Part shown: positions 1 to 64,000 of the stretch, one piece after another
Layout: every line of letters starts with the position of its first letter
How positions within the stretch are numbered: position 1 is the stretch's first letter
Sequence record: NC_048053.1
Strand: one strand, 5' to 3'
Length of the DNA stretch: 64,000 nt
The notes under the pieces: model-generated
Database searches by the model: none
What the model saw: only the letters and a program-made list of their open reading frames with translations
Told to the model about the DNA's origin: nothing
Translations under genes and position numbers: made by a program

Positions 1-55
1 AATTTCATCCTCTGGAAATCAAACCTGTTGATTCCCGTCTTATGGAGAAAACAAA

Positions 56-505
56 GTGACTCCCGGCTACTGGAAAGTTGTTCCTAACGAACGTTCCACA
101 ACAATCATTCAGGCAATTTGCAGTGCAATTGTTTCTCCGGAAGATCTGGATGACCTGCACGTAACTCTGGCCTACGATAAAAACAATCCGGATAACGATA
201 TTCCGTTAAGCAACGCTGATTTCAAAGCAACGATTTCTGGTGTTGAACTGTTTGGCGCGAACAGTGATATTCTGGTTCTTACTTTGGACTCGGAAGATCT
301 GCAACGCGAACACGCACGCATTCACGAAAATCCTAACGTGAATTTCGATTTCATTCCGTATCGACCGCATATTACTATTGCGAAAAATGCTACGGAAGCA
401 GAACTTGAATGCCTGCACAATATCATTATGTCTCCGAACATTCCTGTGCTATCGATTGTTCTCGGTGACGAATCGCGAGAAGATATTGATGAAAGTAGAG
501 ATTGA
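56..505 (+). CDS. acb1: 2H phosphoesterase, Acb1 / T4 gp57B-like anti-CBASS nuclease
   Basis: Two HxT motifs (LHVTLAY, RPHITIA). Segments LVLTLDSEDLQREH and FDFIPYRPHIT closely match my recollection of T4 57B (LVLVLDSEYLRCRH, HDFDDYTPHIT). Size about 150 aa. Confidence 0.75.
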   Translation: MTPGYWKVVPNERSTTIIQAICSAIVSPEDLDDLHVTLAYDKNNPDNDIPLSNADFKATISGVELFGANSDILVLTLDSEDLQREHARIHENPNVNFDFIPYRPHITIAKNATEAELECLHNIIMSPNIPVLSIVLGDESREDIDESRD

Positions 506-770
506 TCTCGACAAAGAAGACCAGTTAACTCCAAATGCGCAGCGTGCCGAAGATCGTGCGAAAGTACGCCGTCGCATCAAAGAGTATGGTGACACTCCTG
601 ATGATGAAATAGATCAGAAGGAGAAAGAGAAGGAAGATCAGGCGGAAGAAAAACGCAAAACTGATAATCCTCCGCCTCCTGAAAATCTCGGTAAATTCAA
701 ACCGGAAACTTACGAAAGTCTGGATCAACAACTTTCCCATATGGACAGACAAACTTCAAAAAATCTGTAA
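489..770 (+). CDS. hypothetical charged protein (start reassigned to ATG 489)
   Basis: In frame with ORF 378..770. MKVEIDLDKEDQ start overlaps the end of the upstream gene. Confidence 0.6.
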   Translation: MKVEIDLDKEDQLTPNAQRAEDRAKVRRRIKEYGDTPDDEIDQKEKEKEDQAEEKRKTDNPPPPENLGKFKPETYESLDQQLSHMDRQTSKNL

Positions 771-773
771 ATA
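763..773 (+). promoter_or_regulatory. CTGTAAATA motif upstream of the sigma-like gene
   Basis: Recurrent motif. Confidence 0.55.
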
Positions 774-805
774 GTGGGTAGGTTCATTTTTCTTTGGGTG
801 CGATA

Positions 806-1843
806 ATGTCGGACAAGTCCAATCTTACGGGCGGTCAGACTGAGGAAGTTTTAGATACTCTGCTTTATGATTCATTACGCGAGATTGTAGAAAATACAGA
901 CTTGTTTGATGTTCAGCTTGTCTATCTCCTTAGTTTGATCACTTCGAATAAAAAACGTAAGCCGTACAATGCTGAAACTCGCGAGCGTGCTATTAGTCTT
1001 GTGATTAAAACTCTGACTACTCCACGCGAAATGCGAATGCAGTATCTGGTTGAAGTGAAGATGGAGCGCAACTTCATCTACATCTTTTTGGAAAATGTTC
1101 TGAACAAGTATTATCGCACCTATGTTGATTTGTATCGCATGTTCATTTCAACAACGGATAGCGATAAGCGTCAGATATATGCAAAACGTTTGGATGTGAT
1201 TGTTCGTGCTACTGGTGCAAGTTCGCGTTCAAAACTTTTTGTAGCGCTTGTTCGTTTGAATGATATGTTGCCTTTGTTCAAAGACTATTTTCATTCTGTC
1301 GTTGCTGATTTCTATCGCTTGTGTCAAAAACACGCGAAGTTTTATATCGACACGAACAAAGGAAAACAATTTGATAGCAAGGATGTGAATCAAAATTTCC
1401 TCCGCAATGTGTTAATTGCAATAAATAAATACGATAGTGCTAAAGGCGCAATCGTTAGTTATGTTAAGTGGTGGATTCTCAACGCACAAACGTGTAGTAG
1501 TAGCGATCACGAATATGGTATCGCCTACACAATTCCGCAAACGCAGAAGAAACGTTTGGCAACGAAAGAAGACACTACTTCCGTGAATTTTTCTGTCAGT
1601 CTTGATACTCCGACGAATGAAACTTCTGATGAGGGGATGGACGCATCCCTTCACAATAAAATGGGCAGCGAAAACCTTGAAGATTCAGTTAACGGAACGA
1701 GACAGGCAGAGAAACTTGGCCTGTTGGTGAAACGTGTTGATCCATTCGGAATCGCTCGCCTGACTATGGATATTCGGGAAGCATTCGAAAAGGAAGAATT
1801 GGATTTCATGCAAGCCTACATGCGCCGACAAGACTTGTCGTAA
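806..1843 (+). CDS. phage RNA polymerase sigma-factor-like protein
   Basis: AINKYDSAKGAIVSYVKWWILNA resembles sigma70 region 2.3-2.4 (KFD..RG..FSTYA.WWI.QA). SLDTP resembles region 3.2. No clear region-4 HTH. ATG 806 preferred over TTG 794. Confidence 0.65.
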   Translation: MSDKSNLTGGQTEEVLDTLLYDSLREIVENTDLFDVQLVYLLSLITSNKKRKPYNAETRERAISLVIKTLTTPREMRMQYLVEVKMERNFIYIFLENVLNKYYRTYVDLYRMFISTTDSDKRQIYAKRLDVIVRATGASSRSKLFVALVRLNDMLPLFKDYFHSVVADFYRLCQKHAKFYIDTNKGKQFDSKDVNQNFLRNVLIAINKYDSAKGAIVSYVKWWILNAQTCSSSDHEYGIAYTIPQTQKKRLATKEDTTSVNFSVSLDTPTNETSDEGMDASLHNKMGSENLEDSVNGTRQAEKLGLLVKRVDPFGIARLTMDIREAFEKEELDFMQAYMRRQDLS

Positions 1844-1854
1844 AACTAACACGA

Positions 1855-1865
1855 ATCTGTAAACG
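1855..1865 (+). promoter_or_regulatory. CTGTAAA motif upstream of the SSB-uvsX operon
   Basis: Intergenic AATCTGTAAAC. Confidence 0.55.
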
Positions 1866-1903
1866 TTAAGTATACCGATTCAACTCAATATTGAGGATTA
1901 AAC

Positions 1904-3088
<1,185 letters not shown>

Positions 3089-3102
3089 GTAGGTAATCCC
3101 AT

Positions 3103-3129
3103 AGGGCGGCATTAGTCGCCCTTTCTTTT
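3103..3129 (+). terminator. intrinsic terminator/attenuator between SSB and uvsX
   Basis: AGGGCGGC-ATTA-GTCGCCCT followed by a T-rich tail. Confidence 0.65.
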
Positions 3130-3142
3130 CAGGAATCCAGTA

Positions 3143-4648
3143 ATGGCTAAAACCAAAACTAAAGAGAAGGTTGCAAAGAAATCAAAAGCCGTTGAAGGTG
3201 GAGATCTCGTTGTAGCCAAAGCGAAGAAATCAGTTGTCGAAGCGCTTGAGCCGAAAGCGTTTGGCATTGATATGAACGCATATCTTGACAGCATCATTGA
3301 AGTTGTTGAGAAGAAAACGAAAATCAGTTCTCAGAACATGATGCGTTATGCGACTCGTATCTCAACTGGTATTCTCGCGCTCGATATGTATCTGGACGGC
3401 GGTATTGTTCCGGGCGGCTGGTACACATTTGCAGGCGGCGAACAAAGTTGTAAATCAACTCTCGCTATGTGTATCGCGGCAGCACTGATCAAACAAAACT
3501 TCCGTGGCACCACAAGTTATTTCGACTATGAAGGTTCGGCAGATGAACAGTATGCTGCAAACCAGTTGAAAACTCTCGGTGTTAAAATCGATCCGAAAGA
3601 AATCTTTGGCGTTAAAGATGATGAAACTGGCGAATGGCTGGTTCGTCCTCGTATCCGTTATTATGCGCCGGACAACGGAGAGAAATTCTTCGATTACATG
3701 TCTGGTATTCGCCGCCGTCTCCCGGATAAGATCGTAGAGAAAAACGGTGAAGCATTCTTTATTTTCGAAAACACGAAAGAAAATAAAAAGCTCGTCGGCA
3801 ATAACTACGATAAAAAATGGTTCAGCTCACACAACCAATTCAAAGTTCCTGCTCCTGACGCGCACATGCAAAGCCTTACGCTTGTCGATTCTTATCCTGC
3901 TATGATGCCGGATCAAGTTGATGATGACGAAGGCAGTAAAGCGATGGCGTTGCAGGCGCGTATGTTCTCGGACGGAATCAAACGTTTCCGTGGCGGTATG
4001 CGTCGTAAGATGATGACCGTTGTTGGCATTAACCAATTGCGTCAAAAACCTGCGACGATGTTTGGCAGTCCTGAATATGAACCGTGTGGCGATGCACTGA
4101 AATTTTATTCTGACGTTCGTTTGCGTATGGCGAGCCGTGCTGTTCCGCAAGGTTGGCCTCAGTTGAAAGATGCGCCGGGTATTGTTGGTGAGGATAGCGT
4201 GACAGTAGAAGGCGGCATTGACCGTTATCGCTTCATTGCAATTCGCACAACGAAAAACAAAATGGGCGGCATTCCAAACCAAACAACGTGGGTTCGTTTG
4301 TGGGAGTCCGATGGCAACGGTGAAGCGCGTGGTTTCGATCCTGTGTTCGATACGTGGCATTACATGAAAACTATCGGCCTGATCAATGGAACTCGCAACC
4401 GCATCAAGTTCAATGATCCGTGTCCTCTCGCAAGCAAAGTTGCAATCGACTGGCAGGAATTCCGTACTCTGATCAATGGTAACAAAGAACAGATTACGAA
4501 AATCTGCAAGAAGATGGGCGTTAAGCCTAACTCTCTGCGTGCGTGGTGTTTCAAATTCATCACAACTCCGAAAGGAAAAGATTTGCTGCGTAAGAGTATT
4601 ATTGCAAAAGGCAAATCATCTTCTGACGATGATGGTGATGATGAGTAA
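3143..4648 (+). CDS. uvsX: RecA/UvsX-like recombinase
   Basis: ISTGILALDMYLDGG, Walker A variant GGEQSCKST, Walker B LTLVDS, ALQARMFS, INQLRQK..MFGSPEYEPCGDALKFYSDVRL. Confidence 0.9.
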   Translation: MAKTKTKEKVAKKSKAVEGGDLVVAKAKKSVVEALEPKAFGIDMNAYLDSIIEVVEKKTKISSQNMMRYATRISTGILALDMYLDGGIVPGGWYTFAGGEQSCKSTLAMCIAAALIKQNFRGTTSYFDYEGSADEQYAANQLKTLGVKIDPKEIFGVKDDETGEWLVRPRIRYYAPDNGEKFFDYMSGIRRRLPDKIVEKNGEAFFIFENTKENKKLVGNNYDKKWFSSHNQFKVPAPDAHMQSLTLVDSYPAMMPDQVDDDEGSKAMALQARMFSDGIKRFRGGMRRKMMTVVGINQLRQKPATMFGSPEYEPCGDALKFYSDVRLRMASRAVPQGWPQLKDAPGIVGEDSVTVEGGIDRYRFIAIRTTKNKMGGIPNQTTWVRLWESDGNGEARGFDPVFDTWHYMKTIGLINGTRNRIKFNDPCPLASKVAIDWQEFRTLINGNKEQITKICKKMGVKPNSLRAWCFKFITTPKGKDLLRKSIIAKGKSSSDDDGDDE

Positions 4649-4654
4649 TTCTTT

Positions 4655-4678
4655 GGCGGGGAAACCCGCCTTAGTTTC
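4655..4678 (+). terminator. hairpin after uvsX
   Basis: GGCGGG-GAAA-CCCGCC with a weak T tail. Confidence 0.55.
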
Positions 4679-4689
4679 AGGAGAAAGTA

Positions 4690-5091
4690 ATGTCTGATTT
4701 TCTTCCATCCGATATTCGTCCCGGAACGATGTTTGATAATCCGGTAGAATATGTTCCGGAACTTTCGCTCGCTCTTTTCAATCGCCTGTTGGTCGAAGTC
4801 AAAAAGAACTCAGTAACAAACAATCGCTTTGCATTTATGGTTGGCGATGCACTGCGGGAAAGTTTTGATGACTGTCGCCGTGGCGCAAGTGAAATGCGGT
4901 TATCGTTGTATTTTGATCCGTACATGAAAGAACTTCCCAAAGAATATTTGGGTGTCATTCTCGGTACTCCAATTTTCGCGAACTCTGGTTTAAATCCGTA
5001 TGCGCTTATTGCTGTAAGTTTCGCTGAATCTCGCGACGGCAAATATGATGCACAATATCAGACTGGTGTTGATCTCACACCAAATCTGTAA
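4690..5091 (+). CDS. hypothetical protein
   Basis: ORF with AGGAG Shine-Dalgarno. Confidence 0.7.
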   Translation: MSDFLPSDIRPGTMFDNPVEYVPELSLALFNRLLVEVKKNSVTNNRFAFMVGDALRESFDDCRRGASEMRLSLYFDPYMKELPKEYLGVILGTPIFANSGLNPYALIAVSFAESRDGKYDAQYQTGVDLTPNL

Positions 5092-5144
5092 ATAGGTATT
5101 GAAGAATTGCTGTGTGTAGTCTTGCTCTCATAAAGAGCATTTTC

Positions 5145-5171
5145 GGGGCGCTTCGGTGCCCCATTTTTTTT
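5145..5171 (+). terminator. intrinsic terminator
   Basis: GGGGCGC-TTCG-GTGCCCC followed by a poly-T run. Confidence 0.8.
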
Positions 5172-5208
5172 AACTCTCGATAGCCCAATGCGGGCAGGAG
5201 AAAATCAA

Positions 5209-5988
5209 ATGTCAAACTTCATTGAAGTGACCGTTATTCGCGATACTCAGGTATTGGACGGAATCATTCATGGCGCATACCGCCGCAATCGTGACGCAAT
5301 GAAATCCGTTAAGGAAGCGTCAAAATTTAATAACTCGCAAGAAGTCGAATCTCTCAAGATGATGGTAAATCAAAACTTCTTCGCGTATGTCGATGTTACG
5401 AAAAAAGCTGCGGAGTCTGCAATCTTCTCTGCGCTCAAACGTGATGACTCAGGTTTCATTACTACCGGTATTCATGTTTGCCAAAATGATTTTCGTGGAA
5501 GATCTGCGCAAAGTCCTTCCATTATTTTCTCTGATAATCTCGAAGTAATTTCAGATCAGGATTTATCCTCGGCACTGCGTTTGATGTTTATAACGCTTTT
5601 TCGAAGTGGCGCAACATTCAAAAAGGCTTTCCGTTTTTATTGTTCCGGAAACTTCTCAGAGAAATTCTGCCGCTGTTTAGCCGAAGCATATTACAATTTT
5701 AAAATCGACGGTGTGGGTCATATCCATCCGTACACCGGAACGAAGTCGATGCCTATTCCGGCGCAAGATCTTCACTCGCTGTTCATTGAGAATCGTACAC
5801 CAAATAAAGAACTGGATAGTGCGAAATATATTGTTGTTGGCGAAGACCACGCAATTTATTATTCAGACCAGTTGATTGATCGTCTGATTCGATACTGCAC
5901 TTCTCGCGATATTCCTTTGTACATTCCGGAACAGCGCTATCGTCAATTCGTGATTGGAACTCAAATTCATTTTGGAGTAATCGCGTGA
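5209..5988 (+). CDS. hypothetical protein (start ATG 5209)
   Basis: Long ORF with AGGAG Shine-Dalgarno before ATG 5209. Confidence 0.7.
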   Translation: MSNFIEVTVIRDTQVLDGIIHGAYRRNRDAMKSVKEASKFNNSQEVESLKMMVNQNFFAYVDVTKKAAESAIFSALKRDDSGFITTGIHVCQNDFRGRSAQSPSIIFSDNLEVISDQDLSSALRLMFITLFRSGATFKKAFRFYCSGNFSEKFCRCLAEAYYNFKIDGVGHIHPYTGTKSMPIPAQDLHSLFIENRTPNKELDSAKYIVVGEDHAIYYSDQLIDRLIRYCTSRDIPLYIPEQRYRQFVIGTQIHFGVIA

Positions 5989-6563
5989 AAATAAATTTTG
6001 TGAACGACACAAACCCTAAAGCGTATCGTGTCGGTCTGTCTGTGTTTAGCGATTCTCCGGAAATGGAAAAACGCATTACGGACAATTTTAACAAGCAGCC
6101 CGAAAAGTTGCATTATTCTCGTCTTACTCAAATCGTTCGTGATCGCCTGTGTGAGTTTGGCGTCAATATTCCTTTTGAGTGCGGCGCTGTTTTAAATCCT
6201 GTTTATGTGATTGCATTTCGTAGCAGCTTTCTTGCCGTGCCTCTTCGCTTAGTTCAATTTATTGCGGAAGCGCATAGAGAAGTCTACGATCAGGCAGAGG
6301 CTTTTGCTGGTTGTCCTCGGCAAGAACTTGCGGCCTCTGTTACTGCAACGCTTCAAGTTCGCGCCATAGAGCTTGGATATTTGAATCTTGATTTCCGCAT
6401 TAGCGATTCTATGGATCTGAATATTCTGGCTGGATCGTATTCGGTGCATGTTGATTTTTCCAATCAGGTTTTGGAAATCACGCACGAAAAAGTTCGCCAT
6501 GTCGGAACGATCGATTATATTCTGTTGGATTTATTTGGAGAACATCATGACTGTAGCCACTGA
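5985..6563 (+). CDS. hypothetical protein
   Basis: ORF with GTGA overlap to the upstream stop. Confidence 0.65.
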   Translation: MKINFVNDTNPKAYRVGLSVFSDSPEMEKRITDNFNKQPEKLHYSRLTQIVRDRLCEFGVNIPFECGAVLNPVYVIAFRSSFLAVPLRLVQFIAEAHREVYDQAEAFAGCPRQELAASVTATLQVRAIELGYLNLDFRISDSMDLNILAGSYSVHVDFSNQVLEITHEKVRHVGTIDYILLDLFGEHHDCSH

Positions 6564-7080
6564 AATCGTTCAAAATTTTATTTCGCATATCTCCGAAAAA
6601 CTTAACGGCACTCCTGATTATAGCAACACCGATCAGGGCGTCATGGTTCAAGTTGAAATCAAAGCGTCGCAGAATCTATCGGGGAAAATTGATCTGTCTA
6701 TCGCGAATGAAGACGAAATCAAAAAATCTTATCCGCATGGTTTTCATATTCTGCGCGTCTTCGATACGCAATCGTTCCTGATCGCTTCCGGTTATGGCCG
6801 ACCTGAGCATATGTATGTTTTGCAATTTGAAGTTTTGGCAAAGCAAGAAAATGAAATGTCGGCAGAAGAAAAAGCCGATGAGAAAGAGCGTATTAAAAAT
6901 CTCAAAGCGCAGCAACAAGTTGAGGCAGATTCTCTGGTTCTTACTTCTCTGGAAAATGGAATCGTCGATCTGATTCGTGCCAGTGATGATAAAATTCAGG
7001 CGTATGATGAAATGACGGATGCGAAAAAGAAAGTAATCCGCTCTCATTTGAACACCTTGCTGGCGCTGATGCGTTTGTAA
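6547..7080 (+). CDS. hypothetical protein (start ATG 6547)
   Basis: GGAG Shine-Dalgarno before ATG 6547, in frame with ORF 6448..7080. Confidence 0.7.
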   Translation: MTVATEIVQNFISHISEKLNGTPDYSNTDQGVMVQVEIKASQNLSGKIDLSIANEDEIKKSYPHGFHILRVFDTQSFLIASGYGRPEHMYVLQFEVLAKQENEMSAEEKADEKERIKNLKAQQQVEADSLVLTSLENGIVDLIRASDDKIQAYDEMTDAKKKVIRSHLNTLLALMRL

Positions 7081-7160
7081 AAACTTAGCCCACTAACGAT
7101 TTCCTCCATAATTTATTTTGGTAGCATAGATTTGTTACTACAATAATAAGAGGACACGTT

Positions 7161-7409
7161 ATGGCGAATCGCGGTGAAATTAGACTCGCATATAATCAGC
7201 GTCGTGATCAGTGGTTCTCTAAGGAGGAAGAAATTTCTTCTGCGAAAACCGTTGCATTCGTTGACTGCCGTATGTTTGTCCAATGCACATCTGATTGTGT
7301 TTCCGAACAATCCACCGATAAGAAAGTAATTTCTTACTACCGTGAGAATGCGCTTGTTGGTCAAGTCGTGTGGGTCGAAGAGGAAGTTCACTTTCGACTT
7401 ATGATCTAA
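7161..7409 (+). CDS. hypothetical small protein
   Basis: GAGG Shine-Dalgarno, followed by a terminator hairpin. Confidence 0.65.
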   Translation: MANRGEIRLAYNQRRDQWFSKEEEISSAKTVAFVDCRMFVQCTSDCVSEQSTDKKVISYYRENALVGQVVWVEEEVHFRLMI

Positions 7410-7416
7410 AAACCAC

Positions 7417-7458
7417 AAAGGCTACTTTTTCTCTGGGGAAAGTGGCCTTTTTTATTTT
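7417..7458 (+). terminator. intrinsic terminator
   Basis: AAAGGCTACTTT...AAAGTGGCCTTT followed by Ts. Confidence 0.7.
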
Positions 7459-7474
7459 TCCGTGAGGATTCTAT

Positions 7475-9292
7475 ATGTCTACTATTTCTTTGTCGCAGAA
7501 GAGTCAAGAGATTGCCTCTCTGTCGGCATCTGTTGCGCAAAAGGAAGCTGCAAAGTTTCTTTTTGGCAAAAACTATTTGAAGATCCTTGAGACAATCGAG
7601 AAACTTGCGAAGTCGAAAGTGGTTGTATCGCCTCAATTGCGTGGTCTGCTTCTGATGATGCGCGATGCGGAAGACGCAGAGATCATTAAGTTTCAGAAAT
7701 CCGTGCCGGGTAAAGCAACAATCAAAGCCGCGCAGGATCTGCTTAAAGCAAAAACTCTGGATGCAAGTTTGAAAGCATTTCGAGGGATTAAGGTTGCGAA
7801 GAAATGGACGCAAGAGGCAAGCCAAACAAAAGACGTGACGAAGCCCGTTCCGAAAGTTAAACCTGCTCGCCAGCCTAAACCTGCGCCGGAAGAAAAACCT
7901 GTTCTGAAAGTTGGTGAACAAGTTAAGTCTGCACCGAAAATTGGAACGCCTCAAATTCCCGATCTCACCAATAAACCAAATCCGGATACCAAATTCGGCA
8001 AACTGGTTAATGACACCGTTCGCGTTATCGTGAATGCTGCATACCTGATCGATGATTCGATGATCATGCTGACCAAAAACGGCGGCTATCAAATTCGTAT
8101 CTATCCAAAAGTTACTGACAACCCGCGTGAAGATCTCGCTTATGGGATCATTGTTCATAAAGACGAAACTTTCAGTTACGGTGTTTATGACAAAAACGGT
8201 ATCGGTAAAACTGTTGGCAGTGATACCAACATGCGCAAAGCAGTGTCGCATATTATTCACGAAATCGAAACCAACAACCCGACCAATGCTAACGCGTTTC
8301 AGGTTGCTTTCGGCAAAGGCAAAGCAAAAGACGATCATAAATCTGAAACCGTTCTGGTTGATGAAATTTCTGATGTGTTGCCGCAAACTCTGGATAAAAA
8401 GTTTGAGAACTATACCGATCACGTTAAAGCGATTGGCGATAACCTCAAACGAAATATTCCCGGCCTGAAAACTAAATTGCTTCCTCGCGGTCTGGAATTG
8501 ATCATGGGGCAGGATGAATTCGGCACGCTGAAATTCGGTGATGGGCGTTGGTTACTCACGCCATATAAACGCGTACACAAGACGGTTGATATCGGGCAGA
8601 ACTATGACGCAGGCTACGTGATTCAAACACTGAAAGATATGTTTGAGGCTGATCGTAAACGCGCTGCGCGTAAAGAAAAAACTCATGGCGTAACAGATAA
8701 CCTGATGTTGAAATACAAACAGGATATGATGAGCGCACTGGCAAGTAGCGATCTGAAACTGTTCGACGAAGTTCATAACGGAAAAGAAACCAACGACGAT
8801 AATCTTGTTTGGGATATGTCGTATCGTATGCCCGAAACTGGAATCTCGTTGCCCGTTTCTATTCGCTATAATCGCCGTCGTGGTTACAGCTTTGGATTGA
8901 ATGGCGCACCTTACACGATGATTCAACCGGGCGTAGCTCAGAACATTGGTAAGTTTGTTCGCGCTCTCAAATCCACTATTGCCGCTGTTGTGAAAAGTAG
9001 CAGTAAAAAATATGCGCTTGTTGATGGGCGTCCGTTTACTCCGGGAACTGGCGTGCTGCACGCGAAAGCGAAAGCGGTTGATATTCGCTGCACGCAAACA
9101 GCAATTTTCCTTACTGGTAATCCTGCGGCGGTTTCGACTTTGTTCGACGGAAGTTTCAAACAGCCTCTGCTGGATTCTAAAGGCACGGCAACCGTGAACC
9201 GTGCGGCACCGAACAACTATCGCATTCTCTGCAATAATGAGGAAGTGCGTGATCAAATCCTGATGGGTGCAAACATCATCCGGAAACTGTAA
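7475..9292 (+). CDS. large hypothetical protein with Lys/Pro-rich linker
   Basis: 605 aa ORF with GAGG Shine-Dalgarno, flanked by terminators. Confidence 0.75.
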   Translation: MSTISLSQKSQEIASLSASVAQKEAAKFLFGKNYLKILETIEKLAKSKVVVSPQLRGLLLMMRDAEDAEIIKFQKSVPGKATIKAAQDLLKAKTLDASLKAFRGIKVAKKWTQEASQTKDVTKPVPKVKPARQPKPAPEEKPVLKVGEQVKSAPKIGTPQIPDLTNKPNPDTKFGKLVNDTVRVIVNAAYLIDDSMIMLTKNGGYQIRIYPKVTDNPREDLAYGIIVHKDETFSYGVYDKNGIGKTVGSDTNMRKAVSHIIHEIETNNPTNANAFQVAFGKGKAKDDHKSETVLVDEISDVLPQTLDKKFENYTDHVKAIGDNLKRNIPGLKTKLLPRGLELIMGQDEFGTLKFGDGRWLLTPYKRVHKTVDIGQNYDAGYVIQTLKDMFEADRKRAARKEKTHGVTDNLMLKYKQDMMSALASSDLKLFDEVHNGKETNDDNLVWDMSYRMPETGISLPVSIRYNRRRGYSFGLNGAPYTMIQPGVAQNIGKFVRALKSTIAAVVKSSSKKYALVDGRPFTPGTGVLHAKAKAVDIRCTQTAIFLTGNPAAVSTLFDGSFKQPLLDSKGTATVNRAAPNNYRILCNNEEVRDQILMGANIIRKL

Positions 9293-9296
9293 ATAT

Positions 9297-9327
9297 TAGG
9301 GAGTGGGCGAAAGCTCATTCCCTTTTT
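9297..9327 (+). terminator. intrinsic terminator, identical to 19111..19140
   Basis: GGGAGTGGGC-GAAA-GCTCATTCCC-TTTTT. Confidence 0.85.
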
Positions 9328-9344
9328 CAATTCTGGAGCCAAAA

Positions 9345-9938
9345 ATGTCCTCTGTTTCATGTCTGGTGATTCGCTGTAATCAAAAACAATTCGAAGCGAA
9401 AGAAATCTTTTCGTATCTTCGAATCAAAGCAAAACTTTCTACCGTCTCTGCTGTTATGCTTGCTGTCGAAGACGCAGGACGCTATTCGTTTTATATTCTG
9501 CGCGATCTGTTTTATTTCCGCAACGTGTCGAAATCGAAAACTGACAAGCCGTTTACTATCAAGTGGACAGAACATCCGGAACCGGTAACGCAAAACCAAT
9601 TGCTTGATGGCAACCGCTGGCACCTGACGCAGTTTTTTAATTCCGACCGTGGTTTGGATTCCGGATATATGGTTTCAGAATTGCAGACCGCAACCAATGT
9701 TAGCCTGACGCATTGCCAACGTTTCTTTGTTGATCCGGAAACCACTGTTCCGCGCAATCGCGTTAAGCGTGTTGTTGAGCGCAATCCGTTTTTGAAATCT
9801 GCTACGGTTGGTGAAATCATTCGCGAAATGAATCGCCGTGGTTATGAAATGACTTACGCACCGAAAGAGAACAGCAATGAAAAAGATGGGAACGGTAACG
9901 GTTCTGTCGTTGAAGGACAAAGCGCCGAAGAACGTTGA
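9345..9938 (+). CDS. hypothetical protein (start ATG 9345)
   Basis: GGAG Shine-Dalgarno, in frame with ORF 9303..9938. Confidence 0.65.
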   Translation: MSSVSCLVIRCNQKQFEAKEIFSYLRIKAKLSTVSAVMLAVEDAGRYSFYILRDLFYFRNVSKSKTDKPFTIKWTEHPEPVTQNQLLDGNRWHLTQFFNSDRGLDSGYMVSELQTATNVSLTHCQRFFVDPETTVPRNRVKRVVERNPFLKSATVGEIIREMNRRGYEMTYAPKENSNEKDGNGNGSVVEGQSAEER

Positions 9939-10518
9939 TTTGGATATCACGCCAGTTTCTACTGATGACGAGTGGGGCGCGTTAAGTCCTTTTAAACTTG
10001 GCCCTTGTCGAACGGCAGGCGGTACTTTGTTTTTCAATTTCGAAAATCTCTGGCAGTACAGTAAAGTTTATCCGGAACATCTGGAATCCGATAACGATCT
10101 TCTTTGCGGCGAAGTTGCTGCGGAGTGGTTCCGCTGGCATATGAGCGGCGCACGCGAAAGAAGAGGCATTCGCTATCCTATGGGGAAAGGAGCAAAAGCA
10201 AAATTCTCCGTTTGGGGAAACCTGCGCCTTTCCTATATCTCAGCACGTAAAATGATTTACGTTCCTGAATATTCAAAACTGCTTTTGGCTAACACGAAGT
10301 TCCGAAAACTTTTAAGGCAGTACAATAAAGGCGCTAACATTGTCATTCGTGATTACGATACTTACGATGCTTTGAAAGCGTATGCGAATAAAAAAGAACA
10401 TCATCCGTTTCTTTATGCGTTGAATAATCCTGATAAGAAATTCGGTCACGGTTTCGTTATTGGCATGGCGCTGATGTTGAACCCTGTTCCCGGATGGTAT
10501 GATCAATGGGTGCTGTAA
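9877..10518 (+). CDS. DUF6939-like protein, possibly NADAR-related
   Basis: Motifs LSPF, ENLWQYSKVY, LSYISARKMIYVPEY, IVIRDYD and NPDKKFGH match my recollection of the DUF6939 family. Confidence 0.5.
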   Translation: MKKMGTVTVLSLKDKAPKNVDLDITPVSTDDEWGALSPFKLGPCRTAGGTLFFNFENLWQYSKVYPEHLESDNDLLCGEVAAEWFRWHMSGARERRGIRYPMGKGAKAKFSVWGNLRLSYISARKMIYVPEYSKLLLANTKFRKLLRQYNKGANIVIRDYDTYDALKAYANKKEHHPFLYALNNPDKKFGHGFVIGMALMLNPVPGWYDQWVL

Positions 10519-11207
10519 TGTATAACGTAAACGAACCTCTAAGCCCAATGTTGAGAAATATAAAAATGCGCTCAATGCCTATGAAAACTTTATTTATCAG
10601 CGTCACCGATTCTCAGTTTGGTTCTCATGCCGCTCGTATCACTAATGAACTGGCTAAAGTTCTCCTTGCTGATCCGGTTGAGTCCGTTTGTGTTCTACGC
10701 AAAACCAATTCTAATCTGCACGTTTTCGAAATCTATTTTTGCAAATCTGCGGAGATTGATTTCAACGGCGCAGAATACCACGTTCGTTTTGTTCCTCTTT
10801 CGCGTCCGGTAGCAACTTATCCCGGCACCGGAATGTTCGATCCGTCGATTCTGAATAGCGCTATTGAAAACGGTTCGCTGCTGAACGATCAGCTTTTCAC
10901 TTCTGAAATGCAACGTGCTTCCAGACAAACGCTCTCGCCTGTTGTGATGAATGCCTCTGTTCGTCACCGCATCGGTGATTACTCTGCGCATCTGACTGCG
11001 AAAGATAACACGATTAAGGCGCTCAACGACGAACTGAATTTACATCGCGCCGTTCTGCGTAAAGACTATTGGATTTGGGAGGACGATTTTAAATCTAATG
11101 GTTTGGACTCATTGAACTGCCCAATCTTAATTTCTCCGGAACAGTTACGCAGTCTGATTCTCGCTGCAACGCGAAGTTCAGAACTTGCTTTGGAGATTAG
11201 TGAGTAA
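10518..11207 (+). CDS. hypothetical protein
   Basis: TAATG overlap with the upstream gene. Confidence 0.65.
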   Translation: MYNVNEPLSPMLRNIKMRSMPMKTLFISVTDSQFGSHAARITNELAKVLLADPVESVCVLRKTNSNLHVFEIYFCKSAEIDFNGAEYHVRFVPLSRPVATYPGTGMFDPSILNSAIENGSLLNDQLFTSEMQRASRQTLSPVVMNASVRHRIGDYSAHLTAKDNTIKALNDELNLHRAVLRKDYWIWEDDFKSNGLDSLNCPILISPEQLRSLILAATRSSELALEISE

Positions 11208-11524
11208 TGTTCAGCACAATGATGTTTATTCGTGTCTTCGGATCTAGTTACATGATCAATCCTACTCTGATTGATGCCGGACGAAAAACTGTCGTAGTAG
11301 ATCCGAAAGATTTTGTTCCACTGATTCCCGGCTTTGTTGTCGGTGCGCCTTACGCTATTTGCCCGTTGCCTAAAATCTTGAAAAAGGTTGGGTGTGATTG
11401 GCGAGTAAAATCTTTCGAGCGCCTCGAATCGGGCAAATGGCGCTACTTGTTTCATTACCTTAATACGGAATGGACAGTAGAAATGATCGTGGGAAAAGAT
11501 TATGGGAAAGTTATCAAAGGCTGA
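11207..11524 (+). CDS. hypothetical protein
   Basis: TAATG overlap. Confidence 0.6.
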   Translation: MFSTMMFIRVFGSSYMINPTLIDAGRKTVVVDPKDFVPLIPGFVVGAPYAICPLPKILKKVGCDWRVKSFERLESGKWRYLFHYLNTEWTVEMIVGKDYGKVIKG

Positions 11525-12671
11525 TCAGATTCGTCATGCGCAGGCGATGGATCTAATCAATAGTGATAAACCTCTCACGTTCGATCAGAAACTTTTTGTG
11601 TATGAAAACTATTTCGAAAGCGCTACCAGTAACGTGCGTGAACTCGGAAGTTTTCATACACCTCTTTCTTACGCGTGGGATTTTGAATTAGATATTCAAG
11701 GATATGGATCGCTCGTTGACCTGTGCGCAGGCACGGGCATTTTGTCGTTCTGCTACAGACACCGCATGAAATACTATCATCCGGATGAAGTGCCTACGAT
11801 TGTTTGTGTGGAAATAAATAAAGAATACTGCGACATAGGCAAGAGACTTTTGCCCGAAGCAATTTGGGTAAACGATGATGCGTTGACTCACGATGTTTTG
11901 CAGTATCTTGATCCGTGTACGAAATTTAAGAATGCGATAAGTAATCCACCATTCGGATATTTGAAAACGTCCGAACATATGGGAAAATATCGCGGCAAGG
12001 ATTTTGAATTTCGAATCATAGAGCGTGCGTCTCAAGTCGCGGAATATGGTTCGTTCATTATCCCACAACAAAGCGCCCCGTTCACATATTCTGGAACGAG
12101 ACACTATCAGGAACGAGATAGCAAAAAATATATCAACTTCCACAAAGATACTGGCATCGAATTAACGGCTGGTATCGGCGTAGATAGTTCCGTCTACAAA
12201 GATGAATGGAAAAATACTTCGATACTCTGCGAAGATGTACAAGCAGACTTCACGAAGGAGCCAAACAGAATGAAGCAACGATTGAAATTGATGCACGGCG
12301 ACACGCTGGAAAAAATCAGAACGATTCCTGATACCAGTGTTGACTTGGTAGTGTTCAGTACCGTTAATAAACGTTGGACAGATCCGATTCAAATGCAGGA
12401 ACTCTATGAAGAGTTTATGCGCGTGAAAACTGATAACGGAATCATCATCGTTACAACCGGGCATCGTTTAGATCCTAAAACGTATCATGCGCTGATCAAA
12501 AAGCACTGTCCTAAAAATGGAGTGGTGTTAGATCCTTATATGCTGCGCGGATACACCGGATACATTTGCGCGAAACTCCAACTCAAATACATAGGCATAG
12601 AGCAAGATCCTCTGTACTATTCGATTTGTAAAAGTTTCATTGTTGATGCGTATAAAAAGTTCAGTCAATAA
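11502..12671 (+). CDS. DNA adenine (N6) methyltransferase with a degenerate second MTase-like C-terminal domain
   Basis: SAM motif VDLCAGTG followed by catalytic NPPF (gamma-type order). C-terminal LMHGDTLEKIRTIPDTSVDLVVFST...VLDPYMLRGYTG resembles an N4/N6 MTase lacking DPPY. Confidence 0.8.
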   Translation: MGKLSKADQIRHAQAMDLINSDKPLTFDQKLFVYENYFESATSNVRELGSFHTPLSYAWDFELDIQGYGSLVDLCAGTGILSFCYRHRMKYYHPDEVPTIVCVEINKEYCDIGKRLLPEAIWVNDDALTHDVLQYLDPCTKFKNAISNPPFGYLKTSEHMGKYRGKDFEFRIIERASQVAEYGSFIIPQQSAPFTYSGTRHYQERDSKKYINFHKDTGIELTAGIGVDSSVYKDEWKNTSILCEDVQADFTKEPNRMKQRLKLMHGDTLEKIRTIPDTSVDLVVFSTVNKRWTDPIQMQELYEEFMRVKTDNGIIIVTTGHRLDPKTYHALIKKHCPKNGVVLDPYMLRGYTGYICAKLQLKYIGIEQDPLYYSICKSFIVDAYKKFSQ

Positions 12672-12684
12672 TTAAAGGGAACGT

Positions 12685-12885
12685 ATGAGGAAAACTCCGG
12701 TTGCTGTTTGTATAAATTCTGCGTTGCTTCGTGGAGCAACACTTGCCACATATTCTCCGTTTCAGGAAGAAACTTATAACTGGCATTACGTTCCTATTTC
12801 TGATGAGGAATTTCTACGTCGCGTGTTGGCAAACGGCAAGTCTGTTATATTAAAGGATCGACGATGGGTAAGCTCAAAGTTTTAG
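12685..12885 (+). CDS. hypothetical small protein
   Basis: ORF between the two MTase genes. Confidence 0.55.
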   Translation: MRKTPVAVCINSALLRGATLATYSPFQEETYNWHYVPISDEEFLRRVLANGKSVILKDRRWVSSKF

Positions 12886-14087
12886 TTGGCGATTGCAAAA
12901 AGAGTTTAAAAAAGATTCCCGACGCCAGTGTTCAAATGTGTGTGACAAGCCCTCCTTACTACGGTCTGCGTGATTATGGAAATCCCGCGCAGATCGGATT
13001 AGAGGAAACTCCGGAACAGTACATTGAATCTTTGGTAGAAGTTTTTCGCGAAGTGAAACGCACTCTTAAAGATGACGGCGTGTTGTGGTTAAACATTGGC
13101 GATAGCTACTACAATCCTTCGAGAAAGAAACACAAAAATCTCAAAGGAAAAGATTTGATTGGCATTCCGTGGATGCTTGCTTTTGCTTTGCGTCAGGATG
13201 GCTGGTATTTACGTCAGGACATTATCTGGCAGAAAACATCGCCTATGCCTGAAAGCGTTCGTGACCGCTGCACCGGAAGCCACGAATACATGTTTCTTCT
13301 CGCTAAGTCTCCGAAATATTATTTCGATAACGAGGCGATCAAAACTCCTGTTAAGCAGGATTGGGGAACACGTAATCGCAAGGATGGGAAGTATCACAAC
13401 GAAGGAACCGGATTGCAGCCACATTCCGGATTAGAAAAAAGTTATTCCAAAGCGAACAAGCGAAGTGTTTGGACGCTCGCGCCTCAGCCGTTCAAAGGCG
13501 CACACTTTGCAGTCTATCCACCGGATTTAATTCTGCCTTGTATTCTCGCAGGATCGAGAAAAGGCGATACTGTTTTAGATCCGTTTGGCGGTTCCGGAAC
13601 AACGGCGGCAGTAGCGAAATATTTAAATCGCAATGCAATTCTTTGCGAACTGAATCCGGAATACGCAAAAATAATGCCGCAGCGTGTCGAGAGTGTTCTC
13701 GCAAACTACGCTGCAAAGAAAAAATCCCCACTTACTTTATTACGCAAGCCAAAAAATTTGCGAAAAGTTAAGAAGGGAAGTGCCGATCTTGTTCTCGTAG
13801 AAAAATACGATCTGCCTATCTCTGAAATCTCACGAATCAAATCTGACAATGGTTCTGCTTTTGTCTTGGATAGAAAACTTTCAGTAAAAGAACTCACTGA
13901 ACTTATTCTGTCGAACACAACGGAAGGACAAACAGTTTTCTCACCAAACATTCGAAAAGGAAGAATCGGTGTTGTGTGCGCTAAACTGAATCGTCGTCTG
14001 ATTGGAATCGGTCATAAGCATTATGATGAGGCCAAAGAGAAGATCGTTAAGAGCTATCGCAGGCACTATAAAGAACAATCCGCGTAA
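12864..14087 (+). CDS. beta-class N4-cytosine/N6-adenine DNA methyltransferase with degenerate C-terminal MTase-like domain
   Basis: Catalytic TSPPYYGLRDY precedes SAM motif VLDPFGGSGTT. C-terminal KKGSADLVLVEKY...GQTVFSPNIRKGRIG. Confidence 0.88.
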   Translation: MGKLKVLVGDCKKSLKKIPDASVQMCVTSPPYYGLRDYGNPAQIGLEETPEQYIESLVEVFREVKRTLKDDGVLWLNIGDSYYNPSRKKHKNLKGKDLIGIPWMLAFALRQDGWYLRQDIIWQKTSPMPESVRDRCTGSHEYMFLLAKSPKYYFDNEAIKTPVKQDWGTRNRKDGKYHNEGTGLQPHSGLEKSYSKANKRSVWTLAPQPFKGAHFAVYPPDLILPCILAGSRKGDTVLDPFGGSGTTAAVAKYLNRNAILCELNPEYAKIMPQRVESVLANYAAKKKSPLTLLRKPKNLRKVKKGSADLVLVEKYDLPISEISRIKSDNGSAFVLDRKLSVKELTELILSNTTEGQTVFSPNIRKGRIGVVCAKLNRRLIGIGHKHYDEAKEKIVKSYRRHYKEQSA

Positions 14088-14142
14088 GTCTCCCGGCGGG
14101 GAAAAGGAATGCCCCGCAAAACTCCCTTCTATCTGGCCTTTC

Positions 14143-14201
14143 AGGTCTGCAAATTGCTGTCCAAAATACCGCTCGAAACTCTCCCTTTTTCTTGATATCC
14201 T
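14143..14201 (+). promoter_or_regulatory. box-type promoter (GCAAA 14149, -10 TATCCT 14196)
   Basis: Member of the 10-copy family with fixed spacing. Confidence 0.75.
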
Positions 14202-14264
14202 AAACCCTCTAGGGCGCATTGCGTCCACATACTGTCAATAACCCATATAGAAGGATTCTCCGCT

Positions 14265-14600
14265 ATGTCTACTATTTCTGACGTGAAAGGTATTGTTGCT
14301 TGCGTGCTGACTAATCCGGTTACGCTTCCTCTAACTGTTGCGTTTGGAAGCGCCTACGTCGATCCGGAATATCAACTCGAAATCTCCGAACGTGATATGC
14401 AGGATGTAACGCCGCTCGATCTGGAAGAACAAACTGTTTTGCTTAATGCGAAGATCGATGCAAACAAAAATGTGCGTTACATTTTAATCGGTGAATGGAA
14501 TGCGCTTGAATCTTTCATGAAAGAAAATTTCCGTGTGGGAAGTTATCATTCCTATATGCAGAAACTGGAAGCCGAAGATAAATACCGCAACAAAATCTAA
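14265..14600 (+). CDS. hypothetical protein
   Basis: ORF downstream of the conserved promoter box. Confidence 0.65.
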   Translation: MSTISDVKGIVACVLTNPVTLPLTVAFGSAYVDPEYQLEISERDMQDVTPLDLEEQTVLLNAKIDANKNVRYILIGEWNALESFMKENFRVGSYHSYMQKLEAEDKYRNKI

Positions 14601-14660
14601 ATTGCTCTGTGCGCTCAATAGTGGGCGCACTTCTCAAACACTGTTTAAGGATAAATTTTT

Positions 14661-15140
14661 ATGTACTCATTAAATGAAATCGTTCAGAAGATCATTAACC
14701 GTTTGCCCGATGTTGCTGAAATCAGCAATCTCGAATTCGTTCACAAAAGTGGTTGTGATTATGTTTACTTCCAACTGCACGGCATTACTTATCGTGTTGA
14801 TGCTGGCTTGTTTGTAGAAGAGAAAGAAGGTTCGTTTTTAGTTTCTTCTAGTGCTGCTCGCAATGTTCAGGCTGTTCTTCGCGGTGAGCGTGAGACTCTG
14901 ATCAATGTTGAAGCGCGAAACAAAGCAGTGGATGCTATCGTCAACAACGCATCACACATCGAATTGCAGGAAGTTTTGATTGGTATCGGCGAACCGGAAG
15001 AAGGTACGTTAGAAGAATTGCAAAAAGCTGTGCGCGACTGGCTGCATGGTGACAGCAAATTGTTGATCGAAAAAATGGAAATCGTCTGGCTGTTCTTTGG
15101 TCACGATAAAGCTACGGCATTCAATGAGGCGTTTCGCTAA
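14661..15140 (+). CDS. hypothetical protein
   Basis: AAGGA Shine-Dalgarno. Confidence 0.65.
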   Translation: MYSLNEIVQKIINRLPDVAEISNLEFVHKSGCDYVYFQLHGITYRVDAGLFVEEKEGSFLVSSSAARNVQAVLRGERETLINVEARNKAVDAIVNNASHIELQEVLIGIGEPEEGTLEELQKAVRDWLHGDSKLLIEKMEIVWLFFGHDKATAFNEAFR

Positions 15141-15655
15141 TGAACATCGAAACCATTTTGAAACACACGCCGGATCAGTACAAAGAAAAAGTAATTGCTT
15201 GCCTGAACAAGTACGCGCCGATTGTTGAGAAATTTCAGGAAGAGATTTTCATTCGTTTAGTAGAAGTGTCCAACAAGCCTTATATAACTTCTGCTTCTGA
15301 ATATCTCTTTCCGGTGAAAGGCATTTCTATTTATATGCGCTATGGGGCGGGGCGTTGTGGTCGTTATGGTCACAATACTTTGTGCATTGCAAACATCGAA
15401 GTGCCAAAACGTATGGAACACAAAGGCTTCTTCACGGCGCTAATCTTTTCTTTGATTGCCGAATGTCAGGAACGCAAAATCATTCTTATGGTGGAGAATC
15501 CTCTTGAGAGATTCTTTCAGGATTTTCTTTTGCGCATTGGCTTTATTTGTCCGAACAGAAACGGTTTAGGTATTGGCACGTTTCATCGTCCGATTGATGA
15601 AGGCCAGATCAGTCTTTACCCGTTCTACAATATGGATATCGAACATGCAGAATAA
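15140..15655 (+). CDS. GNAT-fold acetyltransferase-like protein
   Basis: LCIANIEVPKRMEHKGFFTALI resembles GNAT motif A (V...R.KG). ENP...FLLRIGF resembles motif B. Confidence 0.55.
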   Translation: MNIETILKHTPDQYKEKVIACLNKYAPIVEKFQEEIFIRLVEVSNKPYITSASEYLFPVKGISIYMRYGAGRCGRYGHNTLCIANIEVPKRMEHKGFFTALIFSLIAECQERKIILMVENPLERFFQDFLLRIGFICPNRNGLGIGTFHRPIDEGQISLYPFYNMDIEHAE

Positions 15656-16070
15656 CTACGCTGTTAATATGGTCGCTGGTTTCATTCGTGAAATAGCGCG
15701 AGCGCCGCATAGAATCTTTAACGAAGTTCCAATTCGTTTTGGTTCTGGTGAAACTGTTGTATCAGTCGAGAAAGAATCTCACGCGATTGTTGCAACGATG
15801 GTTGATTGTCCTATCGAATCGCACGAAGAACTTTTAGCTTTCGTGAACGCAACATTCAAACAGCTTTCCGGCTATCGTGTTACGTTGCGTTTTCTTGGCG
15901 GTCTGGATCTGAATCAATATGCCGATGATCATTTGCATGAAATTGCCGAACACTGGCAATGCAAATACGACATGGTGCGAACTAACTATTATTCTTTGGA
16001 AGTGTTTCGTTGTCTTCCATACAAAGAGGGGCGAAAAGTTGAAATTTCGCAAACTACTGACCCGCAATAA
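15645..16070 (+). CDS. hypothetical protein (start ATG 15645)
   Basis: In frame with ORF 15573..16070. Confidence 0.55.
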   Translation: MQNNYAVNMVAGFIREIARAPHRIFNEVPIRFGSGETVVSVEKESHAIVATMVDCPIESHEELLAFVNATFKQLSGYRVTLRFLGGLDLNQYADDHLHEIAEHWQCKYDMVRTNYYSLEVFRCLPYKEGRKVEISQTTDPQ

Positions 16071-16314
16071 AAACAGACGCTCCATTTCTGCAAGCTGTTT
16101 TATTGGACGTTTGTTTTTGGAAATTGGCGTAGGGCGTGAACTGTGGTACTTCACGCGCTTTGGTAAAAATAACGATCATCGCATTTATCATTTGATTCAC
16201 GTAGGTGTTACGCGTCTGGTGAATCCTAGCGGCGAAGCGCATACTGATATGCTGGTGATCTCATTCCTCCTGCTAAATATTAAATTTGGTTGGATGACAA
16301 TTAAGGATAAGTAA
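16039..16314 (+). CDS. hypothetical protein (probable TTG start)
   Basis: Fills the gap between genes. GAGGG precedes TTG 16039. In frame with ORF 15919..16314. Confidence 0.35.
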   Translation: MKFRKLLTRNKNRRSISASCFIGRLFLEIGVGRELWYFTRFGKNNDHRIYHLIHVGVTRLVNPSGEAHTDMLVISFLLLNIKFGWMTIKDK

Positions 16315-16532
16315 TGGCTGACTATACCAAAGAAGCACTTGAGCAAATGGACATTGCTCAATTGACAGACGTTGCTGATGAGTTTCGTTTGTATGAGGAT
16401 ATGAGCGACGATGATGACGCTCCGGATCAATCTGAAATGATCGAAGATATTCTGGCAGAGCAAGAACGCTTGAATCGAGCTAATGAATATGCTTTGAACC
16501 GTTTGAAAAATTCTATCTTCACGCGAGATTAA
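16314..16532 (+). CDS. small acidic Rho-N/HeH-like protein
   Basis: LEQMDIAQLTDVADEFRL...QSEMIEDILAEQ has the helix-loop-helix pattern of Rho N-terminal modules. Confidence 0.55.
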   Translation: MADYTKEALEQMDIAQLTDVADEFRLYEDMSDDDDAPDQSEMIEDILAEQERLNRANEYALNRLKNSIFTRD

Positions 16533-16534
16533 AA

Positions 16535-17293
16535 ATGCCGAAACTCAAAAAAGAAACTCTGTTCGATTCGCTGCACGCTAAATTCTTCACAAAGAATCCG
16601 TGCGCACAAATGCAAGATATTTTGCGCATCGTCGTAGTGAAGCCTGTTAACTCTCTTCACTTTAAACTGGTCATGCGTCCTGCTGCGTGGAATCAGCACG
16701 AAGAAAACTTTCGTGAGATTTCTATCCGACGTGCCGAACTTCATTACGTTGATATAATCTGCACGCAGGGAACTTTCGCAGATAGCACGCACGCCGAAAC
16801 AATGGAACAGGCGATGGATGCAATCTATAAGTATCTTTCTGCCAGAAGCATAACGCGCACGAAACTTTTTGATGCTGCTGCTGTTTATGCTCATACGTTG
16901 AAAAATAGTAGTGCTGCTGGCGTTTCGGTTTCTGATTGTATTGACCGGATCATCATTCGTGATTTATCTGTAAACTACTCTACAGAACTGCATATAACGC
17001 AGAACAGCAATGGCAGAATTAAAATGTCGTTGTACGCGAACGGCGAACTTTCATTCTGCACCGAACCTCAAACGGAACAGCAACTGATAGACAAAGCAAC
17101 TTATGTTTTGTTTGGCGGTGGCCCTGTTGAAGACGCGTTGCCGAAACTGCTTCGCCACGAAGTTAAAGCTGTGACTCAAATGTTGGAGAAATACAATGTC
17201 AATCTCAACGAGGACACAATCACTTTTAAGAAGGAAGATTTTTTCTCCTTTGTTGGCGATCTTGTTCAGCACAAAACGCCGGGCAAGAATTAG
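16535..17293 (+). CDS. hypothetical protein
   Basis: 252 aa ORF. Confidence 0.7.
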   Translation: MPKLKKETLFDSLHAKFFTKNPCAQMQDILRIVVVKPVNSLHFKLVMRPAAWNQHEENFREISIRRAELHYVDIICTQGTFADSTHAETMEQAMDAIYKYLSARSITRTKLFDAAAVYAHTLKNSSAAGVSVSDCIDRIIIRDLSVNYSTELHITQNSNGRIKMSLYANGELSFCTEPQTEQQLIDKATYVLFGGGPVEDALPKLLRHEVKAVTQMLEKYNVNLNEDTITFKKEDFFSFVGDLVQHKTPGKN

Positions 17294-17449
17294 TTTAGCT
17301 GTATCGTTTGTCCTGTACATCTGTTTTATTTTGTTTGACGCTTTCGTTTATCACGTCTCACAACCTGTTCGTTTGGTGGTTATATTTTTCGCGAGCATGT
17401 TTTTCGGACACGCTTTGTTTAAGGCTTTTCCGATCAGGAGTCGTCCCCA

Positions 17450-17545
17450 ATGATTGAGTACGGCGAAATAAAATTCCATATGTCAAGCCGTCGATTCTGG
17501 TTCTGGATTGCGGTTGCATTATTTCTTATAATCTCTCTTAACTGA
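17450..17545 (+). CDS. small membrane peptide (MIEYGEIKFHMSSRRFWFWIAVALFLIISLN)
   Basis: AGGAG Shine-Dalgarno before ATG 17450, one hydrophobic helix. Below the ORF-track cutoff. Confidence 0.45.
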   Translation: MIEYGEIKFHMSSRRFWFWIAVALFLIISLN

Positions 17546-17559
17546 GGAAAGGTACTAAA

Positions 17560-18153
17560 ATGAAAAACTTCTTTGCAAAATTCTTCGATCTTCGCGCTTA
17601 CGACAATTGGAATCTCGGCGCGTTTTTCATTCTCTTCATTGTCTACGCTGTTATGGATGTTTTCATTCCGGACGGTTACGAGACTCTGTATCTGATTCTC
17701 GCAATCGGGCTTAACATTGCAGTGCTTGTTTTCGATCAGAATGAATTGCGTAAAGCCGAAGCCAATGTTCCGTCTGCGTGGTGGATTCTTTTGATGCCTG
17801 TTTACGTTTACATGCGTGAGAAAAAGAATTCTAAAAAGAATCTGCGTGTAGCTCATGCGTATCTTGTGCTTATGATTGCCTCTATGCTTTTCGGTTTCAG
17901 TGCGGATAATTCTCGCAATCCGGAACGTGTTGCTTCTGATGTGTGTCCAATCGTTGACACGATTGATTTGTATCGCAACGCTCATGTTACTTGCACGCGT
18001 GCATACAATTTCACTGAACAGTATGACGGTTTCTGGAAAGGGCGTGTCCATCTTTCAAATAACATGATTGTATCTGTTACTGCCGATTACAATCAGAAAG
18101 AAGGTTCTGTTTACGTTCAGACGCAGGGGTTATCAGATGACGCAGGCTACTAA
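17560..18153 (+). CDS. membrane protein with C-terminal extracytoplasmic domain
   Basis: Several hydrophobic helices, then a Cys-containing soluble domain. Confidence 0.7.
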   Translation: MKNFFAKFFDLRAYDNWNLGAFFILFIVYAVMDVFIPDGYETLYLILAIGLNIAVLVFDQNELRKAEANVPSAWWILLMPVYVYMREKKNSKKNLRVAHAYLVLMIASMLFGFSADNSRNPERVASDVCPIVDTIDLYRNAHVTCTRAYNFTEQYDGFWKGRVHLSNNMIVSVTADYNQKEGSVYVQTQGLSDDAGY

Positions 18154-18487
18154 GAAACGCTACTGCCCCGAAACGGGCGTTGAGTTGCGCGAGGCAATCG
18201 GAATTCCGTGTATCGTGATCGTATGTCATGTGATCGAACGCGAGCGCGGAGTGGGTAAACGTCCTGATGGTTTCGTTTACTGCGAATGCAAAGAAAACTT
18301 GGAGAAGTTCAAAGAATTTCTCCAACAACAAAAATCCTCTTCGCGAGGTGAGTGTTATTCCGAAATCACCAACACTGAGTTAGTTCAGGTAAGCGAAGAG
18401 TTTGTCAAAGAACTTTCCAAACACCGAAACGATCTTCATCGTCCGTGGATTTGGGAAAATTCAAGCAAACACAATTCTATTGTGTGA
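18137..18487 (+). CDS. hypothetical protein (start ATG 18137)
   Basis: AGGGG Shine-Dalgarno, in frame with ORF 18068..18487. Confidence 0.6.
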   Translation: MTQATKKRYCPETGVELREAIGIPCIVIVCHVIERERGVGKRPDGFVYCECKENLEKFKEFLQQQKSSSRGECYSEITNTELVQVSEEFVKELSKHRNDLHRPWIWENSSKHNSIV

Positions 18488-18495
18488 GGTGAGCC

Positions 18496-18846
18496 ATGAA
18501 AATTGACAGCACCGTGATTCGAGAACTTGTATTGAAACAACACGAATTCCGCTCCGTGCTATCCAATGCCGATGCGTTGTTTTGTGTTTCTCAATTTGCG
18601 GCGTTGGCGTCAACTGGTTTTCCTGTTGTCGCTGGTTTTACTCTGGAAGAAGTTCCAGATGGTCAACGCGGAATACAAGTTGTATTTCCTGAATATCAAA
18701 TCCTATCGCAAGTCACTAAAGAAGATATGCGCGAAGTTGAGAAGCGTTTTGTCGCAGACTACGATTGGGGAAGTGCTGTAATTGAACGCGGAAGTTTTTA
18801 TAACGGATTTAAAGGCCGTTCCTTCCGTTTAATTCTCCTTTACTGA
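18496..18846 (+). CDS. hypothetical protein
   Basis: GAGGTGA Shine-Dalgarno. Confidence 0.65.
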   Translation: MKIDSTVIRELVLKQHEFRSVLSNADALFCVSQFAALASTGFPVVAGFTLEEVPDGQRGIQVVFPEYQILSQVTKEDMREVEKRFVADYDWGSAVIERGSFYNGFKGRSFRLILLY

Positions 18847-18856
18847 GGAAATAAAA

Positions 18857-19105
18857 ATGCCAATGTCATTTCCGGATTTTGATTCATTAAAACGTCGCGC
18901 ACATCAACGCAATTTTCGTCAGCCGAAAGATGGCGAAACTGAACAAGAGTTCCGCACTGCTTTTGCTGATTTCATGCTGGAAGTTGATCGTGTTGAAAGC
19001 GCGGAAATCCGAAGCGGAAAAGGTTGGGATGAAATGCAACATGATCCTGCGGCTATGTTACGCATGATGGGATTTGGCGATGTTGTAGATTCTATCCGTA
19101 AGTAA
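18857..19105 (+). CDS. hypothetical protein
   Basis: GAGG Shine-Dalgarno, followed by a terminator. Confidence 0.65.
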   Translation: MPMSFPDFDSLKRRAHQRNFRQPKDGETEQEFRTAFADFMLEVDRVESAEIRSGKGWDEMQHDPAAMLRMMGFGDVVDSIRK

Positions 19106-19110
19106 AATAA

Positions 19111-19141
19111 TAGGGAGTGGGCGAAAGCTCATTCCCTTTTG
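19111..19141 (+). terminator. intrinsic terminator, identical to 9297..9326
   Basis: Same 30-bp sequence. Confidence 0.85.
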
Positions 19142-19177
19142 CGTTTCCTTGCCTAAATCTCTGGAGTCTGACCTAAC

Positions 19178-19236
19178 AAGTCGGCAAATCCTTGTCCGAA
19201 AATTCGCTGGTTTTGGCTCTCTTTTTCAGGCATACT
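19178..19236 (+). promoter_or_regulatory. box-type promoter (GCAAA 19184, -10 CATACT 19231)
   Basis: Member of the 10-copy family. Confidence 0.75.
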
Positions 19237-19267
19237 AAAAGGGCACCAATTACACCAATATAAGGAA

Positions 19268-19546
19268 ATGAATATGACCACTTTAACCCCGCTTGACCGT
19301 AAAAACGTACAGACCGTGTTGACCGTTCTTTTTGACGAAAAAGAGGCCGAACGTAAAAGAAAGAACTTGCGCGTGAGCACAAGACAATTTCTGAAATTGG
19401 CACGAATTCCTTCTGCCAGAAAATCAGAAGCGCTTGACCTGATTAAAACCGTTTCTCGATCTGCAAAATTCAGATCAACTTTCGGTAAATGGATCATGAC
19501 AATCGATCAGGCAAACACGGATAGCATTTTATTCATGCAGCCTTAA
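19268..19546 (+). CDS. hypothetical basic protein
   Basis: First gene after the conserved promoter box. AAGGA Shine-Dalgarno. Confidence 0.65.
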   Translation: MNMTTLTPLDRKNVQTVLTVLFDEKEAERKRKNLRVSTRQFLKLARIPSARKSEALDLIKTVSRSAKFRSTFGKWIMTIDQANTDSILFMQP

Positions 19547-19548
19547 AC

Positions 19549-19584
19549 ATTGTGAAGGGCATTCGAAAGAGTGTCCTTTGAAAT
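19549..19584 (+). repeat. 36-bp leader hairpin cassette, copy 1
   Basis: ATTGTGAAGGGCATTCGAAAGAGTGTCCTTTGAAAT is identical at 20022..20057. Confidence 0.9.
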
Positions 19585-19607
19585 GTCACCACAATACGGA
19601 AATAGTT

Positions 19608-20021
19608 ATGGACAATCTACCAAAGAAAGGCGCTGTTTTTTCTCTCATCGAAGTTGCGAAAATCTCCAAAGAAAGTAATCGTGATGTTTATTTGGGATTC
19701 GTTCCTCCGGTACGCACCGAAAAGTGTCAGTATAAATTTCTGAAACCCTCTGTTGTTGAATATCAACATATTGGATTGGATGCTTTGCTCTTAATTCCCG
19801 GATGGGCTGAAACAAAATGGCGCTTCCTTCATTTCTCACCGATAGGTTTTAATGCCTGTTTTGCCGCAATAGATAGTGAGGAAATTTCTGCTCTTTGTGA
19901 ATATCAACCGCACACATTCGATCTTCTTGTGGATAGCGTGTGTTCGTTTCCGCTTAACACTGATTTCAAACAATCGCCTCCGTATGATCCTGCGATTCAT
20001 GGTCGATTGATTCCACAATAA
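19608..20021 (+). CDS. hypothetical protein (start ATG 19608)
   Basis: Leader GGAAATAGTTATG is identical to that of the next gene. Confidence 0.65.
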   Translation: MDNLPKKGAVFSLIEVAKISKESNRDVYLGFVPPVRTEKCQYKFLKPSVVEYQHIGLDALLLIPGWAETKWRFLHFSPIGFNACFAAIDSEEISALCEYQPHTFDLLVDSVCSFPLNTDFKQSPPYDPAIHGRLIPQ

Positions 20022-20057
20022 ATTGTGAAGGGCATTCGAAAGAGTGTCCTTTGAAAT
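20022..20057 (+). repeat. 36-bp leader hairpin cassette, copy 2
   Basis: Identical to 19549..19584. Confidence 0.9.
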
Positions 20058-20084
20058 TTTACCAAACCCAATAAGGAAATAGTT

Positions 20085-20429
20085 ATGTCTTCTACCACTC
20101 AAATCAATTTCGTTTTTCCTTCTCTGCATTCGTTTGAAGTAACACTCGGTTCCGGCGCTGTTGCAAATTTCTTCGGCGTTCGTGAGAACGAACAGCATTC
20201 CTTCTACGGGGAAGACGCGCTCCGCACAATGCAGAATTCAAATCTGATTGGTGCGCTGCCTCCGTTTGATCAGGCGATTGTGAATCTGCTGATCTCAAAT
20301 CAGGTTCAACGCGACGAACTTATCTATGAGCGTGCGCGTCCTCAAGTTCATTACTTCGAAGTTGAATCTGATGAACCGAATCATAATAAGCATGAAGGCG
20401 TGCTTCTTGTAATTCACCACTTCCGTTAA
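20085..20429 (+). CDS. hypothetical protein
   Basis: AAGGA Shine-Dalgarno. Confidence 0.65.
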   Translation: MSSTTQINFVFPSLHSFEVTLGSGAVANFFGVRENEQHSFYGEDALRTMQNSNLIGALPPFDQAIVNLLISNQVQRDELIYERARPQVHYFEVESDEPNHNKHEGVLLVIHHFR

Positions 20430-20510
20430 TATCGATGTGGTTGTTAAGGGCGTTCTTCTGAGCGCTCTTAGAAACCAATATCTTTTAACCCAAACACAAG
20501 GAAAAGTAAT

Positions 20511-20924
20511 ATGACATTCCCAACTCGCGGCAAAACCTACACCTTCGAACAACTCAATGATATGGAACTGCGCGATTCTCCTTTCCTGCGCTTCCGTACC
20601 AAAAACATTAATGGTGAAGATGTTATTGCCGTTATCCAAACATCGCATGTGACCGACGAACAGCTTGCATCTATTCCCGGTTTCTCTGAATCGCTTTGGA
20701 CGTTTCAGTATGAAACTGATGAGTGGATTCCTCTGTTCATGTTTGCTGAGAAATCTCCTATCGAAGATCTGGTTGATTGTGAAGAAGCAATTGATCCGTA
20801 CCGATGGGAGGAAGTTGGTGTTTATGCAACGCCGAAAGGTTTTCCGTGCGAGCAATATTATTATCGCGACGAGCACGGTGTAATTCGTCGCCGTCATGAT
20901 GGCAAACGCCACGACGAATATTAA
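20511..20924 (+). CDS. hypothetical protein
   Basis: AAGGA Shine-Dalgarno. Confidence 0.65.
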   Translation: MTFPTRGKTYTFEQLNDMELRDSPFLRFRTKNINGEDVIAVIQTSHVTDEQLASIPGFSESLWTFQYETDEWIPLFMFAEKSPIEDLVDCEEAIDPYRWEEVGVYATPKGFPCEQYYYRDEHGVIRRRHDGKRHDEY

Positions 20925-20969
20925 TCTTCTTGCCGCTCGAAAGGGCGGCATCCATTTAAGGATAAAGAA

Positions 20970-21260
20970 ATGTCTATTAGTGAAGATATGGCAAAGAACA
21001 ACGGTTCATTTACTCGCACTGAAAGCAGTACGCATTGTTGTTCACTGTGGCACATTCCGGGAATGTGTGAATATCATCGCGCAAAATCTGTTGTCGTGTT
21101 CTTCAACAACGAACAGGATGCAGAAAACTTTTGCCGTCCTAATTCAATGCCTCCGGAAATGTGCGAGGTTTACGATCTTTCAAATAAGATTTGGAACGAT
21201 CATTTTTCTATGGCTAAATACGACGAGAATGGTATCTTCTCGGATGAAAATCACTGTTAA
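20970..21260 (+). CDS. hypothetical protein
   Basis: AAGGA Shine-Dalgarno. Confidence 0.6.
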   Translation: MSISEDMAKNNGSFTRTESSTHCCSLWHIPGMCEYHRAKSVVVFFNNEQDAENFCRPNSMPPEMCEVYDLSNKIWNDHFSMAKYDENGIFSDENHC

Positions 21261-21269
21261 GGAATTGCT

Positions 21270-22061
21270 ATGAACAGCAAACTTGCTCTCATTGCCGCTA
21301 TCTGTATTGAAGCGTTTACCACGAACGAAACAGATAACATCGCCACCATTACCATTCGTGCTTTGCTGCACTCGGCAAACATCACAATCACGCCGACCAC
21401 AATCACTTTTGAAAGTGAAGATTTTTCAGATGACTGTGTTATCACTGCTGAACTTTCTTGTGCTGACGAAAACATTCGAATTCACTCTAAGGTATCTGAT
21501 GAATTCGCAGATGATTTTGAAAGCGATGATGAACGCACTGTTGTTTTTGCCGAAGCAACACACGCACTTCAATTTGTGTGTTCGCAGTTGGCAGGTTTAA
21601 CTCTCGATCCTGAATTCAGTATTGTTCCTCTGGAAGATTCTCGGATAAGTGGCATGAGAACTTCCGGCGACTCGCTTTCCGAAGATAGCGAAGAAGATGC
21701 TTATGAAAACATGTTTGATCAAATCGGCGGATCTGATTTTCTTCAAACAAAACGCACAAGTTTCTTGGATAAGCATTTTGGTTCTGCTGCTTTTATCAAA
21801 ATGTGCAGTGAACTCGAAGTGCCTCCGTTCGAAAACAAGCAGGCTGCGTTGGCTTACTTTGAACTCAAGGAGAATGATCCTGAATTGCAGGAGAGCGTTG
21901 TTGATACATTCGAAATGTACATGGAATTGGATACTTCCAGCTACGCTTGGGATGACTATTACGATTTGATGGAATCTATCATTGAAGAGATAGATAAAAA
22001 GCTCAAAGCAAAAAGTGATCGTAAATGTCTGCTGCGTCGCATAGGGGAATGGTTATCATGA
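21270..22061 (+). CDS. hypothetical acidic protein
   Basis: 263 aa ORF with AAGGA Shine-Dalgarno. Confidence 0.7.
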   Translation: MNSKLALIAAICIEAFTTNETDNIATITIRALLHSANITITPTTITFESEDFSDDCVITAELSCADENIRIHSKVSDEFADDFESDDERTVVFAEATHALQFVCSQLAGLTLDPEFSIVPLEDSRISGMRTSGDSLSEDSEEDAYENMFDQIGGSDFLQTKRTSFLDKHFGSAAFIKMCSELEVPPFENKQAALAYFELKENDPELQESVVDTFEMYMELDTSSYAWDDYYDLMESIIEEIDKKLKAKSDRKCLLRRIGEWLS

Positions 22062-22375
22062 ATAGTTTCAATGATTATCTCGTTGCACTTACCTGTCTGA
22101 TTGCCGCAATAACGGTGATTAATATAATCAATCCAGAAGTGCGCTACGGCTTGTTGCGTTTCTTTACTGGGGATTCTACTGACGCAATCCAGAAAGATTT
22201 TTGGGATCATGCCTTGAATGTCCCTATAGGAATGCGCTGGGGCGCACTCTGTGAACAGGTTGAGGAAGGAAGGCTTTCTTTCCCGGTAAAAATCAATCCT
22301 ATCTACATTGATAAAAATCTTGAATCCGTTCCTCAAGAAGTTGTTGATAGGATTAACGCGAGAAAGCTGCAATAA
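22058..22375 (+). CDS. hypothetical protein with N-terminal TM helix
   Basis: ATGA overlap with the upstream stop. Hydrophobic N-terminus. Confidence 0.6.
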   Translation: MNSFNDYLVALTCLIAAITVINIINPEVRYGLLRFFTGDSTDAIQKDFWDHALNVPIGMRWGALCEQVEEGRLSFPVKINPIYIDKNLESVPQEVVDRINARKLQ

Positions 22376-22489
22376 AGAAACAAAGCGTATTCCTGTGATG
22401 CACTGACTGCGCAGAAGATCCTGAACAAAGAAAGATTGATTAAAACTGCGCAGGTTTCGGCCTGCGTAAAACTGAAATGGAGATTTGTT

Positions 22490-23161
22490 ATGATTCCTGC
22501 TACTCGCGTACCAACAACCGAAGGCAAATTCTTTAACATCGACAATCGCTGGCAAGAGCGCTATATTTTCGTTCTGCCAGTTAAAATTCTCAAGGAAGGT
22601 TCTGAGCCTAAACCTATCTTTATTTTAGTGCAAGCCGACAAAGATACGCCCCGCGCAATTCATGAATATGTGTTTCCTTCTTTGCATGTTCATTATTCTG
22701 ATGAAGGAATTGCAAGTATCGAAGCTGTCCGTTTGGCGGTTCGTGCTCGTCTGTTTTTCCCGTTACCTTATGTAACCAGTCCTTTTGCATACATGGGTAT
22801 GCTTCCGGATGTACGCGCAGCAAGAGAAGGAGAACATTTTCTTGTTCCTTTTCTGTGTGAACAGGATGGATTATTTTCTCATAAAAATGCAGCGCGTCCG
22901 GCAATTAAGGTTTTAGCGGATTCAAACACACGTCTGTATTCGCCGGAAGTTGATCGTTTCTACTCTGAGACTCTTCCTTTATGGGAAGATCCTGTCGATA
23001 GTTCGTGGACGGATATCTGTAAATCTATTTCTGAGGGACGCATTGAATTAGATTTCAATTGTCCTGTTCCTTCCGAATTTCTGCAAATGGAAAGCGATAT
23101 AATTCCGCAAGAACTTGTCCACCACGTTTTAACTGAGCGCCGGAAAAGGAACATGTTATGA
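22490..23161 (+). CDS. hypothetical protein (start ATG 22490)
   Basis: GGAG Shine-Dalgarno, in frame with ORF 22436..23161. Confidence 0.65.
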   Translation: MIPATRVPTTEGKFFNIDNRWQERYIFVLPVKILKEGSEPKPIFILVQADKDTPRAIHEYVFPSLHVHYSDEGIASIEAVRLAVRARLFFPLPYVTSPFAYMGMLPDVRAAREGEHFLVPFLCEQDGLFSHKNAARPAIKVLADSNTRLYSPEVDRFYSETLPLWEDPVDSSWTDICKSISEGRIELDFNCPVPSEFLQMESDIIPQELVHHVLTERRKRNML

Positions 23162-23376
23162 ATCCATTACATGCCAGTCAAACCGCGTTCTACGTTCTTG
23201 GTTCAATCACGCTGCTGGCGCATCTTTTCTCTCTTGTGTATCGGTATATGAAGATTGTTGAAATGCGTCAGAAGCGTCGTGCAAAAATTGCAAAACAGAA
23301 AACGCCTCTTGATAAACTTCGCTCTCGCTTGAAGCAGGCGAAACGTGAGGCGTACTATCGACCGAAGAAACTCTAA
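23158..23376 (+). CDS. small membrane-anchored basic protein
   Basis: N-terminal TM helix, K/R-rich tail, ATGA overlap. Confidence 0.6.
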   Translation: MNPLHASQTAFYVLGSITLLAHLFSLVYRYMKIVEMRQKRRAKIAKQKTPLDKLRSRLKQAKREAYYRPKKL

Positions 23377-23385
23377 GGATAAATA

Positions 23386-23592
23386 ATGAGAACAAGTTTG
23401 TCTGTTGCGATCATGGCGATTCTAGCTGATCACCTTAACGTCAAAGTAGTGTGTCCACAAAGCGATGAAGAAGCGACGTGCGGTTGGTTCGAGCGTGAGG
23501 ATAATAAAAGACCTGCACCACACTGGCAGACGCGAGCGCAATACAAGAAACTTGTCTTACCTAAGAGGTCACGTAAATCTAAACGGAGATAA
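23386..23592 (+). CDS. hypothetical small protein
   Basis: AAGGA Shine-Dalgarno. Confidence 0.6.
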   Translation: MRTSLSVAIMAILADHLNVKVVCPQSDEEATCGWFEREDNKRPAPHWQTRAQYKKLVLPKRSRKSKRR

Positions 23593-23594
23593 CC

Positions 23595-23801
23595 ATGAAA
23601 CAGTACGGAGAAAAAATTCTCGGATTACTTTGGTTTTTCGCTGCTCTTGCTGCTGGATTATTTTTTATTTTCTGGCTGAAAGAAAATCCCCCTGTTCGCA
23701 CCGCTCGCTATGTTGCGATCTGTGTAGGCTTTATCGCGCTCTTGGTTATGACAAGCCAGCGCTCTTATTTCTATTTCAGAAAAGAGAGAAATCGCAGATG
23801 A
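23595..23801 (+). CDS. small two-TM membrane protein
   Basis: GGAG Shine-Dalgarno, two hydrophobic segments. Confidence 0.6.
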   Translation: MKQYGEKILGLLWFFAALAAGLFFIFWLKENPPVRTARYVAICVGFIALLVMTSQRSYFYFRKERNRR

Positions 23802-24298
23802 ATACTTTGGCAACTCTGCTTTCAAGCATGGCTGAAATTGTCGCTAATCATGAAACCATGAGCGAAGATGAAGCACGCAATTTGTATTTCCGCCGCATTG
23901 CAAATGTGCGTGCCAAACTGTCTCGCAATTTAGATAGCACTTGGGATGATGACTCGCGTTCCTTGTTCGAGAGTTTGGAATCTGCTCGCACTCTTTCTGA
24001 GAACATAAAAGATTTTATCGCGTATCGAATCATTTTCTTTTGCGAAAAACGATTCAAAGATTTTGATTGGTCTTCAATGTCTGTAAGAGATCTACAGGCA
24101 TGGGGTTTTGTTCCCGCTGGCTTTACGCAGAACTCAAACTTTCCTATGCTGCGCATTCCTCTCTATCTGGTTCCTGTTTTTCCAAAAGGCGTTGTGGTCA
24201 TGAAAGAATCTATGGACGTTGGTTATCCGTGGACAGGCCGCGAGGACTTCACTTATTCAAACGGCACCATTGATTATCGTCTGGTGTTAAGGAATTAA
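23798..24298 (+). CDS. hypothetical protein (start ATG 23798)
   Basis: ATGA overlap. The upstream part of ORF 23465 overlaps two other genes. Confidence 0.65.
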   Translation: MNTLATLLSSMAEIVANHETMSEDEARNLYFRRIANVRAKLSRNLDSTWDDDSRSLFESLESARTLSENIKDFIAYRIIFFCEKRFKDFDWSSMSVRDLQAWGFVPAGFTQNSNFPMLRIPLYLVPVFPKGVVVMKESMDVGYPWTGREDFTYSNGTIDYRLVLRN

Positions 24299-24299
24299 A

Positions 24300-25016
24300 A
24301 TGGCAAACCTTCTTAAACAGTGTGAACGAAAATTTATCTTTGCAGCCAACGCGGAATCCATGTCTGCAATGAGCTACACGATCCATACTGCTGAAAAATT
24401 GGATTGTGGTAAGAAAGAAATTTACGTTGGCCTGCATTTCCAGCACGAAACAAAAGTGACTATTCATAACGAGGCCGCAATTCCTTTGAATGGTTTCGTT
24501 CGCAAACTGCGACTTCTGCATACCAAACTGATTGAGATTGTTGACGCAATGCGCGATGAGAAGCCCGTTTGTTTCCGCGTGTGGCTCGATCAGGATGTGA
24601 AATATTTCACATCCTCTATTTGTGCAATGATTGGAGATAATGGATACGGTTTTGTTGAATTGTCTTCTTGCACAAAGACAATTCGTTTCAATCTGGACGA
24701 GCACGAAGAAATGCGTATCGGCTTTATCAACATGGCACTCTTCATTGCTGATCTTATCGGATTGTTGCAGACTCGCTACAGTAAATATTTTATTGACGTA
24801 GAAAAACTGCGTAAAAGTATTCCTAGATTGAAGCGTGTTTTCGCCGAACATGTTTCTGTCTATAACGTGAAAACCAAAGATGAATTCGAAAAAGCACTGG
24901 AGAAATTCATCTTAAAAGAATCGCGCGGCGACAATGATGCTACTTCTCTTCTGTACGAAGAGTTGGAACAGTACGCCGAAGAACTTCGAATTGAAAACGA
25001 AAATTGGGAACTCTGA
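24300..25016 (+). CDS. hypothetical protein
   Basis: AAGGA Shine-Dalgarno, 238 aa. Confidence 0.7.
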   Translation: MANLLKQCERKFIFAANAESMSAMSYTIHTAEKLDCGKKEIYVGLHFQHETKVTIHNEAAIPLNGFVRKLRLLHTKLIEIVDAMRDEKPVCFRVWLDQDVKYFTSSICAMIGDNGYGFVELSSCTKTIRFNLDEHEEMRIGFINMALFIADLIGLLQTRYSKYFIDVEKLRKSIPRLKRVFAEHVSVYNVKTKDEFEKALEKFILKESRGDNDATSLLYEELEQYAEELRIENENWEL

Positions 25017-25258
25017 TGGACAGACACTGCCGTGCTTTTGATCTAATCGTTCAGGAACTCAAGCGGGAATTACGCAGTGAAAATATTTCCCCTGAGAAGT
25101 TCGCTCGTATCGAAAAAGCTCTTACTGACCTGCGCGATCTGCATATCTATCAGGCGGTAGAGTCTGGACTTGATCATAAAAATATCGCGCTTGGTTACAG
25201 CATGAGTACAGGGCGCGTTACTCAAACTCACAATTCAATGAAAAGGAAGTTCCCTTGA
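25016..25258 (+). CDS. small protein with possible C-terminal HTH
   Basis: GLDHKNIALGYSMSTGRVTQ has an HTH-like pattern. Confidence 0.45.
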   Translation: MDRHCRAFDLIVQELKRELRSENISPEKFARIEKALTDLRDLHIYQAVESGLDHKNIALGYSMSTGRVTQTHNSMKRKFP

Positions 25259-25716
25259 ACACTTTTCTAATGTTACCTACTGAACATAATCTGGCTTACG
25301 CTTTTGGACACAAACAATTCAATAAGACAGATTCTGATTTAAATTTCTGGCGAGCGCATTTTAGTTCGCCTCGACTTATGGATGTTCGTTCCCATAAAAG
25401 TTTAGGCGCTCCGCAAGTTGGTTATTCTTTTATGAGCGATCATTCTATGCTCTGCGATAACCGATTTAAAACTGAGGCCATCACATATACAAATATGATG
25501 TGGCACAATTCGCTTGATAGTTTTCGCACTGATGATCCGAACTACCCTTATGTTGTTCAGATCTGGAGTGTGGAACCTAAAGAAATGTCTGAGCGGTTTT
25601 TAGCTGCTGCTGTTATTCTTTCCTTCACGGATTATGATCTCTCTGATCCGCGCACTGGAATTGCTGTCAATGAAATGGCATTGAAGTTTGACCTGCCTTT
25701 AAAACCTTTGGAGTGA
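25255..25716 (+). CDS. hypothetical protein
   Basis: Overlapping start and stop with its neighbours. Confidence 0.6.
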   Translation: MNTFLMLPTEHNLAYAFGHKQFNKTDSDLNFWRAHFSSPRLMDVRSHKSLGAPQVGYSFMSDHSMLCDNRFKTEAITYTNMMWHNSLDSFRTDDPNYPYVVQIWSVEPKEMSERFLAAAVILSFTDYDLSDPRTGIAVNEMALKFDLPLKPLE

Positions 25717-26339
25717 TTATGTCTCATCTGTTCACGCTGACGCACCGTAGACAAAAACAGAAACCATCGAATCACGAACATTACCACGGCGATTTCTGTG
25801 AGAAACAGTATCTGATTGGAATGCGTCTCTCTGCTTATGCAAAAGAACTGCGCAAACAGATCAAGTTTAAACGCAACTCTATCGAAACGCTGCGTAGGCA
25901 TCTTTGCAAAAGCGATAATCACGAACTTTATTGGAAAGAAGTTCGTGACGCCAAAAACAATCCTGTAACTCTTTCTGAGTTACGGGCTGAATTAGCGAAG
26001 ACGGAAGCAATGCTCCGCACGGTTAAAGTTAACTATGAACTTGCCTTCATGGTTTCTCGGTCATTTGACCGCACGCATATTAAGAATAGAATCGTGTGGG
26101 AATCTCATCGCCTCGGAAAGAAAGTTTTCGATGCTGAGTTTCAAACAGATTTGATAATCGGAATTGCAAGCGCTAAAGATTCAGAAATCTCTGCGGTTCA
26201 AACCAAAATTCTGAAAGGTCGTGAAGTTCACTGTTCGAGTGGCGCATTCTTTTCGCTGCCTCCAGAAAATGAATTCGGAAAGCATTTGCAGTTTCCCGTA
26301 ACTCACACAATTCGCATGACAGCTAAAGGTGAAAAATGA
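25713..26339 (+). CDS. hypothetical protein
   Basis: 208 aa ORF. Confidence 0.65.
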   Translation: MIMSHLFTLTHRRQKQKPSNHEHYHGDFCEKQYLIGMRLSAYAKELRKQIKFKRNSIETLRRHLCKSDNHELYWKEVRDAKNNPVTLSELRAELAKTEAMLRTVKVNYELAFMVSRSFDRTHIKNRIVWESHRLGKKVFDAEFQTDLIIGIASAKDSEISAVQTKILKGREVHCSSGAFFSLPPENEFGKHLQFPVTHTIRMTAKGEK

Positions 26340-26878
26340 AAGGCAGAAGTGTTGGCGTAACTTTAACTTATTTTCTTCGACACAATCCTGCGCAGATCGG
26401 ATTGGAAATGGATTCGCAAGGTTGGGTCGATGCTCGCGATTTGGTGAACAAGTGCGATAAGCTGATTGATATGGATCAGCTAATCTCTATTGTGAAAAAT
26501 GACGAGAAACGTCGCTTCGAATTTACAGACGATTTTAAAAAGATTCGTTGCGCACAAGGTCACTCGCTCGACTTCGTGAAAATTGATTATGAGTCTTTAG
26601 TGCCTCCGGATATTCTTTATCACGGAACCAACATCAATAACGTTAACGATATTCTGATTAACGGCGTGCGCAGTATGAATCGAAATCTGGTTCATCTTTC
26701 TCACGATTGGGTAACGGCTGAAAATGTCGGTTCGCGGAAGAAAGCTGTTTGCCGTGTTCTCTACATTAATGCGCGTGCGATGCACGATGCTGGCTATAAG
26801 CTGTATCGCTCAAACAACGGCGTATGGCTAACGGATTTCGTGCCGCCTGAGTTTATCCGGGCAGACAAACCCGCGTAA
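26336..26878 (+). CDS. kptA: RNA 2'-phosphotransferase (Tpt1/KptA family)
   Basis: LRH, DSQGWV, KRRFEF, IRCAQGHS, LYHGT, MNRNLVHLS and NGVWLTDFVPPEFI are canonical Tpt1 motifs. Confidence 0.93.
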   Translation: MKGRSVGVTLTYFLRHNPAQIGLEMDSQGWVDARDLVNKCDKLIDMDQLISIVKNDEKRRFEFTDDFKKIRCAQGHSLDFVKIDYESLVPPDILYHGTNINNVNDILINGVRSMNRNLVHLSHDWVTAENVGSRKKAVCRVLYINARAMHDAGYKLYRSNNGVWLTDFVPPEFIRADKPA

Positions 26879-26935
26879 CTCCGCAAATCCTTGTCCAAAA
26901 ATCCGCTGTCTTTCCCTAAGCCTTTCCTGTATTCT
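26877..26935 (+). promoter_or_regulatory. box-type promoter (GCAAA 26883, -10 TATTCT 26930)
   Basis: Member of the 10-copy family. Confidence 0.8.
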
Positions 26936-26982
26936 ATAGGGGAAGGCTTTTCTCATTTAAACCCCAAATTAAAGGATTACTT

Positions 26983-27813
26983 ATGAAACCGTTAACTACT
27001 CCTGCTGAACTTCCCTCTTTCATGAAAGAGGCGTTTGACGAACTGACAGATGCTGTCGGAACCGTAGTCGAAAAACACGGCCTGACCAATGACGAATTGA
27101 TCGTTTATTTCGGAACTGGTTTTGCTCGTCTGATTGCGGATAACGGTCAAACCGAACACACCGTTATCATGAATACAACTTTGCCCGTTCGTGTTGGTCT
27201 TTTGGATGCCCACGAAGATTCCATTGAAAGAATGGATATGGTTGATCGTGTTGACGATGAAACAATCGCTATCGCAACAAGCAAACTTACGGCGCAGGTT
27301 TTCTCAAAACCGGAAATTGCACGTAACTGGTTAAAGTTTTATCTCTGCACAAATAAAGACGAAGCGTTTCCGAAAAAACCGAACAAAACCGTAGCGCTTC
27401 CGACCGATGTTATTGTGCGTTTACTTTCTGTCGATGCGATTGATATTGAATCTGTCGATATGGCAGTTATGCGTGATTTGCTTGTTGATGTTCTTCCGGA
27501 TCGCAAAGAAGAATTTCCTCGCATGAATCGTATGATGCTTACTGAGGAACTCGTTGAATATCTCAACGGCGTTAAACAGCCTCTGTGTGAGCCGCTGAAT
27601 TTCCATTCTATTGCTCGCACGATTGCGTCTGCGCTCAACATCACTATTAGCTGTGGTCGTGATACGGATCAGTATGATGTGCCTAAACCTGAAATGGTTT
27701 ATGTGTTATCGAAACTTCTTCCGTTCCGTGCTGAACAGCTTACGCACCTGAGCGAAGAACAGTTGAAACGCCTTGTGCGCAATATTGCGATGAGCAATAG
27801 AAATAAAGATTAA
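26983..27813 (+). CDS. hypothetical protein with HeH-like helical repeats
   Basis: First gene after the conserved promoter box. Contains DMAVMRDLLVDVL...MNRMMLTEELVEYL. Confidence 0.65.
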   Translation: MKPLTTPAELPSFMKEAFDELTDAVGTVVEKHGLTNDELIVYFGTGFARLIADNGQTEHTVIMNTTLPVRVGLLDAHEDSIERMDMVDRVDDETIAIATSKLTAQVFSKPEIARNWLKFYLCTNKDEAFPKKPNKTVALPTDVIVRLLSVDAIDIESVDMAVMRDLLVDVLPDRKEEFPRMNRMMLTEELVEYLNGVKQPLCEPLNFHSIARTIASALNITISCGRDTDQYDVPKPEMVYVLSKLLPFRAEQLTHLSEEQLKRLVRNIAMSNRNKD

Positions 27814-27854
27814 ACAATCTGCACGATTCCTCTTGTCCAATGTAAGGAGAAATA

Positions 27855-28112
27855 ATGGCTGTAGGTTTTACAAAAGATGATGGTGTACACGACACTATCG
27901 AAAGCAACACTCAAAATGAAATTGATTTTGCTCGCGCTCAACTTATGGGCGCTGGAAGCAAACATTGTTTGGAGTGTGGGCAAGAAATTCCAGAAGCACG
28001 CCGCAAAGTAATGCCTAACGCAAAATATTGCGTAGCCCATCAAGCGGAGCATGACGGTTCTTCTTACTCGTATTACAATCGTCGTGGAAGCAAAGATTCT
28101 CAACTGAGGTGA
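27855..28112 (+). CDS. ybiI: DksA/TraR-family C4 zinc-finger protein, YbiI-like
   Basis: CLECGQEIPEARR...YCVAH. The C-terminal YNRRGSKDSQLR matches my recollection of E. coli YbiI. Confidence 0.85.
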   Translation: MAVGFTKDDGVHDTIESNTQNEIDFARAQLMGAGSKHCLECGQEIPEARRKVMPNAKYCVAHQAEHDGSSYSYYNRRGSKDSQLR

Positions 28113-28114
28113 TT

Positions 28115-28252
28115 ATGTCTGATCAAGAACAGCCGTATTCTCGCTGCACTGATTGCGGGGAAGATATTGAAGAAGGTGAAGTGTATGGCGAGTGGGATGA
28201 TTTGTGCGAGTCCTGCTACTATCAACGCGAACGAGAAGGAAGGGGATCATAA
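28115..28252 (+). CDS. 45 aa CxxC-CxxC zinc-finger microprotein (MSDQEQPYSRCTDCGEDIEEGEVYGEWDDLCESCYYQREREGRGS)
   Basis: GAGGTGA Shine-Dalgarno. Its TAA overlaps the next ATG. Not in the ORF track. Confidence 0.65.
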   Translation: MSDQEQPYSRCTDCGEDIEEGEVYGEWDDLCESCYYQREREGRGS

Positions 28253-28674
28253 TGTACCATCGAGTAATTGAACAGCCTGAGCCTGTTTCGCCAAAGCAGT
28301 TTCAAGACCTGAAAACGGAACAGAAGAAAGAACAAGAAACTTTTATTCGCAGAGCAATCAAGCGTGCTAATACTTGTCTGCTTGAAATTGCAGGCGGTGA
28401 AACTCCTTCGCCTTACTATGGTCGCGATAAAAACTATCCAAAAGAAATGGCAGAATATGCCGAATGGTTAGAAAGCGACTACGCACAAAAAGAATTCGAT
28501 TTGGTTCCCGGCTTAATTCATCTTGAGTTATGCCACCTTGACTGTATCGATCCTCCCAAAGTTTACGCCGAACTGCGCCAGCGTTTCATCGATGCAGGTT
28601 GGGGCGAAAGCACACGGGTGCATAAACGTGCTGGCCCTGAAAACATGGTATGGGTTAGTTTGGACGAAATCTAA
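28252..28674 (+). CDS. hypothetical protein (start ATG 28252)
   Basis: TAATG overlap. Confidence 0.65.
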   Translation: MYHRVIEQPEPVSPKQFQDLKTEQKKEQETFIRRAIKRANTCLLEIAGGETPSPYYGRDKNYPKEMAEYAEWLESDYAQKEFDLVPGLIHLELCHLDCIDPPKVYAELRQRFIDAGWGESTRVHKRAGPENMVWVSLDEI

Positions 28675-28691
28675 TTGTAGGAATTAGAATA

Positions 28692-29102
28692 ATGGCAGAC
28701 AAGATTATTGTTACAGCCCGCGAACTTAAAATTCTCGGCAGTCAGTACACTATCCTTTTTATGAAGGATGGAATCTATATCGACGTAGAAAAATTCTGGA
28801 AAGAAAACTGCAATATGCGCAGTGATCTTTTCCCGCCGCCTGAATATCAGATTGGCCTTTTAGCTGCTTTCGGTGATGCGATTCAGGAAATTCATATTTG
28901 CCCGCTTGAAAAACTTCACTCCGCTTTGGCATCTATTCCCGGCGGTCATCACGGTTGGCGTGACTACATTTCAAATTCAAAACTTGATCGCATGTTAAAT
29001 ATAGTCGATTCAATTTCCGATCTGGAATGTTTTGGAACAACGGGAACTCTTTATCTGAACTCGGATACAGTCAATAGCGGTTGGGAATACGGATATCTGT
29101 AA
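28692..29102 (+). CDS. hypothetical protein
   Basis: AGGA Shine-Dalgarno. Confidence 0.65.
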   Translation: MADKIIVTARELKILGSQYTILFMKDGIYIDVEKFWKENCNMRSDLFPPPEYQIGLLAAFGDAIQEIHICPLEKLHSALASIPGGHHGWRDYISNSKLDRMLNIVDSISDLECFGTTGTLYLNSDTVNSGWEYGYL

Positions 29103-29105
29103 ATA
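29095..29105 (+). promoter_or_regulatory. CTGTAAATA motif upstream of uvsE
   Basis: Recurrent motif overlapping the upstream stop codon. Confidence 0.5.
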
Positions 29106-29135
29106 GTTATAGAACGTTTTATTCTGAGGTAGTAA

Positions 29136-30098
29136 ATGCGCGTAGGGTTCGCTTGTAAATATATGGGGAAAGATGGCAAACAACCTTTCCCGTCTCGCAC
29201 CGTCACGGCTTCTCGTTTATCGCTTTTGCAGCGCGACGAGCAAATCGAAAAACTGATTGAGATTGGCTTACACAACATTCGTTCCGTTCATGCAATGGCG
29301 CGTATGTTAGCGATCCGTTCAGAAACAAAACGCATGATGCGAATCACAAGCGAACTCCTACCGCTTTTCACTCACAAAGATTTCAGTGCTATTAGTCGCA
29401 AGTATGTTTTGCCTGTGATTGAAAAGCCATTGCGTGAGTTGGGGGATTTTGCTCGACTGCATCGCATTAGACTTTCATTCCATCCGGGTCAGTTTACCGT
29501 GCTTGCTAGTGATAGGCCGGAAGTCGTGGAAAACTCCATTCGCGATCTTGAGTATCACACGTTGATTGCTTCGCTTATGGGTTACGGCAGAAAATTTCAA
29601 GATTTCAAAATCAACATTCATCTAAGCGGCAAACTTGGCGCAGACGGATTCAGAAAGAACTTTAAAAAACTTTCTCCTGAGTGTCGTCGTATGTTGACTG
29701 TTGAGAATGACGAACTAACAAGCCGCGTTGAAGATTGTTTGACTCTATCCGATCTTTGCCCGGTGGTTTTAGATATTCATCATCATTGGGTCATGACGAA
29801 TGAATACATTCAACCAGATGATCCGCGTGTGCAACTTGTTGTAGAGAGTTGGCGCGGTGTTCGTCCGACAATGCACTATTCTATTTCACGTCCTGAATTC
29901 GTTCCTTCTGATGTGTTTCCGGATCAGAACAAACTATCTGTTCCGAAAACCAAGTTGCGTGCGCATTCAGATTATTTCCACAATCAACTTGTAAACGCTT
30001 GGGCGCTGTCTTTTGATGAGTTTGATATCATGTGCGAATCAAAAGCTAAAAACCTAGCGGTAGCTGATTTGTTGCAGAGGCAAAAAGTATGTCCTTAA
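29136..30098 (+). CDS. uvsE: UV damage endonuclease (UvsE/UvdE family)
   Basis: GFACKY, RITSELLP, RLSFHPGQFTVLAS, INIH, LTVENDE, VLDIHHH, MHYS, RAHSD, MCESKAKNLA. Confidence 0.92.
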   Translation: MRVGFACKYMGKDGKQPFPSRTVTASRLSLLQRDEQIEKLIEIGLHNIRSVHAMARMLAIRSETKRMMRITSELLPLFTHKDFSAISRKYVLPVIEKPLRELGDFARLHRIRLSFHPGQFTVLASDRPEVVENSIRDLEYHTLIASLMGYGRKFQDFKINIHLSGKLGADGFRKNFKKLSPECRRMLTVENDELTSRVEDCLTLSDLCPVVLDIHHHWVMTNEYIQPDDPRVQLVVESWRGVRPTMHYSISRPEFVPSDVFPDQNKLSVPKTKLRAHSDYFHNQLVNAWALSFDEFDIMCESKAKNLAVADLLQRQKVCP

Positions 30099-30186
30099 AA
30101 AGTTTTATTCGTTCTGTTCGTTTTCGTTTCAACAACTGGCGTATGCGTCGCCTGCATAAGCAGTGCGATAAGCTAATGACTAAAAA

Positions 30187-31011
30187 GTGAGGCTTACCGT
30201 GAAAAACTATGCGACTCTTTCTGAGTTAGTATCTGGCGTTCGATTCGCTCTTGTGGTTGAACGTATGAACGTCACCGAAATCAATCCGGACTTTGCTAAC
30301 GAGCTGGAAAAAGCAGAGGCCAGCGCCCATCCAAAAGAATTGCAGAACTACGCTATTGCTGCTCTGAAAAACTGTAAATTTTCAGTAACCAAAACTGTTC
30401 TGAATCAGGTTAGCAGTATGGCGGCAGAACATCCGTTGTTTGATCGTCCGTTTGAAATCATTTCAGACGAAGATATTAAACAGTTTCTTGTTTCTCTCCC
30501 TACAGAGAAATTGGTTACTGCGTGCCGTGCATGTAACGTTCTGGTAGATCATGGACACCTTCGCGATAGCGCGGAAGAGTTAGCGCGACTCTCTTCGATT
30601 CGTCTGCTTACTTTCATGCCGTCTGCTGAGTTGTCCGAAGTAGAATCTTTAAATCGAATGGAACTCTTCGCGTTCGCCGTAGAGCATTTTGTTTGGGTTC
30701 GTCACATTCAGAAGATCGACGATTTTTTGAAAACGGCGTTGAGTGAGAGACAGCGCGATGACCTTATGGCGAGTATCGGCGTTGATATTACCGATGAGGA
30801 TTATGAGGCAGATATTGAAGAAAATATTTCTGCTGAATTTGTCGCGACCGGACTCGAAGTATTACAGAATGATGCTGATTGGGTTGACTGGTCTGGATGG
30901 ACTCCAGAAGATCCGACGCTCGATGTTTTCGAAGCATTGAAATTCGCGTATGAAAAACTTACGCCTGAAACAGCAAAGGCAGCGCGTGACGCATTAAAGG
31001 ATATCAACTAA
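30187..31011 (+). CDS. hypothetical acidic helical protein with HeH-like repeats
   Basis: 274 aa. Start may be GTG 30199. Confidence 0.7.
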   Translation: MRLTVKNYATLSELVSGVRFALVVERMNVTEINPDFANELEKAEASAHPKELQNYAIAALKNCKFSVTKTVLNQVSSMAAEHPLFDRPFEIISDEDIKQFLVSLPTEKLVTACRACNVLVDHGHLRDSAEELARLSSIRLLTFMPSAELSEVESLNRMELFAFAVEHFVWVRHIQKIDDFLKTALSERQRDDLMASIGVDITDEDYEADIEENISAEFVATGLEVLQNDADWVDWSGWTPEDPTLDVFEALKFAYEKLTPETAKAARDALKDIN

Positions 31012-31018
31012 GGCAACT

Positions 31019-31630
31019 ATGATGAAAAATATCACTTCCGAAGCAGTAATTAGTCGTTTGCTCAATGAAGGTGAATGGTGGTATGCGCTGGCTTTATTCT
31101 CCGATAAAGATCTGGCGACACTGTTGCAGTCAATGGGAATTGAAAACGCGGCCAATCAACCACGAACTAAAATTGTTCTGGCACTTTCGCAGCGTCTTTC
31201 TGAAAGCGGAAAATACATTGATATGATCCGCGATTATTTCAACGAGCACTTTCTCAAGCCGTTCGAAATCCCTACGCATAAATCTGAACTGTGGTTCAGT
31301 TTTGGCGACTGTGAGGCGTTGATATCGCATCGACTGATTAACAGTGAATACGATATCAATATCGATCCGCAAATTCACAAAGATTTTGTTCTCGACGCTC
31401 TCACCATTGAGCAACTTCGTGAAGTGTATAACATCAACAATATTGCTGATGATGACTACAAAGAAAAAGATCGCGATTGGTTGATTGAACAGATCAACCA
31501 AATCGATTTTGTCGAAGAGTACGATAGCTTCCTTCGTGACTCCGGCGAACTGTCTCATATCAAAACTGAACACGGTGCGATGATTGAATTCTTGTTCGGT
31601 TCCGCAATTGTAGAAGAGGATGAAGAATAA
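31019..31630 (+). CDS. acidic protein with two Rho-N/HeH-like modules
   Basis: LALFSDKDLATLLQSMGIENAANQPRTKIVLAL and LDALTIEQLREVY...DRDWLIEQI. Confidence 0.65.
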   Translation: MMKNITSEAVISRLLNEGEWWYALALFSDKDLATLLQSMGIENAANQPRTKIVLALSQRLSESGKYIDMIRDYFNEHFLKPFEIPTHKSELWFSFGDCEALISHRLINSEYDINIDPQIHKDFVLDALTIEQLREVYNINNIADDDYKEKDRDWLIEQINQIDFVEEYDSFLRDSGELSHIKTEHGAMIEFLFGSAIVEEDEE

Positions 31631-33796
31631 ATGTTAGATTTCAATTTGCAGCTTCCTAAAACTGGTATGCAGCGTCAAAATGCAATCAAACAAATTGCAA
31701 CGCTGTTCGGTTCCCTGATTGCTTCGGAGACTTCTCTTGTGGAAGATCAAACTCCGGAACAGACTATTCACGCATTCATGAAAAAGCAATTGCGTGCGCC
31801 TGAATATCCGATGTTCTTGGCGTGCATTTTTGATGATGGTGAGATTCCGGAAGAGTTTGCAGAATACAATATCATTACGCTGCAAACAGTTTTGGATAAC
31901 GCTACTTCTGGTCGCATGATCGAATTGAACGATCTGTTTGCGCTGGAGTCTGACGAGTCAATGATCAAACTGGCTCGCTCAATCGGCATCAATAATCAAA
32001 TGCGTGCCGCTACACTCCGTATGGATATTCTCAAAACAATCTACAAAGACCTGTATACATTTGAACGATTGTTTTTGACTACTGATGCGTTGATGGAATT
32101 TTTCAGCGTGCGCTACGCATTTGATCGTCAGGCAGAGTCGGTTCGTTGGCTGCAACTTGCCTCCCGCCTGAATGCCTCGCGTATTATCGCCGATAACCGT
32201 TCCATCTATGCGAAATTAAGTAACATGTTTGGTCGCTGGTATAATGAGGCTGTCGAATACCTTGCCTCTATTTTGGGCGTAGAATCGTCTGCCCGATCTC
32301 ATATGCTTGTATCGCGTATGGCGCAAATCGGGCCGCAAGGCATTCTCCAAAAACTTTTTGATCTCGGCCTTCTGTCTCGCGAAAAATTCGATGAATTTGT
32401 TAAATTCGAAAACGTCGAATTCGACGCAGTATTGAAGGCTATCGTGCAAGGTTGGTTGGATGCTTTCGACGGCAAAGAACAGAATATTATTTCTGTTGAC
32501 AGTATGAGCAATGATGCTCGTACTATCATGGAACAGTTTGTATCCCATTATCGTTGTGATGATGAAGACGATGATGAAGACGATGATGAAGACGATGATG
32601 AGGAAGAGGAAGACTTCGAAGAAGAAGAGGATGAGGATGAGGATGAGGATGAAGACGTAACACCTCCTTCTAAAATTCCTCGCGGTAAGCCTTTACCTGA
32701 AGACGATGATGAAGACGATGATGAGGAAGAGGAAGACTTCGAAGAAGAAGAGGATGAGGATGAGGATGAGGATGAAGACGTAACACCTCCTTCTAAAATT
32801 CCTCGCGGTAAGCCTTTACCTGATGATGAGGATGAGGATGATGAGGATGAGGATGATGAGGATGAAGACGTAACACCTCCTTCCAAAGTTCCTCGTCGTA
32901 AGCCTTTACCTGATGACGAAGAGGAAGAGGACGAAGATGACGAAGATGACGATGAAGAGGAATCAGGTTCTGCTTCTCAAAAAGAATTGCTCGCGCTTCT
33001 TCGCAATCATTGCGACTCTGACGATCACTCACTTTCGTATTGGCTCAATGTACGCACCGAAGATGTGCGCCGTGCGCTGATTGACTCCGGCACCATTCCT
33101 GCGCACACTGCAAAAAGTTTGCGCCACTATCAACTGCTGGAAGTCATGGCAGAAGAAACAGATTTGGATATGGATGAAGTTTTTGAGTATTCCGAAATCG
33201 CAAACACTGCATTCAAAAACTGGCTGGAAAACTGGCGCTCCCGTTTCGAATCTTCTGGCTATAAACTGAAAGTGCTTTCTTCTATTGTGCGCGAACTTGT
33301 TTCCGGAATGGAACTTGCAGATTACACGGTTGAGGAAATGGAAAACCAGATCGAAAGTTACATCGAGTGCATCGAATCTGTAGATGGTCTGTATAAGTTT
33401 GCAGATAAGTTTATCTCTGCGGTAGATAAATTTAAGATGCAGGCTGGATTCCATATCGATCCTGTTTCTGATTCTTCCTCTGCACCTGTATCGGAACAAC
33501 ATCGCCTCTTAATGGTTGAGGCTGTTGCGGCAAAGGTAGTTGATCCGTATCGCGCTCGCAATATGAGTGAGTCAGAACTTCGCGCAGCACTGGCAGAAGC
33601 GAAAGCATTAAAAGAATCTCCGGTTGCACTGGTGACGAATGAAAATTTTCGTGAAGTGATTCCTACGCTTTCTCGGCAGCAATTGATTGCAGAACTGGCT
33701 TCCCGTGGATATAGCGATAACAGTCTGCGTAAACTCGGTGCTCCGCGTCTCGCCGAAATGTTCCTGAATGCAATGGAACGTATCGTTAATAAATAA
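31631..33796 (+). CDS. large acidic protein with Asp/Glu tandem repeats and HeH-like modules
   Basis: 721 aa. Central D/E tract punctuated three times by VTPPSK(I/V)PR(G/R)KPLP. Confidence 0.8.
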   Translation: MLDFNLQLPKTGMQRQNAIKQIATLFGSLIASETSLVEDQTPEQTIHAFMKKQLRAPEYPMFLACIFDDGEIPEEFAEYNIITLQTVLDNATSGRMIELNDLFALESDESMIKLARSIGINNQMRAATLRMDILKTIYKDLYTFERLFLTTDALMEFFSVRYAFDRQAESVRWLQLASRLNASRIIADNRSIYAKLSNMFGRWYNEAVEYLASILGVESSARSHMLVSRMAQIGPQGILQKLFDLGLLSREKFDEFVKFENVEFDAVLKAIVQGWLDAFDGKEQNIISVDSMSNDARTIMEQFVSHYRCDDEDDDEDDDEDDDEEEEDFEEEEDEDEDEDEDVTPPSKIPRGKPLPEDDDEDDDEEEEDFEEEEDEDEDEDEDVTPPSKIPRGKPLPDDEDEDDEDEDDEDEDVTPPSKVPRRKPLPDDEEEEDEDDEDDDEEESGSASQKELLALLRNHCDSDDHSLSYWLNVRTEDVRRALIDSGTIPAHTAKSLRHYQLLEVMAEETDLDMDEVFEYSEIANTAFKNWLENWRSRFESSGYKLKVLSSIVRELVSGMELADYTVEEMENQIESYIECIESVDGLYKFADKFISAVDKFKMQAGFHIDPVSDSSSAPVSEQHRLLMVEAVAAKVVDPYRARNMSESELRAALAEAKALKESPVALVTNENFREVIPTLSRQQLIAELASRGYSDNSLRKLGAPRLAEMFLNAMERIVNK
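32575..32823 (+). repeat. 123-bp (41 aa) exact tandem duplication plus a shorter third copy
   Basis: GTAACACCTCC recurs at 32657, 32780 and 32870. Confidence 0.9.
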
Positions 33797-33800
33797 ACTC

Positions 33801-33829
33801 AAGCTGGCCTGTTCATTCAGGCCGCTTTT
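33801..33829 (+). terminator. intrinsic terminator
   Basis: GGCCTG-TTCATT-CAGGCC followed by GCTTTT. Confidence 0.6.
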
Positions 33830-33846
33830 CATTTGAAGAGAGAAAA

Positions 33847-34512
33847 ATGCAAAAAGTTGATCTCGACCTTGCAACCAAACTTGCGATGGTGGATGACGTT
33901 TCTATTGATCGCCTTCATCACCAACTTGGATTTGGATATTCCAATTCTCGTATCGACAAAGTTAAACAGATTCTTCTATTTCCGGCGTGCGAAAAAGTTT
34001 TCGCACTGATGAGAAACTATATCGCAAACTTCGATAAACCTGAAAAGAAAGAAGAGAAAGAAACTTTCGATCCAAACATCGCCACGCAGTACGCCATTCA
34101 TCAATCTCCCGTTCCTCTGATTTTATATCTCCGATCTTATGGATTGAGTACCGAAGAAATTCAAACTCAATTACATAAATATTACGCCAAAGCTGCTGAT
34201 CGAATTCCTGCAATATCGGACATTGCAAATATTGCTTCTTGGAAAGAATATCAGCTTGACGACAAAACCTATAACTGGTCATATACCCAAATTTATCAGG
34301 TGTGTAAAAAATATGGCCTGCACGATTTCCATATTTTCTATGATCCTCTGTACTTCGATCAGTATCATGAATCTCAGGGCGGTTGGGGCGTTACTTTGTC
34401 GGAGAAGGATCGCAATGTATATGGCTATGGTATGATTGGTGGCGATACCATAGAGGACGCTATTCATGCCGTTACCCATACAGTGCGGAAATCCCGGACG
34501 AAGCGGCAATAA
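33847..34512 (+). CDS. hypothetical protein
   Basis: 221 aa ORF. Confidence 0.7.
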   Translation: MQKVDLDLATKLAMVDDVSIDRLHHQLGFGYSNSRIDKVKQILLFPACEKVFALMRNYIANFDKPEKKEEKETFDPNIATQYAIHQSPVPLILYLRSYGLSTEEIQTQLHKYYAKAADRIPAISDIANIASWKEYQLDDKTYNWSYTQIYQVCKKYGLHDFHIFYDPLYFDQYHESQGGWGVTLSEKDRNVYGYGMIGGDTIEDAIHAVTHTVRKSRTKRQ

Positions 34513-34570
34513 ACTCCGCAAATAAGTGTCCAAAATTCCGCTAGAAGTTTCAGTTTTATTCAGGTAGACT
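34512..34570 (+). promoter_or_regulatory. box-type promoter (GCAAA 34518, -10 TAGACT 34565)
   Basis: Member of the 10-copy family. Confidence 0.8.
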
Positions 34571-34660
34571 TTCCAGACGGGCAGGCAATAACGCTTGCCC
34601 GTTGGGAAGCGGCATAGGCGTCTTTCCAAAGTAGGTGGTAACTTTAGAAAGGAGTCTTAC

Positions 34661-34840
34661 ATGGCAATCTCGAATCGGATCGATCCAATTCAGGCTGTAC
34701 GTTATTACGAATCAAATCAGGAAACAGAGTCGGCGAAACGACGCGCCGAAATGACTCAGACTAACTCAAGTTCAGTATCATGCAAAGTTTCTTTTTCCGA
34801 TCTTTATCTCAACGCAATCGATAAACGTAAGGGGGAATAA
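34661..34840 (+). CDS. hypothetical small protein (start ATG 34661)
   Basis: AAGGAG Shine-Dalgarno, first gene after the promoter box. Confidence 0.65.
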   Translation: MAISNRIDPIQAVRYYESNQETESAKRRAEMTQTNSSSVSCKVSFSDLYLNAIDKRKGE

Positions 34841-34843
34841 ATC

Positions 34844-35092
34844 ATGCCACATTTTTCCGTTGTAAACGCTCACGTAGAATATGTTGGAGTGGGATATTCT
34901 GGCCCGTTTATGCGTCAGATTGGACGGCCTCACGAAATTGCATCATATCCAACTTGCGAAGAAGCTATTCGTGTCGCATGTGAATTGAAAACCGCAAGCG
35001 GTGATCAAACTGACTGGAAAGTAGTAAATGAATTCTCTGAACGTGTTATGTATGACACGACCAAACAACCTACGGAAAACATAACGGAGTAG
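34844..35092 (+). CDS. hypothetical protein
   Basis: Shine-Dalgarno plus ORF. Confidence 0.6.
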   Translation: MPHFSVVNAHVEYVGVGYSGPFMRQIGRPHEIASYPTCEEAIRVACELKTASGDQTDWKVVNEFSERVMYDTTKQPTENITE

Positions 35093-35095
35093 TAA

Positions 35096-35554
35096 ATGAA
35101 AGTTTCTAGCATTGTGTTATCAGCAATTATGTTTGCATCGGTACAGCAATCTTATGCTAGTGAGTCTGTTCCCAAAATCTTTACTCAGGATCTAGCGTTG
35201 ACGAAATCTGTTGACGCTCGCTGTCAGAAAACTTATGCAGGTTTTGAGTTTCTGCAAGGCGCTGATTTAGATTTTGGTGTTAGTAGTTCTCGTTATGAAA
35301 CTCGCCCTATGTGGCCTCTGATTTGTTCGCTGTCTGAAAAGGCAGTTTCGACCAAAATCACAAAGGAGTCATATGGGGTGCGTGTTGTTTACGTGCTGGA
35401 AAATGGACGCACGAACGAATACGATTTTGTGAACACAATCGAAAACGCGTTTGAAGTTGCGGCGTTTAACGGCAACATGATGGACAACTATAAATCGCAG
35501 ACTGCTTTGCTTGATGTAATGACTGTTCTGTACAACGAAGTGATGGGGAAATAA
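35096..35554 (+). CDS. putative secreted/periplasmic protein
   Basis: N-terminal signal-peptide-like MKVSSIVLSAIMFASVQQSYA. Confidence 0.6.
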   Translation: MKVSSIVLSAIMFASVQQSYASESVPKIFTQDLALTKSVDARCQKTYAGFEFLQGADLDFGVSSSRYETRPMWPLICSLSEKAVSTKITKESYGVRVVYVLENGRTNEYDFVNTIENAFEVAAFNGNMMDNYKSQTALLDVMTVLYNEVMGK

Positions 35555-35556
35555 TT

Positions 35557-35853
35557 GTGGCAAAGATGAACCGTAAGAAAGCACTGGATGCAATGGTTAA
35601 AGCCCACAACGAAGTACAGTCAAATACTCTCGTTCGTTTTCAAGCCGAAGGCATGGAAAGTTCTGCGCTGTTCCCGCATCGGGAAGAGATCATAGAAAAA
35701 ATTATGCGCGGCGTTGATCCTGCTGTTGCGATTGACGACGCTGTTGGTGCTGCAATTCGTTTGCATCGCATTAGCCTCACCTCAAATACAAAGGTTCCTT
35801 CTTTCCGCGATCTGCTGGCTGCCGAAGACCTCGAACTTTTAAAATCATTGTGA
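35557..35853 (+). CDS. hypothetical protein
   Basis: ORF in an operon. Confidence 0.55.
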   Translation: MAKMNRKKALDAMVKAHNEVQSNTLVRFQAEGMESSALFPHREEIIEKIMRGVDPAVAIDDAVGAAIRLHRISLTSNTKVPSFRDLLAAEDLELLKSL

Positions 35854-35862
35854 GAAAATAAA

Positions 35863-36150
35863 ATGTACCAATCAACTGGAATTCCAACAAAATTGGAATT
35901 GAATAAAATTTGTCTTGAGGCTCTGACTCTTTATGCGCACGGCCTGATAAGTTTAACTGAACTGTCCGGGCGCTTGAGTGTAGAGGATGTTTCAATCTCG
36001 CATGTGACGACAACATTCACAAGCGAGTGCCTCACTATCTCAACTGGCATTAAACAAACCGATCTCTATTTCCATCTGACTAAATTTTCCGGTGAAAAAG
36101 ACGAGCGCGGTTTTCCTATCAACGACGAAGCATGTGTCGTTAATCTGTAA
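35863..36150 (+). CDS. hypothetical protein
   Basis: ORF in an operon. Confidence 0.55.
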   Translation: MYQSTGIPTKLELNKICLEALTLYAHGLISLTELSGRLSVEDVSISHVTTTFTSECLTISTGIKQTDLYFHLTKFSGEKDERGFPINDEACVVNL

Positions 36151-36204
36151 ACAAAATATAGGCGTGGCATGTGCTGCGCCTTTCTACGTTATGGGGAATT
36201 ATTT

Positions 36205-36645
36205 ATGGGCGTTGTTTCCACTGTAGGCTATGACTTCTTTCCGAAACAAAATGAAGAAGCGTTAAACTCTCGCGTGGAGTTTAAAATCCAATTGGCAGAT
36301 AGCACAACCGTAACTTTACGTGGTGTTGTTGTTCGCAGCGATGCTGAATTGCCTTTCCGTGAAATTGTTCGTCTCGACGATGATCTGTTTGATGACGGCA
36401 CTACGCACTATTTTGATTCTCGCACTTTCAAAAACTATCCGGGTGAAGATAGCTTTATGAAAGCCGTTAATCCGGCGGCTTCCTTTGAAGGGAAAAATGC
36501 AGAAGTCTGCTATCGCTATCAAACCGATAATCTGGTTAGCGGGAAAGTTATTTTCGACCGTGGCCCTTTAACGTTGATTCAAATTCTCGAAGGCGCGAAT
36601 ATAAATAAAATTGTTCATGCCAGTGAGTGTCAGTATTCAGTTTAA
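36205..36645 (+). CDS. hypothetical protein (start ATG 36205)
   Basis: GGGG Shine-Dalgarno, in frame with ORF 36169..36645. Confidence 0.6.
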   Translation: MGVVSTVGYDFFPKQNEEALNSRVEFKIQLADSTTVTLRGVVVRSDAELPFREIVRLDDDLFDDGTTHYFDSRTFKNYPGEDSFMKAVNPAASFEGKNAEVCYRYQTDNLVSGKVIFDRGPLTLIQILEGANINKIVHASECQYSV

Positions 36646-36677
36646 CTGATTGAATCCCCACTTGGAAAAGGTTCTCA

Positions 36678-36974
36678 GTGATGAAGAAAACTCGCGGCTC
36701 TAAGTCTACCATGCAATCAATTCCTAAAAATTCCTTGCAGCTTTTAAAAGCTGGTAAAAGTTTTTATGTGAGCATTTCTTCTGGTGACAAGCACGAAGAA
36801 ATCAAAATGACTGACGATTACAAATACGTTAAGTCTTGCATGGTAGCTGTTGCATATATTTCCGGTAATCCAGAAGTGCGCTTGCATTTAGGGCGCAATA
36901 TTATGGATGATTCGCCGGATACCTACATCTTCGAAATCGAAGTTTCAATCAAACGTAAAAAATCAAGGAAGTAA
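36678..36974 (+). CDS. hypothetical protein
   Basis: ORF upstream of dUTPase. Confidence 0.55.
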   Translation: MMKKTRGSKSTMQSIPKNSLQLLKAGKSFYVSISSGDKHEEIKMTDDYKYVKSCMVAVAYISGNPEVRLHLGRNIMDDSPDTYIFEIEVSIKRKKSRK

Positions 36975-36976
36975 AA

Positions 36977-37543
36977 ATGACTCAGATCTTCACTCCGGTA
37001 TCTTCGCAGATTCTGTTCAACATTCTCCCGGATGAAAAATACAAAGCAAATTTCATCCCGCCTTCTTATGGGACTCCGTTCAGCGCCGCGCTGGATGTTA
37101 TAGCGCAGGAAGATTTTTATATTACGCACGAAACACAACTCATTCCGTTAGGTTTCAGCGCAGAATTTCCCGAAGGTACTGCTTGCCTTTTGCTTCCGCG
37201 TTCTGGCTTCGGTGCGAAGTTTGGCGTAGCTCTCGCAAATACTCTCGGCCTTATCGATCCGGATTATCGCGGCCCGTGGATGGCTGCGACTTGGTTGAAC
37301 GGCGGCGGCACAAAAGTTTCGCAAACTCAATTTCCAATTATGGAAGAGTTCGAACAGAACGGACAAACCTACTCGCGTGATACAGGCAACGTTGGTCGCC
37401 GTCTTCATATTCCGCGTGGTGAAGCGTTCGCTCAATTGCTGTTTGTGAAAACCGAACGACCATTACCTAACATTGTCTCAGAATTGTCTGAAACAGTGCG
37501 CGGCGAAGGTGGTTTCGGTAGCACCAACAAGATCGCCAAATAA
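36977..37543 (+). CDS. dut: trimeric dUTPase
   Basis: AALDV, LLPRSGFG, GLIDPDYRG, AQLLF, RGEGGFGST (motifs I-V). About 30 aa insertion between motifs III and IV. Confidence 0.93.
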   Translation: MTQIFTPVSSQILFNILPDEKYKANFIPPSYGTPFSAALDVIAQEDFYITHETQLIPLGFSAEFPEGTACLLLPRSGFGAKFGVALANTLGLIDPDYRGPWMAATWLNGGGTKVSQTQFPIMEEFEQNGQTYSRDTGNVGRRLHIPRGEAFAQLLFVKTERPLPNIVSELSETVRGEGGFGSTNKIAK

Positions 37544-37552
37544 TTTTACTGT

Positions 37553-37834
37553 ATGGGTCGCCACATGAGACGAGACACGCCGCTTAAAAACTTGCGTGCT
37601 GTTCTATTGTATCTGGCTCGCAATGAGTACGAGGCGAACGAGAAATTCTTTCGTCTGCATTGTGAAAAAGCATTGCGTAAAATGCGCAGTGAAAGATTCT
37701 TTCTAGGGCGCTTATATCTCTACAAGATTGGTCGATGGCAAATCCTTTGGATCGATCCATACAATTACGATTGTCTTGTACGTGATAGGAGGGGTATAGC
37801 AAAATACAAAAACCTTTACGGTCTGTTATTATGA
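37553..37834 (+). CDS. hypothetical basic protein
   Basis: ORF. Confidence 0.5.
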   Translation: MGRHMRRDTPLKNLRAVLLYLARNEYEANEKFFRLHCEKALRKMRSERFFLGRLYLYKIGRWQILWIDPYNYDCLVRDRRGIAKYKNLYGLLL

Positions 37835-37872
37835 CGGCCTAGCGCAAAACAACTAGGAGAAAATAAATTCCA

Positions 37873-38439
37873 ATGAACCTAAAACTTATTGAGGTGATCA
37901 AAAGAGGTTCCCTTGCCAGAATGTGCGTGGGACTGATCCTATCTCTAGCAATTCCTTTGACTGTAGATGCTTCCGTTTCATCTTCACAGCATATACAAGG
38001 AGAAGAACTTTTAAAGACTTCCGTTCAGAAAAAATCTGCATCGAAACGTCTGCAAAAGTTGTACGCACATTTACCGCAGCCAGAAGATCTCGGTGACGTG
38101 TTTGATAGCGCCGCTAAAAAACATGGAATTGATACGCGACTTTTGGTTTCGTTATGTGTAACCGAATCCCAACTGCGAAAGAACGTTGTTAATCGTGGTG
38201 CCATTGGTATGTGTCAGGTTGTGCCTCGCTACCATGCTACCACGCGAAAAGAAATGATGAACTATCGCAAAAATGTGGATAAGGCAGCGGAAATCGTAGC
38301 CGACTTAAAAGCGACTTGTCGAAACAATGTTAGGTGCATCGTGCATTCTTACAACGTGGGCAAAACAGCTTACAAGAAAGGCGCTCGTTCTCCGCAGTAT
38401 TACGCTAAGGTTATGAAGCAGTACCATCGAGACGTGTAA
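37873..38439 (+). CDS. SLT-family lytic transglycosylase with N-terminal hydrophobic anchor
   Basis: AAKKHGIDTRLLVSLCVTES (catalytic Glu), GAIGMCQV, SYNVG, YYAKVM. Confidence 0.85.
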   Translation: MNLKLIEVIKRGSLARMCVGLILSLAIPLTVDASVSSSQHIQGEELLKTSVQKKSASKRLQKLYAHLPQPEDLGDVFDSAAKKHGIDTRLLVSLCVTESQLRKNVVNRGAIGMCQVVPRYHATTRKEMMNYRKNVDKAAEIVADLKATCRNNVRCIVHSYNVGKTAYKKGARSPQYYAKVMKQYHRDV

Positions 38440-38443
38440 ACCA

Positions 38444-38485
38444 AAAGGGAACCTGTAGGAATAACTTATAGGTTCCCTTTCGTTT
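38444..38485 (+). terminator. intrinsic terminator after the SLT gene
   Basis: AAAGGGAACCTGTAGG / CTTATAGGTTCCCTTT stem. Confidence 0.7.
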
Positions 38486-38544
38486 ATCTCTGCAAATTTG
38501 TGTCCAAAATAGTGCTTGTTTCTGCCGCTTCGTTAGTTTAAGAT
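38486..38544 (+). promoter_or_regulatory. box-type promoter (GCAAA 38492, -10 TAAGAT 38539)
   Basis: Member of the 10-copy family. Confidence 0.8.
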
Positions 38545-38586
38545 AAGGGCAGGGCGCAGTATACACACATTTGCATAGGTAAACAT

Positions 38587-38883
38587 ATGAGCAAGTTAAG
38601 GACTCAAGCACAAGCGCGTAGACTCTGGTTAGACTTCATCGCGTTTAAACTCGAACTCGACCGCGTTAAAAGACCTAACGCAACCATTACAGAAATGTCT
38701 GACAAGATTTGTGCAATGTATCGTGCGATCATGTCAAATAAATACAAAACTGCTTTAAAACTCGGTGAGGAAGTTTTGGCAGTTAGTATTAAATACAAAG
38801 CGCGTTATGAAAAAGACGCACTCCAATTTTTAAAACTTTGCAATCTCGCGGGAGAAGTTGTACGCGGTCTAAAAATTAAATGA
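38587..38883 (+). CDS. hypothetical protein
   Basis: First gene after the promoter box. Confidence 0.6.
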   Translation: MSKLRTQAQARRLWLDFIAFKLELDRVKRPNATITEMSDKICAMYRAIMSNKYKTALKLGEEVLAVSIKYKARYEKDALQFLKLCNLAGEVVRGLKIK

Positions 38884-38894
38884 GGAAATAGATT

Positions 38895-39407
38895 ATGAAC
38901 GTAAATGCTTTACTTGATTTTCAAAACGAACTGTTAAAGCCTTTCGCTCCGTCTCAGGAATTCGCATTAATAACTCTCATCGTTCCCCACACGGACGAGG
39001 AAACTGTCGTTGAATTCTGTACTGAAATTCAGTATCGCTTTCCGCATGTTGCTTCGCTGTACGATGCCTATGCTATCAAGCGCCCCGAAAATGCGATTCC
39101 TCTCATTGTTCCTGTCGCTGACAAAACAAACGTGCGTGAAGAATTGTTTGAATTGAAAGATGGCACTGTTTGTTTGAGCGAAGATTTTTATCTTCTACTC
39201 TCCACGTTTGTTTCTCGCGTGCCGGAACACGTAAGCTCTCCTGATGAACTGCACTTAGGTGCAAGTGATCGAATTGCGAGATTGACGCTTGAAGATTTAT
39301 CCGCTGCTATCATGCACGGTTTTTATTCTGGCGTACCGCCGATTATTGGCGAAACGAAACGAAAAGGCGCTGGTTTCTGGCGCACACTTTTTCCATCTGC
39401 TGCATAA
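38895..39407 (+). CDS. hypothetical protein
   Basis: GAGG Shine-Dalgarno. Confidence 0.65.
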   Translation: MNVNALLDFQNELLKPFAPSQEFALITLIVPHTDEETVVEFCTEIQYRFPHVASLYDAYAIKRPENAIPLIVPVADKTNVREELFELKDGTVCLSEDFYLLLSTFVSRVPEHVSSPDELHLGASDRIARLTLEDLSAAIMHGFYSGVPPIIGETKRKGAGFWRTLFPSAA

Positions 39408-39413
39408 GGAGAA

Positions 39414-39563
39414 ATGATCATGTCAGAGCGGGAAGAGTTTGAAGTTTGGTTCGCACGAGAAAAAGAGCCGAAGATTGATCCTTCGCAGATATTTCTTATG
39501 CGAGAAATAATGTGGGAAGGCTGGCAAGGGAAAGCCAGCAATCTCGATCCAAATAAAAAGTGA
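39414..39563 (+). CDS. small hypothetical protein (…SEREEFEVWF…MWEGWQGKA…)
   Basis: AAGGAG Shine-Dalgarno. Below the ORF-track cutoff. Confidence 0.55.
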   Translation: MIMSEREEFEVWFAREKEPKIDPSQIFLMREIMWEGWQGKASNLDPNKK

Positions 39564-39605
39564 TCGATGGTGAGCAAAATTCTGTCTCGCCGTTAGGAGA
39601 ATAAA

Positions 39606-40313
39606 ATGGAACTGCTAACCGGTATTGAGTTTGAAGCTCGTTTGAAAAGTTTAACCAGTCAGTACAATCTCGTTGAGTATCACGAATGGATTCAGAAAAA
39701 TAATTCTGTTCGTGGCACCGCATTTTATCATTCGAACCTGCACATGGATGGCGTTGCGATGTTGTGTATGGATCTTCTTCCAGAAGAAGCGCATGATGAT
39801 CGCGATGCAGTTTTTTGTTTGCTCGCTGCTGCTTTGATTCACGATATGGATCATACGCTCGGCGAATATAGCGATAACGTTAATATCCAAAATGCAATTG
39901 CGGCGCTCAGGGATTGGACGTGGGCTTCTCCCGCTGATTCCGATTTCAAACGTCTGTTGCCTGAAATCGAAAAGCTGATCTACATTACGGAATTTCCGTA
40001 TATGCCGGATCGCGAACCTCAAACGGTTTATGAAAAAGTTCTACGTGACTCCGATATTTTGTGGGGAATTTTGCCCGGTCGCGCCGTAACGATTGTGGAA
40101 GGATTACGAACTGAATTGCTGCATTCGTTTCCTCAGTACACAAGCGACGGCTTTCGCTTAGTCAACTTCATCTATGATCGAATCGACTTCCTTCGTTCGC
40201 TGACTTGGGCGACGGAAAAAGGAAAGAAACTTTTTGATCGGTTTATTATCCAACACAAATTGGAAATGTTGGATTATATCAACTCAGTTAAATCCTACGA
40301 GGACAGAAAATAA
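39606..40313 (+). CDS. HD-domain metal-dependent phosphohydrolase
   Basis: FYHSNLH, AALIHDMDH and LRDSDI give the H...HD...D signature. Confidence 0.85.
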   Translation: MELLTGIEFEARLKSLTSQYNLVEYHEWIQKNNSVRGTAFYHSNLHMDGVAMLCMDLLPEEAHDDRDAVFCLLAAALIHDMDHTLGEYSDNVNIQNAIAALRDWTWASPADSDFKRLLPEIEKLIYITEFPYMPDREPQTVYEKVLRDSDILWGILPGRAVTIVEGLRTELLHSFPQYTSDGFRLVNFIYDRIDFLRSLTWATEKGKKLFDRFIIQHKLEMLDYINSVKSYEDRK

Positions 40314-40840
40314 TGTTCCCTATCGTTAGCCTTCACGATGTTCAAAAGTTAGCTGAACTTCAAAACAATCTCGGAGACAAAGCAATTCAACGCGGAGATT
40401 TAAATCATCGCCGCGTAGATTACCGTGTTTTCCGCGTTGAACTTTCTCCTGAACTGAATACAGAAGATGTTATTCGTACTTATTACGGCGAACTGAACTT
40501 CTTCTCTCGAACTGTCGTAACTTCTGTTTCGCGTTACTGCGAGGATGAATTGGTTATTGCTGTTCCGGCAATCGCCTCTTCTATCTCTCCATTCGACTGC
40601 GCCGTTGTTGCTAATGGTGTGCTTATTGGGATGGATATTAACTATCGCGAAATGATCGAAGAGGCAGCGAAGAATGTTCTGGATTCGAAAACTCTAATCG
40701 GCGCAATCGTCGCACATCACTGGCAGCATCAATTAAATGCGCCAGTGTTTAGTGGAGTGATTGAAGGAAGTTTCTTCAAAACGATTCGCGCCAACTTGAA
40801 CCGAATAAGTTGGCCTAAAGCGGCTAAGGAGTCCAAATGA
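40313..40840 (+). CDS. hypothetical protein
   Basis: TAATG overlap. Confidence 0.65.
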   Translation: MFPIVSLHDVQKLAELQNNLGDKAIQRGDLNHRRVDYRVFRVELSPELNTEDVIRTYYGELNFFSRTVVTSVSRYCEDELVIAVPAIASSISPFDCAVVANGVLIGMDINYREMIEEAAKNVLDSKTLIGAIVAHHWQHQLNAPVFSGVIEGSFFKTIRANLNRISWPKAAKESK

Positions 40841-41289
40841 TTTACGATCCTAAAAACGGATTGTTAAACGTAAGCGGCATTGAAATGCGCACTCGTCCGG
40901 TTTTGTTTCAACATAAACTCTGGCAGAACACGGAAGAATTTTTCAAGCAGGCTGAACAAAATTTCATTGGTCGTTATAACGCAGCAAACGGAACCTCCCG
41001 TTCTGTTCTGCCGATTTCTTTTGTGTACGTTATCTCGAAAGGCGGTCATCGAGTCCGTACCTCAACTTTGCTTGAAATGTTTGGCTATGACGGCGATAAA
41101 TTTGACCCGTTAGATCCAGACTATAAATTTTTACTTGGCGAACTTTTTGCTCGCTACTCAAAGTGTTCTCCTGAACAATGTTTTGTGCAAAGTTTTAAAT
41201 TGCCGGAACCCGGTCTGCTGAACACAATCAATTTTCTCATCCTGCCTTGCGAAGATTTCTTCGTAGGCATCGTTAGCTTAGAGGGTTAA
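40837..41289 (+). CDS. hypothetical protein
   Basis: AAGGAG Shine-Dalgarno. Confidence 0.65.
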   Translation: MIYDPKNGLLNVSGIEMRTRPVLFQHKLWQNTEEFFKQAEQNFIGRYNAANGTSRSVLPISFVYVISKGGHRVRTSTLLEMFGYDGDKFDPLDPDYKFLLGELFARYSKCSPEQCFVQSFKLPEPGLLNTINFLILPCEDFFVGIVSLEG

Positions 41290-41496
41290 ATGGAAACGAT
41301 CTCTATTCGTGTAAAACGTGCGGAAGTTCTTGTAGGAAACGGCGAAGATAAAGTTCTGCTGGTTACTGAACTTCCGCTAGGTGTTCATCCCTTCAAAGAT
41401 GAGGGGCAGACACTCGAATTTAAAGTTGCCGCTGGTAAAGGTGCTCTTTATGTCCAGAAGCACTTTAATCTGAATCCAAAAGTCACAAGGGTATAA
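41290..41496 (+). CDS. hypothetical small protein
   Basis: GAGG Shine-Dalgarno. Confidence 0.6.
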   Translation: METISIRVKRAEVLVGNGEDKVLLVTELPLGVHPFKDEGQTLEFKVAAGKGALYVQKHFNLNPKVTRV

Positions 41497-41502
41497 GCGA
41501 TC

Positions 41503-41907
41503 ATGAGTAAGAATAAATCAGTCTATGATGTTCTTCTGCAACGCACAATTTCAAGCCTGTTGAATTTAAGTCAGGCTGATACTGCTACGCAGGTTTCTAT
41601 CACTGTCGCAGGAAATGCGTATAAATTTTCTCTGCCTTTTGAAAAAGAAAAAGTGCTTCGTGTTGTTGTGCGCGTTAGCGATAAAGGCAATCTGAAAATC
41701 AAAGCAACGTTAGATAAACCAGTTAAACGGTTTATCTCTGGCCTTGTTGCTCTTGCCAAAGATAGTATGGTTTCTTCTAACGATGGTCTGCGCGATTACA
41801 CCAAAGTAAAAGACAAACTTTGGAAAGCGTATGTGAAGAAAGCCGAAGCTGAACTGCGTAGTAAGATCATTCGTTCAGCGCTGGCTTCCTACCAGTGGAC
41901 AAAATAA
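41503..41907 (+). CDS. hypothetical basic protein
   Basis: ORF followed by a terminator. Confidence 0.65.
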   Translation: MSKNKSVYDVLLQRTISSLLNLSQADTATQVSITVAGNAYKFSLPFEKEKVLRVVVRVSDKGNLKIKATLDKPVKRFISGLVALAKDSMVSSNDGLRDYTKVKDKLWKAYVKKAEAELRSKIIRSALASYQWTK

Positions 41908-41908
41908 C

Positions 41909-41931
41909 GCGCTCCTGATGGGGCGCTTTTA
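41909..41931 (+). terminator. intrinsic terminator
   Basis: GCGCTCC-TGAT-GGGGCGC-TTTT. Confidence 0.7.
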
Positions 41932-41954
41932 CTTCTCTTTTAGGAATTGCAATC

Positions 41955-42578
41955 ATGCGTTATGAACTGAATCAGTCTTATGTTTTCTTCGCAGCACAAA
42001 GCATTTTTGAAGATGGGCGTATCATTGAAAAGATGCACGCCTACCAATCTACAAATCCGAAAGACAAATTGAAGGATATTCAATTTGTTGTTGGTACGTG
42101 CAAAGAACACCACAAAGTTCCGTGGGATCAAGATCCGAAAGGTGAGAAGAAATACGATGGTTTTATTTTTGAACTGTCGGACGGCATCAAAGCTACGAAC
42201 CAGTATCCTTCTGCAAGTTACGGTCAAATGTCTGATACGGCTGATGGTGTGATTTCTCTTTTGAGTCACTACTACGAAAAATTCGATAAAGACTTTGATC
42301 GAATTTCCGAAGCAGATGTTTATCTCGAATACTTTTCTTTCCAGCGCCATATGGAAAACTTAGAATCAGCTATCTATAAGTTTTCTCCGGAAGGTGATAA
42401 AAACGATCCTGAATATTACGCTATGTTGAATGAGCGCCGCACCTTGTTGATTACTGAACTGGCAAGACAGCTTAATATGGGGATTCGCTTTACTCAGTAC
42501 AGCGTCACAACCAAAGATGGTTCGGTTATTGCTCCTCCCGGATTATATCGCTCAGAGTTGTTTCAACTCTGCAAATAA
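41955..42578 (+). CDS. hypothetical protein
   Basis: AGGA Shine-Dalgarno. Confidence 0.7.
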   Translation: MRYELNQSYVFFAAQSIFEDGRIIEKMHAYQSTNPKDKLKDIQFVVGTCKEHHKVPWDQDPKGEKKYDGFIFELSDGIKATNQYPSASYGQMSDTADGVISLLSHYYEKFDKDFDRISEADVYLEYFSFQRHMENLESAIYKFSPEGDKNDPEYYAMLNERRTLLITELARQLNMGIRFTQYSVTTKDGSVIAPPGLYRSELFQLCK

Positions 42579-42623
42579 GTGCCTGAAATACCGCTGGTAA
42601 CATTTACGCCTTTTCTGTAAACT
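42565..42623 (+). promoter_or_regulatory. box-type promoter (GCAAA 42571, -10 TAAACT 42618)
   Basis: Member of the 10-copy family (TGCCT variant). Confidence 0.75.
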
Positions 42624-42677
42624 GTGGGAAAGGCGTTCCCTATCTTAAATCACATAATAGACTGCAAGGAGTTCTAT

Positions 42678-43283
42678 ATGTTCGCTATCAAAACCGTAAC
42701 CGACCTGAACAACCTGATTGAACTGCAAGACGCGGTATTATCCGAAGTGTTGGGTAAATCCTCTGACATGCGTTTGATTAAGTACCAGTGGAATCTGGAT
42801 CTGTACAAACACAAATGGACAATGATTAAAGTTCCGGTTGAGGTTTACGGTTATCAAGATATCGAAGAAACAAATATGCGTTTGCATTTTGTTCGTCAGT
42901 ATCTGAAAAACTCACATTCGTTTTTGAAAAGTATCGTTTCGCCTCGCCGTATTTCATTATCAGGAAAATGGATTCCTTTCTTCGTTCCGGGTGGTTTTGA
43001 TTTTTCTGATTCCGTCCGTTTGACGAACGATAATGAAAACATTTTGACGGGCGTTTCAAAAGCTGGTCGCGCATTTCTCGAATGCAGTATCAATCCTCTT
43101 TTTCGTACAGAGTGGATGCTGGAAGATATCGTGAGTGCAATCGTGTGGGCGAAAGTTCAATACAACTTAACGCCTGAAAGTTTTAATGTCGATGTGTTTA
43201 GCGCATCGCACGCAATTCTTCATTATGTGCGTAAAGTCCTCTGGTCTTTCGCAAATCCAAAGTTTAAAAAGGCATACGCATGA
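42678..43283 (+). CDS. hypothetical protein (start ATG 42678)
   Basis: AAGGAG Shine-Dalgarno after the promoter box. Confidence 0.7.
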   Translation: MFAIKTVTDLNNLIELQDAVLSEVLGKSSDMRLIKYQWNLDLYKHKWTMIKVPVEVYGYQDIEETNMRLHFVRQYLKNSHSFLKSIVSPRRISLSGKWIPFFVPGGFDFSDSVRLTNDNENILTGVSKAGRAFLECSINPLFRTEWMLEDIVSAIVWAKVQYNLTPESFNVDVFSASHAILHYVRKVLWSFANPKFKKAYA

Positions 43284-43456
43284 GCATTTCGGAAAAACTT
43301 GCTGAACTACTTAAAAATGGCAAGGTAGCGTTTCCAACTGGAATTGATTTAGGTGACTTTGAGTTTGCTGCTCGTATGCGTGGCATTCAATTCACAAAAG
43401 CAAAAGTCGAAACATCCACTCGAACCGTCGTCCGATATAAGGTAACAGCACAATGA
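43280..43456 (+). CDS. small hypothetical protein (MSISEKLAELLKNGK...)
   Basis: ATGA overlaps at both ends. 58 aa, not in the ORF track. Confidence 0.6.
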   Translation: MSISEKLAELLKNGKVAFPTGIDLGDFEFAARMRGIQFTKAKVETSTRTVVRYKVTAQ

Positions 43457-43860
43457 AAGTTTTAGATCTGGATAAGTTTACTGGCAAGTTGGCGCTGTAT
43501 GCGGCTGCTCGTAAAGTCGAAGAAGTTTTCTCGCAAGTTGATCAACATATGCAACGCAATGGTGCTATCGCGTTTCACGTTCCGATGATCGACTTCTACG
43601 CGAATGCAAATGATGTTCGCGCAGTGTTCGGCGACGGCGTGATGGTGGATCATCAATGGGATGAGGCAGAAACAACGGCGTGCATTAATCGTGTGTTGGC
43701 TTCTCCCGAATTCGCCAACTGGTTCGGTGGCTGGATGGTTGCTGATGGGACGGAGTACATGAAGAAACATGCTGTGCTACAGTCGGAAATTCCGGATCAA
43801 AAAATCTTTATCTTCATTCCAGAAATTCCGGTTCTTTCGCTGCAACAAATTTTGAATTGA
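43453..43860 (+). CDS. hypothetical protein
   Basis: ATGA overlap. Confidence 0.65.
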   Translation: MKVLDLDKFTGKLALYAAARKVEEVFSQVDQHMQRNGAIAFHVPMIDFYANANDVRAVFGDGVMVDHQWDEAETTACINRVLASPEFANWFGGWMVADGTEYMKKHAVLQSEIPDQKIFIFIPEIPVLSLQQILN

Positions 43861-43870
43861 GGGAAGTGAA

Positions 43871-44704
43871 ATGTCTGCTGTAACAAGTCAGAATGATTTT
43901 GATGCAGTGCGTACCGCGCTGGAGAGCATTTTAAAAGCCAATGAAGATGCTCGCCGTGGACTGTACGAAAAGGGTGAGTTGTTTAACGACAACTTTTTGA
44001 AGTTTTCCGTTTCTGATTTACATAAAAGTTTGCAGAATACTCCGCGTAGAAAACTGCCTCAGATTGTTGAGAAAGTTTTAGGCGATTTCAACTTTAGAGC
44101 AATTCACGGAGATTGGGCGTTGGTCAAACACGATGCTCCCGATTTCACAATGATTGAATTGCCTCACTCTGCAACGAATGTCGTTGGCGTTACTTTTTCA
44201 AAGAGTGGTTATAAAGGAAAACTGGTAGAATTAGGCGATACTGATTTTGCGGAACCCGTTGAGAAGGAGAAAACAAAATCTCCCGCTAAACGGCAAACAA
44301 AGAAAGTTATTGCTAAGAAGGAAGAAGTAAAAAGTAATTCCGATGTTCAGGAAGATGTTGAACCTGAACATGTAGAGAAAGCGCCTGCCTCTGTATTGGA
44401 AGTCAAAAAGAGAAGGGCGGCGGTTGAAAAACTTTCTCCAGAAGATCGGCGTCAATCTTCTGGTACTTACCAACAATTGAAATTCGTTTTGCTTTCCATG
44501 ACCAAAGAAACGCTAGACGTATTGGCAGAAACATTAAACATTGGCGAGTTGGAACCAACGGTGCGTGGGGCGGTAGAAGATATTCTTCGCTTCATCGATT
44601 TCGAATCTGTTCGCGATGCAGCGGATAACATGGGAATCACTCTGAAAGCTCGCAACAATGCAGACGCAGCACTGTTAGAATTTCTGATCGTCCAATCTAA
44701 ATAA
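43871..44704 (+). CDS. hypothetical protein with C-terminal HeH-like modules
   Basis: LLSMTKETLDVLAETLNIG and ESVRDAADNMGITLK...ALLEFL. Confidence 0.7.
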   Translation: MSAVTSQNDFDAVRTALESILKANEDARRGLYEKGELFNDNFLKFSVSDLHKSLQNTPRRKLPQIVEKVLGDFNFRAIHGDWALVKHDAPDFTMIELPHSATNVVGVTFSKSGYKGKLVELGDTDFAEPVEKEKTKSPAKRQTKKVIAKKEEVKSNSDVQEDVEPEHVEKAPASVLEVKKRRAAVEKLSPEDRRQSSGTYQQLKFVLLSMTKETLDVLAETLNIGELEPTVRGAVEDILRFIDFESVRDAADNMGITLKARNNADAALLEFLIVQSK

Positions 44705-44721
44705 ACCCGTGGAGAAGAATC

Positions 44722-45504
44722 ATGTTAACCATTCAGCGTAAAACCAGTTTCAGCGGCATCACTTTTTCTTTCATGCGCAAAGGCAAACTGATTGCCGCGC
44801 ATGTTTCTGGCCTGCTGCTGTCGCAAGCCATTGCTAAAATGTACGGCAGCGGCATGACCGTTTGTATTCAGTACAAAGACGGACGCGAAGTTGAAGATCA
44901 AGTAATCATGCGTCGCGTTATTCAGGCAGATCCGATGCAGGATTCTGAAAGTTTTATTGATATGTGTCTGTGCCTCGATTTGGGTACGGCCTTCGCCGAA
45001 GTTCCGTTGATTGCTATGCGCAGCAAAACGAAACCGGATGAAAAAGCTGTCAAGCGCGTTATCGTTCGCGATGCTGATCGCATGGAGAAGTTTTTAATAG
45101 AACAGCGTGACGCGATTGAAGCGCAATCGCTCTACGAATTCCTCGTTGATAGCGAACTGCGAAACGTGCGCCATGTTGTTCGCTTCCTCGGCCTCACTGT
45201 TGAGGGTGGCACCGAAGTTGAAGATCATGCAGACGAGATTGTAGAAATTCCTCGTTCTGTTTGGCATGAGCGTTTCATCGAAAACGAATTGAAGTTAGAT
45301 CCGGATGCGCCTCTTGTTTCTCTGGCGCAGGACGCGATTTATTATATGGAAAATAAAAATCGCGTTGACGCGTCTTTGTCGTTTGACGATGAAGACGATT
45401 TCGATTTCGAAGATGAAAAGGAAACCTTCACCGAAGATTTTGATGGTGACAACATCGAAGAAACAATTCTTTCTGACGATAGCGGTCTGGAAGAAGATGC
45501 GTAA
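44722..45504 (+). CDS. hypothetical protein with acidic tail
   Basis: GGAG Shine-Dalgarno, 260 aa. Confidence 0.7.
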   Translation: MLTIQRKTSFSGITFSFMRKGKLIAAHVSGLLLSQAIAKMYGSGMTVCIQYKDGREVEDQVIMRRVIQADPMQDSESFIDMCLCLDLGTAFAEVPLIAMRSKTKPDEKAVKRVIVRDADRMEKFLIEQRDAIEAQSLYEFLVDSELRNVRHVVRFLGLTVEGGTEVEDHADEIVEIPRSVWHERFIENELKLDPDAPLVSLAQDAIYYMENKNRVDASLSFDDEDDFDFEDEKETFTEDFDGDNIEETILSDDSGLEEDA

Positions 45505-45657
45505 GATTTAAGATTGTGCATTTTAGGGCGGATTGCTCTAGGCTTGAATTTGGATTTCCCTGCCGCCACGGAAGGCAGTGTTTAAACTCAAGCCAACTTT
45601 TTATGTTTCTTTGCGAGGGAACATAAACGGTTCAACCACACAAAGAGAGGCTACGCT

Positions 45658-46008
45658 GTGAAAACTATCAAATTCCATTTTGGCGCAAGCCAGTTAAACA
45701 CGCTCACACTTAACCGTGATGCAATCAAATCTGAATCGCAAGTTAAACAGATCCTGAATATCCTGATGTGCCCTGCAAGTGTTTGGGAAGCGATTGTGTC
45801 TAACGACAACGTTAAGCAGGTTACGCTTTTTAACAGCGCCGCAGAAATGGCTCCGTATGTTTCAGCACATCAAGCTATTCATCATTTGGACAGAAACAGC
45901 GATACTTTCACGGAAGAGTTTCGTGCGCTGCTTTCTACGCATAATGCGATCTTCCTGAACGGCACCGATATTCAGATTCTGCCGATTAGTGAAGATGAGA
46001 TCGATTAA
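45658..46008 (+). CDS. hypothetical protein
   Basis: GAGG Shine-Dalgarno, GTG start. Confidence 0.6.
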   Translation: MKTIKFHFGASQLNTLTLNRDAIKSESQVKQILNILMCPASVWEAIVSNDNVKQVTLFNSAAEMAPYVSAHQAIHHLDRNSDTFTEEFRALLSTHNAIFLNGTDIQILPISEDEID

Positions 46009-46065
46009 CTCTGCAAAACAGTGTCCAAAATAGCGATGGAATTTTGGAACACAAATCTGTAAAAT
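46007..46065 (+). promoter_or_regulatory. box-type promoter (GCAAA 46013, -10 TAAAAT 46060)
   Basis: Member of the 10-copy family. Confidence 0.8.
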
Positions 46066-46157
46066 GTAGTCAGAGGCAAGTGCCTCAACAAGCGTGTAAG
46101 GATTTACGGGGTTTTCACCTTACATGCTTTCAACGTAAATCCCAAAGGAAACAAATC

Positions 46158-46895
46158 ATGCCTAACAACAAAACTTCCGTTCCTTCTCGCAAAGAATTCG
46201 CAGCAACTAGAGCGGCGGCAAAAATGAAATCTGCTCCTGCTTCTGTTCGTGCGAAAAATTCAACGAAAGGTGTTGGTCGCGAAACTGATGCTGATCGTTT
46301 GGATAAATTTGTGGTTGCGGTTCTGGAAGAATGGCGTGTAGCCAAAGAGAATAATCTCGAAGGCTCCGATCAAAACATCATCAAAGTTAGTATGCGCGAA
46401 ATCAATTTGCTCATGTCTCGCTCTTTGAAAAACACGCGTGTATCTCGACTGCACGATCTGATTAACGATACGTTATCCGGATTGAACATCGTAGACGTTT
46501 ACGGTTCGTGGGTGTTCGTTGATTGGGATTCTCCAGATTGTTTGTTTATCAAACTGCCGGAAACATCGACCAACGCGCTGCGTGTGAGTATTTCTTTCCC
46601 GAAAGGAAGTTCTGATTACTCGTTTCGCAAATCTACTGAGAAATTGATTGAACATGGTTTCGGTGGTGATGACGAAGACGATGATCAAACAGTAGTTGAT
46701 GATGGCGACATTGATCGTGAATATGATCGCCGTCCTGAGAATGTTCGTAAGACAGAAAAGCAATTGAGGTCTTGGACTCTTGAGCAATTACAAAATTTCG
46801 TAATTGAAAACAAGATTGAGGTCTGGGCCGGTGCTGATTCTAATTACGAGACACTTCTTGTTGCCGTGTTGGACTTCAAAACTAAACAGGCATAA
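46158..46895 (+). CDS. hypothetical protein with C-terminal HeH-like module (start ATG 46158)
   Basis: AAGGA Shine-Dalgarno. C-terminal LRSWTLEQLQNFVIENKI...ETLLVAVL. Confidence 0.7.
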   Translation: MPNNKTSVPSRKEFAATRAAAKMKSAPASVRAKNSTKGVGRETDADRLDKFVVAVLEEWRVAKENNLEGSDQNIIKVSMREINLLMSRSLKNTRVSRLHDLINDTLSGLNIVDVYGSWVFVDWDSPDCLFIKLPETSTNALRVSISFPKGSSDYSFRKSTEKLIEHGFGGDDEDDDQTVVDDGDIDREYDRRPENVRKTEKQLRSWTLEQLQNFVIENKIEVWAGADSNYETLLVAVLDFKTKQA

Positions 46896-46903
46896 TTGAT
46901 TAT

Positions 46904-46930
46904 GGGTGGCACTTCGGTGCTGCCCTTTTT
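46904..46930 (+). terminator. intrinsic terminator
   Basis: GGGTGGCAC-TTCG-GTGCTGCCC-TTTTT. Confidence 0.8.
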
Positions 46931-46962
46931 AACTTTCTGGAGAGATTTTTAATAGGAATAAG

Positions 46963-47343
46963 ATGATGGGCTACATTGATACTCTGGTTGAAAACCACAA
47001 TCTCCATCCTCAAGAGCGTCGTGATAAATATCAAACGTTCTCGCTCAAAACTAAGCCGCGTAAAGCTGGCGGCGTTGTTAGAATTGATTTGCTTCGCGCT
47101 ATGGCTTTTGTTGGTGAGACGAATTTTAGCGAAGAGGCACAATTAAAATTCATTTCAGATTATAATTCGTTTCACTCTGAGGATCTTCATCCTCTGCTCA
47201 TGTATCGTACAACTGAACCTGTCAATTCTCGGCGTGGTTGGAAACACGCAACTTACATTGTTCGTCTGCCGGATCGTGGAGATAAAATCCACGAAGCGAA
47301 AATTGATGACGGTTCAATTATTGTTGGGGAGGCAAGATTCTGA
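46963..47343 (+). CDS. hypothetical protein
   Basis: AGGA Shine-Dalgarno. Confidence 0.6.
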   Translation: MMGYIDTLVENHNLHPQERRDKYQTFSLKTKPRKAGGVVRIDLLRAMAFVGETNFSEEAQLKFISDYNSFHSEDLHPLLMYRTTEPVNSRRGWKHATYIVRLPDRGDKIHEAKIDDGSIIVGEARF

Positions 47344-47708
47344 TGCCTACAATCGAAGAAGTAAAAAACAGCGCAACCATTTATCAATTTCTGCAAAATC
47401 CGTATGGTGTAGTTCGCGCCGGATCGTACAAACCAAATCTTTTGGATTGTTGGGCGTTAGTTGTCGATACGATTCCGAAATGCTTTGTCGCGCTGTGGGG
47501 AAAAATCTGCGAACTTAGTTGGCATATGTCGATTCGTGGTCTGCTTATCTGGCTTTTATTTACGCCGCTCTGGATTTTGATTGTTGTGCCGATGCCGCTA
47601 ACGTTTTGGATTTGGGGAACGTATGTTTATTTCTATATGCGGGGCGAACCAGAACGGCATAAGAGGATTCAGGAACGATTGGACAGAAAACTTGATTCCT
47701 TGATATAG
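47343..47708 (+). CDS. membrane protein
   Basis: TGATG overlap. Trp-rich hydrophobic segments. Confidence 0.65.
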   Translation: MPTIEEVKNSATIYQFLQNPYGVVRAGSYKPNLLDCWALVVDTIPKCFVALWGKICELSWHMSIRGLLIWLLFTPLWILIVVPMPLTFWIWGTYVYFYMRGEPERHKRIQERLDRKLDSLI

Positions 47709-47712
47709 ATAG

Positions 47713-47771
47713 AACTCTGCAAAATAGTGTCCAAAATAGCGGTTGTTTCTGCCGCTTCGTTTTGATACACT
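47713..47771 (+). promoter_or_regulatory. box-type promoter (GCAAA 47719, -10 TACACT 47766)
   Basis: Member of the 10-copy family. Confidence 0.8.
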
Positions 47772-47871
47772 ATTTGGACAGGGCAGCAATGCCCTACAAG
47801 ATTCAACGTGAAGTGGAAACTTTTTGTAGGCAAGGAAGCCTACACTTTTTTGCAAAGTCTCCGATTAAGGG

Positions 47872-47930
47872 AACTCTGCAAAATAGTGTCCGAAATTGCG
47901 ATTGATAATATCGCTACTTTATAGCACTAT
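47872..47930 (+). promoter_or_regulatory. box-type promoter (GCAAA 47878, -35 TTGATA 47902, -10 CACTAT 47925)
   Basis: Member of the 10-copy family. Confidence 0.75.
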
Positions 47931-47995
47931 TTAATCTCACTCGGCGCAGTGCCGAAACAACAAGCCTCAACTAATATTTCTTAGGAGAAATAATC

Positions 47996-49612
47996 ATGGC
48001 AATTGCAACCTCTACCAAACTGATCGGCAAAAACATCGTTCTGCTGGACGGCACCAAAACCAAAATCACTGACGCAATGGCAACTGGTTACAAAGTTGCT
48101 GATCGTTCTGTTCGTGTTGCGTCAAAACAAGTTGCTAAGAAAGGCGCTTGCTATTATGAGATTCCGGTTACGTCTCTGCGTGAACTGATCGATTCCGGTG
48201 AAGGTTACGTTTCTTTCGCTGACAAAGCGATGCAGAAAAAAGTTGGCACTGACGCTTTCCTCGAAAAGCCTGCTAAAACTTCTGGCCGCAAACCGAAAGA
48301 AGAAAAATCTTCCGGTCGCAAACCTAAAGAAGAGAAAACTTCTAACGTGCGTCCGAAACGTGGCAGCAAACCTACCAAAGAAGAAGACGACGCCGAAGAT
48401 AAAGCGTCCCGCCGTGTTAAACGTCGCGGCAATAGCGATGCAGGTTACGGCGCTCTGGCTGAGTTTCTGATCAACGGCGGTAACAGCAAGAAGAAAGTTT
48501 CCCTTGCTGCTATCGATCAGGATCTGGCAACCGTTCTTACTGAACGTCTGGTTAGCACGGTAAAAGAAACTTCGCTGGCGAAATTCGACGGCAACAACGC
48601 AATGATTCAAAACGCATTCGATGTTGGTTACTCAACTGAATTCGATGCTACTGGCGGCGACGTTCGCGTAACACTGAACATCAAATACGCGCTGGAACAG
48701 CCTGAGCCGGAAGAAGTAAACGGTGGTTTCGAAATTTCTCCGGAACTGGCGAAGAAAATCAAAGCGCGTGTTGGTAAAACCGTTGGTAAGAAACTCGCGG
48801 CTGCAATCGCTGAACACCTCGGCGTTGAAGCGTCCGATATGACGGCTGGTACTCTCCTGTCGCGTGAGGGTGAAGATGGTCAGTTTGTTTTCTGTGGCGC
48901 AAGCGGCGAAGACAATAACAAAGCTGTACTGTTTAACACCGAAAGCGAAAAATTCCGCACTGTAGGCGGCGCTTCTCTGGCTAACTACTCTATCGTTGAG
49001 GAAGACGAAGAGGAAGAAGAGTCTGAGGAAGAAGAGGAAGAAGAGATTGAGGAAGAGGAAACCGAAGAAGAGGAAGACGACGCCGAAGGCGAAGACGATT
49101 CCGAAGACGGTGATGACGATTCCGAAGACGGTGACGATGACGCAGAAGGCGAAGATGACGAGGAAGATTCTTTCGAATACGCTTCCGTAAATAAAAAGCA
49201 ACTCGCTAATGTGAACAAAAAAATCACGTCTAAAAATCTGCCGATGCTGTCTAAACTGTGGCGCGTTCCGCAAAGCGCTCTGGTCACTGGCCTGAAACTG
49301 ACTGATGGTGATGATACTTTCATCTTCATTGGTATGGATGATGACGGCGATCTGCTGGTAGTTGAAGAAGGCGCGAAAGAAGTTGTTGCGTTTGACGCTG
49401 ACGATATTCAAAGCCTGTCTGATTACTCTCCGGTTGTTGGTGAAGCAGAAGACGACGCAGAAGGCGAAGACGAAGACTTCGAAGATGACGGCGAAGATTA
49501 CGACGACATGGACATTGAAGAACTGCGCGATGTTGTAGTTCAGAAAGGTCTGGCAAAAGTTCGCGCCGCCGAAAACATGACGGAGAAAAAACTCCGCTCA
49601 CTGCTGAAATAA
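47996..49612 (+). CDS. multidomain acidic protein: N-terminal beta domain, K-rich repeats, duplicated beta domains, D/E tracts, C-terminal HeH-like module
   Basis: AGGAG Shine-Dalgarno, 538 aa, strongly biased codon usage. Confidence 0.8.
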   Translation: MAIATSTKLIGKNIVLLDGTKTKITDAMATGYKVADRSVRVASKQVAKKGACYYEIPVTSLRELIDSGEGYVSFADKAMQKKVGTDAFLEKPAKTSGRKPKEEKSSGRKPKEEKTSNVRPKRGSKPTKEEDDAEDKASRRVKRRGNSDAGYGALAEFLINGGNSKKKVSLAAIDQDLATVLTERLVSTVKETSLAKFDGNNAMIQNAFDVGYSTEFDATGGDVRVTLNIKYALEQPEPEEVNGGFEISPELAKKIKARVGKTVGKKLAAAIAEHLGVEASDMTAGTLLSREGEDGQFVFCGASGEDNNKAVLFNTESEKFRTVGGASLANYSIVEEDEEEEESEEEEEEEIEEEETEEEEDDAEGEDDSEDGDDDSEDGDDDAEGEDDEEDSFEYASVNKKQLANVNKKITSKNLPMLSKLWRVPQSALVTGLKLTDGDDTFIFIGMDDDGDLLVVEEGAKEVVAFDADDIQSLSDYSPVVGEAEDDAEGEDEDFEDDGEDYDDMDIEELRDVVVQKGLAKVRAAENMTEKKLRSLLK

Positions 49613-49678
49613 AAACTAACGGATTGGCGCGGTATTTCTGCCGCGCTTCCTCAACCTCTTTTAAAGATTCAAGGAAAA

Positions 49679-50614
49679 ATGAAAATGGCTATCACTCCTA
49701 ACAAAGATCTGATTAACGTTGTTGTTCGTTTGCTGGATGGTAAAACTTCTCGCATTACTGGTATTACCAAAACCGGTTACACTGTCGAAGGCGTCGATAA
49801 ACAAATTCCGATGACGGAACTTGTGCGCAAAGGCCGCGTGTTGCAGCAAATCGATCCGGCGAAGCTGAAAGATCTTCCGGCTAATCAAACCTATCTGATG
49901 AGCGACGGCTATTTGCATATCCACACTCGCGATGCAATGCGGCGCATCAAGAAAGGCGAAACCGTTGATATCCCGCCGTCAAAAACTGAATGGCAGCGCA
50001 AAACTAAAACGGTGAAAATTGTGAAACCGAAAGGCGAAGTGAAGCCGAAAAAGATTACGCCGAACAAACCTGTTCGTGCTGATGTGTCGAAAGTTAAAAC
50101 CGCTCCAAAGCGTTTGAAAACTGACGCGCAGAAAACGAAAAAGGCTGTCACAAAATCTGTGACTAAATCAACTCCGGTTGATCGTACCGCCGAAACTACT
50201 GAGACGTTGTTCTTAGTTATCGAAAATGCTCGCTCGAATCGCAAAGCGTTCAAAGAGTTTAAAAATATCGTTTCAACTGCAATCGGCGTTACGGCAAAAG
50301 ATCTGCCGGATACTGCAAACGAGATCATCGAAAAATTCGGTGCTGCGAAAGTACGCAAAGGTCTGGCGGCGCTCTCTGAGCATTTTAATCGCCGTCGCGC
50401 AGAATTAAGTCTGCCGCGTAGTCTGAAAGCGTTTATCGCAAGCGGTCGTTTGACTCTGACTCCTGCGCAATTACGTCAGGTGTTGGAAGTGATTGCTCCG
50501 ACAATTCCGAAAGAAGTTGTTGCTGATGTTGTGAAATATTATTTCAGCGGCGAATTCTTTATCGGCAAAACTCCGGATCGCAACACTCCGAAAAAAGTTA
50601 ACGGTGGTAATTAA
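49679..50614 (+). CDS. basic K-rich protein whose N-terminal domain is paralogous to the upstream gene
   Basis: VRLLDGKTSRITGITKTGYTV vs IVLLDGTKTKITDAMATGYKV. Confidence 0.75.
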   Translation: MKMAITPNKDLINVVVRLLDGKTSRITGITKTGYTVEGVDKQIPMTELVRKGRVLQQIDPAKLKDLPANQTYLMSDGYLHIHTRDAMRRIKKGETVDIPPSKTEWQRKTKTVKIVKPKGEVKPKKITPNKPVRADVSKVKTAPKRLKTDAQKTKKAVTKSVTKSTPVDRTAETTETLFLVIENARSNRKAFKEFKNIVSTAIGVTAKDLPDTANEIIEKFGAAKVRKGLAALSEHFNRRRAELSLPRSLKAFIASGRLTLTPAQLRQVLEVIAPTIPKEVVADVVKYYFSGEFFIGKTPDRNTPKKVNGGN

Positions 50615-50988
50615 TGGAAAAATCTGACGTGATCGTTAACGGAATCTTCGGTCAGGTTTATTCTCGGCTTGTTCTCGCCGCAACGCAACGCGTTCTTGTT
50701 TATTACAATGAACTGTGTCCTGTTGTTTTCGGTATTCAGTTTTCAAAAATGAATAAAGAACAGGCCGATGTGATTTGGGATATTCTGATCGAAACAATGC
50801 GTATGGACGCGAAGGCGGGGCGGCTTCCACTTGCCGCTCTTTATATCTCACGCAAATATGAAAAGAAACCCGGCGCAGGCTTTTGGTCTGCATATCACAC
50901 ACTATACGGCACTGCAATCTCGGAAGATGAGTGGTCTGAACTTGTGGAAAAAATCTGGAATTCTTATTCCATGCAGGAACGATCATGA
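50614..50988 (+). CDS. hypothetical protein, possible winged-helix DNA-binding domain
   Basis: VYYNEL...RLPLAALYISRK..KKPGAGFW...EKIW resembles the P.LS..VV......PG.GF wHTH pattern. Confidence 0.45.
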   Translation: MEKSDVIVNGIFGQVYSRLVLAATQRVLVYYNELCPVVFGIQFSKMNKEQADVIWDILIETMRMDAKAGRLPLAALYISRKYEKKPGAGFWSAYHTLYGTAISEDEWSELVEKIWNSYSMQERS

Positions 50989-51461
50989 AAAAGAAATCTG
51001 CTCCGAAAATACCGCGCTCGAAAGTAGTGCCTCCTAGCGAGCGTGCTGAAATGGAACAACTCGTTGCCTACTATCTCTCATCGGTAGGTAACAGCATGAC
51101 GATGGTAACGCAGTTAACGTTTTTCAACGTCACGAACTACTGGCACATGACGGATATACACGATCCCGAAGCGTCCACGCCGAAGAATCACAAACTTCTG
51201 CGTGAGATAACGCAAAAGCTGAACAAATACTGTAAAGATAATGGGAAGCCTCTTTCTTTGCTTCCGTTGCCAGATCAGCCCGGCGTTGAATTAAACGGCG
51301 AAACTGTTGTGGTGCTTCCGTGGGAATTTTTGAATACTGCGGAGTCGCGTCAAGCTGTTGATGCGTTATTTGAAATGGTATCTGCAAATGGTAATACAGA
51401 TCTGGTTGCAGATGCTGATCTGAGGGATAAATATGTTTTTAGGGCACCTACTGACGTTTGA
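50985..51461 (+). CDS. hypothetical protein
   Basis: ATGA overlap. Confidence 0.65.
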   Translation: MKKKSAPKIPRSKVVPPSERAEMEQLVAYYLSSVGNSMTMVTQLTFFNVTNYWHMTDIHDPEASTPKNHKLLREITQKLNKYCKDNGKPLSLLPLPDQPGVELNGETVVVLPWEFLNTAESRQAVDALFEMVSANGNTDLVADADLRDKYVFRAPTDV

Positions 51462-52701
51462 AGATCGTCAAAAGCTGTTAAAACTTTATGGCTGGAAAAT
51501 CATTGATACCTCTCCCAAGTATCTTGAAACTTCCAAAATGGTTTGTGGCGTTCGCCACGTTCGAACCAAGTACGGTGCGCGTGAACAAGTGTACGATGTT
51601 TTGTTTCCGCGCATTCGTGCAAAAACGGTTCTGCGTTTGTTTAAAAACTTGCGCCGTGGTCAACGTGGAATTCTGCTTGAAGAACTTTCAATTCTGTTTG
51701 AGTTGGGATTGGGTGTTCCGAAGCAGAAACAAATCGCCGATTATATCCTGCATCTTAACGATGTGGATGATCCAGAAGTCGGGATTAAGTACATTGGCAA
51801 ACTGATAAAACAGTATATCGCCAATTACAAGTTTTCGATGGATGATCATGATTACATGTACTGCGCTCAATTCACTGAGCAATTGTTGCTGATGAAGAAA
51901 TTCATCGGGAAGACGAAACAGAATGTGAAGAAATCTGTGCGCGTTCCGGAAGGAAAGCCGTGTGTCATGGTTTACTCACTAACTGATTTCAACGGTGCGA
52001 AATTCAGTTTGGTAGATGCTTACGCTTTCTCATCAAACGGTTTTCCGATACCGATTTCAACATCTGTGATGCGAAAAGAGTTTGGTGCTGTTCCGCGCCA
52101 GTTTAACAGCTACGCGTTGAAGTCGCACGGACAGTATATGTTGGTTTTCGGCATTCTGTATTGGAACGAAGACGGCGAAGAAAACTTCCAGCACATGCAG
52201 ACGCTGGACGATGATGAATACGAAGTTCTGGTTGACCATTACGATAAGTATTGTTCGAAAGAACTTCTTGCGGCTCGCAAGTACCGCAACGTTGATCGTG
52301 AAGTGCATAACGCTCATCGTCACGCAATCGAAGTTCTGGCAGTGAAAGAAGACGCAACCAAAAAAGAAAGGCGTTTGGTGCGCGAAGCGGAAACCTATTT
52401 CGCTGAACGTGATAAAGCTGTAAAGCAACTATCACGATTGGAACGAAAGGCCGCAAGCAAACTTGCTGAATCTGGTCCGGTTGCTTCTGCTAAGTTCTTT
52501 GCTCTCGATATCGGGGCAATTGGAATTAGTCGTAAGCTGCGTACATTGGTTAGCACTCCGCCGGAAGTCCTCGCGAAAAGTTTAAACGCTTGGGGATTCA
52601 CAACGGCGCTGTCTGCGAATCATAAATGTCTATCGTCTCGGATCTATTACGGCGTAACTTCTACGCGCCGTAGCTGGCAAATTGAAACGGAGAAAAAATA
52701 A
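51433..52701 (+). CDS. hypothetical protein
   Basis: GAGG Shine-Dalgarno, 422 aa. Confidence 0.7.
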   Translation: MFLGHLLTFEDRQKLLKLYGWKIIDTSPKYLETSKMVCGVRHVRTKYGAREQVYDVLFPRIRAKTVLRLFKNLRRGQRGILLEELSILFELGLGVPKQKQIADYILHLNDVDDPEVGIKYIGKLIKQYIANYKFSMDDHDYMYCAQFTEQLLLMKKFIGKTKQNVKKSVRVPEGKPCVMVYSLTDFNGAKFSLVDAYAFSSNGFPIPISTSVMRKEFGAVPRQFNSYALKSHGQYMLVFGILYWNEDGEENFQHMQTLDDDEYEVLVDHYDKYCSKELLAARKYRNVDREVHNAHRHAIEVLAVKEDATKKERRLVREAETYFAERDKAVKQLSRLERKAASKLAESGPVASAKFFALDIGAIGISRKLRTLVSTPPEVLAKSLNAWGFTTALSANHKCLSSRIYYGVTSTRRSWQIETEKK

Positions 52702-55661
52702 TGAATTCCTCTCAAACTTTTGGAACGGCGTCGCACACTGCATCTGTTACCGATCAGAATCTGAATGCAGGTTCTCCGGCAACTAAAAGCACGGTAATTG
52801 TGGTGCTGTGTCCGACTGTAAACGGCAACCAAATTTTCCGTGCGGAAAATAACGGTAATGTTTCTCAAACTGTCGCGCAGGGTAAAGCTCTCAATCGTCT
52901 GACAGATCTTCTGTCGATGGCGGGGGATAACGCTGGTCATGAACTGATGAGCGCTGCCGCTTCTATTGATGAGCGCTGCAAGCTGAAAGACAGTGCTGCG
53001 ATGATTCTCCGCTATACTGTAAATGGTAGTGTAGAGCGTCTCCAGAAAACTCTGTCTGAGGCGTTGTTTAAGGTCGGCGAAAAAGCTGCAAATGATAATA
53101 CTACGTTAGCGTCGTATGCCAGTCGTTTTGGTGTTCATGCAATCGCAGTATCTGCGGAAAGTAATTCTTACGCAGTCGTTACAGCGATTCGTGATCAACT
53201 GGAAGCGTTCGACCGCAACGAAAGCAATTTTGTTGTTGCGCAGAAAGCAAGTGTTGAGCAAATCAATGCTCCGGTTATCGACTGGTCTGCAACTTCCGCA
53301 AATGTTGTTCTGGAAGGTGCTGCGTTAAGTTTTGTAGTTCGCTCGGAAAAAACCCGCGTGAATTTCCTGATTAATCCTATTAAGGGGAATAATGTTGTGA
53401 GTAACGATCAGAAAGCTCTGTCTGTTTTCAGCCGCGAGAATCAGGCTTCCGTAACTATGGAAGAAAAAGTCGCTGCACTTGAAGCACTCGGTTACGATCT
53501 CGGCGCTATGCCGGATGAAGAGATCGCGCTGTCTTATGATAGCGAGCGTGTTGATTTTCTGGAAGGCGCAGGTGTTGAAGTGAATTCCAGCGACGAAGGC
53601 GAAACTGACGACGCCGAAGAAGGTGAAGAAGAATCCGAAGAAGGTGAAGAGGAAGAGGAAGAAGAAGACGAAGAAGAATTCTCCGCTTCTGAAACTCTGG
53701 CAGAAATTCTGACTAACGCCCAACTGGATCGCGCTCAACTGAAAAAGCTGGTGTTCCTCGCAGGTGGTAAAGTGTTTACCACTGACACCGAAGAAAGTCT
53801 GACGGTGAAACTGCTGGAACTGGTCGAAGAAAAAGACTACAGCGAATTCTTCCAGTTTGCGCTGGACGCTAACGAACGTCTCGGCGGCGTTGATGGCTTT
53901 GCTGACTTCCTGCACGCGGAAAGCGTTCTGGCTACCGACGAAGATGAGGACGACGAAGGCGAAGAAGGCGAAGAAGGCGAAGACGAGGATGATTCTGATG
54001 AAGATGATTCCGAAGACGAAGACGAAGATGATTCTGGCGAAGACGAAGGTGAAGACGAAGATGATTCCGAAGAAGATCTTTCTTTCAACGCTGTGGTAGA
54101 ATTCATCGAACTTATCGGCGGCGATCTGAATCGCGAAGTAATTCGCGCAATTGCTCGCTCCGAAAGTTTCGGCCTGAAAACTTACAAGAACGAAGACGCT
54201 GCTGCGATTTTCGAACGTGTAGTTGAAGTGCTGAACAACAACGAAATCTCTCCGGAAGATTTCGAACAACTGATTCACGATCTGGCGCAGATTGAAGTTG
54301 TTGCCGATGCGTATCCGGAATGGGCTGAGTACGAAGTCAATCCGACGGACTACACTGAACTGTTTGCCTACGAAGGCGGTTCTCTGACTCACGAACAGCG
54401 CGTTGCAGCGCTGGAAGCTGCCGGAAACGATCTCGAAGGTATGGGCATGGTTGCCGTGCTGAAACTTTTCGAAGACTATCGCCGTGAAAATGGTTACGGT
54501 CAGGAAAGTGAAGAAGCCGAAGACGAAACCTATGCGCTGGATTCCGGTGAAGGTGAAACCGACGACGAAGGCGAAGAAGCTGGCGACGAAGAATCCGAAG
54601 AGTCGGAAGAAGAATCTGAGGAAGAAGAATCCGAAGACGAAAACGACGAAGCGTTTGTTTCTGAATCTTCTGAAAACGATCTCGGTACTTTCCTGCGTGT
54701 GCGTCAGGAACAAATGCTGTTGGTCAACTTCGCGCTGACTGATCGCAGTACCTTCGAAGATCTCGCCGAAGAACTTCGCGACCAGAACGGTGTTGATTAT
54801 CGTGTACCAATCAACATGAACGACGAAGCAGAAGGTTCTATGTACCTGCCGCTGACTGTCGCGAGCGATTTGCTGTCCGGTTCCGCTGCGCTTCCGTTTA
54901 TGTCTGATCGCAAAACTTTCAACGTAGAAGATTACGCTGAAAAAATGGCTAACACTATGCGCGGTCAAATCTCGGCGCTGCTGTATGAAGGCCGTCTGGA
55001 AGCTGGACAAGATCCGTATACTAGCGGTTTAGTCCTCGGTGATTTCGTCGAAGATGAAGACGAAGATCTGAATGAGGATGAACTGAGTTCGGAATATCTG
55101 AGCGAACTGGTTGGCGATCATATTCCGATGGCTTCTCTGTATAACGCACATGTTGGCGTGCGTCCGGTTGTTGTCGATACCGAAAGCACTGTTTTGAACA
55201 CTATCGTTCTTAACATTGCAATGCCTTGCATTTGGGGCATCGGCAAGAAGAAAGTAAAAGATCTGGTAATCAGCACTTACAATCGTGTGCTTGCGCACAT
55301 CGGCGAAACTGATATTAAAGTCTATGTCGGTTTCACCCTGAATGCTGGTTCTCTGGTTTCTGATGAAAACCTGCAATCGGTTGTTCGCTCTGTCGGCGAA
55401 ATGGCGAGTGAAGAAATCGCTGTTCACTCCTTCACTACCAACGATGTTCAACGCATCGAAGAAAGTGAAGATCTGGTTGAAGCTGCGCATTCTGTCGGCA
55501 CTGAAAATCTGCCGCTGGCGCTGTTGTCCTCCGGTATCGCTGACGCTGCATTTGCGAACGGCGGTGATCTGATTGTTATCCTGTCTCCTGTTGGTGACAG
55601 TGACGACGAAGATGATTCTGACTCTGATGAAGATGAAGATGAAGACGAGTCCGAAGAGTAA
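52701..55661 (+). CDS. very large acidic protein with repeated helical modules and D/E tracts
   Basis: 986 aa. Repeats EEKVAALEALGYDL / EQRVAALEAAGNDL, plus HeH-like LDRAQLKKLV and LNREVIRAIA segments. Confidence 0.8.
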   Translation: MNSSQTFGTASHTASVTDQNLNAGSPATKSTVIVVLCPTVNGNQIFRAENNGNVSQTVAQGKALNRLTDLLSMAGDNAGHELMSAAASIDERCKLKDSAAMILRYTVNGSVERLQKTLSEALFKVGEKAANDNTTLASYASRFGVHAIAVSAESNSYAVVTAIRDQLEAFDRNESNFVVAQKASVEQINAPVIDWSATSANVVLEGAALSFVVRSEKTRVNFLINPIKGNNVVSNDQKALSVFSRENQASVTMEEKVAALEALGYDLGAMPDEEIALSYDSERVDFLEGAGVEVNSSDEGETDDAEEGEEESEEGEEEEEEEDEEEFSASETLAEILTNAQLDRAQLKKLVFLAGGKVFTTDTEESLTVKLLELVEEKDYSEFFQFALDANERLGGVDGFADFLHAESVLATDEDEDDEGEEGEEGEDEDDSDEDDSEDEDEDDSGEDEGEDEDDSEEDLSFNAVVEFIELIGGDLNREVIRAIARSESFGLKTYKNEDAAAIFERVVEVLNNNEISPEDFEQLIHDLAQIEVVADAYPEWAEYEVNPTDYTELFAYEGGSLTHEQRVAALEAAGNDLEGMGMVAVLKLFEDYRRENGYGQESEEAEDETYALDSGEGETDDEGEEAGDEESEESEEESEEEESEDENDEAFVSESSENDLGTFLRVRQEQMLLVNFALTDRSTFEDLAEELRDQNGVDYRVPINMNDEAEGSMYLPLTVASDLLSGSAALPFMSDRKTFNVEDYAEKMANTMRGQISALLYEGRLEAGQDPYTSGLVLGDFVEDEDEDLNEDELSSEYLSELVGDHIPMASLYNAHVGVRPVVVDTESTVLNTIVLNIAMPCIWGIGKKKVKDLVISTYNRVLAHIGETDIKVYVGFTLNAGSLVSDENLQSVVRSVGEMASEEIAVHSFTTNDVQRIEESEDLVEAAHSVGTENLPLALLSSGIADAAFANGGDLIVILSPVGDSDDEDDSDSDEDEDEDESEE

Positions 55662-55671
55662 TCTGTAAATA
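55661..55671 (+). promoter_or_regulatory. CTGTAAATA motif upstream of the coiled-coil gene
   Basis: Intergenic, immediately after a stop codon. Confidence 0.55.
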
Positions 55672-55716
55672 AATGGTGTAGGGCGAAATGCCTTGCACCA
55701 TTTTTAAGGATTCCCA

Positions 55717-56469
55717 ATGTCTGATACGCAACTTGAAGTTTTACATCGGACACTATTTTCAACGCGTCAGTCACTTGATGATAATATCATGGCACGTCGC
55801 GCAACCGAAAAGGTGTTGGATGAGCGCCTGAGTGAATTAGGCCGTTGTCAGGTTCAACTGAGTATTGCTCAAGAGCGAATTCTGAATCTCCAGACTGAAT
55901 ATAATAATGTTGTGGAGAATTCGGAAATCAAAGCGAAGGCTATGGAAGAAACTTTCCGTACCTCCGAAGCAAAACTGAAAGAAGAAATAGTAATTCTGAA
56001 CGACAAGATTTCGGAACTGCGTGCGCTCTGCCGTGATATGCCGGAAACTCCTGCGGAACATTTGCTGGAAAACGTACTGCATAAAACTATGGCGCATCTG
56101 CATTCAACTGTGGTCTATTTCGCTGCCCTCACGTTGAATTCCAATCCGCAATCTCTGGCTGGTAAAGAGTTGCTCGCGCTGACGAAAAAGCAAACGCTGA
56201 ATCCGGGCAAATTGTTTTCTCTATCTGTAAAGGAAAAGCAGATAGTTCTCGAAAACATTCGTTCGTTTGTGCAAGCAGAACTTGATAATTCTGAATACAC
56301 AAACATCCGTGCGGTAATTAATGCAATGACCGCCTCGGACAAATCGTGGAAGACGTTTCGCGATTGCCTGAAAAATTCTAAGGTGCTTTATTCCCTCGCA
56401 TCTGACAAACTGGAGTTTGACTCTGCGGTAAACGCGGTCGTTGAATTCATTCTTGAACAATTGAAGTAA
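55717..56469 (+). CDS. coiled-coil protein
   Basis: Heptad-rich N-terminal half. AAGGA Shine-Dalgarno. Confidence 0.7.
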   Translation: MSDTQLEVLHRTLFSTRQSLDDNIMARRATEKVLDERLSELGRCQVQLSIAQERILNLQTEYNNVVENSEIKAKAMEETFRTSEAKLKEEIVILNDKISELRALCRDMPETPAEHLLENVLHKTMAHLHSTVVYFAALTLNSNPQSLAGKELLALTKKQTLNPGKLFSLSVKEKQIVLENIRSFVQAELDNSEYTNIRAVINAMTASDKSWKTFRDCLKNSKVLYSLASDKLEFDSAVNAVVEFILEQLK

Positions 56470-56491
56470 TGAACTGGAGTTCGAAATAATC

Positions 56492-57067
56492 ATGGCTAAA
56501 TCCAAGTCCACCTCACTGGTTCCGAAACGTATTGACCGCATCACGAAAAAAGCTGGCGCGATTGCGCAGGTCAAATCTAAACAAACTGATCTGGCTCACG
56601 ATATCGAAATCTCGACTCGTGGCGCACACGAAGTTTCAGGTTTCGTAATCGAAACTACTGCTGACGGTAGCGTAACCATTCGCCACAAAAAAGGCGCTGG
56701 TAGCTCCAAACAGATCGTAAGCACGTTCACCAAAAACCAAATCATTAGCTTTATCGGTGAAGCTGGTGAAATGGGTCAACTGCTGGTTGACGCATACATG
56801 GTTGTTCAGGTGATTCGCGGTCAAACTGTAAAAGTTAAAGACGATGTGATTGTTGCAACTGATATTCAGACTGGCGAAGTCACTCGCATTGCAACCAACA
56901 TTCCGGGCTACGACGTTCGTGCAATTGTTGACGAGGCTGTTGCTTCTAAAAAGTACGGCACTCCGGTTGCATCCGAAAAGAAAAAAGGCGCTAAGGCAGA
57001 AAAAATTGCCAAAGGCGGCAAAGATAAGTCCGGTAAAAAGAAAAAGAAGTCTGACGAAAACTTCTAA
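56492..57067 (+). CDS. basic beta-rich protein with Lys-rich tail (possible nucleic-acid binder)
   Basis: GGAG Shine-Dalgarno, strongly biased codon usage, K-rich C-terminus. Confidence 0.7.
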   Translation: MAKSKSTSLVPKRIDRITKKAGAIAQVKSKQTDLAHDIEISTRGAHEVSGFVIETTADGSVTIRHKKGAGSSKQIVSTFTKNQIISFIGEAGEMGQLLVDAYMVVQVIRGQTVKVKDDVIVATDIQTGEVTRIATNIPGYDVRAIVDEAVASKKYGTPVASEKKKGAKAEKIAKGGKDKSGKKKKKSDENF

Positions 57068-57083
57068 TTCGGTTCCGGCCTGA

Positions 57084-57220
57084 ATCTGTAAAGTAACGTT
57101 GAAGGACAGAATCTGTAAATCAATTCTGTCAGACAGAAACTGTAAACAGTGAATGTCAAACGCCACTGATTAATTTCGGTGGCGTCAGTTAAAAACATTT
57201 TTCTCTTAATCTGTAAATAG
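57084..57220 (+). promoter_or_regulatory. array of four CTGTAAA motifs (57086, 57113, 57140, 57211)
   Basis: First three are spaced exactly 27 bp apart. Confidence 0.65.
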
Positions 57221-57272
57221 TAATTGAACAAAGCGTTCATTACTGAACTTTCCTAAAAGGATAAAATGAATC

Positions 57273-58073
57273 ATGGCTAAAGCAAAGAAAACCTCTAACG
57301 TGGCAATGGAAACTCTGGCTAAAATGGCTGGCCTGCTGGTTGAAGCGGCTGCCGATGCAGAAGTTGCAGAACTTCTCTCCGAAGCTGGTCTGACTGTTGC
57401 CGCTAAAGGTAAAGGCAAAGCTAAAGCTAAAGCTGAACCGAAAGCAAAAGGCGGCAAGAAAAAGAAAGTGACTGCCGCACAAATCGTTGAAGCCATCGAA
57501 GATGGTGAGTCCATCGAACTCGAAGGCACTGACGAAAAAGTTCTGCGCGAGGCCGTGGTCAAAGCAAAACTGACCAGTAAGAAAAAAGCGGAGAGCCTCG
57601 ATGAAGAGGAACTGCTGGAACTGATTCAGGAAGCGTTTGGTTCGTCTGACGAAGATGAAGACGACGAAGACGAGGATGATTCTTATGAAGATGATTCCGA
57701 TGATGAAGACGGCGACGACGAAGACGACGAGGATGATGAAGACTCGGACGACGACGAAGACGGCGACGACGAAGACGACGAAGACGGCGACGACGAAGAC
57801 GACGAAGACGACGACGAAGACGACGAAGATGATGAGGACGACGAAGACGAGGACGAAGATGAAGATCGTGATCTGGAAGACCTCGACGAAGACGAACTCC
57901 GCGCGTTAGCCATCGAAGAAGGCGTGTTCACCAAAGCGCAGGCCAAAAAGAAAGATGAAGATGCACTCCGCGAAGCACTGGAAGCGCACTTCGCTGGTGA
58001 CGACGATGAAGACGAAGACGAAGACGACGAAGACTTCGACGACGAAGACGAAGACGACGAAGACGACGAGTAA
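57273..58073 (+). CDS. extremely acidic protein with two HeH-like modules (nucleoplasmin/chaperone-like composition)
   Basis: DEKVLREAVVKAKLTSKKKAESLDEEELLELIQ and DEDELRALAIEEGVFTKAQAKKKDEDALREALE, separated by ~65 D/E-rich residues. Confidence 0.75.
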   Translation: MAKAKKTSNVAMETLAKMAGLLVEAAADAEVAELLSEAGLTVAAKGKGKAKAKAEPKAKGGKKKKVTAAQIVEAIEDGESIELEGTDEKVLREAVVKAKLTSKKKAESLDEEELLELIQEAFGSSDEDEDDEDEDDSYEDDSDDEDGDDEDDEDDEDSDDDEDGDDEDDEDGDDEDDEDDDEDDEDDEDDEDEDEDEDRDLEDLDEDELRALAIEEGVFTKAQAKKKDEDALREALEAHFAGDDDEDEDEDDEDFDDEDEDDEDDE

Positions 58074-58244
58074 TTAATCATCGACGGCACGCCCCGCTAA
58101 GTTAAATGACGAGCGCGGGGCAAAAAATCTTCAAAGATTTTTGAAGAAAATTTTGTAGAAGTATGTTGAACATGCTAATGTACTTCTACGCAGAAAACGA
58201 ATTTCTGTTTTTCTCCACAACGAATTTTTATACTGAGGTATATC

Positions 58245-58766
58245 ATGACTAAGAAAGTTATTTCCGGCCTGAACAAACAAATCAAATCCATCGAAAAATC
58301 CGATGCCGCTCTGGTGAAGACCATCGAAGGTTTGCAGAAACAGCGTGAAAATCTGGCGTCTACCAAAGACGGTCTGAACGAACAGGTTGCTGCGCTGTCG
58401 GGCGAAGCTGCTCCGGTTAAAGGTAAAGCTAAGGCTGAACCGAAAGCTGCTAAAGGTAAAGCTAAAGCTGAACCGAAAGCTGCTAAAGGCAAAAAAGCTG
58501 CCGAAGAAAAACCGGCTAAAGTGAAAAAAGAAAAAGCCGCTAAAACTGAAAAGCCTGCTAAGGCTGACAAGAAAGCTGCGAAAGGCGAAGGCAAAAAAGC
58601 CAAAGCTGAAAAGCCTGCCAAAGCTGATAAGAAAGCTGCGAAAGGCGAAGGCAAAAAAGCCAAAGCTGAAAAGCCTGCTAAGGGCAAAAAAGTGAAAGGC
58701 GAAAAAGCCAGCAAGAAAAAAGGCAAAAACGCCGACGCAGGTTTTGAATTCGAACTGGACGATTAA
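58245..58766 (+). CDS. histone H1-like Lys/Ala-rich repeat protein (AlgP/Hc2-like composition)
   Basis: N-terminal coiled coil, then KGKAKAEPKAA x2 and EKPAKADKKAAKGEGKKAKA x2, ending in a short acidic tail FEFELDD. Confidence 0.7.
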   Translation: MTKKVISGLNKQIKSIEKSDAALVKTIEGLQKQRENLASTKDGLNEQVAALSGEAAPVKGKAKAEPKAAKGKAKAEPKAAKGKKAAEEKPAKVKKEKAAKTEKPAKADKKAAKGEGKKAKAEKPAKADKKAAKGEGKKAKAEKPAKGKKVKGEKASKKKGKNADAGFEFELDD

Positions 58767-58792
58767 TAGTTCCCTGCGCTGATTAAGTTGAT

Positions 58793-58826
58793 ACGGGTTA
58801 GGGATTTCTCCCTAGCCCGTTTTTCG
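58793..58826 (+). terminator. intrinsic terminator after the H1-like gene
   Basis: ACGGGTTAGGGA-TTTC-TCCCTAGCCCGT-TTTT. Confidence 0.85.
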
Positions 58827-58858
58827 TTTCTGACCGATTTTTCTCGATAGGTTTCTAA

Positions 58859-59200
58859 ATGGATCTTCACTCACGTTTCAAAAAACTTAACGATGATTTG
58901 CTCGAACTTCAAAATGCTGTTCATCGCGTAGTTCGTATCTCTCCAACAAAATTCGCCGTTTGTTTTTATGATCGTCATGAGCAATCGCTGCGAACCAACG
59001 TTATTGACTCTCGTTCAGCACACGAAATAAAACTCATTCAAGAAATGTCCGGTGCTGAGTTGCAGGCATACGGCAATTTCGTTTCTGCCATTCAGGAATG
59101 GTGTGAAGCTGAATCCCCCGGTGATTTTCCTATCACGTATGACAAAGCAGACTCTGACAGCTACCGCACGCTGATTGATGCTATGACCGTTCGGGAATAG
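58859..59200 (+). CDS. hypothetical protein
   Basis: ORF between a terminator and the topoisomerase promoter. Confidence 0.6.
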   Translation: MDLHSRFKKLNDDLLELQNAVHRVVRISPTKFAVCFYDRHEQSLRTNVIDSRSAHEIKLIQEMSGAELQAYGNFVSAIQEWCEAESPGDFPITYDKADSDSYRTLIDAMTVRE

Positions 59201-59201
59201 C

Positions 59202-59260
59202 AACTCTGCAAATCTGTGTCCAAAACGTCGATAGCTTATCTAATACTTTAGTGCTAGAAT
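59202..59260 (+). promoter_or_regulatory. box-type promoter of the topoisomerase operon (GCAAA 59208, -10 TAGAAT 59255)
   Basis: Member of the 10-copy family. Confidence 0.8.
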
Positions 59261-59319
59261 AGGCGGCGGGGAAGTCCGTATATGTAGACGTGTGAGGGAA
59301 TCACGTTCGGAGAAAAATC

Positions 59320-61395
59320 ATGGCAAAGAAAGCCGAAAAAATAACTGTTCTGAAAAAGAAACCTGTTTCTAAAGCAGTAGCGAAAGAAGTTAAGAGCAAG
59401 AAGAATGCTCAAGACGGATTCACCGCGCTTTCTGCTATGGAAGGGTTGCGTAAAAACGCTGGCATGTATCTCGGCGAACCGGGCGAGGACATGGCGTATC
59501 GTAGCGTTAAAGAAGTTGTAGATAACGCATACGATGAAGCAGTAGCAGGACGAAATAAATTAATCGAAGTCATCTTCAATGAAGACAAAGATATTTATAT
59601 CGTCGCTGATGGCGCTGGCGGTATTCCAACAACGCTGAAAAAACTTTATGACGGTACAACCGAAGCGATCATGACTTCCGCATTTACGCGTGTTCACGCT
59701 GGCGGTAAATTTGATAATGACGCATACAAAACTTCTGCGGGTACTCACGGTGTAGGTGTTACTGCCGTTAACGCCGTATCCGAAAGAATTCGTGTGTGGT
59801 CAAACTTCGATAAGAAAACAAAAGGCATGGAATATTCCAAAGGTGAGTGCGTAACTGCAATCAAGAATTGGGAAGTCGATGCCGATGTAATGAAGCTGCT
59901 ACAAGATCCGGCGAAGAAATACGGAACGATTGTTGCGTGGACACTTGATCAAACTGTTGTGAGTGTTGATGCGCGTCGTGGTAAGAAACTGCCGAAGGAT
60001 TACACTCACGCAAAACTTAATGTTGAGCGCACGCGTAATTGGCTGCAAGCAATGTCGGATCTTAATCCGGGATTGGAAATTCGCTTCACGCATATCAAAG
60101 ATAAAAAAGGTAAGCGTCAAGTTTTCCTGAATAAGAAAACTATGGGCGACGTTATCAAACGTATCGCCGAAGAACGCGAATTAGAACTGGACGGAAAGCC
60201 GTTTGAGTTGAAAACTGATTTCGTTAGTCTCGCGATCAGTTGGGCTGACTATCCGGATTCTGATCTTCTGCAAACGTTCGTCAACACATCGCCGACTATT
60301 GATCACGGTTGGCACGTAACAGGATTCCGTAGCGCACTGGAAGCCGCGCTTAAACCTTTCCTGCCTACACCGAAGAAAGGAAGCAAAGCAAAACCAAAAT
60401 CATTTACCGCCAGCGATTTGTTAGTTGGCGCGATTGGTATGTTCGACTGGCGAATGCACGGCGCACAATATACTTCGCAGGTGAAAGATAAACTTGCAAG
60501 TCGTGTTGAAAAAGAAGTTCAAGCGATTGTTGAAAAGCCGTTGACTGAATTCTTTGCTAAGAATAAATCTCTTGCGAAGAAAATCATTAAACGCGCAGAA
60601 GCAATGATGAAAGGTCGTGATGAATTGAGCGCTGTTATTCGTTCAATGGCAGACACGAAGAAGAAAGTTGCAGGTAACTCGCTTCCTTCTTTCCTCGAAG
60701 CTGCGCCTCGCTGTAAACCGTTTGAGCGTGAATTAGTTGTGGTGGAAGGTGATTCCGCTGGCGGTACTGGTAAGAACGCTCGCGATCCTTTCTATCAAGA
60801 AATCATGAAAGCAGGCGGTAAACCTCTTAACGGTTTGAAAGCTCCGCTGGCAAAAGTTCTTGTGCATAAACAGGTGCAAGGTTTGTTGGTGAGTATCGGC
60901 GCGGATTTAAAAACGCTCGATCCAAAAGCAGAAGCGCCAACGTTGAGCACGGAAAAATTGCGTATCGGCAATCTGTTGTTCCTCGCAGATGCTGACCCGG
61001 ATGGCAGTCACATTAACACGCTGTTCCTTGCTGTTATTTATCGACTGTTGCCGGATATGATGCGCGAAGGCCGTGTGTGGGTTGTTGATGCTCCGCTATA
61101 TAATGTGATGTACAAAGGCAAACACTATGGCGGCATGACGTTTGAAGAATGTCGTGCGATTGCACCTAGCGCGGTAAAAGATAGTGAGATCGTTCGTGCA
61201 AAAGGTTGGGGTGAAGTTAACCCTGATGTTCTGCGTGCGATTGCTTTCGATCCGGAAACGCGCCGACTCATTCGAATCAATCCGTTTGAGAATGCAGAGC
61301 AAGAACGTTTCTTCCGTGGTGTTGTTGCGGAGGATGCGATCTATCGCCGCCGTCTGTTAGGTCTGGTTGAAGTAAATGCAGGGGATGATGAATAA
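59320..61395 (+). CDS. gyrB: type IIA DNA topoisomerase, GyrB/ParE-like subunit
   Basis: [47 protein letters not shown], Toprim VEGDSA and [14 protein letters not shown]. Confidence 0.93.
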
Positions 61396-63077
61396 TGGCA
61401 ACCATTAAGCCGAAGAAAAACGCGAAGCCAGAAAAAACGAAAGTTAAACCTGCTGCGAAATCGAAAGCCGTTGCGAAAAAATCAAAAGGCATTGAAGTTG
61501 CTGATATCAAGACGGGCAAAAAACTCAAGAAGAAAACTAATACTGCAATCAGCACTGTAGTAGAAAGTAAGTATCCGCTCAAAGGACAGAAGCAAGAAAA
61601 CATTCGCGATGAAGGTTTGGCTGCTTTTACTGAGCGTGAGTTGCGTAAGTACGGATCTTACGTTGTTGAAGATCGTGCCATTCCAGATTTTCGCGATGGG
61701 TTGAAACCTGTTCACCGTGCGATCATTTGGGCAATGTCAGATCTCAACCTGTTACCTTCTGGTGGGTATAAAAAGAGTGCGCGTGTTGTTGGTGATGCTC
61801 TCGGTAAATATCATCCTCATGGTGATAGCGCGTGTTATGGCGCAATGGTTACGGTCGCTAACACCGTGCCTCCTGCGGTAGACGGTCAGGGCAATTGGGG
61901 TACACCAACTGATCCGTTCGCTGCGATGCGTTATACCGAAGCAAAACAAAGTCGTTTCACGCAAATGTTTTTGCTGGATAAAAACTATTTGCAAGTTACA
62001 CCGATGGTAAGCAACTTCTCAAACGATATGAAGTTGCCGCTGCATCTTCCTGCGCTGCTGCCTTTCATGCTGTTTGCTGGCACCGTTCCCGCTCCGGCCT
62101 ATGGTGTGAAGTGTGGGAACCCAACGTTCACTTTTGCTAGTGTTGCGCGTGTTGTGATTGATATGCTTAACGGTGTTGAATACGATCACAAAAAACTCGC
62201 GAAGACGTTAGTTATTCAGCATGAGTTTGGTTGTAAAAATATTACTTCCAGTAGCGAAATGTTGAACCTGATGCGAACCGGGCGCGGCAAAGTAACATAC
62301 GAACCGGAAATGAAAATCGATCTGAAACGCAAAACGATTGTGATTCAGACTTTCGTTCCGCTCGGTTTCGCGTCGGAAGATGGCATTGAAAAAATGCTGA
62401 TGAAGTTCTCAACCATTCAGGGCGTATCAACTGCGCATTCTGTTGGCGGTGAGCGAAACCCGGACGCGGGAACTTATGGTTGTGCTGTTGAAGTTGTTGC
62501 TGCGCGTGGCGTCGATGAAGATCGATTCTACGAAATCGCGCAAGAAGTTCAAAAGCTAGTTACCAAATCTGTTTCGTATATTCTCGGTGTTACTGTTCGT
62601 CACGGCGACAAGCCGAACAGCTTTAAGTATCTCGATTATCTCTCATACTTCAAAGCATGGGTGACGTATCGCAAGAAACTTGAAGTGCGTATGCTGGATT
62701 GGTTGATAGCGCGTGCGCAAAAAGAACTTCACTTACAGGAGGTTTATTTATTCGCGGTAGAGAACAAAGACAAGTTGCTTAAAGCACTGCCTAAAGTTCT
62801 GTCCTCGAAGACTCCAGATGAAGCTCTTGCAAAAGCAATCAAACTCCCGGTTGAAGATGCAAAAATAATTTTGGATCGTCAAGTGCGTAAGTTGGCAACA
62901 CTTGAAAAAGCCGATCTGGTTGCGAAGATTAAAGCGTTGAAAGCAGATATCGCAGGCTGGCAGAAAGGGCTGAAAGCTCCGGGCAAGTATGCAGCGAAAG
63001 ACACCGAAGATCGTGTTGTTCGTTACTTGAAAAATCCGGATGCTAATAAGCCTAAACTCGGCTACGGAAAACTGTAA
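61395..63077 (+). CDS. gyrA: type IIA DNA topoisomerase, GyrA/ParC-like subunit lacking the C-terminal beta-pinwheel
   Basis: [46 protein letters not shown] (catalytic Tyr). Confidence 0.93.
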
Positions 63078-63158
63078 ATACTAATTGGGATCTGTAGACT
63101 AGGAATATTCCTAATACTGTAAATAATAGTAATTAGGAACTGTAAACAGATCCCTTTT
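63070..63158 (+). promoter_or_regulatory. CTGTA(A/G)A array with nested inverted repeats
   Basis: Copies at 63072, 63092, 63117, 63140. GGGATCTGT...ACAGATCCC inverted repeat. Confidence 0.6.
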
Positions 63159-63226
63159 CCGCATATCAATGTTCTGATATGCTTAGAGTCAAAGACGGCT
63201 CTCACTCTCGTTACGAGGTTATTTGA

Positions 63227-64000
63227 ATGAACTCTCCAGTTGTTGCACTACGCAACCGTATTGATGATGTTGTTGAAGCATTAACTCTCATCAAGAATGG
63301 CTCCCTGTTGAAGCGCTCCGATGTTGTCGGTGCGTTGCATGAAGCTGATGTTGAATCAGCAAAGGTTGTCAAAGAGGTGCGTAGTAGTGTCTATAAATCC
63401 TATCCTGATGTGCTCGAATGTAAAAGCGGATTCACTGCCGCGCTTACAACCTGCGTATCGCTGGCGGGAATGCTGAAATCAAAATCAATTTCACGTCCTG
63501 CTTTCTTGAAGAAAATTTCTTCGGTACTCGAAAATCTGCGCGGTATTCGCATCGACGTTGAGCGTGCGTTAACCTATCTGCCGGAAGACGAGAACAGCGA
63601 TGTAGAAGACCGGGCAATCTCTCGACGTGAAGCGCGTGAGCGTGCGGCATCGTCAAAAACTTCCCGACTGTTAGAACAAATGCACGCGAAATATTCGCAC
63701 AAAGTTCCGACCAAACTGAAAGGCGCGATCTATCTGACCACGCTTCCTCTTATGGCACGGTTTGGAACGTTTTCGATGAATCCGGACAATCTCTCAAAGC
63801 TCGGCTTTAAAGTTCACAACGCTGGCCTGCATTCGGCTCCTAGTTCCGATCTTGGAATCGTGCTAGAAGAACAGCTTGTGATGTTTTTTCGCATGAGCGA
63901 CGCGCTAGAGAATTCAGAAGAGACTTCGAAGAAATTTAAATCAGGCGGCGTAAACAAAGAGCGAACTGATTTGCAGAAACGACGCAATTCAGAACGCCGT
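63227..64000 (+). CDS. hypothetical protein, truncated by the window end
   Basis: GAGGT Shine-Dalgarno, ATG 63227 (MNSPVVALRNRIDD...), open to the end of the window. Confidence 0.65.
   Translation, partial: MNSPVVALRNRIDDVVEALTLIKNGSLLKRSDVVGALHEADVESAKVVKEVRSSVYKSYPDVLECKSGFTAALTTCVSLAGMLKSKSISRPAFLKKISSVLENLRGIRIDVERALTYLPEDENSDVEDRAISRREARERAASSKTSRLLEQMHAKYSHKVPTKLKGAIYLTTLPLMARFGTFSMNPDNLSKLGFKVHNAGLHSAPSSDLGIVLEEQLVMFFRMSDALENSEETSKKFKSGGVNKERTDLQKRRNSERR

Follow-up and report, generated by a model that had tools for sequence, protein, structure and literature searches.

How widely is one small helical module shared among the acidic proteins of a jumbo phage, and what might it do there? 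The window analysed here, 64,000 nucleotides long, covers positions 186001–250000 of NC_048053.1, the 253-kb genome of the jumbo phage Dickeya phage vB_DsoM_JA29 (Salmondvirus), which has been placed in the Lu11/PaBG-like phage group (PMC7412058). Coordinates are numbered from the first nucleotide of the window, and every feature given below lies on its plus strand. A sequence-only reading had proposed a single expanded family of Rho-N/HeH-like modules in at least ten mostly acidic proteins. The proposed segments do lie in the genes that were named, and all ten of these are annotated JA29 CDSs, each labelled 'hypothetical'. A ∼40-residue SAP/Rho-N-type helix-extended-helix (HeH) module really does recur in the acidic proteins of JA29, and the proteins in which it is demonstrable number three to five, not ten.

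Core module copies in gp309, gp301 and gp273

Three converging methods, namely an iterated profile, reciprocal profile–profile comparison and a whole-genome scan, agree on four core copies in three JA29 proteins: two in gp309, one at the C-terminus of gp301 and one in gp273. The iterated HMM, seeded from gp309 orthologues, converged on gp309 83–123 and 200–240 (E ∼1e-15), gp301 501–537 (E 5e-12) and gp273 627–656 (E 8e-7), with the best reversed decoy at E 0.3–0.8. A six-frame scan of the entire 253-kb genome returned the same four copies only, the next match having an E-value of 0.5. When 24 candidate segments were compared reciprocally with the full set of 94 protein families in hhalign, the same closed cluster emerged, in which the core copies score 40–79 versus a reversed-family null maximum of 14.6; forward noise in this comparison reaches 17.9.

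The gp309 protein (57273..58073; 266 aa, 47% D/E) belongs to PHROG 30618, which is listed as function unknown, and is built of an N-terminal helical segment, a K/A-rich linker, module A, a poly-D/E stretch of ∼75 aa, module B and an acidic tail in which one Phe is invariant. Copy A (residues 83–123; 57519..57641) is detected with an HMM E-value of 9e-15 and an hhalign score of 68 (E 3e-13), and is reciprocal with copy B and with gp301. Copy B (residues 200–240; 57870..57992; HMM E 5e-15) is the copy whose AF2 model and Foldseek matches are given below. The gp301 copy occupies residues 501–537 of 538 (49496..49606; hhalign E 3e-14) and is kept in 12 of 12 orthologues, while the adjoining acidic tracts are variable. 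In gp273, the module spans residues 620–660 (33488..33610; hhalign score 40, E 1.4e-6), and its reciprocal best non-self matches are gp301 and gp309; the module start that had been placed at MSESEL is actually the second helix of this unit. Across genera that are otherwise only ∼35% identical, conservation within gp309 and within the gp301 C-terminus is highest in the modules.

Two further segments are weaker candidates. The C-terminal segment of gp298 (residues 201–244; 46758..46889) is the positional equivalent of a core module in Alexandravirus, where the orthologues match a module profile that excludes them (hhalign E 6.4e-6) and are also included by the HMM. The JA29 C-terminus itself scores at most 13.4 against the module profile, which is undetectable by sequence; judged on this comparison it has diverged past detection, and gp298 would join the family by orthology. 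Residues 477–508 of gp273 (33059..33154) give the top unresolved match (hhalign score 20.9, HMM E 0.8–1.1), and are borderline as a possible diverged copy.

Beyond JA29, a set of 1.84 billion proteins contains 44 clusters with the module, many of them carrying 2–6 copies, and our local set holds 120 modules in 86 proteins. In sister genera, the orthologues of gp298 and gp311 and a 511-aa protein are further carriers, and the same module is present on otherwise unrelated proteins. The multivalency that had been proposed is borne out: gp309 has two copies, and proteins of relatives have as many as four or more. The module lies outside every curated family checked, and no account of it turned up in the literature that could be searched, in keeping with its having been taken as new.

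Segments outside the core family

The helix-start motif [LM][TSD]xx[EQ]L, by which the original segments were picked, is enriched (15 observed versus 4.0 ± 2.0 in shuffles), and is a generic hydrophobic-staple/capping-box helix start. In a leave-one-protein-out HMM built from the 18 original segments, gp309 200–235 scored 13.3 bits versus at most 5.4 for shuffles, and no protein but gp309 rose above the level of non-family, reversed or shuffled sequences. Taking the HMM and reciprocal comparisons together, significance against shuffled or reversed sequences holds for the four modules of gp309, gp301 and gp273, and fails for gp243, gp264, gp271, gp295, the JA29 copy of gp298, gp306, the second site of gp272 and three sites of gp273. 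A real module family stands in three proteins, whereas the figure of at least ten does not, the leave-one-out and reciprocal tests being negative for seven of the ten. Nor is it a single family: the HeH sub-types, unrelated to each other, number at least two, and gp306 has a private repeat.

The other sub-type is in gp272. Residues 24–67 (31088..31219) were compared by hhalign with a profile of 72 distinct gammaproteobacterial Rho N-termini, giving a score of 34.8 (probability 84.5%, E 6.9e-6, 44 columns) and making gp272 the single outlier among 94 families; the other 93 score at most 16.8, and the reversed null maximum is 18.0. The segment aligns to residues 6–49 of authentic Rho, and the similarity stops at Rho residue 49. 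In HMMER, gp272 and its orthologues are the top three matches, yet with E-values of 0.14–0.29 that are not significant alone. Pfam Rho_N has no match in gp272, and the cold-shock-like OB RNA-binding subdomain of Rho is absent, with no Rho_RNA_bind or other Pfam match in the protein. On the strength of the profile–profile comparison, gp272 24–67 is a second HeH domain, of true Rho-N type and independent of the core module. The second proposed site, gp272 123–166, scores within noise by sequence.

The private repeat of gp306 comprises three copies (residues ∼250–290, 476–509 and 557–591; 53448..54473) that match one another in hhalign with E-values of 3.8e-6, 2.6e-5 and 0.002–0.01. Alignment with orthologues gives it a helix-loop-helix pattern, and it has no sequence link to the core module. 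Residues 340–383 of gp306 are indistinguishable from noise by sequence, and gp273 101–144 and 675–718 also score at noise level.

For gp264 (26983..27813) there is a structural hint only of an HeH-like hairpin: a 276-aa JA29 protein appears at rank 42 among BFVD matches of the core model (TMq 0.82, rmsd 1.8 over 40 columns, E 2.6), and gp264 is the sole 276-aa CDS annotated in the JA29 record. In the sequence tests (leave-one-out HMM and hhalign) it is noise. The gp295 protein (43871..44704) is a paralogue of gp298 through its N-terminal domain (E 1.5e-9); the two modules proposed in its C-terminus are unsupported, with module-profile scores of at most 12.5, and the AF2 model of this region is helical with pLDDT ∼40. 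Likewise unsupported are the modules proposed in gp243 (16314..16532), the only one of the ten full-length proteins with any hit to a Pfam HeH model, which matches Rho_N at E 0.045–0.078 and ∼13 bits (13.4 on the full protein) versus a cut-off of 24.9 and has hhalign scores of 12.6–13.6, at noise level, and in gp271 (30199..31011), where scores are 12–22 and the one match of note is a weak reciprocal with gp264. Most of the remaining segments are ordinary amphipathic helix starts that fit a loose pattern.

Predicted fold and relation to known domains

The AF2 model of the core module, computed for gp309 200–240 with a 49-sequence alignment, has a pLDDT of 94.8 and helices at 7–16, 22–26 and 30–40, of which 22–26 is a one-turn helix in the linker. 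The outcome is an independently folding unit of two ∼10-residue helices joined by an extended linker, within the ∼35–45 residues typical of the HeH fold clan, and the expectation of a repeated SAP/Rho-N-type unit is upheld for the core module. Its fold is predicted with high confidence, and is probably that of SAP domains and of the Rho N-terminal hairpin. Full-length PDB matches in Foldseek are the SAP domains of Hcc-1 (2do1; TMq 0.75, rmsd 1.4 over 40 columns), FAN1 and 3'hExo, and the Rho N-terminus (9ff7_A; TMq 0.71, rmsd 1.5 over 38 columns), none with a significant E-value; across 2do1, 9cl7_E, 4l8r_B, 1zbh_A and 9ff7_A, TMq is 0.65–0.75 and rmsd 1.3–2.0 Å over 38–40 columns, with all E-values at least 3. 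In the PDB search, the lowest E-values came from partial alignments to CheA P4. Phage proteins in BFVD named 'Rho termination factor N-terminal domain-containing' and 'HeH/LEM domain' match with TMq 0.8–0.9 (E 0.3–3). Close relatives excepted, all Foldseek E-values exceed 0.001, the structural matches falling short of statistical significance because the query is so short (41 residues). The gathering score is not attained for any Pfam HeH model, whether with full proteins, isolated segments or the 49 module sequences; sub-threshold matches of the 49 are to SAP (7, best E 0.0011), LEM (6, best E 0.0043), Ish1 (4) and Rho_N (1, best E 0.11) of the HeH clan, and to the adaptor domain EAD7 (7).

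SAP (PF02037) is accordingly the most frequent sub-threshold HeH-clan match. SAP domains, such as those of Hcc-1/SARNP, FAN1 and 3'hExo, resemble the core module in length (∼35–40 residues), in helix-extended linker-helix topology, in the 'ELR...hydrophobic...(G)L...K..L' pattern and in the concentration of basic residues in the linker; the model superposes on them over 39–40 columns, though short of significance. In SAP domains, the linker and the beginning of helix 2 contact the nucleic acid, either double-stranded (A/T-rich) DNA or structured RNA. The core module differs in having the SAP glycine in some copies only, a short extra helical turn in the linker, a net acidic character within poly-D/E tracts and a bacteriophage origin, whereas SAP is mainly eukaryotic and chromatin-associated. 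Rho_N (PF07498) has the same HeH hairpin, but the core module is unrelated to it in sequence (hhalign score 14.3), and the OB-fold RNA-binding domain that adjoins it in Rho is found by Pfam in none of the ten proteins. LEM, LEM-like and HeH domains (PF03020, PF12949; LAP2, emerin, MAN1, Heh1/2) belong to the same fold clan and are small docking units for DNA or for a partner protein (BAF), the same two-way choice as is proposed here; they have no significant sequence match to the core module. LEM proteins reside in the inner nuclear membrane, whereas neither a membrane segment nor a BAF-like partner is apparent here.

Charge pattern and gene neighbourhood

As had been noted, the modules are embedded in polyacidic proteins, and D/E tracts flank about half of all modules. 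The modules themselves carry a net charge of 0 to −8, which disfavours simple, direct DNA binding. The charge is segregated into an acidic N-flank, a lysine-rich inter-helix loop (consensus roughly K-L-a-t-k-k-K-A-k-K-m) and an acidic start of helix 2, and this pattern is conserved over 108 distinct module copies.

Directly downstream of gp309 lies gp310 (58245..58766), by sequence and charge an H1-like K/A/P-rich repeat protein; the adjacency is kept in Alexandravirus. Topoisomerase II genes, together with gp310, adjoin gp309 in a synteny kept across genera, and the K-rich proteins gp302 and gp308 are encoded nearby. In an unrelated metagenomic phage, PDDEXK_1 and AAA_24 genes are followed by the gene of a four-module protein, and a family-A DNA polymerase gene lies another three genes upstream. 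In P0005, the modules lie within an acidic C-terminal region of a protein whose gene belongs to a replication/recombination cluster.

Discussion

The best explanation of the whole, to which we give about an even chance, is a lineage-specific family of HeH docking modules in acidic proteins of Lu11/PaBG-like jumbo phages. Duplication and domain shuffling would have carried it into a few strongly acidic, early-region proteins.

The net negative charge of the modules, their occurrence on otherwise unrelated proteins and the LEM (6/49) and EAD7 (7/49) matches would also suit a pure protein–protein adaptor on the LEM–BAF or death-like/EAD paradigm, with homotypic or heterotypic contacts among module-bearing proteins, or contacts with one phage or host protein, and no nucleic acid contact. 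SSB proteins carry acidic recruiting tails, which the module-bearing acidic C-terminal region in P0005 may resemble. However, all the Pfam matches are far under threshold, and the conserved Lys-rich loop is the feature through which SAP domains contact DNA; we regard such an adaptor as unlikely.

The low-complexity D/E tracts around the modules are tandem-repeat DNA whose length varies freely among orthologues, and the JA29 gp298 copy has decayed past recognition. These observations are what would be expected if the hairpin had no common function and were a stable, easily evolved spacer in disordered polyacidic proteins, spread by recombination of repetitive GA-rich coding DNA and not by selection for docking. 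The conservation of the modules in gp309 and gp301 above the rest of the proteins, and the constancy of the charge pattern, argue against this, and we consider it rather improbable.

We think it very unlikely that ten proteins form one Rho-N/HeH family acting as a multivalent scaffold on one shared target that organises the replication compartment. The core family and its multivalency are real, the basic H1-like and K-rich proteins are encoded close by, the window is richer in the helix-start motif than the remaining genome, and gp264, gp298 and gp273 477–508 lend weak extra support through a structural hint, orthology and a borderline score. Against it stand the seven negative proteins, the assignment of gp272 and gp306 to different sub-families and the lack of a confident AF2 fold for the gp295 C-terminus. 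Docking of all members on a shared target is pure inference, unsupported by the evidence of this analysis. Neither the JA29 record nor the literature on the phage group points to a compartment; annotated in the record are a sigma factor and a DksA-like protein, whereas a nuclear-shell protein, a tubulin and a phage multisubunit RNA polymerase are all missing from its annotation. Least probable is that the acidic module proteins travel inside the capsid and leave it together with the DNA, with the module as a tag for capsid targeting or DNA tethering. The capsids of jumbo phages often contain many internal proteins, and gp309, gp306 and gp301 are large, abundant-looking and highly charged, but the genes lie in a plus-strand block of small early-type/DNA-metabolism genes, away from the minus-strand structural block, and the record of phage Y3, whose virion proteome has reportedly been published, labels the orthologues only 'hypothetical protein'.

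Returning to the docking-module family, each module may be a small docking unit for a nucleic acid or nucleoprotein partner, with the lysine-rich loop as a putative, SAP-like contact surface. The combination of a small binding unit with a long poly-D/E tail would be analogous to HMGB1, DEK (SAP and acidic tracts), T4 gp32 and T7 gp2.5, as would the invariant aromatic residue of the acidic tail with which gp309 ends; there is no homology, the JA29 unit being an HeH hairpin and not an HMG box or OB fold. Poly-D/E tails can mimic DNA, autoinhibit a basic surface or recruit basic partners. In JA29, the modules would tether long polyanionic, DNA-mimicking tails that engage basic proteins, for which the H1-like gp310, the K-rich gp302 and gp308 and host nucleoid proteins are candidates, and several module copies per protein may provide avidity.

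Genomic setting of the acidic proteins

The window matches Dickeya phage vB_DsoM_JA29 (NC_048053.1, genus Salmondvirus, 253,323 bp) at 100% identity, and window coordinates correspond to record coordinates minus 186,000. JA29 falls in the Lu11/PaBG/Y3/Yoloswag/Alexandra group of jumbo myoviruses (PMC7412058). Every gene of the window lies on the plus strand, as part of a ∼120-kb plus-strand block (record 175.8 kb through the origin to 41.5 kb) in which small hypothetical genes predominate and genes of DNA metabolism are scattered among them (sigma factor, SSB, RecA-like protein, methyltransferases, UvsE, dUTPase and topoisomerase II), most structural genes being carried on the minus strand. 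An all-against-all protein search paired the DNA methyltransferases gp235 and gp237 as paralogues (11502-12671 and 12864-14087; E 1e-9), together with two sets of small hypothetical proteins, gp250/gp252 (19608-20924) and gp255/gp256 (22058-23161). The annotated SSB, gp223 (1904-3088), ends in an unusual block-polyampholyte tail, in which runs of 10-17 Asp/Glu residues alternate with K/S-rich runs over the C-terminal 130 residues.

All ten of the proteins singled out by the sequence-only reading (gp243, gp264, gp271, gp272, gp273, gp295, gp298, gp301, gp306 and gp309) are annotated as 'hypothetical protein' in the record, and none has a functional assignment in Pfam, PHROGs or NCBIfam. No description of them was found in the literature on the JA phages, PaBG, the Erwinia relatives or jumbo-phage biology; the phage Y3 paper reportedly includes virion proteomics. 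Their description as mostly acidic holds, with a D/E content of 16-25% in nine and 47% in gp309, and net charges that reach -97 in gp309, -104 in gp273 and -183 in gp306. Their placement in a phage replication compartment finds no counterpart in the record, where a shell protein, a tubulin and a phage multisubunit RNA polymerase are all unannotated (an absence of annotation and not proof of absence) and a sigma factor and a DksA-like protein are annotated.

A four-copy module family

The ten proteins had been proposed to share one family of Rho-N/HeH-like (helix-extended-helix) modules. A leave-one-protein-out HMM was built from the 18 segments of that proposal and scored on the 94 window proteins, on reversed sequences and on 20 shuffled proteomes. 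Residues 200-235 of gp309 scored 13.3 bits (nulls ≤5.4) and every other held-out protein fell within noise, and because gp309 alone exceeded the nulls, a single family in at least ten proteins is not sustained. Searched singly against Pfam, the segments gave nothing past one Rho_N match (E 0.045). A loose regular expression of the pattern was uninformative, its short core occurring 46 times in many unrelated proteins, and all-against-all phmmer recovered whole-domain paralogies (gp295/gp298, gp301/gp302, gp235/gp237) and acidic-tract matches but not the modules. The helix-start motif [LM][TSD]xx[EQ]L occurs more often than expected, with 15 instances in the window (shuffles 4.0 ± 2.0) and 2.6-3.3 per 1000 residues in the named proteins against ∼0.19 in the rest of the genome; as this motif is a generic hydrophobic-staple/capping-box α-helix start, and was also the criterion by which the segments had been selected, its enrichment does not constitute independent evidence. 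By sequence, gp243, gp271, gp272 123-166, gp273 101-144 and 675-718, and gp306 340-383 are all in noise, and Pfam returned nothing relevant on the gp273 C-terminus, the gp272 N-terminus, the gp243 orthologue or the gp298 C-terminus. Residues 675-718 form the best-conserved block of gp273 and carry a SAP-like signature, ELASRGY.

A coherent family emerges from orthologue comparison. Syntenic regions were taken from JA11, an IMG/VR genome (63-83% protein identity) and ten genomes related to the sister genus Alexandravirus, and in the resulting alignments the modules of gp309 and gp301 stand out as conserved islands separated by D/E tracts that vary freely. An HMM seeded with the C-terminal gp309 module from 12 orthologues and iterated over 5,747 ORFs recovered gp309 83-123 and 200-240 (E ∼1e-15), gp301 501-537 (E 5e-12) and gp273 627-656 (E 8e-7), the best reversed decoy reaching E 0.3-0.8. 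Scanned in six frames, the complete JA29 genome yields these four copies only (next match E 0.5), and widening the profile with 44 metagenomic relatives recruited no additional window segment. Profile-profile comparison (hhalign) against the 94 window protein families gave the same four copies at scores of 40-79, compared with ≤18 for unrelated proteins and ≤14.6 for reversed families, and reciprocal searching with 24 candidate segments in turn led to the same closed cluster of gp309, gp301 and gp273. In gp273 the proposed module start, MSESEL, is the start of helix 2, and the unit begins ∼20 residues upstream; a further gp273 segment (477-508) is borderline at 20.9. The diffuse ten-protein claim is replaced by a clean set of four modules and one Rho-N-like domain, that of gp272.

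In Alexandravirus, the iterated HMM detects the module at the C-terminus of the gp298 orthologue, in a 511-aa protein and in a C-terminal extension of the gp311 orthologue, the latter two being encoded at 31066-32601 and 48734-49489 of Erwinia phage pEa_SNUABM_33. The JA29 counterparts of these two extra carriers are absent or without a module, and the set of module-bearing proteins therefore differs between the sister genera. The first apparent module matches of JA29 gp298 and gp295, and the match between their C-termini, proved to be artefacts because query and target shared orthologue or paralogue sequences; with clean alignments neither C-terminus scores above 13.4, whether compared with the module or with the other. 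A module profile built without the Alexandravirus gp298 orthologues still recognises them (E 6.4e-6), so that the gp298 module position is ancestral and the JA29 copy has diverged or been replaced. The N-domains of gp295 (43871-44200) and gp298 (46158-46600) are paralogous over ∼75 residues (E 1.5e-9), a relationship kept in Alexandravirus. An AlphaFold2 model of full-length gp295 (mean pLDDT 50; N-domain 60-85) was too low in confidence to judge the C-terminal segments. Foldseek gave no significant match for the gp295 N-domain, the non-significant matches being predominantly of winged-helix type (Stn1, CodY, MukE/F, Scc1-C, RepE and Fur).

Predicted fold of the core module

The AlphaFold2 model of gp309 200-240, obtained with a 49-sequence module alignment, has a pLDDT of 94.8 and comprises helices at 7-16 and 30-40, the linker between them containing a one-turn helix (22-26). 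Foldseek against the PDB returned no match with E ≤0.001, a significance that is unreachable with a query of 41 residues. The lowest E-values come from partial matches in CheA P4 that span 29 columns, and the matches that cover the whole module, none significant, are SAP domains and the Rho N-terminus: the Hcc-1 SAP domain (2do1; query TM-score 0.75, rmsd 1.4 Å over 40 columns), the FAN1 SAP domain (0.70), the 3′hExo SAP domain (0.65-0.73) and the Rho N-terminus (9ff7; 0.71, rmsd 1.5 over 38 columns). In the BFVD structure database the best-ranked entries that carry a name are phage 'Rho termination factor N-terminal domain-containing' proteins and one 'HeH/LEM domain' protein (query TM-scores 0.8-0.9). 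Sub-threshold Pfam matches of the 49 module sequences cluster in the HeH clan (SAP 7, LEM 6, Ish1 4, Rho_N 1), and the adaptor domain EAD7 accounts for another 7. Taken together, the AlphaFold2 model, the structural matches and the sub-threshold Pfam pattern make a predicted HeH fold for the core module well supported. Membership in any curated sequence family is not supported; the module profile retrieved from PDB sequences Nudix and other chance segments only, with neither SAP nor Rho returned, and its hhalign score against a profile of Rho N-termini is only 14.3.

Anatomy and distribution

The consensus over 108 distinct module copies opens with an acidic N-flank (D-L-e-D-L-D-e-D), followed by helix 1 (E-L-R-x-l-v-V-e), a lysine-rich linker (k-L-a-t-k-k-K-A-k-K-m) and a helix 2 with an acidic start (D-e-d-e-L-r-e-L-L). 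The JA29 copies have net charges of 0 to -8. About half of the module copies have a D/E run of at least five residues within 25 residues on either side, and two to four copies occur in 29 of the 86 proteins of the local set. Among 1.84 billion representative proteins, just 44 clusters reach E ≤0.001, many of them holding 2-6 copies, and these include gp309-like and gp301-like proteins as well as other architectures. Among isolated phages, homologues of gp301 and gp309 are confined to the Dickeya, Erwinia and Yersinia members of this lineage and phage NCTB, and are annotated 'hypothetical' throughout. One of the matching proteins, P0005 of an unrelated metagenomic phage (positions 8001-9320 of a JGI 3300022670 contig), has four core modules and, after each of them, a second short conserved motif. 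Its gene lies directly 3′ of PDDEXK_1 and AAA_24 genes; a gene for a UDG/family-A DNA polymerase is found three genes further upstream. The position after AAA_24 is often occupied by SSB-like genes. P0003 was considered as a gp32-type SSB, a reading supported neither by BLASTP against gp223 nor by a search of the PDB.

Other candidate domains and repeats

A profile of 72 distinct gammaproteobacterial Rho N-termini was compared with all 94 window families, and gp272 24-67 is the single outlier (hhalign score 34.8, probability 84.5%, E 6.9e-6, 44 columns onto Rho 6-49; other families ≤16.8, reversed null ≤18.0). In HMMER searches with Rho, gp272 and its orthologues rank first at E-values of only 0.14-0.29, and Pfam Rho_N does not detect gp272. 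From these profile comparisons, gp272 24-67 is probably a Rho-N-type domain, distinct from the core module.

In gp306 (53448-54473) we find a private three-copy repeat (∼250-290, 476-509 and 557-591; units of ∼35-40 residues, between-copy E down to 4e-6) with a predicted helix-loop-helix pattern and long D/E tracts between its copies; it is not connected to the core family by sequence. The conserved globular part of gp306 is its C-terminal 330 residues (PHROG 36461, which has no assigned function). For gp264 there is a hint of an HeH-like structure, in that a 276-aa JA29 protein, a length that fits gp264 only, ranks 42nd in the BFVD search (query TM-score 0.82, E 2.6). In gp273, near-perfect tandem DNA repeats at 32558-32958 (residues ∼310-443; period 123, 95% matches) code for poly-D/E blocks, each of which ends in a proline-/basic-rich sequence, VTPPSK-I/V-PR-x-KPLP (3 occurrences), that looks like a recently amplified short linear motif within the acidic region.

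Neighbouring genes and a possible role

Directly 3′ of gp309 lies gp310 (58245-58766), an H1-like K/A/P-repeat protein with a net charge of +27, and this adjacency is kept in Alexandravirus; other genomic neighbours are the K-rich gp302 and gp308 and topoisomerase II. The gp310 sequence runs from an N-terminal coiled-coil-looking segment through K/A/E/P-rich repeats, with a 33-bp tandem DNA repeat at 58418-58493, to an acidic-aromatic tip, GFEFELDD. The adjacent gp301 (net -59) and gp302 (net +31) form an acidic/basic paralogue pair that has an N-terminal domain of ∼140 residues in common (47996-48418 and 49685-50116; E 4e-5), followed in both by K-rich linkers. In the terminal poly-D/E tail of gp309 (58002-58070; EDEDFDDED) a single Phe is invariant in 12 of 12 orthologues while the surrounding acidic residues vary, and is reminiscent of the aromatic residue in SSB-type acidic tails.

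The HeH hairpin is confidently predicted, duplicated within and between acidic proteins, equipped with a conserved basic linker, and conserved while its acidic surroundings drift. SAP domains use the linker and the start of helix 2 for DNA contact, and LEM domains bind partner proteins. By analogy with both, the core module may act as a docking unit for nucleic acid or protein, with the polyacidic tails serving as putative DNA-mimicking or basic-protein-binding arms and multiple copies conferring avidity. The net negative charge of the module points rather to a protein or nucleoprotein as the partner, or to autoinhibition by the tails. An extension that we regard as unlikely is a chromatin-like toolkit in Lu11/PaBG-like jumbo phages, in which the polyacidic gp309, gp301 and gp273, with their multivalent SAP-type modules, would chaperone or tether the linker-histone-like gp310 and the lysine-rich gp302 and gp308, all of them together compacting, partitioning or shielding phage or host DNA in the course of infection.

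Few known docking domains are smaller than the HeH modules (SAP, LEM, Rho-N), and to our knowledge what these do in phages is essentially unstudied. Rho-N/SAP HeH domains have been described as infrequent DNA-binding domains of phage and plasmid proteins (PMC5512222). In the BFVD search, Rho_N annotation is common among phage proteins. What appears to be new is the core-module sub-family itself, which is invisible to curated models (Pfam, PHROGs annotation and NCBIfam), its multi-copy embedding in extreme polyacidic proteins, and its restriction to one jumbo-phage lineage, where it is repeatedly fused to polyacidic tails beside genes for an H1-like protein and topoisomerase. The toolkit, if true, would be a bacterial-virus counterpart of eukaryotic SAP proteins and acidic chaperones paired with histone H1, and modules that anchored DNA-mimicking tails to DNA or nucleoid proteins would offer a handle on DNA organisation or host nucleoid takeover in jumbo phages that do not form a nucleus.

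Follow-up and report, generated by a model that had tools for sequence, protein, structure and literature searches.

A conserved gene trio for oppositely charged proteins in Dickeya phage vB_DsoM_JA29, with a possible role on DNA during replication

Known systems of basic and acidic DNA-associated proteins

Eukaryotic systems offer known examples of DNA-condensing basic proteins encoded by viruses and of acidic chaperones; bacteriophage T4 has basic internal proteins and acidic peptides in its head, and adenovirus core protein VII is served by host acidic chaperones. PhaF from Pseudomonas putida joins a helical or zipper-type N-terminal domain to an H1-like DNA-binding tail, and T7 Ocr and T4 Arn are compact, folded acidic mimics of DNA. 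In the jumbo-phage papers and reviews covered, no bacteriophage was found to be described as having a polyanion gene and a polycation gene that form a dedicated, co-transcribed pair. It has been reported that 'moraphages' encode predicted Hc1-type H1-like proteins that match PF07432, for which neither an acidic partner nor a gene trio is reported (PMC12619734).

The window analysed here, a 64,000-nucleotide stretch of record NC_048053.1, belongs to Dickeya phage vB_DsoM_JA29, a jumbo phage of the PaBG/Lu11 group. Three adjacent genes, gp308, gp309 and gp310, form a conserved unit, hereafter the trio, and encode a beta-core protein, a polyanion and a zipper-bearing polycation (Table 1). A first-pass annotation had grouped these genes with a type II topoisomerase into a chromatin module; all of the genes that it placed between 56,492 and 63,077 are present there and agree with the deposited JA29 annotation (gp308–gp313).

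Like the C-terminal domain of histone H1 together with prothymosin-alpha or nucleoplasmin, the trio brings together a disordered Lys/Ala(/Pro) polycation and a poly-Asp/Glu polyanion of comparable total charge, and by this analogy a non-specific DNA coating tuned by the polyanion would be expected. Unlike H1, gp310 has a leucine zipper, lacks the winged-helix globular domain and carries about 15% acidic residues in its tail and 4% Pro, while gp309 matches no nucleoplasmin, NAP or prothymosin model. PhaF is closer in layout, since in both proteins an N-terminal helical oligomerisation region is followed by a Lys/Ala/Pro repeat tail. However, gp310 differs from PhaF, Pseudomonas AlgP and Chlamydia Hc1/Hc2 in its acidic, Phe-containing C-terminal tip and its always-adjacent polyanion gene, neither of which, to our knowledge, is known for these bacterial H1-like proteins. 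The moraphage proteins resemble gp310 in being phage-encoded, Lys-rich, histone-H1-like and found in large phages, but gp310 has no PF07432 match. Similarly, gp309 shares with Ocr and Arn a very acidic composition, a probable production before assembly and the potential to draw DNA-binding proteins away from DNA, whereas it has a largely disordered predicted structure, bears about 100 net negative charges and matches no family. The T4 internal proteins and adenovirus VII are also virus-encoded basic proteins found alongside acidic counterparts, and DNA condensation is predicted for gp310 as well; the trio differs in its replication-class motif, its position outside the structural arm and the absence of its PaBG orthologues from the reported virion proteome.

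Table 1. Features of the trio and its surroundings (positions in the window)
Feature	Position	Strand	Description
gp306	52701..55661	+	large acidic protein, 986 aa, net charge −183
Single promoter-like motif	55661..55669	+	upstream of gp307
gp307	55717..56469	+	hypothetical protein, 250 aa
gp308	56492..57067	+	trio member 1; 191 aa, pI 9.8; phrog_22271
Array of four promoter-like motifs (AAATCTGTAAATA type)	57084..57217	+	ahead of gp309; three at 27-nt spacing
gp309	57273..58073	+	trio member 2, polyanion; 266 aa; phrog_30618
gp309→gp310 spacer	58074..58244	+	structured, four hairpins
gp310	58245..58766	+	trio member 3; 173 aa; phrog_38087
Intrinsic terminator, strong	58793..58820	+	12-bp stem and T-run; closes the trio after gp310
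gp311	58859..59200	+	lineage-specific hypothetical protein, 113 aa; variable slot between trio and topoisomerase
gp312	59320..61395	+	type IIA topoisomerase large subunit; GHKL ATPase and Toprim; phrog_543
gp313	61395..63077	+	type IIA topoisomerase breakage-reunion subunit, 560 aa; PF00521, E = 1.7e-60; phrog_551

Conservation of the trio

The order beta-core protein, polyacidic protein, zipper/poly-Lys protein is kept in nine lineages, namely JA29, Alexandra, Yoloswag, fHe-Yen9-02, the marine NCTB, PaBG (genes 124–126) and the metagenomic contigs L012, L015 and L017, across which gp308 identity drops to about 30%. Among the six phages with complete genomes, the polyacidic protein varies in length from 150 to 294 aa with a net charge of −89 to −100, and the poly-Lys protein carries +26 to +31. 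The basic/acidic pair proposed earlier thus stands as a conserved unit, which retains its gene order, its charge architecture, its terminator and its likely signals for co-transcription from the enterobacterial phages to PaBG, NCTB and the metagenomic contigs. Metagenomic relatives of gp309 range from −24 to −101 in net charge, which may mean either that charge matching is not general or that the repeat has collapsed in those assemblies. No trio member has detectable homology to a protein of known function, and none reaches the curated linker histone, Hc1, nucleoplasmin, SAP/HeH or Ocr families. Standard pipelines miss or mis-name genes of this type, one having been left uncalled across an assembly gap and another annotated as a mechanosensitive channel, so the class may be under-counted.

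In the enterobacterial lineages, the upstream neighbour of the trio is gp306, which has several poly-Asp/Glu tracts and a conserved globular C-terminal part; it shares 34–39% identity with its orthologues in Alexandra, Yoloswag and fHe-Yen9-02, and only marginal matches link it to the acidic proteins encoded upstream in NCTB, PaBG and L012. Homology between gp306 and gp309 was considered and rejected (hhalign probability 26%). The gp307 gene keeps its position in enterobacterial relatives and is missing from the distant lineages.

Architecture of the three proteins

In the AlphaFold2 model, gp308 has an all-beta core (residues ~30–157, pLDDT ~76–90) between disordered basic N- and C-terminal tails. 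Its layout comprises a basic N-terminal arm, the beta core with an invariant Arg-His-Lys loop, a Lys-rich tail and an acidic tip whose last residue is Phe. The fold has no match in the PDB and resembles only uncharacterised proteins (those of Alexandra and PaBG and two other viral entries), and the family comprises 64 representative clusters. The tail of the beta-core protein varies among lineages, being basic in some and N-terminal or acidic in others; the lysine tail noted earlier is therefore not a family trait, and this variability makes the role of gp308 less certain.

The second protein, gp309, contains 126 Asp and Glu residues (47%) and has a net charge of −97. After a basic N-terminal tip and a short helical N-domain come two helix–K-loop–helix modules and then an acidic C-tail, in which one Phe is invariant; a 14-residue C-terminal motif is identical in 11 of 14 gp309 relatives. 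The AlphaFold2 model is mostly disordered, with the two helix–short helix–helix modules (residues 88–123 and 206–240) confidently predicted on either side of a nearly pure Asp/Glu tract of about 75 residues. This tract and its two helical flanks had been noticed in the first-pass annotation, which took the flanks to be HeH-like; that identity could not be confirmed. Pieces of gp309 match no SAP, HeH, Rho_N or related profile (PF02037, PF07498 and relatives) at E ≤ 10, the SAP/HeH profiles match none of 14 true gp309 orthologues at E ≤ 1, and a Foldseek structural search found nothing. In P0097, a remote relative, residues 250–286 form a bona fide SAP domain, but the alignment with gp309 falls on a distinct P0097 module (197–230). 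No Pfam family matches gp309 at E ≤ 0.01. Its earlier description as acidic chaperone-like likewise finds no family to rest on: nucleoplasmin, NAP1, SET and prothymosin-alpha are absent from the family-wide matches at E ≤ 1, and the poly-acidic tract is the only feature shared with them. Membership of the Ocr and ArdA families of DNA mimics was rejected, given the disordered model and the lack of any Pfam, annotated PHROG or PADLOC match.

The third protein, gp310, had been described as a Lys/Ala/Pro repeat protein resembling H1. It is indeed rich in Lys (51 of 173 residues, 29%) and Ala (36, 21%), but Pro is scarce (7), and its net charge is +27. A seven-heptad leucine zipper (residues ~6–51) is followed by a Lys/Ala/Pro/Glu repeat tail of about 110 residues, and the protein closes with an acidic tip where two Phe are invariant. 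The Lys-rich tail is kept in the orthologues, and the gene contains 60-nt and 33-nt tandem repeats. With its acidic tail residues and little Pro, gp310 falls short of a true H1 tail in cationic character. Linker histones H1/H5 were excluded, as gp310 and three orthologues give no Linker_histone match even at E ≤ 10, and Hc1 (PF07432) is absent from the matches of all four at the same threshold; searches of Pfam and NCBIfam with gp310 returned no match to Hc1, phasins or another family. The likeness to H1 is compositional and not homologous.

Promoter-like motifs, terminator and codon usage

Ahead of gp309, copies of A[AT]CTGTAAA lie at 57084, 57111, 57138 and 57209, with a hairpin (57160–57185) between the third and fourth. 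Across the window, the exact 9-mer was counted 13 times where 0.8 would be expected, only on the + strand. Besides the array and the copy upstream of gp307, the motif lies within gp307 (56223) and gp308 (56824). Relatives have 2, 2, 2 and 1 copies at the corresponding place. The promoter array reported earlier is therefore real, although it sits within the block, between gp308 and gp309, and not ahead of it. Genome-wide, the motif has 44 copies, every one on the transcribed strand, and is found upstream of the genes for ligase, both DNA polymerases, clamp loader, primase, SSB, exonuclease and sigma factor; none was found upstream of the capsid or tail genes examined. No late promoter class could be defined, so the trio may also be expressed late.

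The gp309 and gp310 genes have a structured spacer and a terminator in common. The spacer contains a conserved hairpin (58151–58193), present in one copy per genome and followed by a small hairpin and a U-run; its RNA fold has a z-score of −3.96, 4 of 18 pairs in the consensus fold still pair with both sides changed, and no Rfam family matches it. An equivalent terminator follows the poly-Lys gene in Alexandra, fHe-Yen9-02, Yoloswag, NCTB and PaBG.

The effective codon number (Nc) is 31.7 for gp308, 36.8 for gp310 and 41.2 for gp309, compared with 45–46 for the topoisomerase genes and a background of 48.8 ± 5.3. The strong bias that the first-pass annotation had assigned to the whole block thus applies to gp308 and gp310, is moderate in gp309 and is absent from the topoisomerase genes. 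In gp308 and gp310, it is at least that of the major capsid gene and is typical of abundant proteins, which suggests that the trio is apparently highly expressed.

Topoisomerase II and Lys-rich tails

A phage-specific topoisomerase II clade has been described by Iyer et al. (PMC7824862). As had been proposed, gp312 and gp313 match GyrB-type and GyrA-type Pfam models: gp312 matches PF02518 (HATPase_c), PF00204 (DNA_gyraseB), PF01751 (Toprim) and PF00986 (DNA_gyraseB_C), and gp313 matches only DNA_topoisoIV, the GyrA/ParC N-terminal domain. DNA gyrase proper was rejected since the GyrA C-terminal beta-pinwheel wrapping domain is not among the gp313 Pfam matches; by its domain content, the enzyme is topo IV/T4-like and not a supercoiling gyrase. 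It resembles the T4-type two-subunit enzyme (phrog_543/phrog_551) in its full GHKL–Toprim and breakage-reunion domains and differs from it in Lys-rich N-terminal extensions of about 30 residues on gp312 and 55 on gp313. These extensions are conserved in the group, on both subunits, in Alexandra, Yoloswag, fHe-Yen9-02, NCTB and PaBG, and no discussion of them was found in the literature covered on these phages and enzymes.

The topoisomerase genes follow the trio at a distance of 0.5–3 kb in JA29, Alexandra, Yoloswag, fHe-Yen9-02, NCTB and contig L012. In PaBG, however, topoisomerase genes 146/147 are about 13 kb and 20 genes away from the trio, so that the topoisomerase is not an obligatory member of the module; it is a frequent neighbour outside the unit. 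Lys-rich tails are also found on SSB, clamp loader, primase, RecA-like protein and DnaB, as on both topoisomerase subunits, and are about 11-fold enriched on the DNA-transaction proteins of JA29 (p = 4e-5), by which a Lys tail marks DNA-associated proteins in this phage.

Proposed function and alternative explanations

Judged from composition, architecture and context, the trio probably coats or organises DNA. A conserved unit, a motif shared with replication genes and high-expression codons fit an abundant DNA-associated polycation with a dedicated polyanion. Most likely, this would be a replication-phase, DNA-coating polycation and its own polyanionic partner, a reading in which we infer every functional step, namely DNA binding, the gp309–gp310 interaction, compaction, oligomeric state, timing and whether phage or host DNA is the target. 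That gp308–gp310 form one conserved expression unit whose oppositely charged products act on DNA in the replication phase of infection is put forward tentatively, with a chance slightly below even. In this mechanism, gp310 would be an oligomeric polycation whose leucine zipper joins several flexible Lys/Ala/Pro tails, an architecture that would fit non-specific coating and bridging of DNA as with the H1 C-terminal domain and bacterial H1-like proteins. The dedicated polyanion gp309 would combine a small helical docking domain with a huge Asp/Glu tract able to compete with DNA for Lys-rich tails, its conserved C-terminal motif being read as aromatic-in-acid, and would probably buffer, chaperone or release gp310 and other Lys-tailed proteins. 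As a novel beta-fold partner, gp308 probably touches nucleic acid or anchors the other two. If architecture predicts behaviour, this phage group would provide a minimal model, in a bacterial virus, for DNA coating of the H1 type under disordered-polyanion control, and together with the Lys-tailed replication proteins the trio may show how jumbo phages that form no nucleus organise or protect replicating DNA. A further reading, which we consider rather improbable, makes the trio the scaffold of an electrostatic, membrane-less replication compartment, where gp309, perhaps joined by gp306 and further polyacidic proteins, would undergo charge-driven condensation with gp310 and phage DNA, and Lys-rich terminal tails would be address tags gathering the replisome; compared with the proteinaceous 'phage nucleus' of chimalliviruses, such a condensate would be a protein-only alternative. 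The shielding of DNA from host defences (restriction, CRISPR) suggested earlier found no support, and PADLOC gave no match.

The two charged proteins may instead have separate targets in host take-over, the polyacid being a decoy or DNA mimic for nucleoid proteins, nucleases and other host DNA-binding proteins, comparable to T7 Ocr and T4 Arn, and the polycation condensing or silencing the host nucleoid. The extreme Asp/Glu density of gp309, the replication-class promoter-like motif and the apparently high expression are compatible with this, and Lys-rich H1-like proteins have been reported to stop DNA and protein synthesis on expression in E. coli (summarised in PMC12619734). We nevertheless regard it as unlikely: gp309 is predicted to be disordered and not a folded, DNA-shaped mimic, it has no Ocr/ArdA-type Pfam match and no PADLOC match, and the strict adjacency, common terminator and similar polyanion and polycation charge in six genomes argue for a coupled function. 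Packaging inside the head, with a polycation that neutralises capsid DNA and is ejected with it and a polyacid that serves as a scaffold or core protein removed or processed at maturation, would agree with a codon bias equal to that of the major capsid gene and with the head maturation protease that the phage encodes; it is nonetheless doubtful at best, as the motif is common to replication genes and none of the capsid and tail genes examined is preceded by it, and the trio lies among replication/early-type genes in the non-structural arm. In addition, the 14 virion gel bands identified by MALDI (PMC7412058) include no product of PaBG genes 124–126, a weak negative because that list covers only Coomassie-visible, trypsin-detectable bands, in which Lys-rich and Asp/Glu-rich proteins are easily missed. 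A role as accessory factors of the phage topoisomerase, for example in loading it on DNA or stimulating it there, draws on the proximity in five phages and contig L012 and on the conserved extensions of both subunits, but is very unlikely in view of the distance in PaBG, the strong terminator and variable genes that intervene, the topoisomerase genes' lack of the trio's codon bias, which implies very unequal stoichiometry, and the Lys tails on many other replication proteins. Recent tandem duplications in gp310, the variable tract lengths and the lack of known-family homology would also suit unimportant low-complexity reading frames kept by chance or repeat expansion; this explanation, already disfavoured, is hardly credible, since order, domain architecture and terminal motifs, as well as promoters and terminator, persist down to about 30% identity and the codon bias is strong.

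Conservation of the three-gene core

The window is 100% identical to Dickeya phage vB_DsoM_JA29 (NC_048053.1, genus Salmondvirus, 253 kb), record base 186001 being window base 1, and JA29 has been placed in the PaBG/Lu11/Y3/Alexandra 'Lupandier' group of jumbo myophages (PMC7412058). Among gp308–gp313, only the two topoisomerase genes carry a functional annotation in the deposited record, and gp308–gp311 are discussed neither in the JA-phage paper nor in the PaBG paper. No description of the trio gp308, gp309 and gp310, of phage polyanion/polycation pairs or of Lys-tailed phage replisomes was found in the jumbo-phage literature searched; the most similar case there is an H1-like protein of Hc1 type, predicted in metagenomic 'moraphages' (PMC12619734).

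By tblastn, gp308 was matched in 58 phage records (Erwinia, Dickeya, Yersinia and phage NCTB) and the N-terminus of gp310 in 57. The entire block is syntenic in Alexandra, Yoloswag and fHe-Yen9-02, in the order ~1000-aa acidic protein, ~290-aa protein, beta-core protein, polyacid, polyK protein, variable small genes and topoisomerase II, and the three small proteins show 46–61% identity to the JA29 trio. In the marine phage NCTB, with a gp308 identity of only ~30%, the three genes again stand in this order, with topoisomerase downstream; its beta-core protein has an N-terminal basic tail, its polyacid has 294 aa, a net charge of −100 and four helical modules, and its zipper protein with a Lys/Ala/Pro tail has a net charge of +28. 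The PaBG orthologues of gp308, gp309 and gp310 are genes 126 (gp308 HMM match, E = 1.3e-26), 125 (150 aa, 67% Asp/Glu, net −93, without helical modules) and 124 (33% Lys, net +31), and the trio is present again on three metagenomic contigs found via remote gp308 relatives. Since the order of the trio recurs in NCTB, PaBG and the metagenomic contigs, the robust conserved unit is the three-gene core. Topoisomerase II, which the first-pass annotation had counted into the unit, drops out of it: PaBG topoisomerase genes 146/147 lie ~13 kb from the trio, so that topoisomerase is a frequent, not obligatory, neighbour, and gp306, gp307 and gp311 are lineage-restricted. Despite two-fold length variation, the net charge of the polyacid stays between −89 and −100 in all six complete phage genomes; in metagenomic relatives it ranges from −24 to −101, where assembly collapse of the repeat is possible.

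Composition and predicted structure of the trio proteins

The open reading frames of the first-pass annotation are all present as described. gp308 has 191 aa and a pI of 9.8, gp309 has 266 aa with 126 Asp+Glu and a net charge of −97, and gp310 has 173 aa with 51 Lys, 36 Ala, 7 Pro and a net charge of +27. AlphaFold2 with a 14-sequence alignment confidently predicts an all-beta core for gp308 (residues ~30–157) with disordered basic tails on both sides. Members of the gp308 family share a basic arm at the N-terminus and, in the beta-core, an invariant loop (Arg-His-Lys…Gly-Ser-Ser); the tail varies, being basic in JA29, N-terminal in NCTB, and long and acidic in the metagenomic proteins P0050 and P0035. 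The fold has no PDB match (best probability 0.30), its matches being limited to uncharacterised proteins of Alexandra, PaBG and two other viral entries, and an exhaustive profile search returned 64 representative clusters, none annotated.

In gp309, the only parts predicted with confidence by AlphaFold2 are two helix-short helix-helix modules (residues 88–123 and 206–240) and one preceding helix; the remainder, including the ~75-residue Asp/Glu tract that separates the modules, is predicted to be disordered. Members of the family have a basic tip followed by a ~35-residue hydrophobic helical segment in the N-terminal part. The helical modules number from zero to four, the Asp/Glu tract is large, and one lone aromatic residue lies close to the acidic C-terminus; the final 14 residues are the same in 11 of the 14 relatives that were retrieved. 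gp309 was not matched by any model for nucleoplasmin, NAP, prothymosin, Ocr/ArdA, SAP, HeH or Rho_N, and its predicted structure has no Foldseek match. A remote relative, P0097, contains a genuine SAP domain, but the gp309 module aligns with another P0097 module; a HeH/SAP reading of the modules is plausible.

In the gp310 family the heptads run without a break, each of the seven d positions being Leu or Ile; a Lys/Ala/Pro/Glu repeat tail follows, and the acidic tip at the C-terminus has one to three Phe, two of which are invariant in a four-genus alignment. The proposed membership of gp310 in the H1 family was not borne out, as neither gp310 nor its orthologues matched any curated family at E ≤ 10, linker-histone and Hc1 (PF07432) included, apart from coiled-coil noise. 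A region-restricted large-database search with gp310 residues 1–56 gave zero matches and also missed close relatives, and PADLOC and NCBIfam gave nothing relevant. In C-terminal alignments, each protein of the trio terminates in a short acidic tip that includes an aromatic or Leu residue, and acidic C-terminal tips are also found on the RecA-like protein, the topoisomerase large subunit and gp213; they are reminiscent of the partner-binding acidic tails of single-strand-binding proteins.

Transcription signals and codon usage

The promoter array noted earlier is real and lies between gp308 and gp309, not ahead of the block: four copies of A[AT]CTGTAAA lie at 57084, 57111, 57138 and 57209, three of them at 27-nt spacing. 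Against 0.8 expected, the window contains the exact 9-mer 13 times. Genome-wide, with the JA29 record outside the window scanned in separate, unjoined pieces, there are 44 copies, all on the transcribed strand of their own genome arm, with the extended consensus AAATCTGTAAATA and no conserved upstream partner; an ORF starts within 124 nt downstream in 34 of the 44, typically at ~40–45 nt. The motif lies upstream of the genes for NAD-ligase, both DNA polymerases, clamp loader, primase, SSB, exonuclease, recombination endonuclease and sigma factor. Because it precedes replication genes and none of the capsid, sheath or tube genes examined, it is best read, from its position, as a putative promoter element of replication-phase genes. 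Seven copies within 55661–57217 form the densest cluster seen in the JA29 genome. In the sole other multi-copy array, three copies lie in a 1-kb stretch devoid of annotated genes, upstream of gp106, a small hypothetical gene that lacks codon bias; the stretch yielded no tRNA. A motif (…CTTTTTAAA…) that precedes two genes of the capsid region was considered as a 'late' promoter and rejected as a class, with only 4 of 13 copies on the transcribed strand, and therefore an absence of late promoters at the trio cannot be asserted.

In relatives, the promoter-like motif precedes the polyacid gene in 2, 2, 2 and 1 copies and is confined to the coding strand over the fetched loci, and a strong intrinsic terminator directly follows the polyK gene in every lineage checked. 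The gp309–gp310 spacer lacks the promoter-like motif, and its predicted folding is far stronger than that of shuffled sequences (z = −3.96). Its hairpin has a conserved 17-nt loop, and maintains 4 of 18 stem pairs through two-sided changes (n = 4 sequences). After it come a small hairpin and a U-run; the structured spacers have no Rfam match. As a lead from four sequences, this arrangement suggests a joint transcript for gp309 and gp310, with regulated read-through, and the hairpin may be an attenuator or operator that sets the polyanion:polycation ratio.

The strong codon bias ascribed to the whole block applies to gp308 (Nc 31.7) and gp310 (Nc 36.8) vs 48.8 ± 5.3 for 41 other window genes; it is weaker in gp309 and gp306 (Nc 41) and absent from the topoisomerase genes (Nc 45–46). 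Asp-GAC, Ala-GCT and Glu-GAA are used more, and Gly-GGA/GGG less. These shifts are at least as large as in the major capsid gene (Nc 36.9), which suggests that the codon-biased trio proteins are very abundant. No tRNA genes were found in JA29. PaBG carries five tRNAs, for Lys, Asp, Ala and Thr, the first three being dominant residues of the charged low-complexity proteins.

Lys-rich tails and the topoisomerase

gp312 and gp313 match GyrB-type and GyrA-type Pfam domains and phage topoisomerase II PHROGs, as had been proposed; gp313 is without the GyrA wrapping domain, so the enzyme is T4/topo IV-like and not a gyrase. The Lys-rich N-terminal extensions of both subunits are kept in Alexandra, Yoloswag, fHe-Yen9-02, NCTB and PaBG. 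Lys-rich segments, defined as at least 9 Lys per 25 residues, also occur on the SSB, clamp loader, primase, RecA-like protein and DnaB of JA29 (see table) and on an exonuclease, are found on none of its annotated capsid or tail proteins, and are ~11-fold enriched on DNA-transaction proteins (p = 4e-5, count of annotated products). The terminal tails are NLS-like and occur on most replisome and recombination proteins. Judged from the protein sequences, the Lys-rich tail is a mark of DNA-associated proteins within the JA29 lineage, which supports a DNA-related role of gp308 and gp310.

Locations of the trio, regulatory elements and charged proteins (unprefixed positions, window; L006–L009, pieces of the JA29 record; L011, PaBG)
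Feature	Location	Strand	Remarks
gp308	56492-57067	+	beta-core protein
gp309	57273-58073	+	polyacid
gp310	58245-58766	+	polyK protein
Trio terminator	58793-58820	+	
Hairpin upstream of polyK gene	58151-58193		same position in L003, L004, L005; one per genome
Second promoter-like array	JA29 record 77407-78409 (L007:27407-28409)	minus	
SSB gp223	1904-3088		C-terminal ~100 residues: poly-Lys/Ser blocks alternating with poly-Asp
RecA-like gp224	3143-4648		Lys-rich N-terminus
Topoisomerase subunits	59320-59410 and 61395-61560		Lys-rich N-termini
Clamp loader	L009:15718-16938		Lys-rich N-terminus
Primase	L009:30503-31567		Lys-rich C-terminus
DnaB	L006:4-1467		Lys-rich C-terminus
gp273	31631-33796		near-pure Asp/Glu tract
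gp301	47996-49612		near-pure Asp/Glu tract
gp132	L008:1-1325		near-pure Asp/Glu tract; adjoins capsid gene
gp142	L008:10440-12365		near-pure Asp/Glu tract
gp175	JA29 record 150308-150973 (L009:308-973)	minus	second low-complexity basic protein
PaBG tRNAs	L011:35229-37844 (PaBG record 120228-122843)		Lys(UUU) x2, Asp(GUC), Ala(UGC), Thr(UGU)

Proposed role and alternatives

The best-supported reading, held tentatively and at a little under even confidence, is that the trio forms an abundant, replication-phase, DNA-associated electrostatic system. gp310 would oligomerise through its zipper and, as the polycation, coat or bridge DNA. gp309, disordered and polyanionic, would be dedicated to buffering or chaperoning gp310 and other Lys-tailed proteins, and gp308 would be a novel beta-fold partner. 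This is essentially the phage H1/anti-H1 pair of the first-pass annotation, an idea strengthened by deep co-conservation, shared transcription-unit signals, promoter class and codon bias, and shorn of claimed family membership, topoisomerase membership and any link to host defence.

The genes could instead serve independent host take-over functions, a DNA-mimic decoy and a nucleoid condenser, which is unlikely. The pattern of Lys tails prompts the further hypothesis of an electrostatic DNA-replication condensate of polyanion, polycation and phage DNA, in which the tails would be replisome address tags; we regard it as quite improbable. To a similar degree doubtful is the packaging of the trio products as internal head proteins; PaBG genes 124–126 are not among 14 virion gel bands in what was a shallow survey (PMC7412058). 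Topoisomerase accessory factors, an idea that the frequent proximity of the two gene sets would fit and their separation in PaBG would not, are very unlikely, and low complexity without meaning is hardly credible for this set of genes. A 3:1 charge balance (three zipper-linked gp310 and one gp308 vs one gp309) fits arithmetically in six complete genomes and is kept as speculation only, metagenomic relatives varying widely.

Related charged proteins and annotation artefacts

JA29 encodes at least six strongly polyacidic proteins; besides gp309 they include gp273, gp301, gp306, gp132 and gp142, and the tracts of the large proteins gp273, gp301, gp132 and gp142 have 19–24 acidic residues per 25. 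gp306 was rejected as a gp309 paralogue (hhalign probability 26%). It is not supported as a fourth universal member, since its local matches to the acidic proteins encoded upstream in NCTB, PaBG and the metagenomic contig L012 are no more than marginal. gp175 (221 aa, 27% Lys, Thr- and Pro-rich) has strong codon bias (Nc 35.4) and could be a further abundant DNA- or virion-associated polycation.

In the metagenomic proteins P0050, P0035, P0054 and P0032 (L015:4240-5019, L017:3309-3992 on metagenomic contigs), a 50–95-residue poly-Asp/Glu tail replaces the Lys tail of the beta-core. Such 'fusions' were rejected as Rosetta-stone evidence, as the genomes concerned keep a separate polyacid gene and an adjoining polyK gene; they show variable tail polarity, not fusion of two genes. 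P0092, P0093 and P0097 form a separate family with a ~150-residue globular N-domain, poly-Asp/Glu tracts and SAP-like modules, one of which is a bona fide SAP domain, and a basic tail in two members; their likeness to gp309 is limited to the module-plus-polyacid design.

The PaBG 'alginate regulator algZ', considered as the gp310 orthologue on the suspicion that its name came from an AlgP-like low-complexity hit, is an unrelated small ribbon-helix-helix-type protein, the true orthologue being PaBG_124. Annotation artefacts include the 'large-conductance mechanosensitive channel' label of the NCTB polyK gene (L010:10514-11098) and the note on PaBG_125 (L011:4795-5247) of likeness to a ribosome assembly factor, and at L012:5571-6819 the polyacid gene is uncalled where an N-filled assembly gap breaks the repeat. 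With polyacid and polyK genes uncalled or misnamed, the class is therefore likely under-counted.
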